DNA of 64,000 nucleotides from an uncultured archaeon (GTDB lineage: Archaea; Asgardarchaeota; Lokiarchaeia; Sigyniarchaeales; SOKP01), in the NCBI GenBank assembly GCA_964525635.1, contig CAZGJX010000002.1, positions 1 to 64,000 on the forward strand. The letters run 5' to 3'. Positions within the stretch are counted from its first letter, which is position 1. Every line of letters starts with the position of its first letter. The notes below the pieces were generated by a model, which worked only from the letters and a program-made list of their open reading frames with translations, was not told the DNA's origin and did not search any database. The position numbers and the translations under genes are program-made. Shown here piece by piece: positions 1 to 64,000 of the stretch.

Positions 1-71
1 TAAATTAATGATTCTTAAATTTCAATCAAAATGAAAGAATCAAAAATACCCTCAAGTACTAAAATAAAGTT

Positions 72-599
72 CTATAAATATCCCATCTTATTAAGAAAAT
101 CTAAAATAATTTGTTTACTTTCATCAATATCTTGTTTATCCGTATCAACTACTATATCTGGATTGTCTGGTTCTTCAAAGGGATGGTCAATTCCAGTAAA
201 ATTCTTTATTTGACCTGCTCTTGCTTTTGCATACATACCTTTAACATCTCTTTCCTCACATACTTCAACAGGACATTTTACATAAACTAAAATATAATTA
301 CCAATTTCTTTTCTTGAATAATCTCTTATTTGATTATAAGGAGAGATAAAAGAAGCTAATACTGCTACTCCATTACGTGTTAAAAGTTTTGCAACAAAAG
401 TTACTCGTTCTATATTTTTATTTCTATCTTCTAGTGAAAAACCTAAATCCTTTGTTAGGTTTTTCCGGACAATATCTCCGTCTAAACGTTCTACTTTCAT
501 ACCTTTCCTTTTTAAATCATCAGCAACTGCATCAGCAAGTACAGTTTTTCCTGAACATGCTAATCCAGTAAACCATAATGTAAATCCTTTATGTTCCAT
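72..599 (-). CDS. cysC: Adenylyl-sulfate (APS) kinase
   Basis: GFTLWFTGLACSGKT P-loop, LDGDIVR, DLGFSLEDR, FTGIDHPFEEP. The likely start is MEHKG at 599; the ORF-track extension to 662 overlaps sat. Confidence 0.96.
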   Translation of the reverse strand: MEHKGFTLWFTGLACSGKTVLADAVADDLKRKGMKVERLDGDIVRKNLTKDLGFSLEDRNKNIERVTFVAKLLTRNGVAVLASFISPYNQIRDYSRKEIGNYILVYVKCPVEVCEERDVKGMYAKARAGQIKNFTGIDHPFEEPDNPDIVVDTDKQDIDESKQIILDFLNKMGYL

Positions 600-655
600 C
601 TTATTTTTTTTCTTATTTTTATTTATTTTTAAATTTATTAATCTAGAAATGAATT

Positions 656-1801
656 TTAACAAAAGGGATTTGAATGTTTTAAAATTACTTCAGCGACTTC
701 TGGTCTCATAATATCTGGAGTTGGTTTATTTCCAGAGTTTAAAATATCTCTAATATTAGTTCCACTAAAAAATGTATGGTATTCAGGAGGATGAGGACAA
801 ATTTTATCATTAACAACAGAATTGCATGTATTACATTTTGAAAATGATCTGAAAAATAGAGGTTGTATACCTAAGTCAGGAAAATGTTTGAAAATTTCAT
901 GAGCATCATAAGGACCATAAAAATCACCCACTCCAGCATGATCTCTTCCTATTATAATATGATCACATCCAAAATTCTTACGTGCTATAGCATGAAAAAC
1001 TGCCTCTTTTGGTCCTGCATATCTCATTTCTATTTCAAATGTACTTAGTACAACACGATCTTTTGGATAATAATATTTAATTAATGCTGAATATGATTCC
1101 AAAATTACTTTATCTAGGAAATCTCCCTTTTTTTTTTTTCCAATCACAGGATTTATAAAAAGACCATCATTAAAGGTTAATGCTGCCTTTTGTACATATT
1201 CATGACCTAAATGAGGGGGATTTCGAGTTTGGAAAGCAACAACTCTTTCCCATTTTTTTGTCTTGAATAGAACTCTGGTTTCTATAGGTTTAAGATCAAA
1301 TTCAGGAAATTCTGCTTTATGTTCCTTTATTAAATATATTTCTCCTCCTAATAAATTTTCTTTTTGATTATGAATTTTTTGTACTCCTGGATGGGAACTA
1401 TCATTTGTTCCATATACTTTTTCAGAAAAATATTTTTTATCACATTTGTATATATCTTCGATATTGATCAATGCAATTGGATTATTGGAAAAATCAGTTA
1501 AAATAGCATTATCACCAGTTTTTAAATTCTTAATTTCATCATCAGAAACATCTAAAACAATAGGAATTGGCCAGGCAATATTGTTTTCCAAATACATATG
1601 TTCTAAAACATTTAATGTATCATTTTCATTCATAAATCCCTCTAAAGGACTAAAAATTCCAAAAGATATATTTTTAATCTCTTTACAAGTTTGTAAATCA
1701 ACTGGAATTTGTTTAAATTCATTAATTTGTTCTAATATTCGACTTTTTTCCAATTTTGGCAAAGCTTTATTAATTAATGTGCCTCCATGAGGTTGTATCA
1801 T
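656..1801 (-). CDS. sat: Sulfate adenylyltransferase (ATP sulfurylase, Sat type)
   Basis: PHGG N-terminus, FSPLEGFM, AFQTRNPPHLGHE, MRYAGPKEA, GRDHAGVG; adjacent to cysC. Confidence 0.97.
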   Translation of the reverse strand: MIQPHGGTLINKALPKLEKSRILEQINEFKQIPVDLQTCKEIKNISFGIFSPLEGFMNENDTLNVLEHMYLENNIAWPIPIVLDVSDDEIKNLKTGDNAILTDFSNNPIALINIEDIYKCDKKYFSEKVYGTNDSSHPGVQKIHNQKENLLGGEIYLIKEHKAEFPEFDLKPIETRVLFKTKKWERVVAFQTRNPPHLGHEYVQKAALTFNDGLFINPVIGKKKKGDFLDKVILESYSALIKYYYPKDRVVLSTFEIEMRYAGPKEAVFHAIARKNFGCDHIIIGRDHAGVGDFYGPYDAHEIFKHFPDLGIQPLFFRSFSKCNTCNSVVNDKICPHPPEYHTFFSGTNIRDILNSGNKPTPDIMRPEVAEVILKHSNPFC

Positions 1802-1831
1802 TCTTTTTTAAACCTTTTATAGTAAATAATT

Positions 1832-2071
1832 TTAATCTAAATATCCTAAATCCCTTAGTCTTTGTTTAACAGTCTCTTCTTCTTCTTTTGTAAATGCTTG
1901 TTTCGTCTTCTCTTCTTCCTCAATTGATGATAATACTTGCCTCAAAATATAGGTAACATAGCTTGATACAGAAGAAAAACCAGTACCTTTCATTCTTTCT
2001 TTAACCTTTTCAGCTAAAGGTTTTGGAATTGAAACTGTTGTATATTCTACTCTATAATCTTCATCAGACAT
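1832..2071 (-). CDS. Ribbon-helix-helix (CopG-like) protein with C-terminal RLRDLGYLD tail
   Basis: YTTVSIPKPLAEKVK...GFSSVSSYVTYILRQ RHH pattern; first gene of the RHH-sat-cysC run. Confidence 0.85.
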   Translation of the reverse strand: MSDEDYRVEYTTVSIPKPLAEKVKERMKGTGFSSVSSYVTYILRQVLSSIEEEEKTKQAFTKEEEETVKQRLRDLGYLD

Positions 2072-2322
2072 AAGTATATTACTTTTTATAATTGTTAATT
2101 AAATATAATGATAATTAATTAAGAAAAGAAAATAGTTTTATTAAACTTTATTAAACCTTCTTTTTTTAAATTACAATTCTACCATTAGAAATGAATAATA
2201 TTTTGATAAATTATTATATTTCAAAAAAATCATAAACCTCTTATTAGAAAAATAATAAATTAAAAATAAAATAGATAGAAATGATTTAAGAAAGTTTATT
2301 TTTAGTATAGGAGATCTTATTT

Positions 2323-3192
2323 ATGAATAATAGATTAATTAAAAGAATAATCAGGAAGATTTTATATAATTTAGAGGATCGAATACAATTTGAACAATTT
2401 GATGTTAATGAGACTCTAAGAAATATCTCTAAATTATGGAATAATCTTTCAAAATATAATAACCATTTAGATCTTATTTTATCAGACAATATTTATATTA
2501 AAAAAGAAAATATAATCTATTTATTTCGAAAAAACATGATCAAGTTTTTATTAAATGGATCTCATGAAAACTCCTCAAGTAAATTAATATTGAATTCTAT
2601 TGACCATAATTCAAAAGTATTTATTGATGTGGGAGCCAATTATGGATATTATTCAATTTTAGTTGCTAAAAAATATAATATTAAAGTCTATGCTTTTGAA
2701 CCAGGAAATGAAGCATATAGTTATTTATTAAAAAACATAGCTTTGAATCAATTATATGATAATATAATACCAATTAAAATGGCATTAGGAAATACATTAA
2801 AAGAAAGTCTAATTTCAAAAGATCTTTTTGCAAAGAATCATATAGTAAATGAACATGGAAATCTCATTAGAATGACAACATTAGACAGTTATATAAAGAA
2901 GCATAATTTGGAAGCATTAGATTTTATCAAAGTAGACATAGAAGGTTTTGAACCTTTTTTTATTGAGGGAGCAAAAGAGAGTATTATGAAATATAAACCT
3001 ATGGTATTAATGGAATTGAGCAAGAATCTTCTAAAAAGATATGGAAAAAAACCCAAGGATATTTTTAATCTTATGGATTTATTAGATTATAGATGTAAAT
3101 ATGTTTTATTTGATAATAAAATAATTAATTTCGAAAATATATCTCAAAATATATTCAATAGAACCTGTAATTATTTCTTTGAACCCAAATAA
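2323..3192 (+). CDS. FkbM-family SAM methyltransferase
   Basis: FIDVGANYGYYS, VYAFEP, TLD, FIKVDIEGFE motifs. Confidence 0.92.
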   Translation: MNNRLIKRIIRKILYNLEDRIQFEQFDVNETLRNISKLWNNLSKYNNHLDLILSDNIYIKKENIIYLFRKNMIKFLLNGSHENSSSKLILNSIDHNSKVFIDVGANYGYYSILVAKKYNIKVYAFEPGNEAYSYLLKNIALNQLYDNIIPIKMALGNTLKESLISKDLFAKNHIVNEHGNLIRMTTLDSYIKKHNLEALDFIKVDIEGFEPFFIEGAKESIMKYKPMVLMELSKNLLKRYGKKPKDIFNLMDLLDYRCKYVLFDNKIINFENISQNIFNRTCNYFFEPK

Positions 3193-3272
3193 TAATTTAA
3201 GTACATATTTAATATGAATTAAACACTAAAAATTCTTAAAATATATAATGATTAAAAGTTTACAATAATAAT

Positions 3273-4274
3273 ATGGAATTTAGATATTTATTTAGCTTAT
3301 ATAAAAGATTTATTAAAGCTTACTTAAGAAAATTATATTTTAGACTCATTCTTACACCTCAGCTTACTTATAATGATATTAATGGTAAAATACTCAACTC
3401 GATAAAAAAAAATTTTAATTTTATAACAAAAATAAATATAATAAATAAACAGAGCCTTAATGAAAAAATTATTTATCTGGTTAATTACAGGGATTCACTC
3501 AAATATTCCGATAAAATTTTTAGAGATGTAAAGTTTTTTTCTTTTTTTATAAATGCTGATAGGAGTGGGCATAGTCTAGTTGGAGCAATTTTGGATGCAC
3601 ATCCTAATATTATTATCTCTCATGAAATTAATGCTTTAGTATTACTAAAAGAACATAATTTTAAGAAAAATAAAGTATACAGTAGAATTTTAGCAAAATC
3701 ATATAATCAATCTGCAAGAAAAAACAGAATAAAAAATAAATATAACTACAATATACCTTATGAATTTTCAGGCAAATTTAAAATTTTAAATATTATTGGA
3801 GATAAAAAAGGGAGTGCAACAGCTCAAATTCTTTACAATAATCCACAATTAATTTCTAGACTACAAGAAATATTTGAAAATAATTTAAAAATTATTACTG
3901 TGTTTAGGAATCCATATGATAATATTATCGCTATGTCTGTGAGAAGAAAACTTCCAATTAGTCAATGTATTCGATTATATTTTAACATAACAGAAATTTG
4001 TTATAGACTGTATAAGATATTACCAAAGGAACAAATGATAATTATAAATCATGAAGATTTAATAAACAATCCCAGTTCAGAAATAGAAAAAATATGTAAT
4101 TTTTATGGTTTATCTGCTCCAAAAGATTATCTCAATATTGTAAGACAGATCATCAATAAAAAACCTCATAATAGAAGGTATAACTATAATTGGAGGGATG
4201 AAGATTTGCATAAGATAAAACAATTTATTGAAAAATCAAAATATCAAATATTTTTTAAAGATTATAAATTCTAA
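3273..4274 (+). CDS. PAPS-dependent sulfotransferase
   Basis: RSGHSLVGAILDAHP 5'-PSB loop, RNPYD 3'-PB motif, HEDLINNP. Confidence 0.85.
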   Translation: MEFRYLFSLYKRFIKAYLRKLYFRLILTPQLTYNDINGKILNSIKKNFNFITKINIINKQSLNEKIIYLVNYRDSLKYSDKIFRDVKFFSFFINADRSGHSLVGAILDAHPNIIISHEINALVLLKEHNFKKNKVYSRILAKSYNQSARKNRIKNKYNYNIPYEFSGKFKILNIIGDKKGSATAQILYNNPQLISRLQEIFENNLKIITVFRNPYDNIIAMSVRRKLPISQCIRLYFNITEICYRLYKILPKEQMIIINHEDLINNPSSEIEKICNFYGLSAPKDYLNIVRQIINKKPHNRRYNYNWRDEDLHKIKQFIEKSKYQIFFKDYKF

Positions 4275-4319
4275 AATTTCTTTCAAATTAGATATCTATA
4301 TTGAGTTTATTTGTACTAA

Positions 4320-5765
4320 CTATAATCTAATTTTTTTTACTGCTCTATATATCTTATTTTCTTCCGATCTATATGCATTAATATACAAATTAAGGTATTT
4401 CATGAATTTTTCTTCCATATATCTTATATTCTCATCATCAGATTGATGTAAGTTATTTTTTTCATATGGATCTATTTTTAAGTTATAAAATTCATAATTC
4501 TTTAATTTCTCATTATATATTATTTTCCAATAATTATCTCGACATGATATTAATAAATAGTAATTATATTTTTTTTTTACAAGGTCATTAAAAAATTTAT
4601 CATCATCATATTTTTGAAAAACTGAACTAATAACATAATCAGAATAATTCTTAATTTCTTTCTTTATACTTAAATCTAAGATTTTTGAGCCTTTAAATTC
4701 CTGATCTTGTTTGAGATGAAACATATTCAGAATAGTTGGAGCAATATCTATACTTTGTACAAGTGCATCAACCTCTTTTTTTTTATTATAATTATGAGGT
4801 TTAATTATTAGAGGTATTCTTAGTAATTCATTATAAAGAGATTTTATGTGTCCGATTGAACCATGCTCTAAAAATGCTTCACCATGATCTGCGGTTAATA
4901 TTATATCCAACTCGTTATAAATTTCTAATTTCTTTAAATATTGGAAAAATTTTCCAATGTAATGATCAAGATAATGGATCTCTGCATTGTACAATAACTT
5001 TAGATTTTCTAATTTTTCATTATCTATATTATTGTACAAATTTGGATTATTATTCATTTTTATTGACCATTTTCTCAATTCTAATTTATCTAAATTAGAA
5101 ATTTGTTTATTAGATATTTTTTTTATAAATTCTAAAGGAGGATAGTATGGTCCATGAGGATCCATAAAATGAATCCAGAGAAAGAATTCTGAATTGTAAT
5201 TTTTGTCAAGCCATGATAAAGTCTTATCAAGAGTTAATTTAGCATTAGTATATGGGACATTAAGGTTCAGTTTATTATTATTATTATTTAAATTATTATT
5301 TCTATTTTCATTTATCTTATATTCATTTTTCGAAATTTTTTTTTCCTTATTGAAGATTTTTGAAAAGCTTAAGAGGATTTTGCGTGTTTTTTTTTTTTTA
5401 GATTCTACTTTATCATACATATCAAAAAAATTATTAAAACCTATATGAAAATTACGATCTTTTCCTAAATATGGATTTGAATGAATTCCACATGTATTAA
5501 TCTTATTATTTTGGAGAATTTTAGCTATTGTTTGTTTTTCTAAGTTTAGAGGGGTATAAAAATTATATATTCCAGGTATTTCAGAAACAAAAAGTGAATA
5601 AAAAGCTGGTGGTGTATTTGGTCCATTAGTTATACAATTATTATAAATAACTGAATGAGTACAAAATTTATCAATGTTTGGAGTTAGATTGTTTTTATTT
5701 CCATATATAGCTAAACGATCCCGTCTTAAACAATCAATTGTTATAAGAATTACTCTTCTTTTCAT
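4320..5765 (-). CDS. Sulfatase-like hydrolase/transferase (AlkP superfamily, Thr at nucleophile position)
   Basis: LITIDCLRRD, TPNID, NTPPAF, WIHFMDPHGPY, TADHGEAFLEHG, YNLKIDPYE. Confidence 0.9.
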   Translation of the reverse strand: MKRRVILITIDCLRRDRLAIYGNKNNLTPNIDKFCTHSVIYNNCITNGPNTPPAFYSLFVSEIPGIYNFYTPLNLEKQTIAKILQNNKINTCGIHSNPYLGKDRNFHIGFNNFFDMYDKVESKKKKTRKILLSFSKIFNKEKKISKNEYKINENRNNNLNNNNNKLNLNVPYTNAKLTLDKTLSWLDKNYNSEFFLWIHFMDPHGPYYPPLEFIKKISNKQISNLDKLELRKWSIKMNNNPNLYNNIDNEKLENLKLLYNAEIHYLDHYIGKFFQYLKKLEIYNELDIILTADHGEAFLEHGSIGHIKSLYNELLRIPLIIKPHNYNKKKEVDALVQSIDIAPTILNMFHLKQDQEFKGSKILDLSIKKEIKNYSDYVISSVFQKYDDDKFFNDLVKKKYNYYLLISCRDNYWKIIYNEKLKNYEFYNLKIDPYEKNNLHQSDDENIRYMEEKFMKYLNLYINAYRSEENKIYRAVKKIRL

Positions 5766-5870
5766 AATTAATATAAGTTTTTTTTCTTTTAACTGATAAT
5801 ATTTAATAATATCATTTTCTTATTTCTTTTCTCTTTATTATATTCTATCTAAATAAAATATTAAAAAAAA

Positions 5871-7148
5871 TTAATATCCAAACTTGTTAATTAAATCTCC
5901 TAAAATATTATCTATAATTTCAATTTGATTTGGTTGTAATCTCTTTTTCCAATATCCAACCCTATTTTTATCTAATTTTGAATAATTAATAAAATCCTGC
6001 TTTAAACCAAGAAAATTCTTTATCTTTTTAAAAATTTCTTTTGGATTATTAATTAGATCCTCCAATTTTATTTCCAAATATTCATTTTCTGACGGTTTAA
6101 CTTCATTTAAAACTTCAATTATTCTTTCTATGGTATTTTTTGTCCAATAGGTTGCACTTATTATATCATTTGGTCCCCAATAGGTTCTTATAAGAGAATA
6201 GACTAATTCTCGTGGATCTCTTTTTATATGAATAAACTTTGCATTTGGAAATAATTTATATAAGAATTTTAATTCCAAAATATTATTCGGAGTTTTTTCA
6301 CACCAAATCTTTTTTTTCTCTTCATGTAGCTTTTTAAGAAATAATGATTCAACTAGATTTCTACATAAACTTAAGTATTCTTCTTCATGGAACTTTTTTG
6401 GAATTATGATTTTATTTTTATTATAATTACATAATGTTCTTATATAGGAGAATAATCTTTTAATATCATGATAACAATCATTTATCCTATATTTATATGG
6501 TCTTTTATAAAATAAAATACTCTTGTATAATGTATGAAATAGAAAAAACTTATATTTTTTTTTTAATCTTAATCTTTTTATTAATACTGTAAAGTCTTTT
6601 TCTAAATATTCCTTATATTCTGGAAAATATCGTAAAAATAGAATTTTAAGAATTCTAATTTTAATATGGGATACTTTTAAAAATAAGCTAATAAAATAGG
6701 CAATTATACTGTGAATGGGATGATATTCAGATCTAATTGAAGATATAGTATAATAGTTTCTGCTATAAGCTATATCATAATATAGACTTTTAATAAAATC
6801 TGACATTATTGTTGTATAGAATTTTTTACCATAGAAATTTCGAATATCTCCTCTATTTGGATAAGTCTTTGATGATATTTTATCAACTAACATTTTTTTT
6901 GAAAACCGATAAATAGCAATATCTGCTTTATTTGGATGGTATGAATAACATAAATGGGTTGCTAAATCCTTTAATCCATCACATTCTATTATAAAACGTG
7001 TTTCTTGGGGAATTGAATAGATTTCTGGATGTTTTCCTAACAATTCTCTTAGAATTGTAGTCCCACTCTGTCCAGAACCTCCTAAAAAAATTTTTAAACT
7101 TATTTCATTCAAATTAGATTCAAACACCCTTTCTTGGGAGATTTTCAA
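5871..7148 (-). CDS. PAPS-dependent sulfotransferase
   Basis: GGSGQSGTTILRELLGKHP, WCEKTPNN, IHIKRDPRE, LEDLINNP, C-terminal FGY. The TTG start is uncertain. Confidence 0.9.
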   Translation of the reverse strand: MKISQERVFESNLNEISLKIFLGGSGQSGTTILRELLGKHPEIYSIPQETRFIIECDGLKDLATHLCYSYHPNKADIAIYRFSKKMLVDKISSKTYPNRGDIRNFYGKKFYTTIMSDFIKSLYYDIAYSRNYYTISSIRSEYHPIHSIIAYFISLFLKVSHIKIRILKILFLRYFPEYKEYLEKDFTVLIKRLRLKKKYKFFLFHTLYKSILFYKRPYKYRINDCYHDIKRLFSYIRTLCNYNKNKIIIPKKFHEEEYLSLCRNLVESLFLKKLHEEKKKIWCEKTPNNILELKFLYKLFPNAKFIHIKRDPRELVYSLIRTYWGPNDIISATYWTKNTIERIIEVLNEVKPSENEYLEIKLEDLINNPKEIFKKIKNFLGLKQDFINYSKLDKNRVGYWKKRLQPNQIEIIDNILGDLINKFGY

Positions 7149-7155
7149 TTTTAAT

Positions 7156-8208
7156 TTATTTCTCGATGATATTAACTATTCTTTTCATAATTATATTCCA
7201 ATTATAATTTTTAACAACAAAATTCATCCCTTTATAAGCTATATTTTCTCTTAAATCTTTGTTTTTCAAATAATATTCAATTTTATTTAGCAATTCTTTT
7301 TTTGTATTAAACCAATCTAAATGTTCTTTTTTTTTAAAGAATAATTCTAAATCTTTGCAATATTCCGTTAATAGAAATGAACCTGTACCCATTGCTTGAA
7401 AAACTCTAATAGAAAAACCATATTTACCTTTTGTAAAATTTAAAATGATTCTCGAACTTCTATATAAATTAACTAATGTATCTAAATAAACTGGAGCAAG
7501 GTTCCAATCCTTACCAAAAGTAGTTGCGGAAATTCCATTATTCTTCAAATATTTAATATATATTTCACGTTTTATCGTTTTAGTTCCTATGAAAATCACG
7601 TCAATTTCTTTTTTTCGTTTTTTAGGATAAAATTTCTTAATATCCAAACCTTGAGTAATAAAATAACTATTTTTTTGCTTTCTTTTAAATAAACTGTAAA
7701 TTGTAGAAAATGTAGCGCTTGAATAATTACACAATGAAGAATATTTTTCAGCATTGAATTCAATAGCAACATTCAAAGGATCCATGAAAAAATACCAAGT
7801 CTTTCCGTATTTATTGATTTTTGGGATAAGCTTATAATTTATTCTATCTGATTTTGAAAGAAAAATTAGATCATATTTTTTTTTTTTTACTTCATTAATT
7901 AACTGTTTATTTACTTTCCATCTTCCATAAAGATAATATCTTTCAAATTCAGATAAAATTCTAAAAAATGAGATTTTATTTCTATATTTTTGATTTAGTT
8001 TTGATATTTTTTTAAAAAAAGTAGAGCAATAATTATTTATTGAAGATTTATAATGGCTATTTTTAATATTATTATTTTTTGCATTATTATTCTGTTTATA
8101 TCGAAAATCAAAACATACAACTTTATGCCCTAAATTCTTTAATTCGTGAACCATTGGAATATTTGTTGACCATTTGTTATGAAATACTCCAACAAATAAA
8201 ATCTTCAT
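7156..8208 (-). CDS. Glycosyltransferase (GT-B, CgeB/Glyco_trans_1_2-like)
   Basis: DVIFIG, YRSSRIILNF, SIRVFQAMGTGSFLLT, RENIAYKG. Confidence 0.85.
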   Translation of the reverse strand: MKILFVGVFHNKWSTNIPMVHELKNLGHKVVCFDFRYKQNNNAKNNNIKNSHYKSSINNYCSTFFKKISKLNQKYRNKISFFRILSEFERYYLYGRWKVNKQLINEVKKKKYDLIFLSKSDRINYKLIPKINKYGKTWYFFMDPLNVAIEFNAEKYSSLCNYSSATFSTIYSLFKRKQKNSYFITQGLDIKKFYPKKRKKEIDVIFIGTKTIKREIYIKYLKNNGISATTFGKDWNLAPVYLDTLVNLYRSSRIILNFTKGKYGFSIRVFQAMGTGSFLLTEYCKDLELFFKKKEHLDWFNTKKELLNKIEYYLKNKDLRENIAYKGMNFVVKNYNWNIIMKRIVNIIEK

Positions 8209-8495
8209 TATTCTTCTTTATAATCATATATTATATTCTGTTGATAATGTAAGATTGCTAAAAAAATTTTTTTATTATTTAATACATCAAAATTTTATAA
8301 ACTTATATTTCATGGAAATTTATTCAATTCCCATGTATTTCTTTTCTTATAGTAGATAATATATTCTTGATTCCTTTGATTTTAAATATATTATAAAAAA
8401 ATTATAAGTATTATCAAATATTTTGTTAACTAATCTTATTACATTTGATTAAATTTATATATTCATTCTAAAATTGAACTTAGCTAAAAAATAAT

Positions 8496-9356
8496 ATGAT
8501 GATAAAGCAAAATATTTTTAAAAATCTATCCCAAACGAGTTTTTTTTTAAAAATGAGAAGGATTTTTTCAAAAACCTATGCTATCTCTGAAAAGAATATA
8601 AAAATGCAATTAAGGTTTAAATACAGCTTAATAGTTGGTTATATAACTCCAATTTTATCTATATTAATGCCATTTTTTATATTCGGAAAACTTTTTGAAA
8701 ATAGTATTGATATAGATCCATGGAATGCACATAACGCTCCTATATTTATACTTATTAGTTATAATATCTTGCTTATGCGTCGTATGGTAGTTAATATTCC
8801 TTCAAGGTTGAATGAAGAAAAATTTTGGAAAACTATAACTGCTTTAATTGTAGCTCCATTTAATAGGTTTTATTTATTAATTGGTTATTTTATATCTGAA
8901 TTTTTTATTATGGTTTTTCCGTTTGTGATTATATCTGTTATTCTATTTATTTTTTGGCCAATTTCTATAATGACGGCCTTAATTATTATTCTAATGTATA
9001 TATCTATTGCTTTGATATTTTGTGGTATAAGTCTAATTGTAGGTGCTTTTGCTCTTACTAATGAAAACATATGGGGCATTTTAAGATTTTCAATATCTTT
9101 TATTTTTATAGTTAGTTGTGTATCTTATCCTTTTCAAATGTACCCGGGTATAGCTCAAGAAGTTATAAAATATAATCCAATCTACTATATTATCGATATT
9201 TTGAGATTAACATGGATAGAGAATTCTATCATTGATACTATTACCTTACATCCATTTCATTTTATTGTTTATTTTTCCTCCATTTTTATATTTCCTATTG
9301 TGGGAGTATATTTGTTTAATTATATATTTAAAAAATTGGGAATTCAAGGGTATTAA
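8496..9356 (+). CDS. ABC-2 type exporter permease
   Basis: About six hydrophobic segments, EEKFWKT..LIVAP and YNPIYY motifs; directly upstream of an ABC ATPase. Confidence 0.88.
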   Translation: MMIKQNIFKNLSQTSFFLKMRRIFSKTYAISEKNIKMQLRFKYSLIVGYITPILSILMPFFIFGKLFENSIDIDPWNAHNAPIFILISYNILLMRRMVVNIPSRLNEEKFWKTITALIVAPFNRFYLLIGYFISEFFIMVFPFVIISVILFIFWPISIMTALIIILMYISIALIFCGISLIVGAFALTNENIWGILRFSISFIFIVSCVSYPFQMYPGIAQEVIKYNPIYYIIDILRLTWIENSIIDTITLHPFHFIVYFSSIFIFPIVGVYLFNYIFKKLGIQGY

Positions 9357-9361
9357 TTAAT

Positions 9362-10285
9362 ATGGAAGAAAAAAAAAAAATTATAGAAATATTTAACCTA
9401 TCGAAGACCTATCATTTAAAAAAAAAAAATAAATTTATATCAGCTTTAGATGATGTCAATTTAAAAATTGCAGAAGGTGAAAAATTTGGGTTATTAGGAC
9501 CAAATGGAGCAGGAAAAACAACAATGGTTAAAATATTAACGACTCTAATTCAACCAACTAAAGGATATGCTATAATTGATGGATATAATATTCTAAAAAA
9601 ACCCTCACAAGTTAGAAATAAACTTGTATTGATGCTTGGAAATGAAATGATTTATTATAGACTTACTGGATATAGTAATCTAAAATTTTTTGCAAAGATA
9701 TATCAAATATCGAATTATAAAGAAAAGATATATAATATTACTAAAGACTTTGGAATAGATAAATGGCTTCATGAATATGTAGAAAGATATTCGACAGGGA
9801 TGAAAGTTAAATTATCATTATGTAGAACTCTCTTATTAAATCCTAAAATCTTTTTTCTAGATGAACCAACATTAGGTCTTGATGTTAGTACAATTAATTA
9901 TATAATTGATAAATTAAAAAAATTAAATAAAACAATTTTTTTGACAAGTCATAATATGAATGTTGTTGAAAAATTATGTGATAGAATTGCATTTATCAAT
10001 AAAGGTAAAATCAATGTTATCGGTGATAAAGAGTATCTTAAAGAACTTCTAACTCAAAAGATTGAAATAACGATTGAAATTACTATAAATAAAAATAATT
10101 TAAAAAATGAATTAAATGAAAAATCCTTTATTACAAATATAACTGAATATAAAAATGGATTAATTGTTGAGTTAAATAAAAGAATAAATTATCCTGATTT
10201 GTTAGCAATTTTAAAAGATTATCCTATTACAAAAATAAGAGAAACAGAATTGAATATTGAAGATTTATTTCTCAAAATTATATAA
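9362..10285 (+). CDS. ABC transporter ATP-binding subunit
   Basis: GPNGAGKT Walker A, YSTGM signature, FFLDEPT Walker B, TSH switch. Confidence 0.95.
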   Translation: MEEKKKIIEIFNLSKTYHLKKKNKFISALDDVNLKIAEGEKFGLLGPNGAGKTTMVKILTTLIQPTKGYAIIDGYNILKKPSQVRNKLVLMLGNEMIYYRLTGYSNLKFFAKIYQISNYKEKIYNITKDFGIDKWLHEYVERYSTGMKVKLSLCRTLLLNPKIFFLDEPTLGLDVSTINYIIDKLKKLNKTIFLTSHNMNVVEKLCDRIAFINKGKINVIGDKEYLKELLTQKIEITIEITINKNNLKNELNEKSFITNITEYKNGLIVELNKRINYPDLLAILKDYPITKIRETELNIEDLFLKII

Positions 10286-10300
10286 TATAGAAAAAAAAAT

Positions 10301-11557
10301 ATGAATATACTACTTCTCACTTTTAGTTTTTACCCAGAAAAAGGAGGAATCTCTCACACAATCAACTCAATGTGTAAATTCTTTAATGAAAAAGATCATA
10401 CCTTCATAGTTTTAAACCCAAATTACAATGGAAAAAATATTCATAATCTTCTGATTAGAGATCAAACTCTAAAGAAAGAGATAAAAAAAATCTTTCATAA
10501 AAAATTTCTTCTTTCCTTATATATTATCATAAAAAATTTGTTTCGAAAAAACAATATTCCTTTATTAGAAAGATTAAATTTAATTTTATATTTATTTCTA
10601 AAACCAAAAATATTAATTAGAACAGTAGAGAATTTTCAAAAATTCTATCCATTTCTTCAAAAAACAAATTTCAATTTGATTGTTACTGCTGATTGTGGAT
10701 TCCCACTTGTGTTGGGATTAATCATATCAAAAACATTTAACAAAAAAATAGTGTCTTTAGCTCATGGTATTGATTTTCAAATAGAAAATTATTTTTCATT
10801 AAAATATTTTTATTTAAAAAACACTGATTTTTTTATACTTAGCAATATTTGGTTAAAAAAACTTTTTCAAAAAATATATGATATAAATGACAAGAAAATT
10901 GATATAATAAACCGTGGTATGTTTTTGGAGGATTATTTCATAGAGAAATCCAAAGAAACACTTCGAATTGAAAATAATATTCCTATTGATAAATTTCTCT
11001 TGTTAAGTGTTGGTCGACAAAATAAAAGAAAAAATTATCAATTAGTTATTAGAGCAATAAGAAAAATTAAAGATATAAGACTAAACTTTAATGGATTATA
11101 TTATTTAATTGGTGAAGGGGATTACACTTCAAATTTGAAGCATTTAGTTATAGAATTAGATCTCTCAGAAGATATAAAATTCTTAGGGATACTTGAAAAT
11201 AAAAAAAGAAATGAATTCTATAAAATGTCAGATATATTTTTAATGCCTTCATTAACAGAAAAAAATGACGTTGAGGGATTTGGTATAGTTTTTCTTGAAG
11301 CAAATTACTATAAGGTTCCCGTAATTGGTTCTACATCTGGAGGTATTGTAGAAGCTATTAAAGATGGAGAGAATGGGATTTTAGTAAATCCACGTAATTT
11401 AGATGATATAGTAAATAAAATATTATATCTATATGATAATAAAGATCAGAGGATAAAAATGGGGGAGATAGGACATCAAAGAGTTATTAAGGACTATGAT
11501 TGGACTAATATTGGGAAAAAATATGAAAAAACATTTAAAAAAGCAATTAATTTTTAA
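10301..11557 (+). CDS. GT4 glycosyltransferase
   Basis: GGI N-terminal motif, VGRQNKRKN, EGFGIVFLEA. Confidence 0.92.
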   Translation: MNILLLTFSFYPEKGGISHTINSMCKFFNEKDHTFIVLNPNYNGKNIHNLLIRDQTLKKEIKKIFHKKFLLSLYIIIKNLFRKNNIPLLERLNLILYLFLKPKILIRTVENFQKFYPFLQKTNFNLIVTADCGFPLVLGLIISKTFNKKIVSLAHGIDFQIENYFSLKYFYLKNTDFFILSNIWLKKLFQKIYDINDKKIDIINRGMFLEDYFIEKSKETLRIENNIPIDKFLLLSVGRQNKRKNYQLVIRAIRKIKDIRLNFNGLYYLIGEGDYTSNLKHLVIELDLSEDIKFLGILENKKRNEFYKMSDIFLMPSLTEKNDVEGFGIVFLEANYYKVPVIGSTSGGIVEAIKDGENGILVNPRNLDDIVNKILYLYDNKDQRIKMGEIGHQRVIKDYDWTNIGKKYEKTFKKAINF

Positions 11558-11611
11558 TTGATTTGAATTTTATATTATATTAAATTCAAAATTAAAATAA
11601 TAATAGCAAAG

Positions 11612-12859
11612 ATGTTCACACTCAATCAAATAATATCTTTTAACCGTATTTTTAACCTGATGTCATCAATATGGTTTATTATTTTTATGATTTTTCTTAT
11701 AATTATATATCATTTGATTATATACTTAATCAGAGATAAGAAGTATATTATTGATTATAATAGTTATAATGATCCAGATAATGTATCTATTGATGATCTA
11801 AATTATCTGCCACTTGTTAATATTATTATTCCATCATGGAAAGAGGGACAAAATTTTAAAGTATGTTTAGATTCAATTAAAAACTTATCATATCCTAAAT
11901 TAAAAGTTATAATAAATGCAGGAGGAAATGATGAGACGATAAAAATTGCAAACACTTTCAAACAATATGATAATTTTATAATATTACATCAGAAATTTGG
12001 AGCAGATAGACCATCTTTAGGTAAGATAAGAGCAATAAATGAATGTCTTGATTATATTAAAGATGGTTTAATATATTTTATAGATGCAGATGCAATTGTA
12101 CAAGATGAAACCCTGTTAAGAATTATTTATCCAATAGTTAATCAAGAAAAATATGTAGTAGTTTCAGGGAGAAGTTTAACAGATTCACTAAAAGAAAAAG
12201 CTCTTTCTAAATATCTAAGATTAAATCGAAACAGAACATTTCATGGTGATTTTTCAAGAAATGATCATAATATAATCTCTGGTTCGAATACATGTATTAA
12301 GTATGAAGTTATTGAGAGAATCAGTAAGTTCAATGAAGAAAGAGGGATTGCTACAGATAAATCTATGGCACTTGATATTAATAATGTTGGATACAAAATT
12401 TATAAATTAACACATCCAAATTCAAGAATGCTAAACCAGAACATGCCAAGTAATTTTAAAGCATGGAGACGTCAGAGATCTATATGGCAAACAAATGATT
12501 TTAAATACATTATTAAATTTAAAAAAAGAGGAAAATTCCTAAAGTTTTTATTTTTAACTTTTTTGTCTCTTTATTTATTGATTTTTCCTATATTTTTATT
12601 TTTTAATATTACCTTATTTCTGTTTGGATTTTATTTATTAATTTGGATATATTTTCAGAAAATTAGAAAGATTATTTTTTCTCTTAACACAGATGAAAAA
12701 GAATCTGGTTTTGATATTAATCTAATCTTTTATTTTAAAGTATTTTGTTTTATTTTATTAGAACTATATATCAATATAATATTGATATATGATCTTATAG
12801 TATATTTTAAAAAAAATAAAAAAAAAACTGAAAAAGTGATATTTTTTTTCCAATTATAG
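11612..12859 (+). CDS. GT2 glycosyltransferase, membrane-anchored
   Basis: VNIIIPSWKE, FIDAD (DxD), RQRSIW (QxxRW-like), N- and C-terminal TM segments. Confidence 0.85.
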   Translation: MFTLNQIISFNRIFNLMSSIWFIIFMIFLIIIYHLIIYLIRDKKYIIDYNSYNDPDNVSIDDLNYLPLVNIIIPSWKEGQNFKVCLDSIKNLSYPKLKVIINAGGNDETIKIANTFKQYDNFIILHQKFGADRPSLGKIRAINECLDYIKDGLIYFIDADAIVQDETLLRIIYPIVNQEKYVVVSGRSLTDSLKEKALSKYLRLNRNRTFHGDFSRNDHNIISGSNTCIKYEVIERISKFNEERGIATDKSMALDINNVGYKIYKLTHPNSRMLNQNMPSNFKAWRRQRSIWQTNDFKYIIKFKKRGKFLKFLFLTFLSLYLLIFPIFLFFNITLFLFGFYLLIWIYFQKIRKIIFSLNTDEKESGFDINLIFYFKVFCFILLELYINIILIYDLIVYFKKNKKKTEKVIFFFQL

Positions 12860-13047
12860 ATTCTTCCTTTTCGGATTTCTATTTCGAGATAGAAGCTTTT
12901 TATAATAGACTATTATATATTATATTTATCTGTTTTTTTGATAAAGATAAATTTATAAAAAAAAAACAATTTACGAACTCAAGAATTTTTATCATCTAAA
13001 AAGATAAGATAGTAAAATGATTTAATTAAAAATCATTGAGAATTAAT

Positions 13048-13815
13048 ATGATAATTTCTCATAAAAATAAGTTTATTTACATAAAAACGAGGAAAACTGC
13101 AAGTACTTCTATACAAATTCTTTTCGCTAGGTTTTGTGGGGATCAAGATATTTTAACTCCAATTATTCATCCGACTACTAAAAAAGGCATCATATATAAT
13201 AAAATGGCAAGAAATTATAAGATATTAATAAGTAACTTAAAACTTATAAAATATAGTTTTTATTATAGTATTAGGAAGGGTAGAGGACTAAGTTTTATCA
13301 AGGATTTTTTAAAAACTATCTTTAAAAATCCAAAGAAAAATATATATAGATTATTTTTTCAAGGATTTCACACTCATGATTCTGCTGAGAAAATTAAGAC
13401 CAAAGTAGGGTCCATAATATGGAATGATTATTTTAAATTTACTTTTGAAAGAAATCCTTGGGATAAATTAGTATCATATTATTATCATGTGTACTCAAAT
13501 TCAGATCCTTCTTTTAAGAATTTTGATACATGGATAAAATCCTTGAAAATGAACCAATATAGACAACCTTATAATTTTCTTTTATATACTTTTAAAAATA
13601 GAGTAATTTTAGATTTTATTGGAAAATATGAGAATTTACATAAGGATTTAAATTTTATTTTAAATAAATTAAACTTACCAATGAAAGAATTACCTAAAGA
13701 AAAAACAAATTATAGAAAAGAAAAGAAATATAAGAAATACTATAGTGATGAATTAAGAGATTTAGTCAATAAAAAATACGCAAAAGAAATAAACCTTTTC
13801 AATTTTAAATTTTAA
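13048..13815 (+). CDS. Sulfotransferase family 2 protein
   Basis: MIISHKNKFIYIKTRKTASTS, YFKFTFERNPWDKLVSYY, DFIGKYENL. ATG at 13048 is preferred over TTG at 13036. Confidence 0.9.
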   Translation: MIISHKNKFIYIKTRKTASTSIQILFARFCGDQDILTPIIHPTTKKGIIYNKMARNYKILISNLKLIKYSFYYSIRKGRGLSFIKDFLKTIFKNPKKNIYRLFFQGFHTHDSAEKIKTKVGSIIWNDYFKFTFERNPWDKLVSYYYHVYSNSDPSFKNFDTWIKSLKMNQYRQPYNFLLYTFKNRVILDFIGKYENLHKDLNFILNKLNLPMKELPKEKTNYRKEKKYKKYYSDELRDLVNKKYAKEINLFNFKF

Positions 13816-13865
13816 AAATTTTATACAAATTATTTTTTCAAATCTAAATTCTAATTAAAGGAAAA

Positions 13866-15398
13866 TCATTGATTTTGATTTTTAAAGCAATTAAGAATAT
13901 TGCCTTTTAAATCTTGATTTATAGGTAATCCAAAGTAATTTAATATAGTTGGGACAATATCTTTTAGATTTGCGTGGGTTTTCATATTTTCTTTTACATT
14001 TTTTCCATGAATCACTAATATACCTTCTTCACTATGTTTTCCAATTGCAAAATCAGTATATTTACTAATATCTTGAAGAAATTCTTCTGTATTTTGGTAA
14101 AGGCTAGTGAAAGAATATCCTTTCGTTGGTTTTATTATTAAATCGGGGATTAATTCTGGTTGGTTACCACTATAATAATCATCTTTTTCATATATTTTAT
14201 CAACAATTCTATTATTATTTTTTGGATCCTTTATTTGATAGAATTTATTTTTAAGATAATTTATGATTTTTAGTTTTTTTTCTCCTTCAGTTAAGATAAA
14301 AATTAATCCATAAAGACTGATTCCCATAGGATAAACTCTTGATTTTTTCCAATCTATAAAATTATTAAATACTTCTGTTCCTTTTAATTCGTTTCTGTAT
14401 ATTTTTAATTCTAACTTTTTAAAAACATTGAACAATGATATTTTATCTAATTTAAGTTTTATAATTATTTTTTTTGAAAGTTTTCTTAGAAGAGATTTCC
14501 AGAAATTGGTTTTAAATTTTAATAAACCCTCTTTATAAAGCCAATCTCCCAATAGAAACTGTTTTTTATGAGATTCACATCCATGATCAGATAGAATTAC
14601 AGTAAGTAAATCCCCTTTATTATTTCTTAAAAATTCCTCTCTTAATGTTTCAATACAAAAATCTAACCATTTATGAAATGTTTTAAAAGCATATGATCTT
14701 ATTTCAGGATTATATAATATGTTCTCTTTATCAAAGTATCCCCATAAAACATGTTGAAGTATATCATTAGCCTGAAAATTAACCATTAAGATATCAATTT
14801 TATAATTATTTAACAGCCATACGCATACTTTTGTTCTATCTTTTATATTTTTAATTCTATTTTCAATAAAATCTTTTATGTTGTAATGAGGATTTTTAAA
14901 TCTCACATCTTCAGAATATTGAAATTGATAATCAGGTATTTTATTTAAAATATTCTGCTTCAAGCTTGATGGATATGTAAAATTAGAATTTAAAGAAGGG
15001 GTTAATATACCACTAACAATAAAACCATTTACTTTTTTTGGAGGATAGGTCATTGGGACATTAACTACCGCAATTTTCTTACCTACTTTGCTCAGAATCT
15101 CCCATATAGTATTTTTTAAGAAATCAGAGTTAACCATATCTATATTTTTTGTCTTCTTATTAAAACAGTAAAATTCATAGATATGGTCTTCTAAGCAATC
15201 TCTCCCTGTTTGTATAGTACCCCACGCTGCAGGAGATATTGGTGGTATGGTGGATGCTATCGGACCAAATGTACCATTAGATTTTAGTTTTTTTAAATAT
15301 GGCATATATCCACTATCAATTATATCATTAAATAGGTCCCACGAGCCACCATCAAGACCTATAACAAGAATTTTTCTATTAAAAATATTCATTTCCAT
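13866..15398 (-). CDS. AlkP-superfamily phosphodiesterase/nucleotide pyrophosphatase-like protein
   Basis: VIGLDGG, STIPPISPAAW..TG, NVPMTYPP, LSDHG, GKHSEEG, DIVPTIL. Confidence 0.9.
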   Translation of the reverse strand: MEMNIFNRKILVIGLDGGSWDLFNDIIDSGYMPYLKKLKSNGTFGPIASTIPPISPAAWGTIQTGRDCLEDHIYEFYCFNKKTKNIDMVNSDFLKNTIWEILSKVGKKIAVVNVPMTYPPKKVNGFIVSGILTPSLNSNFTYPSSLKQNILNKIPDYQFQYSEDVRFKNPHYNIKDFIENRIKNIKDRTKVCVWLLNNYKIDILMVNFQANDILQHVLWGYFDKENILYNPEIRSYAFKTFHKWLDFCIETLREEFLRNNKGDLLTVILSDHGCESHKKQFLLGDWLYKEGLLKFKTNFWKSLLRKLSKKIIIKLKLDKISLFNVFKKLELKIYRNELKGTEVFNNFIDWKKSRVYPMGISLYGLIFILTEGEKKLKIINYLKNKFYQIKDPKNNNRIVDKIYEKDDYYSGNQPELIPDLIIKPTKGYSFTSLYQNTEEFLQDISKYTDFAIGKHSEEGILVIHGKNVKENMKTHANLKDIVPTILNYFGLPINQDLKGNILNCFKNQNQ

Positions 15399-15424
15399 TC
15401 TCTAAATTCAACAATATTTTAAAA

Positions 15425-16729
15425 TTATTTTATAATCTCAAGACACTTACCAGTCATATAAGCAGGTTTTTGAATATTAAACAAATTTAATAAAGTTGGT
15501 GCAATATCTTCATAATTAATGCTATTAAATTGTTTAGATTTTATATTTTTACCATATGCCATGAATAATCCTTCTTGTGTATGAAGAATTGCATTTCTTC
15601 CTTTTGTAATAAACATAGAAGGATTATGATTAAACATATATTTTTCATTTAGAACTATGAATAGACTGGGGAAATCTTTTAAATTAGTAGAGATAATCTT
15701 TTTTATTTTTTTTTCCTTAAGAAGTGATTCAATAATTATTTTTTCTTTTTTTTTATCCTCTCCTTTCAAAAATAAACCACCAACATTTGAATTATAACTA
15801 AAAGCTTTTGATATCTCTATTTTATTTTTATCAGTTTTTTTTTTTTTAGTATTACTTTTCTTTTTTTTTGATATTTTTTGAAATCTTTTTTTAAATAAAT
15901 ATAATTTTTCATAATCTATTTTTAATATTGGTCTAAAAAAATCATAGATTTTGGAAATAAGACTATATATTTTATGTTGACTTGATTTATTAATGAATAT
16001 AAGACCTTTTTTTTCCAACCAACGAGTCATATTAAAATCATGTTTATAAAATCTTAAACCATGATCACTAAATATAATTAGATTGTCAATTTCACCACTA
16101 TTAAGAATCTGACCTATAAAATCATCTATCTTTTTATATCCTAAATATATATAATTTTGAATTAATGGTTGAGATAGCCTAGTATGATGAGAAATAGAAT
16201 CCGGCATCCTTACAACATAAGTTAATAGATTGTAATCTTCATATATTTTTTCTAAAAACAAATCTTTCTTTATTTTAAATGCCTTAAAGATGTCTTTTAT
16301 TGTTTTTCCATTAATTATCCAATTCTCTTTTAATTTGAATTCTAATTCCTTTGGAAAACAACTTATTTTAGGAGATAATAATCCTGTAATCATCTCACCA
16401 TTAATATTCCACGCAGGATAGGTTCCTGGAACATTTAATACTAATTGTCTTAAATCCTTGTGTGAGAAAATAGATCTTTCTCTCCAAATAAATGAATTAA
16501 AAAGACCTTTTTCTGGATGAGTAAACCAATAATATCCAAGTTGTTGAGGATTTTGTCCAGAAAACATACAAGGCCAAGATGGAATTGTTATTGGTGGCAT
16601 TGTAACGCAAAGTTTTGAAGATACTCCCTCATTGATTATTTTTTTGAAATTAGGTAATATTTTTTTTTTTAATAGAGGTTTTATGGATTCAAAGCAACCA
16701 CCATCAATACCTATTATTACATTTTTAAT
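15425..16729 (-). CDS. AlkP-superfamily phosphodiesterase-like protein; probable ATT start at 16729
   Basis: TMPPITIPSW, NVPGTYP, FSDHG, DIAPTLL. The frame stays open 43 codons upstream of the ORF-track ATG (16600) and encodes KNVIIGIDGG, homologous to the neighbour's KILVIGLDGG. Confidence 0.85.
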   Translation of the reverse strand: MKNVIIGIDGGCFESIKPLLKKKILPNFKKIINEGVSSKLCVTMPPITIPSWPCMFSGQNPQQLGYYWFTHPEKGLFNSFIWRERSIFSHKDLRQLVLNVPGTYPAWNINGEMITGLLSPKISCFPKELEFKLKENWIINGKTIKDIFKAFKIKKDLFLEKIYEDYNLLTYVVRMPDSISHHTRLSQPLIQNYIYLGYKKIDDFIGQILNSGEIDNLIIFSDHGLRFYKHDFNMTRWLEKKGLIFINKSSQHKIYSLISKIYDFFRPILKIDYEKLYLFKKRFQKISKKKKSNTKKKKTDKNKIEISKAFSYNSNVGGLFLKGEDKKKEKIIIESLLKEKKIKKIISTNLKDFPSLFIVLNEKYMFNHNPSMFITKGRNAILHTQEGLFMAYGKNIKSKQFNSINYEDIAPTLLNLFNIQKPAYMTGKCLEIIK

Positions 16730-16949
16730 TTAAATCCCCTAATCTTTCTTATTATTCTTGATCTATCTTATATTATGGAAATATATCATTTAAATAAAAG
16801 TTTTTGTTCTTTTTATTCAAGATCATTAATTAAATGTTTATAAAATATTTTATATAAGATTTAGTTAATTTAAAAAGATAAAATCATATAATTGGATCTT
16901 TTTCTCTGGAAAATAGATTAAAAATCATTATTTTGTATATAATATTATT

Positions 16950-18008
16950 CTACATTAATAGACCACTGATGAATTTAAAATATTCTTCAGCAGCTTTTTC
17001 CCATGAATATATCTTAACAATTTCAAGACCTCTTTCCCTCATACTTATTCTTAAATCTTGATCCTTATAAATATCGATGATTAATTCTGCTAATTTTTTA
17101 TAATTAAAAGGAGGAAAATAAATCGGAAAGTCTTTATATATTTCCCTAAATACAGGAATATCTGAACATAAAACTGGGAGTCCAGAGGAGGCAGACTCTA
17201 GCCCAGGTGCCCCCCATCCTTCGTATATAGAGGGAAAGACTAGAATATTGCATAAATTATAGATTTCTCTCAATCTATCATTAGTTATTCCATTTAAATA
17301 AATAATATTTTTTTCCAATCCCATTTTTTTTATTAAATCTTGGAAAATTGGTTTACCAATCCGGATTAATAAAATCTTTTTTATTCTTTTTTTAACAATA
17401 TAATAGGATTTTAATAATGATAGAAAATTTTTTCTCGTTTCTTCTGTTCCTACATGTAATATTTTAAAATATTCAGGATAAAATGAATTAATTTTTAATA
17501 ATTTTTCATCAGATATTGGATAAAACATCTTTTTATTTATACCATTTTTAATAACTTTTATTTTTTCTTTTGGAAAACCTAATCTTTTAATCAATTCATT
17601 TTTAGTAAATTCTGATATTGCGATAATATATCTACATTTCTTTAATCCTGAAAGTATATATTTTTGCAATAAAGAATTATTTCGAATATTTTTTTTTTCC
17701 AAAAAAGTATAAATATCATGACAAGTGACAATTGTTTTTGATTTATCAAGAAAATGTACTAAATCACTATGAAATTGAGCAGGTATATGATTAATAACTT
17801 CATTTTTATTGCTACTTAATTTACACTGTATTGGATAATTAAAAAATCTCTTATATAAGAAATCGATTTGGTTTTTGGGTGGTTTATAGTATAAATAAGA
17901 GATTCCAATATTTCTTTGGTTTATTAATCGTTTATCTAATTCAATTTGTCTTCTTAAGATTCCATTTATATTATCTAACTTTCTACCAATATAATTTAAT
18001 ATTTCCAT
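16950..18008 (-). CDS. GT4 glycosyltransferase
   Basis: VTCHD, AISEFTK, VGTEETRKN, FPSIYEGWGAPGLE, SDIPVFRE. Confidence 0.92.
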   Translation of the reverse strand: MEILNYIGRKLDNINGILRRQIELDKRLINQRNIGISYLYYKPPKNQIDFLYKRFFNYPIQCKLSSNKNEVINHIPAQFHSDLVHFLDKSKTIVTCHDIYTFLEKKNIRNNSLLQKYILSGLKKCRYIIAISEFTKNELIKRLGFPKEKIKVIKNGINKKMFYPISDEKLLKINSFYPEYFKILHVGTEETRKNFLSLLKSYYIVKKRIKKILLIRIGKPIFQDLIKKMGLEKNIIYLNGITNDRLREIYNLCNILVFPSIYEGWGAPGLESASSGLPVLCSDIPVFREIYKDFPIYFPPFNYKKLAELIIDIYKDQDLRISMRERGLEIVKIYSWEKAAEEYFKFISGLLM

Positions 18009-18103
18009 ATTACAATATTAAAGAAATAACATTTTTTTTATGAAATAGCAATGATATTAACCATTTAAAGAGGAGATCTTAGAAAAAATTTATTATCCTA
18101 AAA

Positions 18104-18832
18104 TTAGAGATTTAATTCTTTTTTTTGAATTTGAATTAATTCCCCTATCCCCTTTTCTCCAATATCTAAAATTCTGTTTAATTGTTTTCTGGTAAAACTA
18201 TTTCCCTCAGCTGTTCCCTGAATTTCTAAAAATTCTAAATTTTCATTCATTATAAGATTTAAATCAACATCAACTTGAGAATCTTCAATATAATTTAAGT
18301 CTAATAGGATATCATCATCTTTAATTCCTAATGAAATCGCAGCTGTTACTTTATAATTAGGAAAGTTATGAATAAGGTGTTCATCATAAAGAAAACTAAT
18401 AGCATCAAAAACAGCCATAAATGCTCCTGTTATTGAAGCACATCTTGTTCCACCATCAGCTTGAATAACATCACAATCGATTTTTATTGTTCTTTCTCCT
18501 ATTTTTGTAATATCAAAAGCTGCTCGAATACTCCTTCCTATTAATCTCTGAATTTCATGTGTTCGACCTTTAACTCTTAATCTTTCTCGTTCTCTACTAT
18601 TTCTATTTTGTGTAGCACGAGGGATCATATTATATTCTGCAGTTATCCACCCGGTACCTGTATCAGATAAAAATCGTGGGACAAACTCTAATACCGAAGC
18701 AGTAACTATAACCTTAGTAAAACCTTGTGTTATAAGTACAGATCCTTCAGGATATTTAAGATAATTACGCTCAATTGTAATTTTTCTGAGCTCATCAAAT
18801 TCCCTACCATCCTTTCTTTTAATATTGGACAT
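18104..18832 (-). CDS. rph: Ribonuclease PH (bacterial-type)
   Basis: GWITAEYNMIPRAT, GRTHEIQRLIGRS, DCDVIQADGGTRCASITGA, EIQGTAE. Confidence 0.92.
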   Translation of the reverse strand: MSNIKRKDGREFDELRKITIERNYLKYPEGSVLITQGFTKVIVTASVLEFVPRFLSDTGTGWITAEYNMIPRATQNRNSRERERLRVKGRTHEIQRLIGRSIRAAFDITKIGERTIKIDCDVIQADGGTRCASITGAFMAVFDAISFLYDEHLIHNFPNYKVTAAISLGIKDDDILLDLNYIEDSQVDVDLNLIMNENLEFLEIQGTAEGNSFTRKQLNRILDIGEKGIGELIQIQKKELNL

Positions 18833-19108
18833 AATAATTTACATATTTATTATTCTTTATTGTATCAATAAAAAAAAAGAAAATAAAATCTTAAATATAT
18901 AAAACAGAAAATATTAATATATTTTTACAAAGCAAATAGTATATGATAATAACTTTTTTTTTTTATTCCAAATTTATGTCTTCCAAATTCTAGATTTTAA
19001 TAATTATTTTAATAGACTAACTAGAAAAATATGAAGATTATTTAAAAAGCTATAAAATCTAAAAATAAATTCAGATAATTTTCTTGTAAAATTTCTCATA
19101 ATATGAAT

Positions 19109-20221
19109 TTATTGAGAATCTTTATACATAGGATAAGATCCTAATACTTTGTACCAAATCACATTTTCTTCTATTTTTTCAATTACTTTTTTAATTTCAA
19201 TATCATTTTTATGGCCTTCAAAATCCATAAGGAAAATATATTCCCATCTTCCTCTTCTCCTAGGTCGAGATTCAATTTTCATTAGATTGATATTAGCTTC
19301 TGCAAATAATTTTAAAACCGAATATAATGCTCCTGGTTTATGTTTTGTTACATATAATATTGAAGTTTTAATTTTACCATCTTTTATTCGATTTTCTTTT
19401 TTTGAAATAATAATAAAGCGAGTAAAATTAGATGGACTATCTTCGATTTTTGAACTAAGAATCTTTAATCCATATACTGAAGCAGCAAATTCGGTTCCAA
19501 TAGCTGCATTGGAGGTATCTCCCAGCTTTTTTATTTTATGTATTGCTTCAGCAGTTGATTCTGTATTGACTGTTTTAGCCAATGGTAAATTGTTTTTTAT
19601 CCATGATCTAGTTTGGGCAAATGCTTGAGGATGTGAATATATTTTTTTTATTTTTGTTAAATCAGAATTCTTATCTGCGATCAAATTTTGACTTATTCTT
19701 AACTCAGTTTCGCCAAAAATGGAAATCTCCTTCTCTATTAATTGATCTAAAGTTTCTCTAACAGTTCCTTGGAGACTATTCTCAATGGGAACTACAGCAA
19801 ATTCCAATATACCTTTTTCAATATCTTCAAAAATAGTAGATATACTTTTATATGCAATAAGATCTGAACTTGTTTTAGGAAAAAATTCTAAAGCGGCCTG
19901 ATGAGTAAAAGTACCTTTGGGCCCAAGATATCCAATTTTAATAATTGAACCTTGAATTAATTTGCATGCACCAATAATTTCTTTCCAAATTGCTTCAATA
20001 CTAGCTGGTTTTATTACTTTTGATAATTTTTTTACGTTATTTATAACTTTTATTTCTCGTTCTGGTTGATATGTGTCTAAATTTAACTTGTTTTTAATTT
20101 CCCCTATTTTTAATACAATATCTGCTCTATTATTTAATAATTTCACTAATTCATTATCAATTTCATTTATTTCTTCTCTAAGTTTATCAAGATTATGTTT
20201 AAGTTCTTCTTTATCTACCAT
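19109..20221 (-). CDS. pheA: Chorismate mutase/prephenate dehydratase (P-protein) with ACT domain
   Basis: N-terminal AroQ (LREEINEIDNEL..LLNNR), YLGPKGTFT, PIENS, SHPQA, NFTRF, KIESRP. Confidence 0.95.
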   Translation of the reverse strand: MVDKEELKHNLDKLREEINEIDNELVKLLNNRADIVLKIGEIKNKLNLDTYQPEREIKVINNVKKLSKVIKPASIEAIWKEIIGACKLIQGSIIKIGYLGPKGTFTHQAALEFFPKTSSDLIAYKSISTIFEDIEKGILEFAVVPIENSLQGTVRETLDQLIEKEISIFGETELRISQNLIADKNSDLTKIKKIYSHPQAFAQTRSWIKNNLPLAKTVNTESTAEAIHKIKKLGDTSNAAIGTEFAASVYGLKILSSKIEDSPSNFTRFIIISKKENRIKDGKIKTSILYVTKHKPGALYSVLKLFAEANINLMKIESRPRRRGRWEYIFLMDFEGHKNDIEIKKVIEKIEENVIWYKVLGSYPMYKDSQ

Positions 20222-20252
20222 TATTGTTTTCCCTTTTTTTGAATATTAATTA

Positions 20253-21929
20253 TTAAATCAACATTTGTAGATTTAATTCTAATGCTGAAACAGGAAATTC
20301 TAATTTAAAGTTTATTAATACTTCTGGATGAATTTCTCCAATTTCTCCAATTTTTATACCTTTAAGATAAATATCTCCACATCGCCCAATAAGATATGAT
20401 GAATTTTCGTTTGGTTTAATCTCAGAATCATTATGATAACCTAATGTATTCATGATAAAATCCAAAGTTGATTTTATTTCTGTGTAATCTGCATTTTCAT
20501 GATAAGAACTTACAGCTAAATGTAATTCTCTTTTAGCCCCAGTTTCTTCGTTAGAGGATAAAGATATAACATCTCCAACTTCAAAAATTCTGATAGGTTT
20601 TTCTTCTGATCTATTGAAAAGCAGCGTCTCCATCAATTTTGGCAGTAGTGTTGTTCTTGTAGTATTATATTCCTCAGATACAGGATTTGCAATCTTTAAG
20701 ATTTTAATTTCATCTTCCTCTTGGTTCATATATCCATATTGTCTTGTTTTATTAGTTAAAATAAAATTCAATACTTCAATATATCCTGCTCCAATCATTA
20801 TAGTTCTAATTTTATTAGCAAATTTTTGAATAGGATGATATTCTCCAATACATCCTTCTCTAATTCTTTTTGGTAAATTAAAATATCCATATCCTATAGC
20901 ACATTCTTCTGTAAAATCAACAGGATGCATAATATCCCCTCGAAATGCAGGAACCCATATATCTAGATTGTCTTTCTTATTCGACTTTTTAGCATTCATT
21001 CTGACCTTTTCAAAACATTTAATCATCTCAGTAGGAGATAAATTTAATCCAATATAATCATTAACATAATTTATTGAGACTTCCCATTTTTTAGCTTCTA
21101 AATTAGGTGTTATTATCTCCTTTTCATTTTCATAATTAACTTTAACACTCTCTATTTTAGCACCCATATCTGATAATGTTGTTGAAAGAATATTCAATGC
21201 TAAATTAACTGCTTTGAAATCGGTTCCTGTTAATTCTAAAAATAAGTTTTTTGTATCATCTGTAACTGTTGTAAGAATTCCATTAATGATTGGAGGAAAT
21301 GAAATTACTTCATCTTTATTATCTAAGAGAATGGGATAAAGATCATTCCCTTCTAATATGTGTGCATATTTAATTCCTTTTTCATGATACTTTAAAATCT
21401 CATTTAAATCCATCGGTTGGCCATCTCCTTGTAATGGTATAAAATTTATTGAATCTGGTTTTACTGCTAAATATCTATATGGTGGAGTAATCTTATCAAG
21501 ATCATGTACACCAATTGCTACTTTTTTCCGATCTCTTCCAACTGCCCAGTGCAAGTGTTCTTGTATATTCATAAGAGTCGCAACCTCATCTTCATCCAGA
21601 TCAATATTTCTTATAACGCCACATACAATATATGGTCTAACCTCTTTTACAGTTGATTCTACACTCATCTTTATTTTTCCAGCTAATATCTCAAAATTTG
21701 GGATACCTAATTTAAGGTCATAATATCCCTGAAGTGCTCTTGCAATTCCTTCAGGACTAGAAAAATCTGGTCTATTAGGATTGTATTCAACCTTAATCTT
21801 TTGTTCTTCTTCATTAATATCTTCTAAATCTAAACTAATCCACTGTAAATCGTATTCCAAGTCGTTTAAAGATAATTTTTTTCCTACTAATTTTTCCAAT
21901 CTTTCAATTTTTAATTCTAATGTTGGCAT
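20253..21929 (-). CDS. pheT: Phenylalanine-tRNA ligase beta subunit (archaeal type)
   Basis: NPNRPD, QEHLH..GRDRKKVAIGVHD, SFPPIIN, GEIHPEVL. Confidence 0.96.
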   Translation of the reverse strand: MPTLELKIERLEKLVGKKLSLNDLEYDLQWISLDLEDINEEEQKIKVEYNPNRPDFSSPEGIARALQGYYDLKLGIPNFEILAGKIKMSVESTVKEVRPYIVCGVIRNIDLDEDEVATLMNIQEHLHWAVGRDRKKVAIGVHDLDKITPPYRYLAVKPDSINFIPLQGDGQPMDLNEILKYHEKGIKYAHILEGNDLYPILLDNKDEVISFPPIINGILTTVTDDTKNLFLELTGTDFKAVNLALNILSTTLSDMGAKIESVKVNYENEKEIITPNLEAKKWEVSINYVNDYIGLNLSPTEMIKCFEKVRMNAKKSNKKDNLDIWVPAFRGDIMHPVDFTEECAIGYGYFNLPKRIREGCIGEYHPIQKFANKIRTIMIGAGYIEVLNFILTNKTRQYGYMNQEEDEIKILKIANPVSEEYNTTRTTLLPKLMETLLFNRSEEKPIRIFEVGDVISLSSNEETGAKRELHLAVSSYHENADYTEIKSTLDFIMNTLGYHNDSEIKPNENSSYLIGRCGDIYLKGIKIGEIGEIHPEVLINFKLEFPVSALELNLQMLI

Positions 21930-21947
21930 TATTTAAACCTCTAATTT

Positions 21948-23486
21948 TTAATATGATTCCTCTCTTAACCATTTTATTGGATTAATATATAAATCTCTGA
22001 TATCTGCTCGTTGGAACCTAAGCATAGCTAACCTTTCAAGACCTAAACCCCAAGCAAGTACTCTAGTTGGATTCTTTATACCCCATGGATAAGTAACCTC
22101 TGGTCTGAAAATCCCTGAGCCTCCCATTTCCAACCATTCTCCTAATTTATCATAATATACTGATATCTCCATACTGGGCTCTGTATATGGAAAGAATCCT
22201 GGACGTGTGATAATCTTTTCAAAACCCATTTTTTTATAAAATTCAGAAATAATTCCAATTAAATCACATAAAGTTACGTTCTCATCAATAACAATTCCCT
22301 CAATTTGCGTAAATTCAGCTAAATGAGATTTATCTACTTTTTCATTCCTAAAGACACGATCAATAGAGAATACTTTTATAGGAGGTTTTTCATTATTTTT
22401 ATAATACTCCGAAAGTCTACGGATTGTTGTTGCTGTTGTATGGGTTCTCAATAGAGTTTTCTTTGCAATATCCTCGTCCCAATTATAACCCCAACCAATA
22501 GATCCTGAATTCCCTCCATTTTCATGAGTATCTCTTATAGCCTGAATAGAACTTTTTTGTGGTAATTTTGATTCTTTTGGATTATTTAAATAAAATGTGT
22601 CATGTAATTCTCTTGCAGGATGATCTTGGGGTTGAAATAAAGCATCAAAATTGAAGAAAGCACTTTCAACAATTGGACCTCTAATTTCTGTAAAGCCCAT
22701 TGATAAGAAAATCTCTCTAATTTCATTAATAAAGTTTATCATTGGATGGATTTTTCCACTTTGTAATAATGGACCTGGTTTTGAAATATCAAATGGTTTT
22801 AAGTCACAATCTTTCCAGCTACCAGATAATATCATTTCTGAAGTTAATTTACTTACTTGTTTTAATTCTTGAATTTTAGATAATGATATTTTTTTTCCTT
22901 TCTCAGTTAGATATATTTTTCTTTGGATTTTTTTTTCCTTTTTTATTAATTGCCTTTTATTGAGTAAATCAAAAAATTCCTTCTCTTTTTCTAAAATCTT
23001 ATCATAATCGACTTTTGTATCAGTTTTAAATCTCATTAAGAAACCTTCTAATTCAGTCTCGGGATATTTTTCTTCAATAGGGAAAATTTTAGACCCCGCA
23101 GATGCGTTACTTTGAGCTATCCATTTGTTTTTCTTCATATATGAGATTCCAATATAAAATAATTTCTTATTAAAATTAGAGAGTTTTAGAAAATCTTGTA
23201 ATGTTATTTCTTTAATATCTTCTTTTAATAATATATTAAGTAATTGTCTTTCTGGAAGACCATTTTTTAAATAAAATTTCCCTTCTTTATTTAGTAATAT
23301 TTGATTTATTATCTCTTCTTTGAAATCTCCAAGAGTATTCTTCTTTAATTCATTAATAGCAGACATTAATACAATATAATCGATATTTAATTCATTTGCA
23401 AATTCAGATGCTACAATTAAATCGGTCTTTTTATTCTTAAGTTCTTTTAAGATGTTTATTGTCTGCTTTTCTAGTTTTATTGTCAT
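21948..23486 (-). CDS. pheS: Phenylalanine-tRNA ligase alpha subunit (archaeal type)
   Basis: NFDALFQPQDHPARE, LRTHTT, FRNE, FPYTEPS, WGLGLERL. Confidence 0.97.
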   Translation of the reverse strand: MTIKLEKQTINILKELKNKKTDLIVASEFANELNIDYIVLMSAINELKKNTLGDFKEEIINQILLNKEGKFYLKNGLPERQLLNILLKEDIKEITLQDFLKLSNFNKKLFYIGISYMKKNKWIAQSNASAGSKIFPIEEKYPETELEGFLMRFKTDTKVDYDKILEKEKEFFDLLNKRQLIKKEKKIQRKIYLTEKGKKISLSKIQELKQVSKLTSEMILSGSWKDCDLKPFDISKPGPLLQSGKIHPMINFINEIREIFLSMGFTEIRGPIVESAFFNFDALFQPQDHPARELHDTFYLNNPKESKLPQKSSIQAIRDTHENGGNSGSIGWGYNWDEDIAKKTLLRTHTTATTIRRLSEYYKNNEKPPIKVFSIDRVFRNEKVDKSHLAEFTQIEGIVIDENVTLCDLIGIISEFYKKMGFEKIITRPGFFPYTEPSMEISVYYDKLGEWLEMGGSGIFRPEVTYPWGIKNPTRVLAWGLGLERLAMLRFQRADIRDLYINPIKWLREESY

Positions 23487-23678
23487 TTTATAAGATTATA
23501 TTTATTCTAAATCTAGGTATATTCTTTCTAAATTATCAATTTATTTAAATTTTTTGCTATAAATGCGTCTATCTTTAATTAGATTGGATATAAATTGAAT
23601 TATCTTTGACTAGGATTATTTTAAATTTGAAATATTGAAATTATTAAGTTTTAATTACGATATTACTATAATTTGCAA

Positions 23679-23710
23679 CCAAGAGAATGATCTTAAATTC
23701 AATCTCTTGG
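23679..23710. promoter_or_regulatory. Inverted repeat/stem-loop upstream of pheS
   Basis: ccaagagaatga-N8-tcaatctcttgg, with 11 of 12 positions complementary. Confidence 0.5.
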
Positions 23711-23755
23711 CGGAATAAAGAATTTAAAGAAAGTTATATCTTGAACTGAATTAAT

Positions 23756-23806
23756 TTAGAAATTAACACCTTTCGAAAAAAAAACTATATTCAATTCGAA
23801 ATACAT
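23756..23806 (-). CDS. Candidate Phe-rich leader peptide MYFELNIVFFSKGVNF
   Basis: Manually translated 16-aa ORF with 4 Phe and 1 Tyr, upstream of pheS-pheT-pheA. Translation is unproven. Confidence 0.3.
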   Translation of the reverse strand: MYFELNIVFFSKGVNF

Positions 23807-23863
23807 TTATACTTATCAAGGAAATTAATAAATTCTCTTGAAAAATTTTTTCAATAAATCAGA

Positions 23864-24316
23864 TTATTTAATTAGATTTATTCTAATACTAGTAGAACTT
23901 ATTTTTTCATTCCTTTCATTTTTTATATCAGGAATTACGATAATTATTAACAGTTTAAATCCTTTTTTTTTCCTTATTTCATTTATTTCCAAAGCATTCT
24001 TATAAGTTTCTCCACTAACAACTATTCCTTCAAAATCTTCATCATTTATAGGAGGACCATAAGGAGTATCTAATTCTATTATCTCTACCTTATTTAAATT
24101 TGTTATAGTTTTAATGTATCCTTCTATTTTTTCTTTTCGAGTCTTATAACTTTCGATTTTTGATACATATCTTTTATTTATCAATAATTCATCGGTTGCT
24201 AGACCTATAACAACTTTTTTTGAGAAATCTAAAGCTGTTTTAATTAAAAATTTATGTCCTTCATGAAGATGATCAAAAGTTCCCCCTATACCTACCAAAT
24301 CTAAAATTTTAATCAC
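23864..24316 (-). CDS. coaD: Phosphopantetheine adenylyltransferase (archaeal type)
   Basis: GGTFDHLHEGH, DTPYGP, IVVSGET, KISSTSIR. Confidence 0.9.
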   Translation of the reverse strand: MIKILDLVGIGGTFDHLHEGHKFLIKTALDFSKKVVIGLATDELLINKRYVSKIESYKTRKEKIEGYIKTITNLNKVEIIELDTPYGPPINDEDFEGIVVSGETYKNALEINEIRKKKGFKLLIIIVIPDIKNERNEKISSTSIRINLIK

Positions 24317-24368
24317 CTTTTTTAAAAATGAAGGAATCTAAAAAGAATTAAAGAAATATATTTTCAAA

Positions 24369-24791
24369 TCAAGAATTTTTTATGGATATATTTTCTTTTT
24401 CATTGGAAATTGTTGAACCTTTTAATTTTATACAGTAAATTTGAGTTATTTCCATGGAATTATAACATTTATCACAATTTTCAATTTTTTTATAAACATA
24501 ATCTCCTTCTTCATAATGCCTTACTTTTGTAATATTACATTTTTTGCATTTTGTAATTGTTAAGGTTTGTCTCTTTGGTTCAGAAGGTTCACTTTGTATT
24601 TGCAATAAACTACTTCCAAAACAAATAAATGTGAAGCCTATGATATATTTATAAGCGTCATTCTCAATGATTGGACTGATAATAAATACTCCTCCTAAAA
24701 TTATGAAAATTATAATAACAACATGTTTTAATACTTTCTTCCAAGATATCTTATTATTTAAGATATCATCTTCATTTTCTTCTTCAATCAT
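24369..24791 (-). CDS. Two-TM membrane protein with C-terminal Zn ribbon
   Basis: Two hydrophobic helices followed by CKKC...GDYVYK...CDKC. Confidence 0.75.
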   Translation of the reverse strand: MIEEENEDDILNNKISWKKVLKHVVIIIFIILGGVFIISPIIENDAYKYIIGFTFICFGSSLLQIQSEPSEPKRQTLTITKCKKCNITKVRHYEEGDYVYKKIENCDKCYNSMEITQIYCIKLKGSTISNEKENISIKNS

Positions 24792-24916
24792 ACAATATAT
24801 ACGCTATAGTTTCTCTTTATCTTATAATAGAAAAGATTATATGATTAAATAAATTTTGTTATTATAAAAAGATACAATTCATATTTGAATTTTAAAAAAG
24901 GTTAAGGATAATAAAT

Positions 24917-26071
24917 ATGATTATTCAATTGATGGGGCTATTTGGTGGTGGTGATAGTACAGATCCAGTGGGATTAACAATTAATCTATTGTTCTTTGGA
25001 TTTTTCATCATAATGATGTTTTATGCACAAAAATTACAAGCGTGGCAAGCAAGTAAGCAAATTCAAGCAGCTTTAGAAAAATTAGAAACTTGGGATGAAG
25101 AAAGTAAACAAATTCTACTAATTCAATATAGCAAATTTTCAGATGAAAAAGAAACAGATAAAGATATTATGATGAAACTTGAGGATCTTATGACATTTGT
25201 AACAATCGGTCCCGTAGATCTTGATCCTTATGGTATAATTCCTAAATTTGATCATATTGTCGATGTTAGAAATAATCGTTTTGAGAATGAAGTTATGAAA
25301 ATAGCTACCAAAGCAAATGATGTTCAATGTCAAAATCTTGAAAATTTGTTGGAAGCTGCTATGGCTGTTAATTTGATTTATCGTTTAATAAAGCATTATT
25401 TAATTTTAGGAAAGAAGTCTAAATCTATGATTTTATTAATGTCAATCTCTATGCAACTTAATATTATTATGGGTTTGGCTAAGTCTTATTATAATGCAGC
25501 AAAAGCTTTCTCGGAGGGAAGTCCAATAGGTGATGGACTAGGTCCAATGGTTGTAGGAAGTTTGATAAGAGAAATAGTAAAAGATGTCGATATACCCCCT
25601 ATTGATATAGCTAAACAGACTATCTATCAAGAACTTGATTTTGAAGGAAGAACATTATTTGTTCTTAGAGCCAAAGGTCCCGGTGGAACTGTTGGAAAAC
25701 CAGGAACTGCCATGAAAAAATTAGTTGAAAAATATAGTGATTCAATATCACTTATAATTACTATTGATGCAGGTCTTAAGTTTGAAGGAGAAAAAACAGG
25801 TTCTGTTGTAATAGGAGTTGGTGCTGCTATTGGAGGGATTGGTATAGAAAAATATTATATGGAAGAATCATCAACAGGAAAGTCAATACCTATTGAAGCA
25901 TTGATCTGCAAACAATCTTTAGAAGATGCGATTACTACTATGAATCGTTCAATAACTCAATCTGTTCCAAAAATAGTAGAAAAAATAAAAACAGCTATAA
26001 GAGAACGTACTAAGGAAGGAACAAAAGTAATTATAGCAGGTATTGGAAATACTATTGGTATTGGAGTATAA
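24917..26071 (+). CDS. DUF1512-like membrane-anchored protein
   Basis: N-terminal TM, PVDLDPYGI, PIGDGLGP, GPGGTVGKPG, IDAGLKFEGE, C-terminal GIGNTIGIG. Confidence 0.8.
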   Translation: MIIQLMGLFGGGDSTDPVGLTINLLFFGFFIIMMFYAQKLQAWQASKQIQAALEKLETWDEESKQILLIQYSKFSDEKETDKDIMMKLEDLMTFVTIGPVDLDPYGIIPKFDHIVDVRNNRFENEVMKIATKANDVQCQNLENLLEAAMAVNLIYRLIKHYLILGKKSKSMILLMSISMQLNIIMGLAKSYYNAAKAFSEGSPIGDGLGPMVVGSLIREIVKDVDIPPIDIAKQTIYQELDFEGRTLFVLRAKGPGGTVGKPGTAMKKLVEKYSDSISLIITIDAGLKFEGEKTGSVVIGVGAAIGGIGIEKYYMEESSTGKSIPIEALICKQSLEDAITTMNRSITQSVPKIVEKIKTAIRERTKEGTKVIIAGIGNTIGIGV

Positions 26072-26213
26072 TCTTATCTCTTCAAAATCTCTTTTCTCTA
26101 ATATTATTTTATAAAAAACAGCTCAATTTTTAGATTTTAATTGATTAAATTATTAATTTTCCTTTAATAATATTCATTTGGAATATGTTTAATTGGATTA
26201 TAGATTGTTGATT

Positions 26214-27014
26214 ATGATTTCAAGCAAAAAAGAATTAGAAATAATAAAAGATAAAGAAGTCTTTTTTTTTGATTTGGATGGAACAATATATTTGGGAAAT
26301 AAACTATTTGATAAAGTCCTTGATTTAGTTAATATATTAAAAAGTAGAAAAGATACAAAATTTTTTTTCTTATCAAATAATTCGAGTAAATCAACTTATG
26401 ATTATTTAACAAAATTAAATAATTACAATTTAGATATAACTATCGATAACATCATTCTATCACAACATCCTGTTATATATTACTTAAAAAATGAAGGTTA
26501 TAAGAAAATCTTTTTAATGGGAACTACTTCATTAAAGGAAGAATTCAAAAAAGAAGGTTTTCAATTGACTGAAGAAATCCCTGAAATTTTAATATTAGCT
26601 TTTGATCAAGAATTAACTTATGAAAGACTTGTAAAAGCATCAAGATTTCTGGAAAATGATATTCCGTATATTGCAACTCATCTAGATGATAGATGTCCAA
26701 CTGAAAATGGATATATTCCAGATGCAGGGGGATTTGCATCTCTTTTATACAAAACTACAGAAAGAATGCCAAGAGTTTTTGGAAAACCCAATAAAGAAAT
26801 GTTATTATTTAAACTTCAAAAATTAGGAATTTCTCCCAAAAAAGCTATTATGTTTGGAGATAGACTTTATACTGATATAAAGATGGGTATAAATTCCGGT
26901 ATTACGACCTGTTGTGTTCTCTCAGGTGAAACTAACCTCGATATGATTCAAGTAAGTGAAAATAAACCAGATCTAGTAATTGAAGGTGTCTGGAACTTAT
27001 TAGATATATTATAA
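26214..27014 (+). CDS. HAD-IIA (NagD-like) phosphatase
   Basis: FDLDGT, LSNNS, GKP, GDRLYTDI. Confidence 0.92.
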   Translation: MISSKKELEIIKDKEVFFFDLDGTIYLGNKLFDKVLDLVNILKSRKDTKFFFLSNNSSKSTYDYLTKLNNYNLDITIDNIILSQHPVIYYLKNEGYKKIFLMGTTSLKEEFKKEGFQLTEEIPEILILAFDQELTYERLVKASRFLENDIPYIATHLDDRCPTENGYIPDAGGFASLLYKTTERMPRVFGKPNKEMLLFKLQKLGISPKKAIMFGDRLYTDIKMGINSGITTCCVLSGETNLDMIQVSENKPDLVIEGVWNLLDIL

Positions 27015-27105
27015 TAAAATTATGTTTTTAATCCTCTTTTTAGGCAGAAAATAAATCATTTTTTACAATATCTATTTATATTTTTTACTAAATGTTAAAT
27101 TTAAT

Positions 27106-27143
27106 AAGCTTTGCACTATCATGCACTCTGTGATACAAAGCTT
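27106..27143. promoter_or_regulatory. Palindromic operator candidate upstream of the membrane/membrane/wHTH operon
   Basis: Perfect 8-bp arms aagctttg...caaagctt, with an inner imperfect palindrome actctgtgatacaaag. Confidence 0.45.
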
Positions 27144-27223
27144 TAAATATTAATTTTTATTATTACATCTTAAGAAATATTATTAGAAAATATTAGAAAC
27201 TTTAATTTTAATTAGAGAAATAT

Positions 27224-27904
27224 ATGATAGAGCAAAAAGATTTAAAGAAAATTGAAGAAATCGCATGGAAATCCAATTTTGAACATGGTTTATGGGATAT
27301 GTTATATGGGATTTTTTTAATTATGACTATATTAATTAATTATTTAATGTTTTTTATGTATGATATAATTGATATAGCTAGTGAATATGTTCCCTTAATT
27401 TCTATAATTCTTGTTTTGAGTATTATCTTTGCAATAGGTTTTCTTTTTAGATATTTATACGGATTGGTAGGTGTACCAAGAGTGGGATATGTAAAATATA
27501 GCCTAAAACGTAAGAGATTCTTATATATAACTATAATTGGATTATTATTATACTTTATTTTTGTTTATATCTATGTAATCTACATATTTAACCTAATAGA
27601 GGAGAATCTAAATATAAAATATCTTATTTATATTTTACCTTTAATAAATGGTTTAATTATTTATATTATTCCTACTTGCATTGTTGCTTATTTTCTTGCA
27701 TTCAAAAGATTATACGTATATGGATTATTTGCAGGATTAGTGGAACTAATTAATGAACTTCTATTCGATATATTTGATACATTCTATTATTTTAGGGATT
27801 TATTAATGTCAATAGTTGGTTTATTTATTATTAGTATTGGATTCATATTTTTTATTGTATTCCTCAAGAAGTACCCAAAAACAAACAAAAAGGGAGAGAA
27901 ATGA
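27224..27904 (+). CDS. Multi-TM membrane protein, paralog 1
   Basis: About six TM segments; shares WKSNFxHGLWD, RVGxVKY and FLKKYPK with the next gene. Confidence 0.8.
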   Translation: MIEQKDLKKIEEIAWKSNFEHGLWDMLYGIFLIMTILINYLMFFMYDIIDIASEYVPLISIILVLSIIFAIGFLFRYLYGLVGVPRVGYVKYSLKRKRFLYITIIGLLLYFIFVYIYVIYIFNLIEENLNIKYLIYILPLINGLIIYIIPTCIVAYFLAFKRLYVYGLFAGLVELINELLFDIFDTFYYFRDLLMSIVGLFIISIGFIFFIVFLKKYPKTNKKGEK

Positions 27905-28557
27905 TAGAGGTAAAATTTTTAAAAAAAATGGAAAAAAAAATCTGGAAATCAAATTTTAAACATGGATTATGGGATATATTATTTGGTACAATATTAATTA
28001 TCCTTATCCCAACTCACTATTTTATTGGTAATATTGCTTTAAGAATAACTATGGGTCATCATTCATTTATTTTTTGGTACGTTTTTCTTGGTTTTTCTTG
28101 TTTAACTGGATTATGTATTTTGTTTAAATATTTAAGTGATACCTTGATTTCTGAAAGGGTTGGATTTGTGAAATATAGAGCAAATCGTAAAATAATATTG
28201 AAAAAGATGATAATTTTATGCATAATTTATCTAGGAGTTATTCTTTTGTTCTTTGGATATATTTATACAAAACTTATATATCCCATAATGGGAAATGATC
28301 GATTTTTTAATGCTATTTGTGCAGGTTTAATGATATTTCTTATTCCCTGTAGTATTACCGCTTATTTAATTGAATTTAAAAAGCTGTATATATATGGATT
28401 ATTAACAGCAATAGGTACCTTAGTTAATGAAATCTTTGGATATTTTATAGGTAAATCCTATCCATTTTTAATATTATTAATAATTGGTTCAATAATTGTC
28501 TGTATAGGAATTTTAATATTTATAAGATTCCTTAAGAAATATCCAAAATCAGTATGA
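27901..28557 (+). CDS. Multi-TM membrane protein, paralog 2
   Basis: Tandem paralog with a 4-nt ATGA overlap. Confidence 0.8.
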   Translation: MIEVKFLKKMEKKIWKSNFKHGLWDILFGTILIILIPTHYFIGNIALRITMGHHSFIFWYVFLGFSCLTGLCILFKYLSDTLISERVGFVKYRANRKIILKKMIILCIIYLGVILLFFGYIYTKLIYPIMGNDRFFNAICAGLMIFLIPCSITAYLIEFKKLYIYGLLTAIGTLVNEIFGYFIGKSYPFLILLIIGSIIVCIGILIFIRFLKKYPKSV

Positions 28558-28902
28558 GTGATATTAATGAAAAATAATAAAGATGAAATTAAGAATAGCT
28601 TACCAACAATGGATGATTTTGATAAGATTATTCATGAACCTGCTCGCTTATTAATTTTATCAATTCTATATGTGTTGGAAAGCGCAGATTTCGTCTTTAT
28701 TAAAAATCAGACAAAATTAACAGATGGAAATTTATCTTCTCATTTAAGCAAACTTGAGGTGGTTGAGTTCATAGATGCTCAAAAAAAATTTATAGGAAAA
28801 AAACCAATAACAATTCTCAAGCTTTCTCAAAAAGGTAGAAGTGCATTTGAGAAATATAAAAAAAAAATGGTGTATTTTTTAAATAGCTTGAATAGGAGAT
28901 AA
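28558..28902 (+). CDS. Winged-helix transcriptional regulator (HTH_34-like)
   Basis: DKIIHEPARLLIL, LTDGNLSSHLSKLE, KKFIGKKP, GRSAF. The start may be ATG at 28567. Confidence 0.9.
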   Translation: MILMKNNKDEIKNSLPTMDDFDKIIHEPARLLILSILYVLESADFVFIKNQTKLTDGNLSSHLSKLEVVEFIDAQKKFIGKKPITILKLSQKGRSAFEKYKKKMVYFLNSLNRR

Positions 28903-29000
28903 TATTTTTATTTGTAAATAATTGGTTAGATTTTTAATCTTCTCTTTACTTTTTAAAAATTATCTTATTAATACAAATAAAATTCTTTAAATGTGGAAAA

Positions 29001-29793
29001 ATGAAATTAAAAAATAAAGTTGCTTTAGTTACTGGTGGTACTTTAGGTTATAAAGATAGTGGCCCTTCAATTGGAAGTGCTATAGCAATAAAGTTTGCAA
29101 TAGAGGGTGCTAAAGTGGTTGTTATAGATATTCTGGAAGAAATGGGTCAAAAAACAATAGCTCTTATTAAAAAAATAGTGGAAAAGGATTCTTCATTAGA
29201 GCAGATGTTTTAAATGAAACTGAAGTAAAAAATACAAATATTAAAGTTAAAGAAAAATATGGGCAATTACATATATTGGTAAATTGTGCTAACTCATATG
29301 AAGGAAATATTTCTAAAAATATTGTTGATATATCAATAGAAGATTGGAAAAGAACTATAGAAGTTAATTTAAATGGATATTTTTTATTTTCAAAATTCGC
29401 CATTCCCCTAATTTCAAAAGGCAATGGTGGATCTATAAATAATATATCATCCTGCGCCGATTTTAAAGTATTAAAGGATTACTGTGTATATCCTGTTACT
29501 ATAGCAGCTATGAATGCTTTAACCCGATCATTAGCGATTTATTTTGCTCCTCAAATTCGATCTGCCCAGGATTTGTAAGAATTGCTAATTCAGAAGGAGA
29601 TCGAAGTCCTGAAGAAATTCAGGAATGGTTAAATAAAATATCAAATACTTATCCCCCCCAAAGACGTGTCTGTATTATTGAAGAAATTGCTAATATTGCC
29701 TAATTTTTAGCAAGTAGTGATTCATCTTTCATAAATGGCGAATGTATTATTGTTGATGGTGGAAGAATCATATCTGATACACATACTTTTTGA
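29001..29793 (+). pseudogene. Short-chain dehydrogenase/reductase pseudogene
   Basis: KVALVTGG start; frameshift in an A-run near 29170; YxxxK reads YPVTI; deletion before CPGFV (~29560); in-frame TAA at 29701 before FLAS...INGECIIVDGG. Confidence 0.88.
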
Positions 29794-29971
29794 TATTATA
29801 TTATAAATCCATTTAATTTGGAGTCAAAAATCTTAAGGAACAATAATATTATTCTTTTTCTTTTTTTCTATGTATATTCTTAAAATTTTTCAATTAAATA
29901 TTCAATTTTGGACTATATCACTTTATATAATATCAAATATTTTTATTATATATTGAAATCTTAAATGAAGA

Positions 29972-30865
29972 TTGAAATCATCAATGAGTCTATTTAAACT
30001 TTGTATAAATGAAAAGGATAATGAAATTTTAAATAAGCTTAAACAACATTTAAATGTTAAAAATATACGCTATTATAACATTAGAGATGATATCCTTGGT
30101 AAAATTACACAATCAGGATTTGCTTTAGAAAATGGTTCAATAATTAAATTATGGATTATATCTACCAATATCACATCACTACCAGATGAAATTTATCAAT
30201 TAGATAATCTAGAGAAATTAGTGTTTAAGAATTTAGATATTCATAATATAAGTAATTCTGTTGAGCATCTTTCACAGTTAAGTTCTCTCTCTATAAATAA
30301 TTGTAGAATAAATAAACTCCCTCTTAGTTTTGAAAATTTAACTAATTTACGTATATTGGATTTAAGTAATAATTTACTAGAAGAATTACCTCAGAACATA
30401 GGAAAATTAAACAATTTAGAATTTTTATGGTGTAATGAAAATAAGATATCTTCACTTCCAGAAGGTATTGGAAATTTATCAAATCTTAAACTTTTATCAA
30501 TAAATAATAATCTTCTCTCCGCCATTCCTCCTTCAATTGAAAAATTATCCAATTTAGAAGCTATACAGGGTTCAAATAATCAATTAATTTCACTTCCAGA
30601 AGGTATTGGAAATTTATCAAAATTAAGGACAATTAACATAGAAAATAATCAGATTTCTTCTCTCCCCGATTCAATAGGTAATTTAGAGAATCTAGGAGAA
30701 TTAAAGTTATATAACAATCAACTTCATGATCTCCCAATTTCAATAAAAAATTGCAATAATATTTATAATATTACTCTTGGTAAAAATCCCTTAACAGATT
30801 CAAAAGAAATAAAAAAAAAGGTAGTCAAACTAATTCCCAAAAAAACTAGTATACTATGGGAATAG
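29972..30865 (+). CDS. Leucine-rich repeat protein
   Basis: About nine 23-aa LPxxIGxLxxLxxLxLxxNxL repeats. The start may be ATG at 29984. Confidence 0.92.
   Translation: MKSSMSLFKLCINEKDNEILNKLKQHLNVKNIRYYNIRDDILGKITQSGFALENGSIIKLWIISTNITSLPDEIYQLDNLEKLVFKNLDIHNISNSVEHLSQLSSLSINNCRINKLPLSFENLTNLRILDLSNNLLEELPQNIGKLNNLEFLWCNENKISSLPEGIGNLSNLKLLSINNNLLSAIPPSIEKLSNLEAIQGSNNQLISLPEGIGNLSKLRTINIENNQISSLPDSIGNLENLGELKLYNNQLHDLPISIKNCNNIYNITLGKNPLTDSKEIKKKVVKLIPKKTSILWE
30451..30621 (+). repeat. Exact 33-bp direct repeat inside the LRR gene (30451-30483 and 30589-30621)
   Basis: ttcacttccagaaggtattggaaatttatcaaa occurs twice, 138 nt (two LRR units) apart. Confidence 0.9.
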
Positions 30866-31055
30866 TGTTTATTTTTTTTTTGAATGAAAGCTCCTTTAAA
30901 ATGAGTTATAATAAAAATATATTATATTCATAATTATCCCAAATGGTTTTATATTGAACATAATATAATTTCTAATTAAACACTTCCAAATCTATAACTT
31001 TCTTTTAAAAATGTATTAAAGAACAAATATAAAGTGTAAAAAACTGAAGAAGAAC

Positions 31056-32397
31056 ATGAAAAAAAAAGATATATTATTAATTATAATTCTTTCACTCAAC
31101 TTTTTCATAATAAGTATTCCTAAATTGAAAAATACTGGCAATCTATCTACTTTAAATTCAAGTTCTAATGGATCTGTTTATACTTACTATTCTAATATAA
31201 CTATAATCTCTGATTGGATTTAGTGAATCATTTTGGAATGATGGAATTAGTTTTTCTCCTTCCATAGCCGTTGATAATTCTGGAAATATACATGTAGTTT
31301 GGTCTGATACTACTAGTGGTGCTTGGGGTATATATACGGAAATTTTTTATGCATCATATTCAGGTTCCACTTGGTCAAATGCCACAGTTATTTCAGATGG
31401 ATATAATGGCACCTATTGGAATAATGGAGCTAATATTCAAACTTCTATTGCTATTGATAATTTAAATGGAGTTCATGTTATTTGGTCTAATTCTTCATTA
31501 GGTATTTGGGAAGGTGATGCTTCTGATTATGAAATTATGTATGTGTGTATTTATATTGAAACAGAGATTTCTCCCAATATTTCATTTGATAATAATCTTA
31601 TCCTAAGTATTTCTCTTTTGGGAATTATAGGAATATTAATATTTCTTAAAGATTATTTTAAGAGAAGAAAAGTATTTTCAATTAAGAGAAATATTTTAAT
31701 AGATATATCGACAATCTCGTTAGCCCTCTCTGAATCTATTGTCTAAATATATCAAATAAATTATAATTCTCAATTATATCAATATGGAATATCGGATGAA
31801 CCTTTATTATACCTCTTTCCCTTTATAATTTTAATTATATCACTAATTATTGCAATATTACTCCTATTCTCTGTTATTACCACCTTACAGGAATATAAAT
31901 CATATTTAAATTCTAAAAGAAATAATATTGTTAGCAATCGTCGACTGGACTTTGAGAAGGTATTTGAGAACGAAAATCGAAAAAAGATAATTGAAAGTAT
32001 TATTTATAGTTCTGGAATTCATTTTAAAGAACTGCTAAGAGAATGTCATTTACAACCTGGTCAACTACAATGGCATTTAAAGATATTATTAGAATATGGA
32101 ATAATTAAAGAAAAGAAAGTAGGACGATATAACACATATTTTCCATGTTATTATGATTTAGAATCTAAAACATATAATCATAAGATCATGAAATCAGAAA
32201 CTAGTTTAGAAATATTAAGCATAATTGCAAGGTTTCCTGGAATAACCCCCTCTGCTATTACTGATAAAATTTGATTAAAAAAAAATACTATGAATTATCA
32301 CATTAATAAGTTAAGAAAAAATAATCTAATTTTATCTCAAAAAAAAGGTCGTAATTTATTGATTTATCCAGTTAAAGAAATAAAAATAGAAATTTGA
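31056..32397 (+). pseudogene. Disrupted membrane-anchored regulator: signal peptide, extracellular repeats, TM segments, tandem winged HTH
   Basis: MKKKDILLIIILF leader; SIAVDNSGNIHVVWSD / SIAIDNLNGVHVIWSN repeats; TM segments; ENRKKII..GIHFKELLRE..QLQWHL and PGITPSAI..NTMNYHI. Lesions: +1 insertion near 31214, TAA at 31744, TGA at 32272. Confidence 0.8.
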
Positions 32398-32457
32398 TAC
32401 TATTTTATTATAGAAATAAATTCTTTAATATATTATAATTTATATTCTATGATAAAT

Positions 32458-33069
32458 TTATTCAATTCGGTTATTATTTTCTGAAATATTATTTGTATCG
32501 TAAAAAATAGCCCCTTTAAATCCAAATAAAATGTTTGTAATGCCTTCCATTCCTAAATAAATTAATAATGATAGGGGAATATGGTTTAGATTGAATATAA
32601 GCTCGAAAAATATTAAAATAACCAAAAATAATGCAGTATATCCCTCAATAATAAGCCATGAATGAAAAAGATTGGTTATAGATTGTTTTAATTTGGTACT
32701 TTTTAGTTTCAAAATATTATAGACGATAATTTGAAATATAGTTATAATATATGTTAAAATAAAAAGATAAAACGTTATTAATTTAAAATATAACCAATAA
32801 ATAGAAATAAATATCCAAAATATACCCAAAATCCCGATTATTTTTAAAGAAAGTAAATCTTTTTTTTTTACTTGTTCAGAGTGATATTTAAAATCAAATA
32901 TTTTTTTTATCCCTGGTAGTTCCATTTGACTTAAAATTGCGGTGTATAAGATGAGTAGTGTAAAATTACCAATATCAATCATCAATATTAAAAGAATAAA
33001 TTCAATTGAAACAAATCCCATAGTCATGGAAATAAGACGCATTCTTTGAAAATTCTTTTTCTCATTCAT
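32458..33069 (-). CDS. Hypothetical multi-TM membrane protein
   Basis: 203-aa ORF with about six hydrophobic segments and no recognised motif. Confidence 0.65.
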   Translation of the reverse strand: MNEKKNFQRMRLISMTMGFVSIEFILLILMIDIGNFTLLILYTAILSQMELPGIKKIFDFKYHSEQVKKKDLLSLKIIGILGIFWIFISIYWLYFKLITFYLFILTYIITIFQIIVYNILKLKSTKLKQSITNLFHSWLIIEGYTALFLVILIFFELIFNLNHIPLSLLIYLGMEGITNILFGFKGAIFYDTNNISENNNRIE

Positions 33070-33232
33070 ATAAGTGCATTTTATCTTATATTTTATATTA
33101 ATTTAATTCTATTTTTAATAGACTCTAATTTGTAGAGATCTTCTATATTGAAAAATTTTATTTTCGAAAATACATTTTCTTGATTATTATACTATTTAAT
33201 CACAAAAAATTGGATAGATAAAGGTTAAAAAT

Positions 33233-35890
33233 ATGACAACAGAAAATGAAAAATATGTCTATGATTTTTCTGAAGGTAAAAAAGAATTAAAGAATCTACT
33301 AGGCGGAAAAGGTGCTAATCTTGCTGAAATGACCAATATTGGTTTAAACATCCCTCAAGGATTCACTATAACTACATCTGCTTGTTTAAAATATTATGAA
33401 AATCAAGATCAAGTAATGGAGACTTTAAAACCAGCTGTATTAGATGCTATTAAAAGATTGGAAGATAAATACAATAAAAAATTTGGTGACATAAAAGATC
33501 CATTATTAGTTTCTGTTCGCTCGGGGGCACCAATGTCAATGCCTGGAATGATGGATACGGTGCTTAATTTAGGATTAAACGATGAAAGCGTTAAAGGTCT
33601 TGCTGAACAAACAGGGAATGAGAGATTTGCTTATGACTCTTATCGTCGATTTTTACAGATGTTCTCAGATGTAGTAATGGGAATTGAATTAGATCACTTT
33701 GAAGAGATATTAAACGCATATAAAGCAAAAAAAGGAGAAAATGCTAAAGATACGGATTTAGAAATTAGTGACTTAAAGAACATTATTAGAGAATATAAAG
33801 CTCTATATGAAAAAGAAATTGGTTCTCCTTTTCCTCAAAGTCCTCAAGAACAATTATTCAATTCAATTGACGCAGTGTTCAAATCTTGGAATAATAAAAG
33901 AGCAATAACATATCGTAAAATGAATAAAATCCCAAATTTTGGGACTGCTGTTAATGTACAAGTAATGGTCTTTGGTAATAAGGGATGGAGTTCAGGAACA
34001 GGTGTAGCTTTTACAAGAGATCCTTCAACAGGAGAAAAAAGAAGATTTGGAGAATATTTAGCAAATGCTCAAGGAGAAGATGTTGTAGCTGGAATTAGAA
34101 CACCAAAAACAATGACAGAAATGAAAGAAGAATTTCCTAAAGTTTACGATGAATTAATGAGTTTAATGGAGAAATTAGAAAATCACTATAAAGATATGCA
34201 AGATATTGAATTTACAATTGAAGACGGAGAACTTTTTATATTACAAACTAGAAATGGTAAGAGAACACCTACATCTGCAGTTAAAATTGCTGTTGATATG
34301 GTTAAAGAAGGTTTAATCACTAAAGAGCAAGCAATAATGAGTATTGATGCAAAATCAATATCTGATTTATTATTTAAAAGCATAGATGATAAAGCAGATT
34401 TTGAAGTCATCGCAAAGGGTATTAATGCTTCTCCTGGAGCAGTTACAGGAATTGCTATTTTTGATTCAGATAGAACTGAAGAATTAAAAAACAAAGAAAA
34501 TATGGATGTTATCCTTGTTAGACCTCAAACAAAACCTGATGATGTTCATGGATTATATGCTTCAGTTGGAGTATTAACTCAATTTGGTGGAAAAACTTCT
34601 CATGCTGCTGTTGTAGCTAGAGGAATAGGAAAACCTGCAGTAGTTGGTGCTCAAGATGTTAAAATAGATATTAAAAATAAGCAATTTACTGTTGGAAATA
34701 CTATTGTAAAGGAAGGAGATTATATAACGATAGATGGAACTACTGGAAGGATTATTAAAGGTAAAGTTCCATTAGTAGATCCAGAATTAACCGGAGAATT
34801 TATAGAATTATTAGACATAGCTGATGAAATAAAGAAACTAGGTGTACGTGCAAATGCTGACACACCAACTGATGCTACAAAGGCCCTTGAATTTGGTGCT
34901 CAAGGAATAGGTCTCTGTAGAACAGAACATATGTTTATGGCACAAGAAAGATTGCCAGTTGTACAGCAAATGATAATGGCAAAAACAACAGAAGAAAGAC
35001 AAGTTGCATTAGACAAGATACTACCAATGCAAAAGGGCGATTTTTATGATATATTTAAAATAATGAAGGGTAAACCAGTGACTATTCGATTATTAGATCC
35101 CCCATTACATGAGTTCTTACCAGAATTTACAGAACTTTTGTTAGAAACTCAAAAACTTAAAATGACCAATGCAGCAACCGATGAGGAATTGAAGGAAAAA
35201 GAAGAACTTATTCATATAATTAGAACATTGCATGAAGAAAATCCTATGATGGGTCTTAGAGGATGCCGTTTAGGAATTACATGGCCAGAAATAAATGAAA
35301 TGCAGGTAAGAGCAATTTTTCAAGCAGCTTGTGAAATAAAGAAAGAAGGGATAAATGTTAAACCTGAAGTTATGATTCCCTTAGTTGGTATGCTTTCAGA
35401 GTTAAAAATAGTAAAAGATCAACTTGTAAAAATAGCTAAAGAAACAATAGATCATTATAATGTAGATTTAGACTATAAATTTGGGACAATGATTGAAATA
35501 CCCAGAGCGGCTTTAGTTGCTGATAAAATTGCTACTGAAGCAGAATTCTTTTCATTTGGAACTAATGATTTAACACAAATGACTTTTGGATTCTCAAGAG
35601 ATGATGCTGAAGGTAAATTTCTCCCAATCTATTTTGAAAGAGGAGTTATGACAGATAATCCATTTGAAATCTTAGATCAGGAAGGAGTAGGACAATTAAT
35701 GAAGATGGCTATTCAAAAGGGAAGAGATACACGTAAAGATTTAAAATGTGGGATTTGTGGAGAACATGGCGGAGAGCCTAGCTCCATAGATTTTGCTCAT
35801 AGAATAGGATTAAATTATGTTTCTTGTTCACCTTATAGAATTCCTATAGCAAGAATTGCTGCTGCTCAAGCAAATATTAAAAACAAATAA
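33233..35890 (+). CDS. ppdK: Pyruvate, phosphate dikinase
   Basis: GGKGANLAEM, SVRSGA..SMPGMMDT, GGKTSHAAVVAR, GLCRTEHMF, FGTNDLTQ, CGEHGG. Confidence 0.98.
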   Translation: MTTENEKYVYDFSEGKKELKNLLGGKGANLAEMTNIGLNIPQGFTITTSACLKYYENQDQVMETLKPAVLDAIKRLEDKYNKKFGDIKDPLLVSVRSGAPMSMPGMMDTVLNLGLNDESVKGLAEQTGNERFAYDSYRRFLQMFSDVVMGIELDHFEEILNAYKAKKGENAKDTDLEISDLKNIIREYKALYEKEIGSPFPQSPQEQLFNSIDAVFKSWNNKRAITYRKMNKIPNFGTAVNVQVMVFGNKGWSSGTGVAFTRDPSTGEKRRFGEYLANAQGEDVVAGIRTPKTMTEMKEEFPKVYDELMSLMEKLENHYKDMQDIEFTIEDGELFILQTRNGKRTPTSAVKIAVDMVKEGLITKEQAIMSIDAKSISDLLFKSIDDKADFEVIAKGINASPGAVTGIAIFDSDRTEELKNKENMDVILVRPQTKPDDVHGLYASVGVLTQFGGKTSHAAVVARGIGKPAVVGAQDVKIDIKNKQFTVGNTIVKEGDYITIDGTTGRIIKGKVPLVDPELTGEFIELLDIADEIKKLGVRANADTPTDATKALEFGAQGIGLCRTEHMFMAQERLPVVQQMIMAKTTEERQVALDKILPMQKGDFYDIFKIMKGKPVTIRLLDPPLHEFLPEFTELLLETQKLKMTNAATDEELKEKEELIHIIRTLHEENPMMGLRGCRLGITWPEINEMQVRAIFQAACEIKKEGINVKPEVMIPLVGMLSELKIVKDQLVKIAKETIDHYNVDLDYKFGTMIEIPRAALVADKIATEAEFFSFGTNDLTQMTFGFSRDDAEGKFLPIYFERGVMTDNPFEILDQEGVGQLMKMAIQKGRDTRKDLKCGICGEHGGEPSSIDFAHRIGLNYVSCSPYRIPIARIAAAQANIKNK

Positions 35891-36094
35891 TTATTTTCTT
35901 ATTTATTATATTTGTCTATTTATTTTTTTTATATTTTTTATAATATCTAATAATTATTACTCCAAAATACTTCGTGAGTAAATCATCTTTATCTAGATTA
36001 TTATTAAATTTGTTCTCAAGAAATCAGGAGAAAGTAAAAGATTTTATCGATTGATATATTTATTTAAACATATTAAAATTGGAGAGGTAAAATA

Positions 36095-37204
36095 TTGAGT
36101 TTGTCTTTAGAGGAAAAATTAGGATTACTAACGGAAGTTGGGGAAGAAATAATTGAAGAAAATGAATTAAAGGAAATGCTGAAATGGAAAATAGAAAATA
36201 AAAAAGATATCATAGCGTATGATGGATTTGAACCTTCTGGAAACATTCATATAGCTCAAGGCCTTCTAAGAGCAATAAATGTTAATAAATTAACTAAAGC
36301 GGGTATAAAATTTAAATTTCTAATTGCAGATTGGCATGCAGCAGCAAATCAAAAATTTGGAGGAGATCTTGAAGTAATAAAAAAAGTAGGCGATTTCTTT
36401 ATAGAAGTCTGGAAAGTATGTGAAATGGATTTATCTCAGATTGAATTTATATATGCTTCAGATATAGTTAAAGATCCTAAATACTGGGAATTAGTATTAA
36501 AAATAGCTATCAATAGTACTCTAAATAGGATTATTCGATGCACTCAAATTATGGGAAGAAGCGAGAGTGATGTTTTAACCGCATCTCAAATTCTCTATCC
36601 TATTATGCAAGCCGCAGATATATTCCACCTCAATGTTGATATATGTCAATTAGGATTAGATCAAAGAAAAGTAAATATGCTTGCCAGAGAAGTGTCCAAA
36701 ATTTTTGATCTTCCTAAGCCAATCTCAATTCATCATCACATGTTAATGGGATTAACACCTCCTCCTAAAACGGATCTCTTAGGAATCGATAGAACTATAC
36801 ATTTTAAAATGTCAAAATCAAATCCAGATTCTGCTATATTTATGTTAGATAATCTTGAGGATATTAAACGTAAAATAAATAAAGCTTATTGTCCTGAAAA
36901 AGAAGCAAGAGAAAATCCCATTCTTGAATATTGTAAATATATCATATTTGAACGCTTTGATAGCGTTAAAATTGAAAGACCAGATAAATTTGGAGGAAAT
37001 ATTGAATATAATAAATATATTGATATAGAAGAAGACTATATTAAAGGGAATTTACATCCTATGGATCTTAAAAAGGCAGTTATCAAATATTTAAATCAAT
37101 TAATTGAACCTATAAGAGAACACTTTCAAAAAGATCAGAAAGCCAAAGAATTATACACATTTGTTAAGAAAGAATATAAAAAGTTTAGCTCTAAAAAATT
37201 ATAA
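36095..37204 (+). CDS. tyrS: Tyrosine-tRNA ligase (archaeal/eukaryotic type)
   Basis: YDGFEPSGNIHIAQG, YPIMQAAD, GLDQRKV, KMSKS, LHPMDLK; GGAGAGG upstream of the TTG start. Confidence 0.96.
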   Translation: MSLSLEEKLGLLTEVGEEIIEENELKEMLKWKIENKKDIIAYDGFEPSGNIHIAQGLLRAINVNKLTKAGIKFKFLIADWHAAANQKFGGDLEVIKKVGDFFIEVWKVCEMDLSQIEFIYASDIVKDPKYWELVLKIAINSTLNRIIRCTQIMGRSESDVLTASQILYPIMQAADIFHLNVDICQLGLDQRKVNMLAREVSKIFDLPKPISIHHHMLMGLTPPPKTDLLGIDRTIHFKMSKSNPDSAIFMLDNLEDIKRKINKAYCPEKEARENPILEYCKYIIFERFDSVKIERPDKFGGNIEYNKYIDIEEDYIKGNLHPMDLKKAVIKYLNQLIEPIREHFQKDQKAKELYTFVKKEYKKFSSKKL

Positions 37205-37366
37205 TTCTTTATTATTTCATTCAATATTTCCGATAAATGCGATTTATATTAATAAGCATTATTATACATCAATAATTTTAGATTAAGTTTAACAACAATT
37301 TTATTGTTATTAAGCAAGTTTCAAAAAATATTTATACATAGCTATATTCTAAAGCTTGATTTAATT

Positions 37367-38479
37367 ATGAGTGATGTACATTTTAATAAAGCTGAAGGCT
37401 CAAAATTAAAATTATTTACTCCTGGTCCTGTCCAAGTTCCCGATAGAGTACTCAATGCTATGGCATTAGCTAATGATACACATAGATCTGGGCCTTACTC
37501 AGAAATGCATAAATTAGCAATAGAAGGGCTTCAAAAAGTATTATATACTAAAAATGAATGCCTTATATTCACTTCAAGTGCTACAGGAATTATGGAAGCT
37601 TGTGTTAGAAATTTAATTAGTGATAATGAAAAAGCACTATTCCTCTCTATAGGAGCATTTGGAGATCGATGGTATCAGATTGGAGTTAATAATGGAAAAA
37701 ATTCTACAAAGGCAGAGATAGAATGGGGTAAAGCAGCTACACCTGACATTGTAAAAGAGGAATTATCAAAAGATAACTATGCTGTAGTTTGTCTCCAAGC
37801 AAATGAAACGTCAACTGGTGTATATAATCCTGTGAATGAGATCATACCCATTATTAAAGATTCAGGTGCTCTCGTTTGTATTGATGCAACATCTTCTATG
37901 GCAGGTGTAAAGATAGAAGTGGATACTCTTGGAATAGATGTTTGCTTAGCTTCGGTTCAAAAATGCTTTGCATTACCTCCTGGATTAGCAGTGTGTTCAG
38001 TCTCATCTGCAGCATTTGATAAAGCGAAGGAAGTAAAGAATAGGGGATTATATTTAGATTTTCTTGATTTACAGAAAAAAAACAAGGTAAATCAAACACC
38101 AAATACACCCCCAATCCCTCAAATTAGAGGATTAGTAGTTCAATTAGATTATTTCTTAAATGAAGAGGGAATAGAAAATAGATTTGAAAGACATCAACGT
38201 TTAGGAGAAAGAACCCGAATCTGGGCAAAAAAAATGGATTTAGAAATGTTTCCCGAAAAGGGTTATGAATCAAATACCGTATCTACCATGACCAATACAA
38301 TTAATATTGATTTTAGTAAGATGATATCTACAATGTTAGATAAAAGATACAGAATTGTGAACGGTTATGGTTCTCTAGCAAATAAAACCTTTAGGATTGG
38401 CCATATGGGAGAAATAACTGTTAGCGAATTAGAAGAAATGTTAGAAATATTAACAGAAGTGATATCAGAATTAAAATAA
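37367..38479 (+). CDS. Class V PLP aminotransferase (serine/alanine-glyoxylate type)
   Basis: LFTPGP, NETSTGV, IDATSS, SVQKC (PLP Lys), FRIGHMG. Start taken as ATG at 37367. Confidence 0.92.
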   Translation: MSDVHFNKAEGSKLKLFTPGPVQVPDRVLNAMALANDTHRSGPYSEMHKLAIEGLQKVLYTKNECLIFTSSATGIMEACVRNLISDNEKALFLSIGAFGDRWYQIGVNNGKNSTKAEIEWGKAATPDIVKEELSKDNYAVVCLQANETSTGVYNPVNEIIPIIKDSGALVCIDATSSMAGVKIEVDTLGIDVCLASVQKCFALPPGLAVCSVSSAAFDKAKEVKNRGLYLDFLDLQKKNKVNQTPNTPPIPQIRGLVVQLDYFLNEEGIENRFERHQRLGERTRIWAKKMDLEMFPEKGYESNTVSTMTNTINIDFSKMISTMLDKRYRIVNGYGSLANKTFRIGHMGEITVSELEEMLEILTEVISELK

Positions 38480-38746
38480 AATTTGATATCTCAATTTTCT
38501 TTTTTTTAATCATAGATTTTCGAATGAGATGTTTCTAAAGAAATATTATATCTAAAACTTTTAATTTCTTGATTAATCTTGATATTACTCTAATAAGCTT
38601 TTTAATATTTTCCCTTTTTTTTTTGTTATTGACAACCTTTATAACATAACACTAAATTGTTAAACATATAAATATCAACTATTATTAATTCATTAAAGTT
38701 AAAATATAATTATTCAATAAGTATTTCGATCTAATTTACTATTATT

Positions 38747-40483
38747 ATGAGTCCTTCAAATGAAGAACTATCGGTACTAAAAAGTCTGGAGACTGAAATT
38801 GGTGGAGAGATACCAGAAGCTAATGAATTATCATCCCATTCTATTGGATATAAAGTCAAAGATAATAAAATAACAGGTTTGAGCTTATTTTCATGTGGTT
38901 TGGAAAATATGCCTAAGAAAATGGCTTTTTTAAGTCATTTAAAAAAGTTATACTTGAGAGGAAATAATATAAAATTATTTTCCGAAAAAATTTGTTCATT
39001 AGAATCTCTCAATCTATTAGATTTAAGTGAAAATAAATTAAAATTTATTCCCGATGAAATTCTGCTGTTAAAAAATTTAAAAGTATTAAATTTGGAAACA
39101 AATGAATTGAGAAACCTCCCAAGTAATATTGGAAGTCTTAATAATCTTGAATCTTTAGATTTAAGTAGTAATATTTTAAATCAGATTCCTCAATCTTTGG
39201 GAAATTTAATTAATTTAAAATTCCTCAATTTAAGCAATAATAATATAAATATTTTACCAGATTCAATTGGTTCTCTCTCATCCTTAAAATTTTTATATAT
39301 AAGTAATAATAACTTAGAAATACTTACAGAAAAAATAGGTAATCTATCAAAATTAGAGAGATTGAATATTAGAAATAATAAATTAACTAAACTACCTGAA
39401 TCATTTGGATCCCTAGACGCCTTAACTTCTTGCTTTCTAAAAGGAAATAAATTAGAATCTCTTCCAAATTCTATAGGATTACTAGAAAATTTAAAATATT
39501 TAGGTTTAAATTCAAACCAATTAAAAAATCTTCCAGATTCAATCGGTAATTTATATAAACTTGAAAATTTAAGTTTAAATGATAATATTATAACACAATT
39601 ACCAGATGAGATATGTAATCTCCGTTTATTAATAAGATTTGATATTCAAAATAACGAATTAACTTCTTTACCAGAAAACATTGGTACCTTAACAAATTTA
39701 AAATTTTTCTTATTAAATAAAAATAAGATTACACAATTACCAGATTCTATAGGATTATTAAATTCTTTAGAATCTCTAGAATTAAATCAAAATAAATTAA
39801 AAACCTTACCCGGAACAATAGAGAATTTAACTTCTTTAATTGATTTAGATCTATATAGTAATAATTTAAAATTTTTACCTGATTCCTTTGAAGGAATATT
39901 AAGTCTAAATATCTTAGATTTAAGTAGTAATGATCTCGAACAATTACCAAATTCTATCTGTAAATTAAGATCTCTAAAAGAATTGGATTTATCAAATAAT
40001 AAATTACAAACTATTCCCAATTGCATTGGAGGATTAACATCTTTAATGAATTTTATTTTAGGATTTAATAATCTAAGTGAAATATCTGAATCAATAGGAA
40101 ATATGACTAATCTAGAAACTTTAGATTTGGGAAAAAATCATCTTAGGAAAATTCCAGATTCAATTGGTAGGTTAAATTCTTTAAAATACTTATATTTATA
40201 TTACAATAATCTCGTAGAAGTTCCAGAAGAATTAAGTTCTCTTGAAAATCTAGAATATCTAAATTTAAGTAATAATGAATTAAGAATCATTCCAAAAAAC
40301 ATAGGGTTGCTAAAATCACTTGAATATTTATTTTTAAATATGAATCTTTTACAAAATGTCCCAGAATCACTTATGGATCTTAATAATCTTAAACATCTAG
40401 ATATAAAAAAAAATAGTATCCAAGAAATACCTGCATTTCTAAGGATTTTAGAAGAAAAAGGTGTAAAAATCATTACTGAATAA
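38747..40483 (+). CDS. Leucine-rich repeat protein (about 22 repeats)
   Basis: Continuous 23-aa LPxSIGxLxxLxxLxLxxNxL repeats; no signal peptide or TM. Confidence 0.95.
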   Translation: MSPSNEELSVLKSLETEIGGEIPEANELSSHSIGYKVKDNKITGLSLFSCGLENMPKKMAFLSHLKKLYLRGNNIKLFSEKICSLESLNLLDLSENKLKFIPDEILLLKNLKVLNLETNELRNLPSNIGSLNNLESLDLSSNILNQIPQSLGNLINLKFLNLSNNNINILPDSIGSLSSLKFLYISNNNLEILTEKIGNLSKLERLNIRNNKLTKLPESFGSLDALTSCFLKGNKLESLPNSIGLLENLKYLGLNSNQLKNLPDSIGNLYKLENLSLNDNIITQLPDEICNLRLLIRFDIQNNELTSLPENIGTLTNLKFFLLNKNKITQLPDSIGLLNSLESLELNQNKLKTLPGTIENLTSLIDLDLYSNNLKFLPDSFEGILSLNILDLSSNDLEQLPNSICKLRSLKELDLSNNKLQTIPNCIGGLTSLMNFILGFNNLSEISESIGNMTNLETLDLGKNHLRKIPDSIGRLNSLKYLYLYYNNLVEVPEELSSLENLEYLNLSNNELRIIPKNIGLLKSLEYLFLNMNLLQNVPESLMDLNNLKHLDIKKNSIQEIPAFLRILEEKGVKIITE

Positions 40484-40502
40484 TGGGATTCAGATATATA
40501 TT

Positions 40503-41765
40503 TCATAATGAATAACTTTGTTTTGAATATGTTTTATCAGTAAATATAAAAACATCTTCATTATTGATTTCTTCTGGTGTCTCATTTAATTTTATTTTAA
40601 TTGATATCATTTTATCTTTTATACCTCTTGGGCTTTTATTAACCTTTTTCCCTTTATATTCTATATAATCAACTTTTTGATGTATATAAGTGTCATTATG
40701 TTTCCCCATAATAATTAAATCATTATTCTTTTCAAAATATCCATTATCTAATATAATTTCAACAAAATTTGTCTGAGGATTATAATTCTTTATTCTCCCC
40801 ACTTTTATATATCTATAATGAGATAAATTATATGGATAATTATGCTGATGATCCTCTTCAGTCGCTTTTTTAAAGTAAAAGCCTGTAGTAAATCCTCTAT
40901 TATATACCTTTTTTAATTCAGTTACCCATCTTTTAGCTTTAACTTTAGTAAATGTATTATTATAGAACTCATCAATTGCTTCTCTATAAATTTTGGTGAC
41001 AGTTTCCACATAATGAGGATGACGCATCCGACCTTCTATTTTAAAAGCATCCACTTTAGATCTTATTAAATCTGGGATATAGGCGATTGTGCATAGATCT
41101 CTCGAATTCATAAATCGAATTCCATCATAAAGGTATTCATTATTTTTATCATCTCGTACCCACCATTTTCTCCGACAAGGTTGTATACAATTACCTCGAT
41201 TTGCAGATTTTTCTGAAGTCCCACAAATATCTTGAGAAAAATAGCATCTTCCACTAATGGAGGCACACATCGCTCCATGAATAAAAATTTCTATTTGTGT
41301 AGAACTTAAATTTCTTTTAACTTCCTTAATTTTCTGCAATGATAATTCCCGCGCTAAAACAATACGTTCAGCACCTAATTTTTCATAAAATCTAGCGGAT
41401 AAAGAATTGGACACATTACATTGTGTTGAGATGTGAAATGGTATTTTAATTCTTTTTGCAATTTCTATAGCAGCAATATCATGAACAATTATGGCATCTA
41501 CTCCAACTTCTTTTGCAGTCCTAATTATTCTTTCTAATTCCTGAATCTCATTATCATATAATAATATATTAGTTGTAAGATATGATTTCATTTCATGTTT
41601 TTTACAATAATCTACAATTTTATCTAAATCTTTTAAATCTATATTATCAGATCGCATTCTCATATTAAATGATCTGACGCCGAAATATACAGAATCCGCA
41701 TATTTGGTTGCTGCTTTTATTGCTTTTAAATTTTTAGCGGGAGCTAGTAATTCAACTTTCTTCAT
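40503..41765 (-). CDS. Peptidase U32 family protein (putative Fe-S RNA hydroxylase, TrhP/RlhA-like)
   Basis: ELLAPA, HISTQ, LAREL, EIFIHGAMC..SGRC..NRGNCIQPCR, KIEGR. Confidence 0.9.
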   Translation of the reverse strand: MKKVELLAPAKNLKAIKAATKYADSVYFGVRSFNMRMRSDNIDLKDLDKIVDYCKKHEMKSYLTTNILLYDNEIQELERIIRTAKEVGVDAIIVHDIAAIEIAKRIKIPFHISTQCNVSNSLSARFYEKLGAERIVLARELSLQKIKEVKRNLSSTQIEIFIHGAMCASISGRCYFSQDICGTSEKSANRGNCIQPCRRKWWVRDDKNNEYLYDGIRFMNSRDLCTIAYIPDLIRSKVDAFKIEGRMRHPHYVETVTKIYREAIDEFYNNTFTKVKAKRWVTELKKVYNRGFTTGFYFKKATEEDHQHNYPYNLSHYRYIKVGRIKNYNPQTNFVEIILDNGYFEKNNDLIIMGKHNDTYIHQKVDYIEYKGKKVNKSPRGIKDKMISIKIKLNETPEEINNEDVFIFTDKTYSKQSYSL

Positions 41766-41860
41766 TCTTTATAATATTATTTATATCGAAATTAATATCT
41801 TTTTGTACTAAATCTAATAATAATTCTAATTTCTATCTAAAACTTAAATTGAATATAACT

Positions 41861-42294
41861 TCACATATCAAAATTATATTTCCAAAAAGTAAACATTCCC
41901 GCTCCAAATTCTTCATTTGGTCTCTTAATAAAACCAAGTTTTTCATAAAATGGTTCTATATTTTTCGATGCTAATAATCCAATAGTTGCTAATGGGGATA
42001 CATTTTCTTCAATAAAATTCATTATTTTTTTCATTATTATTGTATACCTGTACCTCTTTTTTGAAATTTAGGTAAAACAATTACATCTTGAATATAATAG
42101 GCTAATCCTTCATCTCCAATTATTCGTCCCATACCAATGATTTGATCTGCTTTTTCAACGCATATAAAATATATCGGATTATTAAGTCGCTTTTGAGTTG
42201 GAATTTTATCCAAAATTCGCCAATTGACAGCTTTACGGAGTGTATGATATTCTTGAACCGTTGGAATTCTTTCTATCAATGAAAAATCTACCAT
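41861..42294 (-). pseudogene. GNAT acetyltransferase, frameshifted
   Basis: IGMGRIIGD..YIQDVIVLPKFQKRGTG, then a frameshift near 42040; continues as MKKIMNFIEEN...EPFYEKLGF...GAGM to a stop at 41861. Confidence 0.85.
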
Positions 42295-42477
42295 ATTTCT
42301 TAAAAATATTTTTAATTTATTATAATTTTTTTGAATTTATAGTAGATAGAAATTATTTTATATGGATTTCAAGGAAGACTTTATAACTCATCTTTTTCAT
42401 TTATTTTTTAAATAGTAATTTTTATTAAACAGTTACTCTTGCTGATTCATTTATAAAAAAATAACCCTCTTATAAAC

Positions 42478-43641
42478 GTGATAGGCCTAATTTTATCCAG
42501 ATTTGATCAAACAATAGGACCTTTAGTTATTCTTAAATCTCCAGAAGATTTGGAAGATCAAATCATGCAAAAGTTTTCATCCCTAATGGATCTTCATGAT
42601 AGTGGATTTTTTATTCATACTTTTGATACTTATCAGGGAGTAAATCGTATCTTTGAAATACCTAGTGTATATGCGAGAGGTAATAGAGAAATCCTCCAGA
42701 TTTCAATGATTTTTGATATTGAAAGCAAAATTGATAATGATTTCATTAGAGATATTTTAGAAAAATTTATGGTAGCAATTAAAAATATTGAAGATTTGTA
42801 TATAGCGTTTTATAATGAATCAGATCTATTTATTGAAAATAAAAAAAAAAAGGAAGAATTAAAAAATTTATTTCATACATTCTATGAGTCTGCAAAATCT
42901 GCATTAGGAGCAATTAGGAATGTTGAACTAAAATATCAAACTTTATTTGAACGAGCAAGAGATGCAATTGTTATTTTTGAATTAAAAACTGGTAATTTTA
43001 TTGATATTAATCTAGAAGCTGAGAAAATCTTGGGAGATAATAGAGAAACTATTTTAAATTCAAATATCATAAAATTTTTTGCGATAAAGGATTATGAAAA
43101 TTTTTATAACAATATTTTAAAACTGATTTCTGATGGAAAAATAGAACTTATTGAAATGGATATTATTAATATTAAGAGGAAAAGGATATCTGTTGAAATT
43201 AGTGCTAGTAATATAAAAATAGGAGACCAAAAATTTATACAACTTATAATAAGAGATATTTCTAAAAGAAAATTATTAGAATCAAGATTAAAAGAACGGG
43301 TAAAAGAATTAAACGCTTTATATGGAATTACTCGATTAATAGAAATTGATAAAATATCATTAGAGGTTGTTTTAGAGGAAGCAATAGAAATTATAAAATC
43401 TGCTATGGAATTTCCGGAATTATCATGTGTAAGAATCCTGTTTAATGAAAAAAAATGGATTACTGATAATTTTAAAGAAACTCAATGGAAGATCTCAACT
43501 CATATTCAAATTGAAATGAATATATTGGATATAGAAGTTTTTTATTTAGAAGAGAGGAAAATCCTTGGGGAGAAACTAGAATTCATCTATGAAATTGCAG
43601 AAAGATTAAAAGTCTTACTCAAGAATAAATTACATGAGTAA
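42478..43641 (+). CDS. Longin/uDENN-like N-terminal domain + PAS + partial GAF-like sensor protein
   Basis: LILSRFDQTIGP N-terminus; KYQTLFERARDAI...IIRDISKRK PAS; ERVKELNALYGI coil. No kinase domain. Confidence 0.75.
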   Translation: MIGLILSRFDQTIGPLVILKSPEDLEDQIMQKFSSLMDLHDSGFFIHTFDTYQGVNRIFEIPSVYARGNREILQISMIFDIESKIDNDFIRDILEKFMVAIKNIEDLYIAFYNESDLFIENKKKKEELKNLFHTFYESAKSALGAIRNVELKYQTLFERARDAIVIFELKTGNFIDINLEAEKILGDNRETILNSNIIKFFAIKDYENFYNNILKLISDGKIELIEMDIINIKRKRISVEISASNIKIGDQKFIQLIIRDISKRKLLESRLKERVKELNALYGITRLIEIDKISLEVVLEEAIEIIKSAMEFPELSCVRILFNEKKWITDNFKETQWKISTHIQIEMNILDIEVFYLEERKILGEKLEFIYEIAERLKVLLKNKLHE

Positions 43642-43844
43642 TTATTAATTTGTTTTTTTTTTTGGAGATTTGACCTTTATTAACATATTTTATTTTGCTA
43701 TAAGTTTGAGTCTATATTAGGTTGCAACACCTTATATTAAATGTTTTCTAAGTATTTAAGCATATATATTTATAGAGTTATTTAAACAAATCAGTTATAG
43801 GATTTTACAAAATTTTTAACTATGAAATATTTTTATTAAATCTC

Positions 43845-44650
43845 ATGATTAATTATTATGAAAAATCAAATAAAGAACTCTGGAATAAAATTACCGCAAC
43901 CCATGTTAAAGCTTATGATATCCAACCTTTTAAACAAGGTAAAACTACGTTAGATGAGATTCAACGAGGTGAACTTGGAAATGATAAAGGAAAAACCTTA
44001 CTCCATTTACAGTGTAGATTTGGTTTAGATAATCTATCATGGGCTAGAGAAGGAGCTATAGTTACAGGAATCGATTTTGCTGAAGGGGTTATATTCGAAG
44101 CAAATAAACTTAAAGAAGAATTAGATATATCTGCAGAACTTTTTCCTTTAATATCTATAATATTCGAAAATACATTAGTCATCAATTTGATATTGTTTAT
44201 ACATCAAAAGGAGAGTTAATTTGGTTAAAAAATTTAGAAGAATGGGGAAGAATTATTTATGATTATCTTAAACCTGGGGGTATTTTTTATATATTTGAAA
44301 CACATCCAATAATCCATATATTTGATGATGAAATATCTGATTTTAAAATAAAATATTCTTATTTTCATTCCAACGATCCTCGTGAATATGAGGATTGAAT
44401 TGATTATGCAGATAAGTCCATAAAATTAGATATAAAAACTTATGAATGGCAATGGTCATTAAGCGATATTATCAACTCACTAATTAAAGCAGGATTGAAA
44501 ATTAAAATCATAAATGAATATGATAAATCATTTTTTAGAAATTTTCCCGGTATGATTAAAATAAAAGGAGATACATGGTATGAATGGTGGTATCACCTTA
44601 ATATTAAAGGAAAAATACCTTTTACTTTTTCTTTATTGGCCCAAAAATAA
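43845..44650 (+). pseudogene. Class I SAM methyltransferase pseudogene
   Basis: LLHLQCRFGLD..VTGIDF; frameshift near 44145; continues as FDIVYTS..LKPGGIFY..HP; in-frame TGA at 44396; ends IPFTFSLLAQK. Confidence 0.87.
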
Positions 44651-44673
44651 AAATTATTCAATTATTTTTGTCA

Positions 44674-45282
44674 TTAATTTTTTCTTAATTTAGGAAATAA
44701 TGCTCCAGTTCGCTTTTGATACTCTCTATATTTATCACCAAATCGTCTTATTAAATCTTTTTCTTCATAATGAATCATAATTGGAGTATAGAAAACAATA
44801 AAAATTAACGATATTATTGCCAAAAACCATGAATTTAAAAAAAAACCTAGAGCAATATAAATCGGAAATTCTCCAATAGTTTGAGGATGTCGGATATAAT
44901 TATATATTCCCCCATACATTTCTGTCTCTTCTGAAGGAGAAATTGTTTCTGATCCTGCATCTAATACCCCCTTAATCATGATTATAAAACATGGAATAAA
45001 AATACAAATAGCTATGAGAACACCTATCCAAATATTTTGACTTATAATCCATTCATCAACCATAGGTAGAGGATACCAAATCCATAGAATAAAATTGAGG
45101 ATGGAGATAAATTCAAAAATACTTGATAAAGCCCGAAGATTCTTACAATATTTCCAAGCTTTATCTCCTAATTTTTCTGCTTTTTTCATAGGTTGAAGAC
45201 TAAGGATATAAATATACCCTAATAAGAAAAATGATATTAACAAAGAAATGAAATTCAATATTCTGATAATCATTTGAATCAA
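44674..45282 (-). CDS. ICMT/PEMT-family membrane methyltransferase
   Basis: GIYNYIRHPQ, EEKDLIRRFGDKYREYQKRT; multiple TM segments. Confidence 0.88.
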   Translation of the reverse strand: MIQMIIRILNFISLLISFFLLGYIYILSLQPMKKAEKLGDKAWKYCKNLRALSSIFEFISILNFILWIWYPLPMVDEWIISQNIWIGVLIAICIFIPCFIIMIKGVLDAGSETISPSEETEMYGGIYNYIRHPQTIGEFPIYIALGFFLNSWFLAIISLIFIVFYTPIMIHYEEKDLIRRFGDKYREYQKRTGALFPKLRKN

Positions 45283-45584
45283 TTTTATAATATTTTAAGA
45301 TTATTTTTTTTAATCATTTAAAGTAATTTAATGCTATTATAAATAGTCTAAAAGAATGGAATTATATGGTGTAAGTTATACATTACTAAAAAAAAGTTAC
45401 AAAAGGAATAATGACAAAACCGATCTCTGTCATTCTTTCTTCAAATATTTTAACATTTTTCATAATTGTTTTAAAATATCATAATTTTCCATTATAGTTT
45501 GTTTCATAGAAATATAAAATATTTTCATAAAACCTTATAATTTTAATTCATTTTTTAAAAATGACTCTTTAATTAAAAAGATTA

Positions 45585-47015
45585 ATGATTAAAATGAATA
45601 GAGAAAAAGAAGACTTAGTAATAATGAAATTTGGTGGTTCATGTTTACAAGATATTGAATCTTTTTCACAAACTACTGAAATAATAAGAGATTATCTTAA
45701 AAGTTCGAAATTAATTATAGTTACATCAGCTTTTAAAGGTATAACAGATAAACTTATTAATTTTTATAATAAGTCTTGTGGGGATGGATCAGAATGTAAT
45801 GAAATCATTGATGGAATTAATACAATTCATAAAAGATTTATTAATGAAAATATAGAAAGTGATAAAAAAGAATATAAAAAAACTATTGACTTTCTAGAAG
45901 TAAACATAAAAGATCTAATCCAATTGGGCAGAGTTGTACGCTTATTACGACCAAGTTTGGATATTCAAGATTTAATTATATCTTATGGTGAAAAATTAAG
46001 TACTTATATTGTAAATCAATATTTAAATTCAATCAATATTAGATCTCAATTTGTCTCTTCAGATGAAATAATTATTACAGATGATAATTATAGTAATGCT
46101 CTACCAATATTAGATGAAACAGAAAAACTTGTTCAAGAAAAGATCGTTCCACTCATTAATTCTGAAAAATATGATATTATTTCAATAACTGGATTTTATG
46201 GGTCAACAAAGGATCAAAAAATTACAACTCTTGGTAGAGGAGGTACCGATTTAACAGCTGCAATTATGGCATACAGTTTAACTAACCATTACAAATGTAA
46301 AGTGATATATTGGAAGGACGTTCAAGGTTTTTTGGATGCAGATCCTAGAATTGCTAAACAAGCCTCTCTTTTAACTCAAATATCATATATAGAAGCAAAA
46401 GAACTTGCTTTTTTTGGATCTAAAGTACTTCATCCATTATGCTTAGACGTAAATGAAAAAGGAAATATTCCATCCGAAATACGTCCTTTTAATGAACCAA
46501 ATTCGAAAGATTATACTACTATTACAAAAGAAATTATAAAGGGAGAACAAATAGTAAAAGCTATTACTTCAATCCAAAGATTAACAATGGTAACAATTGA
46601 AAGTGGTACTATGATTTCTCTTCCTGGTACTGTAGCAAAACTTTTCAATTTGTTAGCTGAAAGCAATATTAATATAAAGTTTATTTCTCAGAGTTCCTCT
46701 GAAAATAATATTACTATTGGTATAGACTTCGAAGATTCAATGAAAGTAAGTTATTTATTGAGGAATTCTGATTGGTTTGGAAAACAATGGTTTAGTATAA
46801 AAATAGATAATGATATATCATTAATCGCTGTTATTGGAGCAGGTATGTTACATACGCCGGGAATTGCAGGTAAAATATTTACAATACTTGGTAATAATAG
46901 AGTAAACATAAGAGCAATTTCCCAAGGATCTTCTGAATTAAATATAACTATTGTTATTGAAAGAAATGATTGTATAAAGGCTGTAAATGTGTTATACGAA
47001 GCGTTTATTAGTTAA
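45585..47015 (+). CDS. lysC: Aspartate kinase with two ACT domains
   Basis: MKFGGS, SYGEKLS, TTLGRGGTD, DADPR, FGSKVLHP, ISQGSSE. Confidence 0.95.
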   Translation: MIKMNREKEDLVIMKFGGSCLQDIESFSQTTEIIRDYLKSSKLIIVTSAFKGITDKLINFYNKSCGDGSECNEIIDGINTIHKRFINENIESDKKEYKKTIDFLEVNIKDLIQLGRVVRLLRPSLDIQDLIISYGEKLSTYIVNQYLNSINIRSQFVSSDEIIITDDNYSNALPILDETEKLVQEKIVPLINSEKYDIISITGFYGSTKDQKITTLGRGGTDLTAAIMAYSLTNHYKCKVIYWKDVQGFLDADPRIAKQASLLTQISYIEAKELAFFGSKVLHPLCLDVNEKGNIPSEIRPFNEPNSKDYTTITKEIIKGEQIVKAITSIQRLTMVTIESGTMISLPGTVAKLFNLLAESNINIKFISQSSSENNITIGIDFEDSMKVSYLLRNSDWFGKQWFSIKIDNDISLIAVIGAGMLHTPGIAGKIFTILGNNRVNIRAISQGSSELNITIVIERNDCIKAVNVLYEAFIS

Positions 47016-47110
47016 GAAAAATCTATTATTCCTCAAATAATAGTTTATTTTTAGGAATTTAGAATAATTAAAAAATAAATAAAAAACAGATTTTTTTTCT
47101 GTTTATCTAA

Positions 47111-48349
47111 TTATTTGAAGAAATTTTTGAATTTGTCGTTTCCTAAATTAACACGAATTTCTTTTCTTTTTTCTAAAGGTAAATTCTTTTTTAAAGCCTC
47201 ATTACATATTTTTTTTCCGATATTTACTTTTGGATTATTAGCCCAATTCACATCCAATAATAAACATAAATAATAAACACTAGATTGTATAAAAGCGATT
47301 AAATTTCCTATTCCTTTCGCATCAGGATTATCTATAGTAATTATACCTGAAGGTATTTCTTCTTCAATTAATGCTTGAAAAGTAGCATCTGCTTGATAAT
47401 CTACTACGTTTTGTCCAGACTTTCCTTCAATATATTCAATAGAGGACTTAAGTTCTAGATCAGGATACTCATTATTAACTTTATAAAGTATTGGAATTAT
47501 AGCTCCTTTAGTGCCTCCTAAAATATATTCTAAAACAGAGTGTTGACATAATGGTGCTTCTTGATATGCTCCCATCAATCCTTTATCTTCTTTTCCAGAA
47601 CTCTCTGAGATTTCTTGAACCAACAATCCTACGCTTCCTTCTAGGTTTTTAGAATATGGCATAGAAAATACAACCTTATATTCTTTTTTGTATAAATTAT
47701 ACAAAAATGAAGCAAATTCTGTACTTGCATTTCTATTCAAATCCATATATATATTATAACCTTCTTTTAATCCTTGTAGAAAGCTATTAATATTAATACC
47801 AGAAAGATATGCAGGAACAATTCCAACATTAGTAATTGAACCAGCAAATCTACCAGATAAATCAGGAACTTCTAAAATAGGGGCATTGATATTCTCTAAT
47901 AATTCCTTCATAGTACCTCGTGATGAAAGACCTAGAAATTGATATCCTTTTTCTAAAAAAATCCCAATTGTAGCATTAACATCAAGAGTTTCTCCACTTC
48001 GAGAAATTGGAATAACTATAGAATCTTCTGAATTTGTTTCTTCTAAACATTTGAGCAATTCTATTGATCTTGAACTCGTTATAGGATAAAACTTCTTTTT
48101 AGATAAATGACATATGGATAACATTGTCTGAATTGATCCACCAGTTCCAAGTACTATAATATTCTTTATTTCATCCTTTAAAAATGGATTTGACATTTTC
48201 TTAATTTTTTCAAAATCAAGATACGAGTCAATATCGATGAAAAAAGGAGCATCCCATTTTTCTTTATTTTTCTTTATACCTTCAATATTATCATTAAATA
48301 ATTCGTCATTTATTTTTGGATAATATTCAAAGGTTAAACCTAAATTCAC
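47111..48349 (-). CDS. pgi: Glucose-6-phosphate isomerase-like SIS-domain protein
   Basis: VLGTGGS, ISRSGETLD, SGRF, QEISESSGK, QH, PKVNIGK. Confidence 0.75.
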   Translation of the reverse strand: MNLGLTFEYYPKINDELFNDNIEGIKKNKEKWDAPFFIDIDSYLDFEKIKKMSNPFLKDEIKNIIVLGTGGSIQTMLSICHLSKKKFYPITSSRSIELLKCLEETNSEDSIVIPISRSGETLDVNATIGIFLEKGYQFLGLSSRGTMKELLENINAPILEVPDLSGRFAGSITNVGIVPAYLSGININSFLQGLKEGYNIYMDLNRNASTEFASFLYNLYKKEYKVVFSMPYSKNLEGSVGLLVQEISESSGKEDKGLMGAYQEAPLCQHSVLEYILGGTKGAIIPILYKVNNEYPDLELKSSIEYIEGKSGQNVVDYQADATFQALIEEEIPSGIITIDNPDAKGIGNLIAFIQSSVYYLCLLLDVNWANNPKVNIGKKICNEALKKNLPLEKRKEIRVNLGNDKFKNFFK

Positions 48350-48534
48350 ATTATCACCAAATTCCGTAAATGATTTTTTTATTATAATTATGAATCTTTC
48401 TTTAAAATTTTAAATTCTAAAAAGTATAATAAATTTCGGCTCTAATTTTTTAAATAATCTTGAATGAAAAATTAAATTTGATAAGAATCATTTATTAGTT
48501 TAAATATAAAGAATAATTAATTTTAACCTTTAAA

Positions 48535-48894
48535 ATGTCTGAAGATCAATTTCAACATTTATTGCATAATATTTTTGATAATATAGAAGGAGTCAGGTCC
48601 GCAGCAATAGTCTCACAAGAAGGTCTTGTTGTCCATTCCATTTTAGAAGAAGGTATTTCTGAAATAAAATTAGCCGCAATGACTGCTACAATTCTTTCTG
48701 TTGCTGAAAAAGTTCTTCATGAACTTAAATCAGGAATTCTTGATGTTTGTATTGTACAAGGAGATGATGGGAATTTTTGTGTCATGGAAGCAGGACCAGA
48801 ATTAATAATTGCTGTATGTTTAAATATAGATGCTCGTATGGATACTTGCTTCATAGAAATGAGAAAAGTCTCAGAACAAATTAAAAATATATAA
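48535..48894 (+). CDS. Roadblock/LC7 (MglB/LAMTOR-like) protein
   Basis: IEGVRSAAIVSQEGLVVHS, LAAMTATILS, VQGDDG. Confidence 0.92.
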   Translation: MSEDQFQHLLHNIFDNIEGVRSAAIVSQEGLVVHSILEEGISEIKLAAMTATILSVAEKVLHELKSGILDVCIVQGDDGNFCVMEAGPELIIAVCLNIDARMDTCFIEMRKVSEQIKNI

Positions 48895-49065
48895 ATATTG
48901 TTTTTTTATACAAACCACCTTTTACTTCACTTATTTATTAATGAGTTATTAACTTTAAATAATTAAAAATCTGAAAACTTGAACTCTATTCTATTTAAAA
49001 TAACTTACAATCATAATATAATTAAATAAAACTATAAAAAATACACCAAATATATGTGATATCTT

Positions 49066-50301
49066 TTGGCAAAAACAATGGAAGTTAGTAATAATGGAAG
49101 TATTGAAATGGGTGAACCATATTATTGTAAAGAGTGTGGTAGAACTCATCAGAAAGGAAAGATTTATCAAGATCATTTTAAATATGCTCAAAATCAAGAA
49201 AATATAGAAGAAAATAATGAAATCGAAGATTATAATGAAGATATAGAGTCCGAAGATATTGATGATATTGATGATATCGATTATGATCAGGATGAAATCC
49301 TTGATGATGATATTGATGAGGAATATGTTGAAAATGAAATAGATGAAAGGACTTTAGATGATTGTATAGATGAAGTCAAAGGACTTCCTGGAGTAGGGGA
49401 TGCAACTTTAAAAAAATTAATTAAAGCAGGTTTTACAAGCCTTGAATCTATTGCATACACACCCCCTTCAATAATTCAAGAAGATAGTGGTTTAGGAGAA
49501 AAAACTACTGCTACTCTCATTAAAGCTTCTATGAAAAAATTAAACATAGGATTTAAATCAGCTCAAGATTTATGGGAACATAGAAAAAATATTACGAGAA
49601 TTTCTACAGGGAGTCAGGAATTAGATAATATTTTTGCAGGAGGAATCGAAACTGGATGTGTTATTGAATTCTTTGGAGAATTTAGAACAGGAAAAACCCA
49701 AATTATGCATCAATTATGCGTAAATGTTCAATTACCTCTAGAAAAAGGAGGTCTTGAAGGAAGAGCACTCTATATAGACACAGAAGGTACCTTTAGACCC
49801 GAAAGAATTATCCAAATGGCTGAAGCACTTGATTTAGACTATGATACAGTTTTGAAAAATATAATTTTTGGCAGAGCTTATAATTCAGATCATCAAATCC
49901 TTCTTGCTAAAGAAGCAGCAAATATTATAAAAGAAAAAAATATTAAGTTAATAGTTGTTGATTCTTTAATTGGTCATTTTCGAAGTGAATATATTGGAAG
50001 AGGAACACTCGCCACTCGTCAGCAAACAATAAACCAACATTTACATGATTTACTAAGATTATGTGATATTTATCCCCAATTAGCTGTTGTTGTAACAAAT
50101 CAAGTTCAAGCAAAACCAGATGTATTTTATGGTAATCCCATACAAGCTGCTGGTGGTAATGTTATTGCTCATGGTTCAACTATAAGAGTTTATTTAAGAA
50201 AAGGTAAAGGAGAGCAGAGAGTAGCAAAAATGATTGATGCTCCTCATTTACCGGAAGGAGAAGCTGTTTTCAGTATAACTGAAAATGGTATTTCAGATTA
50301 A
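49066..50301 (+). CDS. radA: DNA recombinase RadA with N-terminal Cys/His motif and acidic tract
   Basis: LPGVG HhH, GFKSA (FxxA), [29 protein letters not shown]. The start codon is uncertain. Confidence 0.96.
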
Positions 50302-50428
50302 TAAATATCTTATTTTTAATTATTATTTTTAAAATTCTAAATTAGTTAAAATATAGAATTTTTAATACAATTACTAGATGTTTTAGAATGGATATATAAA
50401 ATTAAAAAAAATTAAAAATAAAAATTAG

Positions 50429-53400
50429 TTATAAATTTTCAAATTTTTTAGATAAACCAATTAGTCTCTTAACTTCATCCTGCATTGAGTTGACACCTAA
50501 TTTGAAGGCTTCAGATGCTTTATTAGCAGCTTGTTTGAATTTTTCAGCAGCCATTTTATAATTCTTTTTCTTAAGTTCTTTCTGAGCCTGAGTTTCAAAT
50601 TCTTTCTTACTTAGCATTGTATCATCAATCTGGGTAAGACGTATAGCTTCTTGTAGTTCTCCAAGAGGTCTTTTTAAACCCCAATCATTAGCGATTATAG
50701 CAGCTTCCTCATAATATATAATTGCTTTTTTGTATGATAATACTTTTTTCTCTTTCCTTGCTTTAATAACGAGGATTTTAACCTGTTTTGAAGCCTCTTT
50801 GTTGGTTGTAACAACCTTCCCTGCAATTTTAGATTTTATTGGAGCCGATACAATCTCTTGCTTTTCTTGTAAACTTGCGAAATAAACTTCACGTTCTTGA
50901 GCACTCATTTGTGCCAATTGATCAATCATTGCCTGTGTTTCTTCACGAGGCAAAGTAACAAACTCACAGATCCTCTGTTCAATAAGCTGTTTTTCTTGTG
51001 GAGAAATAGCTTTACTTTCTAAAGCAGTAACGTCCCAAGGTATCAGTATTTTCTTTTCTCTTAGCTCTTTTATACCCATGAATATTTTTGAAATACCCTT
51101 CGTTGACTTTGTCATTGTCTTTTCAAGTAAGTTGGATATAAATATATAGTCTTTCCCTGTTTCTTTCGATATAGATTTAGCATTACCCAATATATCTTTT
51201 GAAGTAGTTATCCTTAAATCTTTGATAGCAGAGGAATCTAATTGAACTTGATGGGGAAGAATAATCGAGGTTTGGAAAATCTCATCTATCGAAGGGCCAG
51301 CATCTTTAAAAACATTCAACTGACCTCTCCAGTTTGGTAAGGCAGCAGAATATCTTTGTTCAAAGAATTTAATGAATTCTCGAAGTTTACTTCTTAATAA
51401 AATAGATGCTTTTTTACTTAAGACTAAAGAAACTCTGATATATTGACCATCAGCAAGTAGAAGCATCTTGTCTTCATAGCTTATTTCATTTAGTGCTTTT
51501 TGAGATTCTACTTCCTTTCCAAATGATGAAACTGCTGATATAAATCCACTTATCAAATCGGGATCTATTTTTTCTGAACCATAAGATTTGAAGAATATGC
51601 AAGTACCGCTTCCCTTATATAACACTAAAATATGTTCTATATTTACAGCATCATCAAATACAGTCTTAACTTCGTCTAAAACACTATCTCTTCTTCTTTT
51701 CTGAGGAACTACTACTTTCTTATAACCGACAATACCAATACTTGCCATTATTGCAGCCGCCAAGATTAATAATATATAAGGTATTAAATCTTCAAGATTT
51801 AATCCATCAGGTGGAGATTTTACTCTTATATAAGGAACCTCATAACTTCCAGGTTCATGGTTATACGTCTCGGCGAAAGTAATTTGTATTGTCATATTTG
51901 CTGCTTGGTTGGGAATAATTATTTGAAACCAAACTACTCCATTACTATTGGTACTATTTTGAGGTATTGCTAAAGGTGTTGTTGTATTATCTTTATTTAG
52001 AAATAAGCCTGAAATACTTACTAGGGTACTTGTAAGAGGAAGCCATTGAGTACCATCATTATATTCACATAGTATTTTTAAATCAAATGAATTCCCTGCT
52101 GTCACTGAACTAGGAAATGATGTTGCATTGATTCTTACTTGATATTTTGCATAGATTGTGATATTAAAGGAAATCGAAAGTATATTATATGGCGCAAGAC
52201 TAGCATTAATATCTATTCTGTAAAATCCAAGATCTAGTATAGAGGTTCCTATATTACCCGTATATTCATTTCCACTAGGATTTAATGATGAAGATAATGT
52301 ATCTTCTTGTAATGATATCAAATTAGTAGCATTAATAGTAAAAGTCACTGGTACCCCTTGAATAGCGATAAGATCGACATAATTATAACATGAAATATTT
52401 AAAGTTAATTGAAGATCACTCTCTTCAAAAAAAGTATAATTTCCAGAATCCCACAATCCTCCTTGAGTATTAACTGAAATAAAATTGATTTGGGTATCAT
52501 CTCCTGCATAATAAAATTCAATAACACTAGAGACACTCCAATTATAGTTTGGAGGATATGAGATATTTATATAGAAAGCATGCCAATCCAAGGTTAAACC
52601 AATAGTACTTATATTTAACTCGTAATCTCCATTTCCCAGTTCATAAAGCGACCAATTAAATATATCTCCGGTATACCATAAATCTTGGGTTGCATTATCA
52701 AATACTTGAATATTACTAGTTTTTAGACCTTCTATTCCTCTATCATTTAAAATATCATTGTAATAGAAAGTGACTGTTTGGTTCCATGTAGAACCTTCGG
52801 TAACTACATCATTAAATATTAAATTTACAATTTGAGTTTGGGCGTGTATTACATTGATTGTAATGTTTATATATTGAGTTTCATTACCCTCAGAACTTAT
52901 ACTAAAATCGCATACATAGGGGGAACCTGAAACATCTACATCATTAGTATCTATTAAAATGGTATAATTTCCATTTCCATCATTTGACCAAGGATACACA
53001 GTAAATCCAGTGGGTATATCTTCAGATAGAATGCTAGCTGCTGTAATTGGATTACCATCTGTATCAGAATAATTGAAGGTATAGGTTGCATTTTGCCCTC
53101 TTATGATATCACCCAAGTTCGGAGTATTTGTTGGAGTTATTTGTGTAGTTATAATTTCATTAAACCAAAAGATAATAGTATCATTATTATAATTATCTTT
53201 CCATGCTTCAATTTCTATATAGTTATTTCCATAACTAAGAATTGTAGTATCAATTTCAATTTCATAAGTCCCATTATTATGATCCCACCAATTTAAAGGA
53301 GCTGGTGCATTTGATTCAATATTTCCGCCTAAAATAGGCTGATTTTGTCCAGTATCATTATAATATACAGATATATTAAAAATTTCTCCAAAAAAATATT

Positions 53401-55156
53401 CCAGACCTACCTGTGAATTAAGAATTAAATTAGTTGTTGCGTTAATTGTTAAAACTCTTTCTTGAAATCCAATATCTGTTCCATTATTCCATAAAACTTG
53501 AGCTCGAAAATCACCATAATCTGTTGCATTTTCGCTGATATCCCAAGTAGTCATACTAAATGTTGTATCAGCACCTAAAATAGATACATCTTGTGTTTCA
53601 TTATGATTCAAAATATTTCCTGCATCATCAGGGCTATAAACTTCAAGTGTGATATTACCATTTGACATTGTTCTATCGAAGCTTACTTCAAAATCAACTG
53701 TCTCATTAAAATTAACTTCATATGTCTCAATAGGCCCTAAAAAGATTTGAAAACTAGTCATAAGATTTTGAGATTGACTAGTTATGAACCAATTGGTACT
53801 ATTCCCTGCATTAGTTATTTGATACTCTCTATACTCTCCTATCGCTGGACCTAATATTGTATCATCAGTAACATTAAGAATTGAATTAAAAGCTTGTTGA
53901 TTACTCCAATGATGCGGTATTGTGAAATTAATCCAATAATTACCATAACCTGACTCTGAATCAAAACAATCAATATTTCCTAAGGTAATGATCCAATATA
54001 CATTTGGATCTGTTTCACTACAATTAAAATATGATGTTGCTTTTAGGTCTGAACGAGTATAATTTACTTGAATTTGGGTTACTTGACATGACACATCCCA
54101 CCATTCAGCAGTTATTTCATAGGATAATTGATTTGGTAAAATTGTATATTCTTGACTAAAAGTTACATTTCCTGATCCAGGACTAGAACCAAGTATTGGA
54201 TTGTTATTAATTTCGAGCCCAATTTGAGATGGTGTTGGTGTATTGCTCTCGGGAACCAAACCAACTCTCATTAGATAATCTATAGTATAAGAACTTCTAA
54301 CAACTAAATCCCAATCTCCAGAAATATATGTCAAACTAATTGTTTGATCTCCATCTCCAGTAATACCTCCATCTAATGTATTATACCATGCACAATCTCC
54401 TCCATAAGAGGCATCATCAAATAAACCTATAAACCATATCTTATCCATTGTCTTTGAGTTATCCAATTGAATATTTAATCCAGTAATTACATGCCATCCA
54501 TCCCCAGTAGCATTTGATATATCTATAAGTTGTTGAAAATCATTGATACCCCCTCCAGGTTTATATGTTCCTAGTCCAGAATCATATGTAGCATTATATA
54601 AAACAACTCTAATTCTACCAGTCGCAAGTTGCTCTTCAATGAAAACAGATATATTATTGATATAACCATCCCCTTCTACCTCAAAAGAAGTTACTCTAGG
54701 AATTACTGTCGAAAAATCTCCAACACTAAAATCTTGAGGATTATTCTCTTGTAGTATTAAATATTTATCAGGAGCATAAATATTATCAATATTTATCTGT
54801 GAAACTGTAGAATTAAAATTCTTTTCAAAAGGAGTATTTGTAGTAAATGTTCTTATTGCAGGATCAGATACATTTGTTATATCAAATAGAGGTGCACCAA
54901 CTTCAATTTTTGATTGATGTAAGGTAGTATTTATATCTTGAGAATATCCATCATAATAACCAGAATATGCAGCTGATTTTAAAGTAAGGTCGTCCTCTAT
55001 AGGTTCTATTTCATTATCATCATCAACACTATTCATTCCACAAGGAAAGTTCAAAAAATTAGTAAATCCTACCGAAAACAAGAATGAAACAGTTAGAATC
55101 GCTAAAAGAATTATTCTATTTGTTTTTTTATTTTTAAATTGTAACATATTTATCAA
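50429..55156 (-). CDS. Large cell-surface protein: signal peptide, about 1100-aa beta-rich ectodomain, single TM, cytoplasmic longin-like and helical domains
   Basis: N-terminal hydrophobic leader; many N-x-S/T sequons; TM LIPYILLILAAAIMASIGIVGY followed by KK; HILVLYKGSGTCIF..DPDLISGFISAVSSFGKE. Confidence 0.8.
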   Translation of the reverse strand: MINMLQFKNKKTNRIILLAILTVSFLFSVGFTNFLNFPCGMNSVDDDNEIEPIEDDLTLKSAAYSGYYDGYSQDINTTLHQSKIEVGAPLFDITNVSDPAIRTFTTNTPFEKNFNSTVSQINIDNIYAPDKYLILQENNPQDFSVGDFSTVIPRVTSFEVEGDGYINNISVFIEEQLATGRIRVVLYNATYDSGLGTYKPGGGINDFQQLIDISNATGDGWHVITGLNIQLDNSKTMDKIWFIGLFDDASYGGDCAWYNTLDGGITGDGDQTISLTYISGDWDLVVRSSYTIDYLMRVGLVPESNTPTPSQIGLEINNNPILGSSPGSGNVTFSQEYTILPNQLSYEITAEWWDVSCQVTQIQVNYTRSDLKATSYFNCSETDPNVYWIITLGNIDCFDSESGYGNYWINFTIPHHWSNQQAFNSILNVTDDTILGPAIGEYREYQITNAGNSTNWFITSQSQNLMTSFQIFLGPIETYEVNFNETVDFEVSFDRTMSNGNITLEVYSPDDAGNILNHNETQDVSILGADTTFSMTTWDISENATDYGDFRAQVLWNNGTDIGFQERVLTINATTNLILNSQVGLEYFFGEIFNISVYYNDTGQNQPILGGNIESNAPAPLNWWDHNNGTYEIEIDTTILSYGNNYIEIEAWKDNYNNDTIIFWFNEIITTQITPTNTPNLGDIIRGQNATYTFNYSDTDGNPITAASILSEDIPTGFTVYPWSNDGNGNYTILIDTNDVDVSGSPYVCDFSISSEGNETQYINITINVIHAQTQIVNLIFNDVVTEGSTWNQTVTFYYNDILNDRGIEGLKTSNIQVFDNATQDLWYTGDIFNWSLYELGNGDYELNISTIGLTLDWHAFYINISYPPNYNWSVSSVIEFYYAGDDTQINFISVNTQGGLWDSGNYTFFEESDLQLTLNISCYNYVDLIAIQGVPVTFTINATNLISLQEDTLSSSLNPSGNEYTGNIGTSILDLGFYRIDINASLAPYNILSISFNITIYAKYQVRINATSFPSSVTAGNSFDLKILCEYNDGTQWLPLTSTLVSISGLFLNKDNTTTPLAIPQNSTNSNGVVWFQIIIPNQAANMTIQITFAETYNHEPGSYEVPYIRVKSPPDGLNLEDLIPYILLILAAAIMASIGIVGYKKVVVPQKRRRDSVLDEVKTVFDDAVNIEHILVLYKGSGTCIFFKSYGSEKIDPDLISGFISAVSSFGKEVESQKALNEISYEDKMLLLADGQYIRVSLVLSKKASILLRSKLREFIKFFEQRYSAALPNWRGQLNVFKDAGPSIDEIFQTSIILPHQVQLDSSAIKDLRITTSKDILGNAKSISKETGKDYIFISNLLEKTMTKSTKGISKIFMGIKELREKKILIPWDVTALESKAISPQEKQLIEQRICEFVTLPREETQAMIDQLAQMSAQEREVYFASLQEKQEIVSAPIKSKIAGKVVTTNKEASKQVKILVIKARKEKKVLSYKKAIIYYEEAAIIANDWGLKRPLGELQEAIRLTQIDDTMLSKKEFETQAQKELKKKNYKMAAEKFKQAANKASEAFKLGVNSMQDEVKRLIGLSKKFENL

Positions 55157-55408
55157 AATATGTATAATTTGCTTAATATATTATAACTAAAAAGTAGTTA
55201 TTTTCTAAAATATATTTATTCTTTTTGTTATTTATTATTTGAGATTTTCTTAGACTTTTGTTCTAGGGATACACTTTAAAAATACGAAAAATTTAGTAAT
55301 TATCTTAAAATGATCTTGAATTATTTCAATTTTACCTAATTAATTATATAAATTTAATATATAAATTTAATTTGAAAATAGTAAGAATTATAAATTCTAA
55401 CACATGTT

Positions 55409-56092
55409 TCAAGATTTTAATATAATTCTAGCATCTACACATATAAGCTCTTTTTGATACACAAAAATAGGATTCAAATCAATTTCCTGAATGGATTTAT
55501 ATTGTAAAACGAATTCTGAAATTTTCATTAAAATATTAATAATTGCATCAATGTTTACTTTAGGTCTTCCTCGAAATCCTGTTAATAATGGAAATCCTTT
55601 AATCTCCGTTATCATCTCACGACAATCATATTCGGTTACTGGAATAATTCGAAAACTAACATCATCTAAAAGTTCAACCAAAAGCCCTCCAATACCAAAC
55701 ATAAGGGCGGGTCCAAATTCAGGATCAGTTGTCATACCAATGATAATTTCGGTAATCGGAGGCTCAGCCATCTTTTGTATGGATATTATCTTTTCTTTTT
55801 CAGAAGTTATATTCATAAGTTCATTGAATGCATTTATTGCTTCTTCTTTATTCTTAATATTTAATTTAACAGCTCCCATTTCTGATTTATGGGCGATATC
55901 CTCAGTAATTAATTTCATAACAATTGGATAACCTATTTCATTAGCAACAACAATGAGTTCTTCTTTGGTTGATACTAGTTTTTGATTAGGTATTGGGATA
56001 CCTATTTCTTTTAATATCTCTTTAGAATCAAATTCATTGATAATTTCCTTTCCCGCTTGGATTTTATTCTTGAGAAACAAATTAATATCCAT
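55409..56092 (-). CDS. Acetate/acyl-CoA ligase (ADP-forming) beta subunit, ATP-grasp
   Basis: GYPIVMK..HKSEMGAV, DPEFGP..FGIGG..VE, EIDLNP, VDARI. Confidence 0.92.
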   Translation of the reverse strand: MDINLFLKNKIQAGKEIINEFDSKEILKEIGIPIPNQKLVSTKEELIVVANEIGYPIVMKLITEDIAHKSEMGAVKLNIKNKEEAINAFNELMNITSEKEKIISIQKMAEPPITEIIIGMTTDPEFGPALMFGIGGLLVELLDDVSFRIIPVTEYDCREMITEIKGFPLLTGFRGRPKVNIDAIINILMKISEFVLQYKSIQEIDLNPIFVYQKELICVDARIILKS

Positions 56093-56233
56093 TTAAAATC
56101 ATTTAATAATAAAGTAGAAGTGTTTACTAAACATTTCTGAATAGTTTATAGAATAATAACATGAATAAAAAATTAATCAAAACACTTTTAAAACCGAAAT
56201 TAAATAACTCATATAAGAATTAAAATTTTCAAG

Positions 56234-57325
56234 ATGATTTTTATGGTAAGTGAAAAAGAGAAAAATATCACAATTTTAATGGAAAATTTGGTTAACTCTG
56301 GATATGATGTAGAATTTGTATTTCTCTATAATAGACAAGGGTTACTCATAGCTAAATATGAAAAAACTGAAACAGACGATAACCATAAAAATAAAGAAGA
56401 TATGGAGGAAGTTTATGGAGCAATATCTACTTTAGTAGATAATCTTTTTAATAAAATTTCAATGGAATATAAAAGTGATAATTTTGGAACAGGTTCTTTC
56501 GACACACCAGATCATCGTATAATCTTTCTTGAAGCGGGTCCCGAAGCCGTTATGGTCTGTGTATGCAATTATCAAGCAGATCTAAATAGAGTATTTCCAA
56601 TAGCATATTTAATTGTTGAAAAAATTGCTCAATTGATTGAAGGAAGTTTTGATTTTAAAGTTAATTCCTTAGAGATTCCCCAATTAAGTATTCATAGAGA
56701 CTTTGATTTATATTTAGATAAGCATAAAACTGAAAATACTAAACCTTTACTTGATAATATATATTTAAAACACCGAATTGAAAGGGAAAAAAAAACAGAT
56801 ATTAATTTTAAATTAATTATATTAGGTTCAGCTTCGGTTGGGAAAACTACTTTAGTAAATAGTTTTTTAAAAAAAGAGCAGCTGTTGGATTATCGTCCAA
56901 CAATAGGAATGAGTATTTCAATGCAAAAATATTATATACAAGGTTTTAAAGATGATATAATTACATTTTTAATATATGATTATGCTGGACAAGAGTTTTT
57001 CAAACGCGTTAGACATGAATATTATAATGGAGCGAATTGTGTTTTTGTGGTGTATGATATTACCAGAAGAGAAACCTTTGATGAAAGTATCGATTTTTGG
57101 TTTAAGGATGCTAAGGAACAATTAGGTGATATACCCTTTGTAATTATTGGAAATAAGATGGATTTGTTGGATCAGCGTCAAATATCAATAGAAGAAGGAA
57201 AAAAAAAGGCAGAAGAATTAAGGAGTTTTTTTATAGAGACTTCAGCATTATATAATAAAAATGTAGTAGATACCTTCAAATTGATAGGAATAGGTCATTT
57301 CTTTAGAATTATTGATATTCTTTAA
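56234..57325 (+). CDS. Roadblock/longin-like domain fused to a Rab-like small GTPase
   Basis: N-terminal FLYNRQGLLIA..YGAIS; G1 GSASVGKT, G2 PTIG, G3 DYAGQE, G4 NKMD, G5 ETSAL. Confidence 0.9.
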   Translation: MIFMVSEKEKNITILMENLVNSGYDVEFVFLYNRQGLLIAKYEKTETDDNHKNKEDMEEVYGAISTLVDNLFNKISMEYKSDNFGTGSFDTPDHRIIFLEAGPEAVMVCVCNYQADLNRVFPIAYLIVEKIAQLIEGSFDFKVNSLEIPQLSIHRDFDLYLDKHKTENTKPLLDNIYLKHRIEREKKTDINFKLIILGSASVGKTTLVNSFLKKEQLLDYRPTIGMSISMQKYYIQGFKDDIITFLIYDYAGQEFFKRVRHEYYNGANCVFVVYDITRRETFDESIDFWFKDAKEQLGDIPFVIIGNKMDLLDQRQISIEEGKKKAEELRSFFIETSALYNKNVVDTFKLIGIGHFFRIIDIL

Positions 57326-57347
57326 AATAAAATAGAATAAAACCAAA

Positions 57348-58367
57348 TCAAATTTGAAAAAATACTATTTTTATTGTTGCATAAAATGCATAAAAACTTA
57401 TTAAAAGGATAGATTCCCGTGTTTTAAGAGACTTCTTCGTCCATAGAAAGTAATATGCGATTGATATTCCTATAAAAAGCATTGGTATGTCATAAAATAA
57501 TAAAATCTTTACGACCTCGAATTCAGCAATAATAGCACCTGCACCTGTTGCGAAAAGAATATCACAAATGTTGGAACCTAAAATATCCCCTATAGCAATA
57601 CCATATGAACCTCTTCGCATTGCAGTTAAATCAACGACAAGTTCAGGTACACTTGTTCCCAAACCAACAATTAAAATACCAATAACATTTTCAGGTACAT
57701 TTAATTCTTCAGCTAAATTGTGTCCTGAAAGTATAGATATTTCAGCACCAACTAATAAGAATAATAAACCAATTAGAAAATATAATATATCTTTCCTAAT
57801 TGAAGGTATTCTTAAGGAACCTTTCTTAACCTCTAGCTGGAGTGGATCTAATCCCTCTCTCTCAACTTCCTCTATTTTTGGTTCTGCTTTTCTTAATTTT
57901 TTCTCACTTATAATTATTAAAATTAAATATATGATATATATAATAATCATTGTTAAAGCTTCGATACGAGCTATTAATCCATCAATTGCGAATAGCAAAA
58001 AAATAAAAAGAGATAAGAATAACATAGGTCCTTCTCTTCGTAATTCCCATTTGCTAATAAATATTGTCTGTGTTAATCCTAAGAGTCCTAATATAAACGT
58101 AATCTGAGTAAAAAATGAACCAATTTTATTTCCAATAACTATTCCATCTACAGAGGGATCAATTCCTAAGAGTTTATCAAATCCCCCCATAATTGAGACT
58201 GTTATTTCTGGTAAGCTAGTTCCAATAGCTAAAATCGTCAAACCTACCATTAGGTAACTTATACCAAACCGTTTCGCGATACCTTCTAATCCAATTATGA
58301 TATATTTAGCCCCAAAATATAATGCAACAAATCCTGAAAGCATAAATAAAATTGGATATAACATCAT
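57348..58367 (-). CDS. Ca2+/cation antiporter (CaCA, YrbG/NCX_Mj-like)
   Basis: Alpha repeats GTSLPE and GTSVPE..GDILGSN; about ten TM segments. Confidence 0.93.
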   Translation of the reverse strand: MMLYPILFMLSGFVALYFGAKYIIIGLEGIAKRFGISYLMVGLTILAIGTSLPEITVSIMGGFDKLLGIDPSVDGIVIGNKIGSFFTQITFILGLLGLTQTIFISKWELRREGPMLFLSLFIFLLFAIDGLIARIEALTMIIIYIIYLILIIISEKKLRKAEPKIEEVEREGLDPLQLEVKKGSLRIPSIRKDILYFLIGLLFLLVGAEISILSGHNLAEELNVPENVIGILIVGLGTSVPELVVDLTAMRRGSYGIAIGDILGSNICDILFATGAGAIIAEFEVVKILLFYDIPMLFIGISIAYYFLWTKKSLKTRESILLISFYAFYATIKIVFFQI

Positions 58368-58812
58368 TTATTTTAAAACACCTTGAAAATAGTTTTTATA
58401 AATCGATTTTTATTAATTTTTATATAAAATCTAAGTATCTCTATATTAGAACCAACACTAAATTAATTACAACTGAATTTCAAATAATTGAGTAATCTTC
58501 AAAGAAATTACAAATTAGAAATGTATACTATTTTATTCTAATAAGACTTCTTCTATCATAAAACAATATTATCGAAATTAGGATATCGTATAAACTGTCC
58601 TAGATTATAAATATCAATGAAATTTTTCTAACTATTTTATTGTACTTTTAACTCTTGAATGGAATTGAACAAATATATTAAAAACACTTATATATATAAG
58701 TCTATCTATGATAAAGAAAAATAAAGAGGAGTATATTGCAAATTAATTGATATTTTTAAAAAACCTATTATTAAATAATTAAAAAAAAAGAAATAAAAAA
58801 GAGAGTTAAGAT

Positions 58813-61707
58813 TTACCCTTTTCTATGGAATGTACTTAAACTATTTTGAAATTTCTCGCTTTTATGCATTTTTCGCCGAGCAAGGAACTTTCTTATTTCT
58901 TCAGCAGGTAGTATCCATATTGAAGAACCGAAAAATACAGGTGTCCAGTAAAACCATCTATCAAGAGGAAGGGCATGAAAAGCCGTATTTAAACCAGGTA
59001 TGAATAATACCATCAAATGTAGTGAAAATGAAAGCCCAGTTGCCCAAAATAAATGTTTATTTCGAAACTCCCAGAATGGTCGATAACTCGATGTGCAAGC
59101 AAAGACAAAGAATAATTCAAAAAATACTACACTAGTAAAAACAATTGTTTGAACTATACCAATTTGAAAATCCTCAGCACTTATACCCATACTTGGTATA
59201 CCATAGACCATACGCGAATCATAGAAAGTTGAAGTTGGATCTGTCCACATTGGAACTAAGACGGACCAAGAGACCGTATATAACATAACATCAAGGATAG
59301 CTGCAATAGCGGCTGCATATATAATCATTTTCTTTATATCATGAATCATATTGAAGCCTTTCCGCGGTTTGAACTTCATAACATCTGGATCAGTGGGAGT
59401 TAGGCCTAAAACCATCGCGGGAATGCCGTCGGTAGCTATATTCAACCAAAGGATTTGAATAGGTTGAAGTGGTTGGGCTAGGAATATATTAGTAGCAACC
59501 TTCATTAAAATAAATGCTACTAATACCATTACAATCTCATCGAAATTAGCACTGAGCATATATCTAAAAAAACATTTTGTTGTTTCGAAGATTCCTCTCC
59601 CTTCTTCAATAGCGTTAACAATAGTAGAATAATCATCGTCTAATAGAATCATATCAGAAGCTTCTTGTGTTACTTCTGTCCCCTTAATCCCCATAGCGAC
59701 ACCTACATTTGCACCCTTTACTGCAGGAGCATCATTTACACCATCCCCTGTCATAGATACAATATATTCAAGAGATTTCAATGCCTTGAGGATTCTAAGT
59801 TTATGTTCTGATGTGACTCTAGCAAAAACATCAACCTCTTCTACTCTTTTTATAAGCTCGTCTTCAGGCATTTCTTCCATTTCAGCACCAGTAACAGCAT
59901 CTTCTCTGTCTGTTAAGCCAATTTCTTTTGCTATAGCGATAGCAGTAATCATATGATCTCCAGTAATCATTATTGTTCGAATACCTGCCATTCTTGCTTC
60001 TTCAATAGAATCTTTTACTTCATCCCGGGCAGGATCAATTATCCCTGCTAATCCAAGGTATATATAATCTTTTTCAATATCTTCCTTCTGATAATTTTCA
60101 TTTAAAGGTTTATATGCTAATCCTAAAACTCTCAATGCATTAGAAGCATATTCATTATTTTTTGATAAATAAGTATCTTCAACCTCTGAAAATGGTTTAA
60201 TTTCACCATTATATAACCCTTTCCCTGCATTATGCATTAAAACATCTGGAGCTCCTTTAATTAAAGAATAAAATTCTCCATTCATTCTAATAACAACAGC
60301 CATCATTTTACGATCTGAACTAAAGGGAATTTCATCAATTTTTTCTGCTTTTACGTTAAGATGCATTTTTTTTGCTAAGACTTTTAAAGATATTTCTGTT
60401 GGATCACCGATTACATCCGTTTCTATAGGATTGTTATCTTTAGGACTAACAATTGAATTATTACATAATAAACATATTTCTAGATATTTTCTTAAATAAA
60501 CATCATCATCTAGTTTAACAGGATTACCTGAACTATTGATTATTTTTCCATTCAATGTATATCCCACTCCTTCAACATCAAATTCTTTTCCCCCAAGATA
60601 TACCTTCTTAACTGTCATTTCATTTTTTGTTAAAGTTCCCGTTTTATCAGAGCAAATAATATTAACCCTTCCCAACGTCTCTACAGCTGTTAGCGTTTTC
60701 ACTAAAGCATGTCTTTCTGCCATTTTACGCATACCAATACTCATAACTACAGTTATTACAACCACAAGACCTTCTGGTACAGCAGATACTGCAAGACTTA
60801 TTGCTATAGCTAAAGCTTCAACAATATTATTAATCTCTTCATCTCCAAATTTTATACCTTCAGTGGCTATAATTATAATTAATTCAAAAAGGAAGACAAA
60901 TAAACAAATAATCATTATGATTATACCAAGTTGTTTTCCAAAACGATCTACTTCTTGTTGGAAAGGACTTTTTTCTGGTTCTTCTTCTTGAATTTTTTCA
61001 GCAATTTTTCCTACTTCTGTTTTCATTCCAGTTCTTACAACTATAGCTTCACCATTTCCACGAGTGATAATTGTATTACTATATACCATATTTTTCCTAT
61101 CAGCCAACATTGTCTTCTCTTTATATAAATTTAAATCTTTCTCAACTGGTTGAGATTCTCCAGTAAGAATGGCTTCATCAATATATAAAGAATATGCTTT
61201 ATTTAAACGAGCATCAGCAGGTATTTTATCTCCCTCATCAAGTTTTATTATATCTCCTGGAACTACTTCTCTGACATCAATTTCTCTTACTTTTCCCCCA
61301 CGCTTAACCTTTGCATTGTGCGGTGCCATTTTCTTTAGACTTTCTACCGCTTTTTCTGCTTTAAATTCTTGATAAAATCCTAAAATAGCATTTAATATTA
61401 GAATAATCAATATTACTAAAGCATCCATGAATTCAGTAGGATCTCTTCCTCTAGATAATTCATAAATACCTACTACAACTGAAACACCAATTGCAAAAAA
61501 TAGAAGATATACAAGAAAATCCTTGAATTGTCCAATAAAAATTTGTAATGCAGAAACCTTCCTTGTTTGGATTAATTCATTAAAACCATATTTTTCAATG
61601 CGTACTCCTACTTCTTCTTCTGAAAGTCCTGTATCAAGGCTTGTATCTATTTCTTTCGCTACATCATTTACTTCTAATACGTGAGCACTTAATTCTTTAG
61701 ATTCCAT
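58813..61707 (-). CDS. P-type ATPase, type IIA (SERCA-like Ca2+ pump)
   Basis: TGES, VPEGL, CSDKTGT, KGAP, TGDGVNDAP, SANFDE, WLNIATDG. Confidence 0.95.
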   Translation of the reverse strand: MESKELSAHVLEVNDVAKEIDTSLDTGLSEEEVGVRIEKYGFNELIQTRKVSALQIFIGQFKDFLVYLLFFAIGVSVVVGIYELSRGRDPTEFMDALVILIILILNAILGFYQEFKAEKAVESLKKMAPHNAKVKRGGKVREIDVREVVPGDIIKLDEGDKIPADARLNKAYSLYIDEAILTGESQPVEKDLNLYKEKTMLADRKNMVYSNTIITRGNGEAIVVRTGMKTEVGKIAEKIQEEEPEKSPFQQEVDRFGKQLGIIIMIICLFVFLFELIIIIATEGIKFGDEEINNIVEALAIAISLAVSAVPEGLVVVITVVMSIGMRKMAERHALVKTLTAVETLGRVNIICSDKTGTLTKNEMTVKKVYLGGKEFDVEGVGYTLNGKIINSSGNPVKLDDDVYLRKYLEICLLCNNSIVSPKDNNPIETDVIGDPTEISLKVLAKKMHLNVKAEKIDEIPFSSDRKMMAVVIRMNGEFYSLIKGAPDVLMHNAGKGLYNGEIKPFSEVEDTYLSKNNEYASNALRVLGLAYKPLNENYQKEDIEKDYIYLGLAGIIDPARDEVKDSIEEARMAGIRTIMITGDHMITAIAIAKEIGLTDREDAVTGAEMEEMPEDELIKRVEEVDVFARVTSEHKLRILKALKSLEYIVSMTGDGVNDAPAVKGANVGVAMGIKGTEVTQEASDMILLDDDYSTIVNAIEEGRGIFETTKCFFRYMLSANFDEIVMVLVAFILMKVATNIFLAQPLQPIQILWLNIATDGIPAMVLGLTPTDPDVMKFKPRKGFNMIHDIKKMIIYAAAIAAILDVMLYTVSWSVLVPMWTDPTSTFYDSRMVYGIPSMGISAEDFQIGIVQTIVFTSVVFFELFFVFACTSSYRPFWEFRNKHLFWATGLSFSLHLMVLFIPGLNTAFHALPLDRWFYWTPVFFGSSIWILPAEEIRKFLARRKMHKSEKFQNSLSTFHRKG

Positions 61708-61869
61708 TTTTAATTCATTATTTAGATTTTATAATAAATTCTTTTTATTTTTTTAAATAAAAAATTTAAAATTAATTAGATAAATACAATAAATTTTATT
61801 TAAATATCTATTATAAGTTAAAAAAATGTTCTAATAAAGAATAGGTTCTAAAAATAATAATTTAAGACA

Positions 61870-63789
61870 TTAAAATTGTTTATTTTTTATATAGGGTAAT
61901 TTTCCACCAGCTTTTAAAATATTAATTTGTCTTTGACTTAAATTATGAGCTAAAGGAATGAAAATATTTTTACTCGTATTTTTAAGGTTAAGATTTTTAA
62001 AAGTAAAATCATCTAATTCAATTTCGACGTAATCCTCTTGGTCGATTTGGTTATAGTCTTTTGGATCTTTAAAAATAAGAGGAACAATCCCAAAGTTTAC
62101 TAGGTTATCTAAGTGAATTCGAGCAAAAGATTTGCTGATTATCGCTTTAACTCCCAAATATTTTGGGGCTATTGCAGCATGTTCTCTACTTGAACCTTCT
62201 CCATAATTATCTCCTCCTATAATAAATCCTCCTCCCTTTTCTAATGCTCTTTCTGAGAAATTAGAATCAATTAAATGGAATACATATTTACTTATTGCTG
62301 GAATATTACTTCTTAAAGGAAGGATCTCTGCTCCTGCAGGTATAATATGATCAGTTGTGATATTATCACCTACTTTAAGTAGAATATGACCATTTAATAT
62401 ATTATTAAGTGGTAAAAATGAGGGTAAAGGTTTAATATTTGGACCTCGTATGATCTCTATATCATTATTGGCCTCTGACGGAGGAATTATCATATTATCA
62501 TTAATAATAAACTTTTCTGGCATTTTGATTTCAAAATTTTCTTCAAATTTTCGTGGATCAGTTAATTTACCATAAATAGCAGATACTGCTGCTGTTTCTG
62601 GGCTAACAAGGTATACTTCTGCATTTTTAGTACCAGATCGTCCTAAAAAATTCCTATTAAAAGTACGAAGAGAGATAGCATTTGTAGATGGTGCTTGTCC
62701 CATTCCAATACATGGTCCACATGCATTTTCAAGAATTCTTGCACCTGCTTTTATTAAAAACGACATTTCTTTTGTTTCTATTAAATGATCAATAACTTGC
62801 CTTGATCCTGGAGAAATTGTTAAACTCACATTATTATCTATTTTTTTTCCTCTTAAAATATTAGCTACTATCTTAAGGTCTCTCAGGCTTGAGTTTGTAC
62901 AACTTCCTATACATATTTGATCAATAGAAAGACCTTTAATTTCCTTTACTTTTTTAATATTACCCGGACTATGAGGAATTGCAGCTAGAGGTTCTAGATT
63001 ATTTAGATTTATCTCTATTTTTTCGTCATATATAGCATCTGAATCGGGTTCTAATTTTTTCCAATCATCCCCTCTTCTTTGAGCAATTAAAAATTGTTTT
63101 GTAATATTATCTGAAGGAAAGATTGAACTGGTTGCTCCTGTCTCTGTTCCCATATTTGTAATCGTCCCTCTCTCGGGAACTGACAAACTCTTAATGCCTG
63201 GACCTGTATATTCCAATATTTTATTATTAGCCCCCTTAACTCCAATTTGCCTTAAAACATCTAGTATGATGTCCTTTGCGGAAACAAATTTTGGAAGTGC
63301 TCCAATAAGATGTATATTCACAATCTCGGGCATTTTTAAAAAAAAAGGTTCCCCCGCCATTGCACTAGCAACATCTAATCCCCCTGCTCCAATTGCTAAC
63401 ATTCCCATACCCCCTCCAGTTGGTGTATGACTATCACTACCCAGCAGTGTTTTCATAGGCGCTGCAAAACGTTCTAAATGTAACTGATGGCTTATTCCAT
63501 TTCCCGGACGGGAAAAATATAAACCATATTTTGCTGCAATACTTTGGAGATAGCAATGATCATCCATATTTCTAAAATCTGTTTGAAGAGTATTATGATC
63601 AACATAACTTATAGATAACTCCGTTTTGACTGAGGGTACTTCCATAGCTTCAAACTCTAAATATGCCAAAGTACCTGTAGCATCTTGAGTAAGTGTTTGG
63701 TCTATTTTAATTCCAATGTTTGATCCTTTTATTAAATCTCCTTCTATAAGATGATCCTTCAATACTTTTTCTGATATAGTATAAACCAT
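61870..63789 (-). CDS. acnA: Aconitate hydratase (short single-chain form)
   Basis: QDATG, VDHN, GSDSHT, GSCTN, CGPCIG, FNRNF, TTDHI, GSSREHAA. Confidence 0.9.
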   Translation of the reverse strand: MVYTISEKVLKDHLIEGDLIKGSNIGIKIDQTLTQDATGTLAYLEFEAMEVPSVKTELSISYVDHNTLQTDFRNMDDHCYLQSIAAKYGLYFSRPGNGISHQLHLERFAAPMKTLLGSDSHTPTGGGMGMLAIGAGGLDVASAMAGEPFFLKMPEIVNIHLIGALPKFVSAKDIILDVLRQIGVKGANNKILEYTGPGIKSLSVPERGTITNMGTETGATSSIFPSDNITKQFLIAQRRGDDWKKLEPDSDAIYDEKIEINLNNLEPLAAIPHSPGNIKKVKEIKGLSIDQICIGSCTNSSLRDLKIVANILRGKKIDNNVSLTISPGSRQVIDHLIETKEMSFLIKAGARILENACGPCIGMGQAPSTNAISLRTFNRNFLGRSGTKNAEVYLVSPETAAVSAIYGKLTDPRKFEENFEIKMPEKFIINDNMIIPPSEANNDIEIIRGPNIKPLPSFLPLNNILNGHILLKVGDNITTDHIIPAGAEILPLRSNIPAISKYVFHLIDSNFSERALEKGGGFIIGGDNYGEGSSREHAAIAPKYLGVKAIISKSFARIHLDNLVNFGIVPLIFKDPKDYNQIDQEDYVEIELDDFTFKNLNLKNTSKNIFIPLAHNLSQRQINILKAGGKLPYIKNKQF

Positions 63790-63943
63790 AGTTTGATGAA
63801 TTCCTTTAATTATTTAAATAATAAGTTTTCCTAATTAGAAAAAGTATCAAAAATATAAAAAATTATAAGTAAAAATAGTCTTTTATTTGTTAATTGTAAT
63901 TTATCTAATCTTTTTTAAAAAAAAACAAATAGTATTGAAGAAT

Positions 63944-64000
63944 ATGAGACCAGCACGAGTGTTTAGATGGATAGTAAGAATTTTTATACTTATCCTTACC
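63944..64000 (+). CDS. Start of a probable secreted or membrane protein, truncated by the window edge
   Basis: ATG at 63944 gives MRPARVFRWIVRIFILILT, open to the edge. Confidence 0.4.
   Translation, partial: MRPARVFRWIVRIFILILT

Follow-up and report, generated by a model that had tools for sequence, protein, structure and literature searches.

Positions 2323–18008 of the window (the whole 64,000-nucleotide stretch of DNA analysed here) are, we conclude with moderate confidence, the gene set that one strain carries at a hypervariable surface-glycan locus, the product of which is sulfated via the PAPS pathway. The genome (4.45 Mb, 100%-complete) originates from salt-marsh sediment. An actin family match of 443 bits and closest homologues labelled Promethearchaeota agree with the Asgard origin proposed in an earlier interpretation made from the letters alone (the sequence-only reading).

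Gene content and assembly

Searches with Pfam and NCBIfam recovered every gene listed in that reading (Table 1): cysC and sat, an FkbM methyltransferase, three mutually unrelated PAPS-type sulfotransferases, four glycosyltransferases, three AlkP-fold genes and one ABC-2 exporter. To this list we added a CopG-like gene, and we corrected the 'Sulfatase' to a Thr-type enzyme and the start of NPP2 to an upstream position. These 18 kb hold three of the eight sulfotransferase genes detected genome-wide (the others occupy five further loci), the sole sat and cysC genes and every member of the three AlkP clades that the genome has. For eight detected genes in 4.45 Mb, the Poisson expectation of at least three sulfotransferases in such a stretch is approximately 6e-6, and the clustering is far beyond chance. 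All island genes, ST-A included, are single-copy. In transcription units one to three of the island, a sulfotransferase is accompanied by a gene for a methyltransferase, a glycosyltransferase or an exporter; unit four contains the NPP genes and GT4b.

Because identical contigs from independent salt-marsh runs span both island borders, the assembly across the island is sound. The contig begins at window position 1, with 71 nt between cysC and the contig end, and the locus is therefore seen only from cysC rightward.

Table 1 Features of the PAPS cassette, the island and its right flank
Feature	Coordinates	Strand	Evidence
cysC, APS kinase	72..662; likely start ATG at 602 (ORF from TTG at 662)	-	PF01583, 206.8 bits
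sat, ATP sulfurylase (PUA_2 + ATP-sulfurylase domains)	656..1801	-	PF01747, 285 bits
CopG/RHH-like small protein, 79 aa, conserved	1832..2071	-	Position upstream of sat; part of sat operon
FkbM-family SAM methyltransferase	2323..3192	+	PF05050, 61 bits
ST-A, PAPS-type sulfotransferase (Sulfotransfer_3/1)	3273..4274	+	PF13469, 46 bits; PF00685, 40 bits
Sulfatase-family AlkP enzyme, soluble	4320..5765	-	PF00884, 128 bits; Thr nucleophile
ST-B, PAPS-type sulfotransferase (Sulfotransfer_3)	5871..7148	-	PF13469, 92.5 bits
Glycosyltransferase (Glyco_trans_1_2)	7156..8208	-	PF13524, 85 bits
ABC-2 permease of exporter	8496..9356	+	PF01061, 40.7 bits
ABC ATPase of exporter, DrrA/NodI type	9362..10285	+	PF00005, 96 bits
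GT4a, GT4 glycosyltransferase	10301..11557	+	PF00534, 129.6 bits
Membrane GT2	11612..12859	+	PF00535/PF13641/PF13632
ST-C, Sulfotransfer_2-family sulfotransferase	13036..13815; likely start ATG at 13048	+	PF03567, 51 bits, full-length model
NPP1, NPP-fold AlkP enzyme, cytoplasmic	13866..15398	-	PF01663, 97.6 bits
NPP2, second NPP-fold AlkP enzyme	15425..16729; first ATG 16600	-	PF01663, 55.6 bits
GT4b, GT4 glycosyltransferase, last island gene	16950..18008	-	PF00534, 88.8 bits
RNase PH, first gene of conserved right flank	18104..18832	-	PF01138, PF03725

A hypervariable locus beside a conserved cassette

The sat and cysC genes with the small CopG-like gene are an already published archaeal cassette that is lineage-wide. 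Both enzymes exceed equivalog cut-offs (cysC, 245 bits against 138.7 for TIGR00455, apsK; sat, 503 bits against 387 for PRK04149) and are conserved across the family: 65 of 120 family genomes have a sat of 67–77% identity, and cysC is 74–86% identical in relatives. The CopG-like protein, for which a Pfam search returned no match, is encoded upstream of sat in all relatives examined, both within this family and in others of the order; in the P. yayanosii cluster described in the literature, copG occupies the same position (PMC8268124).

The segment from 2.3 to 18.0 kb is the strain-specific, low-GC content of a hypervariable glycan locus. At least 24 family genomes have this locus between the cassette and RNase PH, pheA, pheT and pheS. 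In 24 genomes from six genera, sat and RNase PH share a contig at a distance of 7–46 kb, on the same strand in all except G019; RNase PH itself was recovered from 85 of 120 family genomes at 65–85% identity. The GC content of the island (22.8%, versus 26.8% for the genome) falls within the lowest 0.3% of 16-kb windows, and the best homologues of its genes are dispersed across different genomes at 29–64% identity, compared with 72–85% for the flanks. Both observations support the mosaic assembly that had been suggested from strand switches.

Glycan genes occur in all 13 further intervals that we opened. These contain the same GT2, GT4 and AlkP families along with methyltransferases, NDP-sugar dehydratase, CMP-sugar synthetase, NeuB, TagF-like and inositol-1-P synthase genes, content that backs the proposed glycan product. 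Of 14 locus versions, by our gene panel, seven have an ABC-2 exporter, seven have Wzx and none has both. A homologous yet different island at the same site in G158 has four sulfotransferases alongside glycosyltransferases and Wzx. Canonical sulfotransferases are present in six versions and absent from eight, four of which also lack AlkP genes, so lying next to the PAPS cassette does not prove coupling.

Sulfotransferases, glycosyltransferases and export

The 5′-PSB and 3′-PB motifs are intact in all three sulfotransferases. ST-A, which has no signal peptide or transmembrane segment, carries ADRSGHS and RNPYD, respectively; ST-C carries RKTASTS and RNPWD; and in ST-B an insertion separates the two motifs. 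ST-C is the sole Sulfotransfer_2 protein of the genome, and among 301 genomes of the phylum a close homologue occurs once, within the G158 island. Its closest relatives (46–52% identity) are Asgard MAG proteins labelled Promethearchaeota or Hermodarchaeota, followed by bacterial proteins. The link to eukaryotic glycosaminoglycan sulfation that had been drawn finds no support here, nor in an island without uronic-acid, epimerase or hexosamine genes.

The FkbM protein scores 83 bits against TIGR01444 (cut-off, 37.7) and is just 25–34% identical to FkbM proteins of sister islands. The membrane GT2 is the best-conserved island gene (10 of 13 sister islands, 35–47% identity). It has an N-terminal transmembrane segment, a GT-A domain and C-terminal transmembrane segments, a minimal cellulose-synthase-like layout, with a weak match to PgaC_IcaA (59 bits, residues 22–351). 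Its closest solved relative is PDB 6yv7 (E 4e-5, residues 61–301), which we take to be a mannosyltransferase from a crenarchaeon with an assigned role in making N-glycans. GT4a is 40–45% identical in seven sister islands, GT4b 54–55% in those of G356, G018 and G191, and the Glyco_trans_1_2 enzyme 48% to a gene of the G324 island. The ABC-2 permease weakly matches YadH, DrrB and NodJ, and its ATPase, at 232 bits against a cut-off of 312 for TIGR01188 (drrA), falls short of all family cut-offs and lacks a carbohydrate-binding domain of the Wzt type. Both recur in six sister islands (35–49% and 50–64% identity), all without Wzx.

Genes for a priming transferase, an oligosaccharyltransferase, a polymerase and sugar-nucleotide enzymes are missing from the island itself. 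An AglH-like priming transferase (contig C1), AglB (contig C98), sugar-nucleotide genes, a sulfate carrier and a candidate pAp phosphatase of the Inositol_P family all lie elsewhere in the genome, and sat–cysC, as a family-wide cassette, feeds sulfotransferases at no fewer than six loci. The locus is therefore not self-contained, as the sequence-only reading had it; that reading is supported for Asgard origin, PAPS use, a glycan product and mosaic assembly, and unsupported for self-containment and the glycosaminoglycan link.

AlkP-fold enzymes

The sequence-only reading assigned no role to the AlkP genes. In the sulfatase-family enzyme (best PDB match 6hhm_A, E 3.5e-20), T50-P-P-A-F aligns with the C-A-P-S-R position, where sulfatases have C/S-x-P-x-R, and (T/S)-P-x-x-F is present in 120 of 120 homologues. 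A formylglycine sulfatase is ruled out, as the motif is absent and Thr stands in its place. Homologues occur in six sister islands, and the enzyme is most simply read as a candidate sulfotransferase of the Agl31 type. Sulfatase-fold N-glycan sulfotransferases (Agl30/31) are published for Halobacterium, and the likeness to them is one of fold and a common best PDB match.

NPP1 has a complete bimetal site (invariant D/H ligands) and a Ser nucleophile; its AlphaFold model (pLDDT 82.7) retrieves ENPP5/4/6/7, Xac NPP and PhnA as top Foldseek matches. NPP2, 46–56% identical to proteins in the G018, G140 and G356 islands, probably starts at an ATT at 16729 rather than at ATG, GTG or TTG, because the metal-ligand motif GIDGG lies upstream of the first ATG. 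Such a start arrangement recurs in five genes from four genomes, and the region is identical in independent contigs. Together, NPP1 and NPP2 probably take the place of an NPP gene that sits within the sat–cysC operon of relatives and whose Thermococcus counterpart is called a pyrophosphatase.

Fate of PAPS and alternative explanations

That sat–cysC serve sulfur assimilation or dissimilation and have no relation to the adjoining island is largely refuted and very improbable. The published archaeal cluster does bear the annotation 'assimilatory sulfate reduction' (PMC8268124), but the Thermococcales authors likewise found no working downstream reductases (PMC8268124, PMC4463584). None of 41 genomes from the order (this genome and 40 relatives) yielded a sulfite reductase (NIR_SIR), and neither PAPS reductase, sulfite reductase, CysH nor CysD was detected in the complete genome, an absence first remarked on for the window. 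Because no sulfite reductase was found and the sole PAPS_reduct-like match is GMP synthase, the evidence supports sulfotransfer as the destination of PAPS. Co-occurrence of sat with Sulfotransfer_3 is loose among 41 relatives (both in 19, sat alone in 7, sulfotransferase alone in 7, at least two of which have another APS kinase). A more serious possibility, if still one that we doubt, is that the three AlkP-fold enzymes act only in PAPS metabolism, clearing PPi, pAp, APS or PAPS, and do not modify glycans. In relatives, the sat–cysC operon includes an NPP gene that matches, by position and family annotation, a Thermococcales gene for a type I phosphodiesterase/nucleotide pyrophosphatase; this gene, named pyrophosphatase in T. 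onnurineus, has been proposed to act in PPi removal (PMC8268124, PMC4463584). The operon gene has been lost in the present genus, and NPP1 and NPP2 are its only relatives in the genome; the NPP1 model matches nucleotide pyrophosphatases, and a predicted complex of NPP1 with the CopG-like protein lends weak support (0.41, versus 0.00 for the best control). However, NPP1 and NPP2 are only 23–30% identical to the operon NPP (26–30% for NPP1), whereas sat is 67–77% identical. Genomes that retain the operon gene (G158, G018 and, by sat identity, G140) also hold NPP2-like and sulfatase-family genes in their islands; the sulfatase-family clade has its published sulfotransferase precedent, and the Inositol_P-family gene could remove pAp.

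The acceptor could be a lipid: GT2 and GT4 would then glycosylate an archaeal membrane lipid rather than build a protein-linked glycan or polysaccharide, the head group would be sulfated as in haloarchaeal sulfoglycolipids, and ABC-2 or Wzx would flip the lipid outward. GT2, the most constant gene across islands, weakly matches the lipid-directed enzymes HpnB and CruG besides PgaC and NodC, GT4a and GT4b weakly match MGlcDAG synthase, Dgs and IagA/BgsA (diacylglycerol glucosyltransferases and LTA-anchor glycolipid synthases), and the island has no priming phosphoglycosyltransferase. Yet all of these matches are far under family cut-offs, the solved relative of GT2 is presumably an N-glycan enzyme, and sister islands carry NeuB, TagF-like, Wzx and CMP-sugar synthetase genes, as loci for lipid-linked oligo- or polysaccharides typically do; we consider a glycolipid product unlikely. 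Slightly less probable still are non-glycan acceptors (protein tyrosines, peptides or small molecules) for sulfotransferases that would lie in the island only for its being an accessory-gene hotspot. The top PDB matches of ST-B are the human tyrosylprotein sulfotransferases TPST2/1 (E 8.5e-11, with both motifs aligned), and one of its homologues, of which there are only 18 among 5.8e9 proteins and none found in its own genus or family, carries the source name menaquinone sulfotransferase. The acidic C-terminal tail of the CopG-like protein, invariant across the order, ends in RL..LGY(I/L)(D/E), the Tyr of which is a possible target; C-terminal [LMIF]GY plus 0–2 residues is rare (7 of 2,706 ORFs) and is found on CysC, ST-B and a sulfotransferase of contig C51; and sulfotransferases occupy five more loci. 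But the likeness of ST-B to TPST is limited to PAPS-binding regions common to the whole Pfam family, and both the shared transcription units and the G158 island place sulfotransferases beside glycan genes.

Proposed pathway and meaning

For a sulfated surface glycan, which we favour, Sat and CysC, identified by family scores, would make cytoplasmic PAPS from sulfate and ATP. The four glycosyltransferases, among them the recurrent membrane GT2, may work at the inner membrane face, where they would assemble an oligo- or polysaccharide attached to a lipid carrier; the FkbM enzyme would O-methylate it, and the three unrelated soluble sulfotransferases may add sulfate at different positions. The ABC-2 transporter would carry the finished lipid-linked glycan across the membrane in place of a Wzx flippase, after which AglB could move it to surface proteins or it could be kept as a surface polymer. 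A precedent comes from bacteria, where a sulfated capsule cluster unites PAPS genes with sulfotransferases and an ABC exporter (PMC11641403). Loci of this kind, not yet described for this phylum, are well known in bacteria, and here the 16-kb island most likely gives the cell surface sulfated, methylated sugars.

Probable sulfated-glycan genes beside a PAPS cassette

Every gene named in a sequence-only reading of the locus was found by ORF listing combined with Pfam and NCBIfam searches, confirming its description of a sulfate-activation cassette beside sulfotransferases, glycosyltransferases (GTs) and an exporter (table). In the best-supported reading, the PAPS made by the cassette probably feeds the synthesis of a sulfated, methylated and exported glycan.

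The window spans the leading 64 kb of a contig of 113 kb, in a 100%-complete genome of 4.45 Mb with 26.8% G+C. The actin-family protein of this genome is full length (PF00022, 443 bits) and has three paralogues; RadA of the Rad51 type, archaeal PheRS and LRR proteins are also encoded. For ST-C and the sulfatase-family gene, the closest homologues carry the labels Promethearchaeota, Lokiarchaeota, Thor-, Hermod- or Odinarchaeota. The actin, the archaeal core genes and these labels point to an Asgard archaeon (Promethearchaeota) as the likely host. Outside the island, the window encodes two leucine-rich-repeat proteins and a 1,575-aa ORF without a Pfam match. Positions 1-19500 are identical in contigs of four other salt-marsh metagenome runs, and independent salt-marsh contigs bridge both the RHH/FkbM and the GT4b/RNase PH junctions, so the arrangement of the island is not an assembly chimera. 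Apparent joints in the comparison with reads had sides of just 20-21 nt of AT-rich sequence and were regarded as artefacts.

Coordinates of the features discussed (window unless a locus or contig is named)
Feature	Position	Strand
cysC	72-602/662	-
cysC-sat gap (operon NPP missing)	602-656	
sat	656-1801	-
CopG-like gene	1832-2071	-
Glycan island	2323-18008	
FkbM methyltransferase	2323-3192	+
ST-A	3273-4274	+
Sulfatase-family gene	4320-5765	-
ST-B	5871-7148	-
Glyco_trans_1_2 GT	7156-8208	-
ABC-2 permease	8496-9356	+
ABC ATPase	9362-10285	+
GT4a	10301-11557	+
Membrane GT2	11612-12859	+
ST-C	13036-13815	+
NPP1	13866-15398	-
NPP2	15425-16729	-
NPP2 start region	16600-16743	-
NPP2-like start regions in relatives	L067:14650-14770, L067:16018-16150, L058:4676-4750, L054:4080-4290	
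GT4b	16950-18008	-
Island edge (dehydratase/epimerase absent)	18009-18103	
Leucine-rich-repeat protein	29972-30865	+
Leucine-rich-repeat protein	38747-40483	+
1,575-aa ORF	50429-55156	-
AglH-like gene and GT4 paralogues (own genome, G000)	C1:32464-32937, C1:40512-41423	
AglB (own genome, G000)	C98:11372-12544	

PAPS supply and its use

CysC matches apsK over its full length (245.3 bits; curated equivalog cut-off, 138.7), as Sat does PRK04149 (503.1 bits; cut-off, 387) and sopT (387.7 bits; cut-off, 322.95), and the two have the make-up of a PAPS-synthesis pair, an activity predicted from these matches. Across the family, 65 of 120 genomes have a Sat of 67-77% identity to this one. Assimilatory sulfate reduction would call for a PAPS or APS reductase together with a sulfite reductase, and neither was found in the genome. 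The NIR_SIR family has no match in the complete genome or in 40 relatives from the order (the same search found it in 11 of 14 control genomes), and the single sub-threshold PAPS_reduct-like match in the genome is GMP synthase. At least eight sulfotransferase genes are present, at six loci. Taken together, these observations indicate that sat-cysC supplies sulfotransfer and not assimilation. Across 41 relatives, sat and Sulfotransfer_3 co-occur just loosely, and at least two sulfotransferase-only genomes possess another APS kinase.

Relatives always have a CopG-like gene of 79 aa upstream of sat; the acidic tail of its product is invariant and closes with RL..LGY(I/L)(D/E). The longer tail motif EEE..(V/I)..RL..LGY(I/L)(D/E) does not vary across three families of the order (the window gene and orthologues L036-L050), including genomes that have no NPP-type gene in the operon. 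Of 2,706 genome ORFs of at least 150 aa, just 7 end in [LMIF]GY plus 0-2 residues; three of these are CysC, ST-B and a sulfotransferase on contig C51.

An NPP-type AlkP gene (operon NPP) lies between sat and cysC in many relatives and is missing there in the window's genus. It is present in genera g5, g6 and g11 and family f4 (loci L037, L039, L040, L041, L043, L049 and L050), and missing from g7, g9 and g12 as well as from the window's genus, g1. At locus L042, the NPP-type gene is seemingly incomplete (336 aa), with no cysC match behind it. A sister-family genome (G030) has two fused sat-cysC genes, each a 579-aa frame (L045 on contig C30 and L044 on C27) with a Sulfotransfer_3 gene 3-7 kb distant.

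Cassettes of this type are known from Thermococcales. That of Pyrococcus yayanosii comprises copG, ATP sulfurylase, a DHH pApase, a type I phosphodiesterase/nucleotide pyrophosphatase and APS kinase, and in other archaea a sulfotransferase gene adjoins the cluster (PMC8268124); Thermococcus onnurineus has the same gene set, its NPP-type gene being termed a pyrophosphatase (PMC4463584, PMC8268124). The order small CopG-like gene, sat, cysC is common to the window, PYCH_17520-17560 and TON_1704-1707, as is the lack of downstream reductases. The window's cassette differs in the loss of the NPP gene from its genus, in having no DHH pApase and in adjoining a 16-kb glycan island with three sulfotransferases.

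Three canonical sulfotransferases

ST-A, ST-B and ST-C all score above Pfam gathering thresholds (46.1 and 40.2 bits for ST-A, Sulfotransfer_3/1; 92.5 for ST-B, Sulfotransfer_3; 51 for ST-C, Sulfotransfer_2) and carry 5'-PSB and 3'-PB motifs (ADRSGHS/RNPYD, GQSGTT/RDPRE and RKTASTS/RNPWD, respectively), at both of which ST-B aligns with human TPST2. By score and motifs, they are canonical PAPS-dependent sulfotransferases, with sulfate transfer as the predicted activity. All three lack signal peptides and membrane anchors, which would place sulfation in the cytoplasm, where PAPS is made.

Searches of the window's own genus and family yielded no other ST-B; it has just 18 homologues among 5.8 billion proteins, and one scan of genome contigs returned only distant bacterial relatives (28-36% identity) without synteny. 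Searches of the PDB with phmmer gave only marginal SULT matches for ST-A. Among 301 genomes of the phylum, ST-C has a single close homologue. The sequence-only reading had likened the locus in function to glycosaminoglycan sulfation, and nothing that we found ties it to the eukaryotic process. The nearest relatives of ST-C are Asgard MAG proteins, followed by proteins of Neobacillus, Symploca and Halieaceae; it has no transmembrane segment, against a type II membrane topology; and phmmer against the PDB returned nothing meaningful (two beta-lactamase matches at E 0.086 were taken as chance). We therefore rejected ST-C as a eukaryotic glycosaminoglycan-type carbohydrate sulfotransferase, and found no evidence for Asgard sulfation as the ancestor of the eukaryotic process.

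AlkP-fold enzymes

The sulfatase-family protein (PF00884, 128 bits) has no transmembrane segment or signal peptide. Its T50-P-P-A-F aligns with C-A-P-S-R in 6hhm and S-T-P-A-R in 7oz8, and (T/S)-P-x-x-F is found in all 120 homologues examined, which are mostly from Asgard archaea. Because the C/S-x-P-x-R formylglycine motif is replaced, the protein is not a canonical sulfatase; given the absent motif and the cytoplasmic location, a sulfate-degrading role was rejected.

Its best PDB match is 6hhm_A (E 3.5e-20). In Halobacterium salinarum, the N-glycan sulfotransferases Agl30 (VNG1056C) and Agl31 (VNG1057C) are sulfatase/AlkP-fold proteins, of which Agl31 is soluble and cytosolic with PDB 6HHM as its nearest structure, and the dolichol-linked glycan is methylated too (PMC11980604). 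Fold, solubility and the shared 6HHM match offer a lead that the island protein may be akin to Agl31, as compared through its published description. No haloarchaeal names occur among the top 120 homologues of the island gene. Both systems concern archaeal glycan sulfation, here predicted, and sulfatase/AlkP-fold enzymes, but the Halobacterium genes belong to an aglB-anchored cluster, whereas here aglB is on another contig (C98); and no canonical sulfotransferases are reported for Halobacterium, whose sulfate donor is undiscussed in PMC11980604, whereas the island has three.

NPP1 and NPP2 (PF01663, 97.6 and 55.6 bits) fall in the NPP clade of the alkaline-phosphatase superfamily. Both retain all bimetal-site ligands (D212, H216, D271, H272 and H455), which are invariant, as are the GxDG and PPI(T/S) motifs. 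phmmer found no PDB match for NPP1; the top Foldseek matches of its predicted structure (pLDDT 82.7) are ENPP5/4/6/7, Xac NPP and PhnA (TM 0.65-0.70 relative to target), and the model accordingly resembles nucleotide pyrophosphatases/phosphodiesterases. The two proteins are the genome's only relatives of operon NPP (23-30% identity), and may either replace it or have a role in the glycan pathway.

In five NPP2-like genes from four genomes, a sequence with a metal ligand, (L)IKN(V/L)IIGIDGGCFE, is encoded 5' of the first ATG, GTG or TTG, behind an SD-like GGTG or AGGGGA. The window has a TAA stop immediately before ATT, and independent contigs are identical there. These genes seem to have a conserved non-canonical start (AUU/AUA) rather than to be pseudogenes.

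Predicted glycan assembly and export

The island also encodes an FkbM methyltransferase, four GTs (Glyco_trans_1_2, two GT4 and a membrane GT2) and an ABC-2 permease with its ATPase (PF01061 and PF00005). The pairing of such a permease with an NBD in a glycan locus is the general signature of ABC-dependent glycan export (Wzm/Wzt, KpsMT and TagGH), and the same pair, 35-64% identical, is present in six sister islands, all without Wzx. Assignment to a specific family failed. The ATPase, of DrrA/NodI type, scores below all family cut-offs (best match, drrA at 232 bits; cut-off, 312) and has no Wzt C-terminal carbohydrate-binding domain, its tail giving just a weak DrrA1-3_C match; the permease matches YadH, DrrB and NodJ only, weakly.

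The earlier description of the locus as self-contained does not hold: it is one version of a variable glycan site that recurs across the family beside a known PAPS cassette, with the priming transferase and AglB encoded elsewhere. Missing from the island are a priming transferase, an oligosaccharyltransferase, a polymerase, sugar-nucleotide genes, a sulfate carrier and a pAp phosphatase. Other contigs carry an AglH-like gene (C1), AglB (C98), one Inositol_P-family gene (C196) and a weak SulP match (C6). A PAP-phosphatase role, considered alongside that Inositol_P-family gene, may fall to the NPP genes. The AglH-like priming transferase gene and GT4 paralogues of island genes are 8 kb apart, suggesting that there is a second glycosylation cluster; the AglB frame spans 1,226 aa.

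Variable content between conserved flanks

The genes sat and RNase PH share a contig in 24 genomes of six genera, separated by 7-46 kb, and in all but G019 they are on the same strand. We opened 13 further intervals, and every one contains glycan genes. The membrane GT2 of the window has a homologue in ten of the 13 (35-47% identity); also recurrent are GT4, methyltransferases, NDP-sugar 4,6-dehydratase, NeuB with CMP-sugar synthetase, TagF-like glycerophosphotransferases, and sulfatase-family and NPP2-like AlkP genes. Among sister islands L053-L069 there are five TagF-like CDP-glycerol glycerophosphotransferases, four myo-inositol-1-phosphate synthases, three NeuB and five rhamnosyl O-methyltransferase-like genes, suggesting that related strains make teichoic-acid-like and nonulosonic-acid-bearing glycans. 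An NDP-sugar 4,6-dehydratase/epimerase (~80% identity) sits close to RNase PH at the island edge in most relatives (L051, L053-L069); the window's genome lacks it and has just 30% paralogues, on contig C23.

Among the 14 versions, the window included, seven have the ABC-2 pair, seven a Wzx-type flippase and, by our panel of families, none both. This mutual exclusion speaks for movement of a lipid-linked glycan as the predicted function of the ABC-2 pair. Canonical sulfotransferases occur in six of the 14 (three in the window, four in G158, two in G358 and one each in G018, G345 and G319). The clearest parallel is G158, which has, in order, cysC, NPP, sat, the CopG-like gene, a 17.8 kb island, RNase PH, pheA, pheT and pheS. 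Its island contains a Sulfotransfer_2 gene 48% identical to ST-C, three more sulfotransferases, GT2 (44%), GT4 (40%), a sulfatase-family gene (36%), a methyltransferase and Wzx.

The island has 22.8% G+C, among the lowest 0.3% of the genome's 16-kb windows, against 27-28.5% in the flanks, and the best homologues of its genes are scattered over different genomes and share 29-64% identity, compared with 72-85% in the flanks. By analogy, this pattern matches content replaced between conserved flanks, as in bacterial O-antigen and capsule loci. An integrative-element origin was dropped because the border search found no tRNA gene in 1-30 kb and just AT-rich low-complexity repeats in 1-19 kb, and because Pfam identified no integrase among the ORFs; replacement between conserved flanks is preferred.

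Comparison with known systems

The capsule locus of Vibrio sp. KMM 8419 is a sulfated-polysaccharide cluster with its own PAPS genes, and the pairing of PAPS genes with sulfotransferase genes is, according to the authors, a hallmark of sulfated polysaccharide synthesis (PMC11641403). Like that cluster, the window has ATP sulfurylase and APS kinase beside several sulfotransferases, GTs and an ABC exporter, and it shares with bacterial sulfated-polysaccharide clusters a GC below the rest of the genome and strain-specific content. Unlike them, it has an archaeal host, a sat of the homo-oligomeric type instead of CysDN, AlkP-fold genes and no KpsDES or outer-membrane parts, and its PAPS genes form a conserved flank, not a second copy inside the island. 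The likeness to O-antigen and capsule loci lies in conserved flanks, replaced content, low GC and the alternation of Wzx-type and ABC-type versions at one site; in contrast to those loci, no Wzy, chain-length regulator or ligase was recognized, the carrier would be dolichol, and the ATPase has no Wzt-type glycan-binding domain. Rhizobial Nod-factor decoration (NodPQ, NodH/NoeE, NoeI, NodC and NodIJ) is also comparable, and the Nod-type matches of ST-B (NoeE), the ATPase (NodI) and GT2 (NodC) are weak, all far below cut-offs.

Similar loci are thus already known in bacteria (PMC11641403), as is archaeal glycan sulfation in Halobacterium. Our literature search turned up no publication about sulfotransferases or sulfated glycans from Asgard archaea; a glycoproteomic study of P. 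syntrophicum that we searched mentions sulfur-bearing sugars for Sulfolobus controls only.

One or two classes of sulfate-transferring enzyme

A more far-reaching reading, which as a whole we consider improbable, joins three proposals. The locus would deploy two mechanistically unrelated sulfate-transferring classes, the three PAPS sulfotransferases and the AlkP-fold enzymes; the Thr/Ser-nucleophile sulfatase-family clade, widespread in Asgard archaea, and perhaps its NPP paralogues, would act through a covalent sulfo-enzyme intermediate like Agl30/31, fed by the PAPS cassette; and docking of the CopG-like protein, through its Tyr-bearing tail, into an NPP-fold enzyme would couple PAPS supply to use. 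A model of NPP1 with the CopG-like protein lends weak support, with a median score of 0.41 (0.00 for the best of three controls), at least 70% of contacts in agreement between runs and a partner pLDDT of at least 67. In calibration, 58 of 80 solved complexes passed the mark, as did 2 of 110 mismatched pairs; these counts hold only roughly here because custom alignments were used. Passes at or below 0.60 comprised just seven of the solved complexes and both mismatches, and are more often wrong than right unless the pairing is already likely. If this two-class reading were true, Asgard archaea would build strain-variable, heavily sulfated glycocalyces through a sulfation chemistry that has not been biochemically described.

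The locus provides three canonical sulfotransferases and three AlkP-fold enzymes as candidates for assay, and comparison of the Thr-nucleophile sulfatase-fold clade with the mode of action of Halobacterium Agl30/31 would be especially useful. If the route from PAPS to an exported, sulfated and methylated glycan holds, concrete PAPS users would be named for a cassette that is widespread in archaea and has been without a clear purpose since 2009. Some Lokiarchaeia-type Asgard archaea would then be coated in sulfated, methylated glycans that differ from strain to strain, a pattern found where surfaces face pressure from viruses, partners or grazers.
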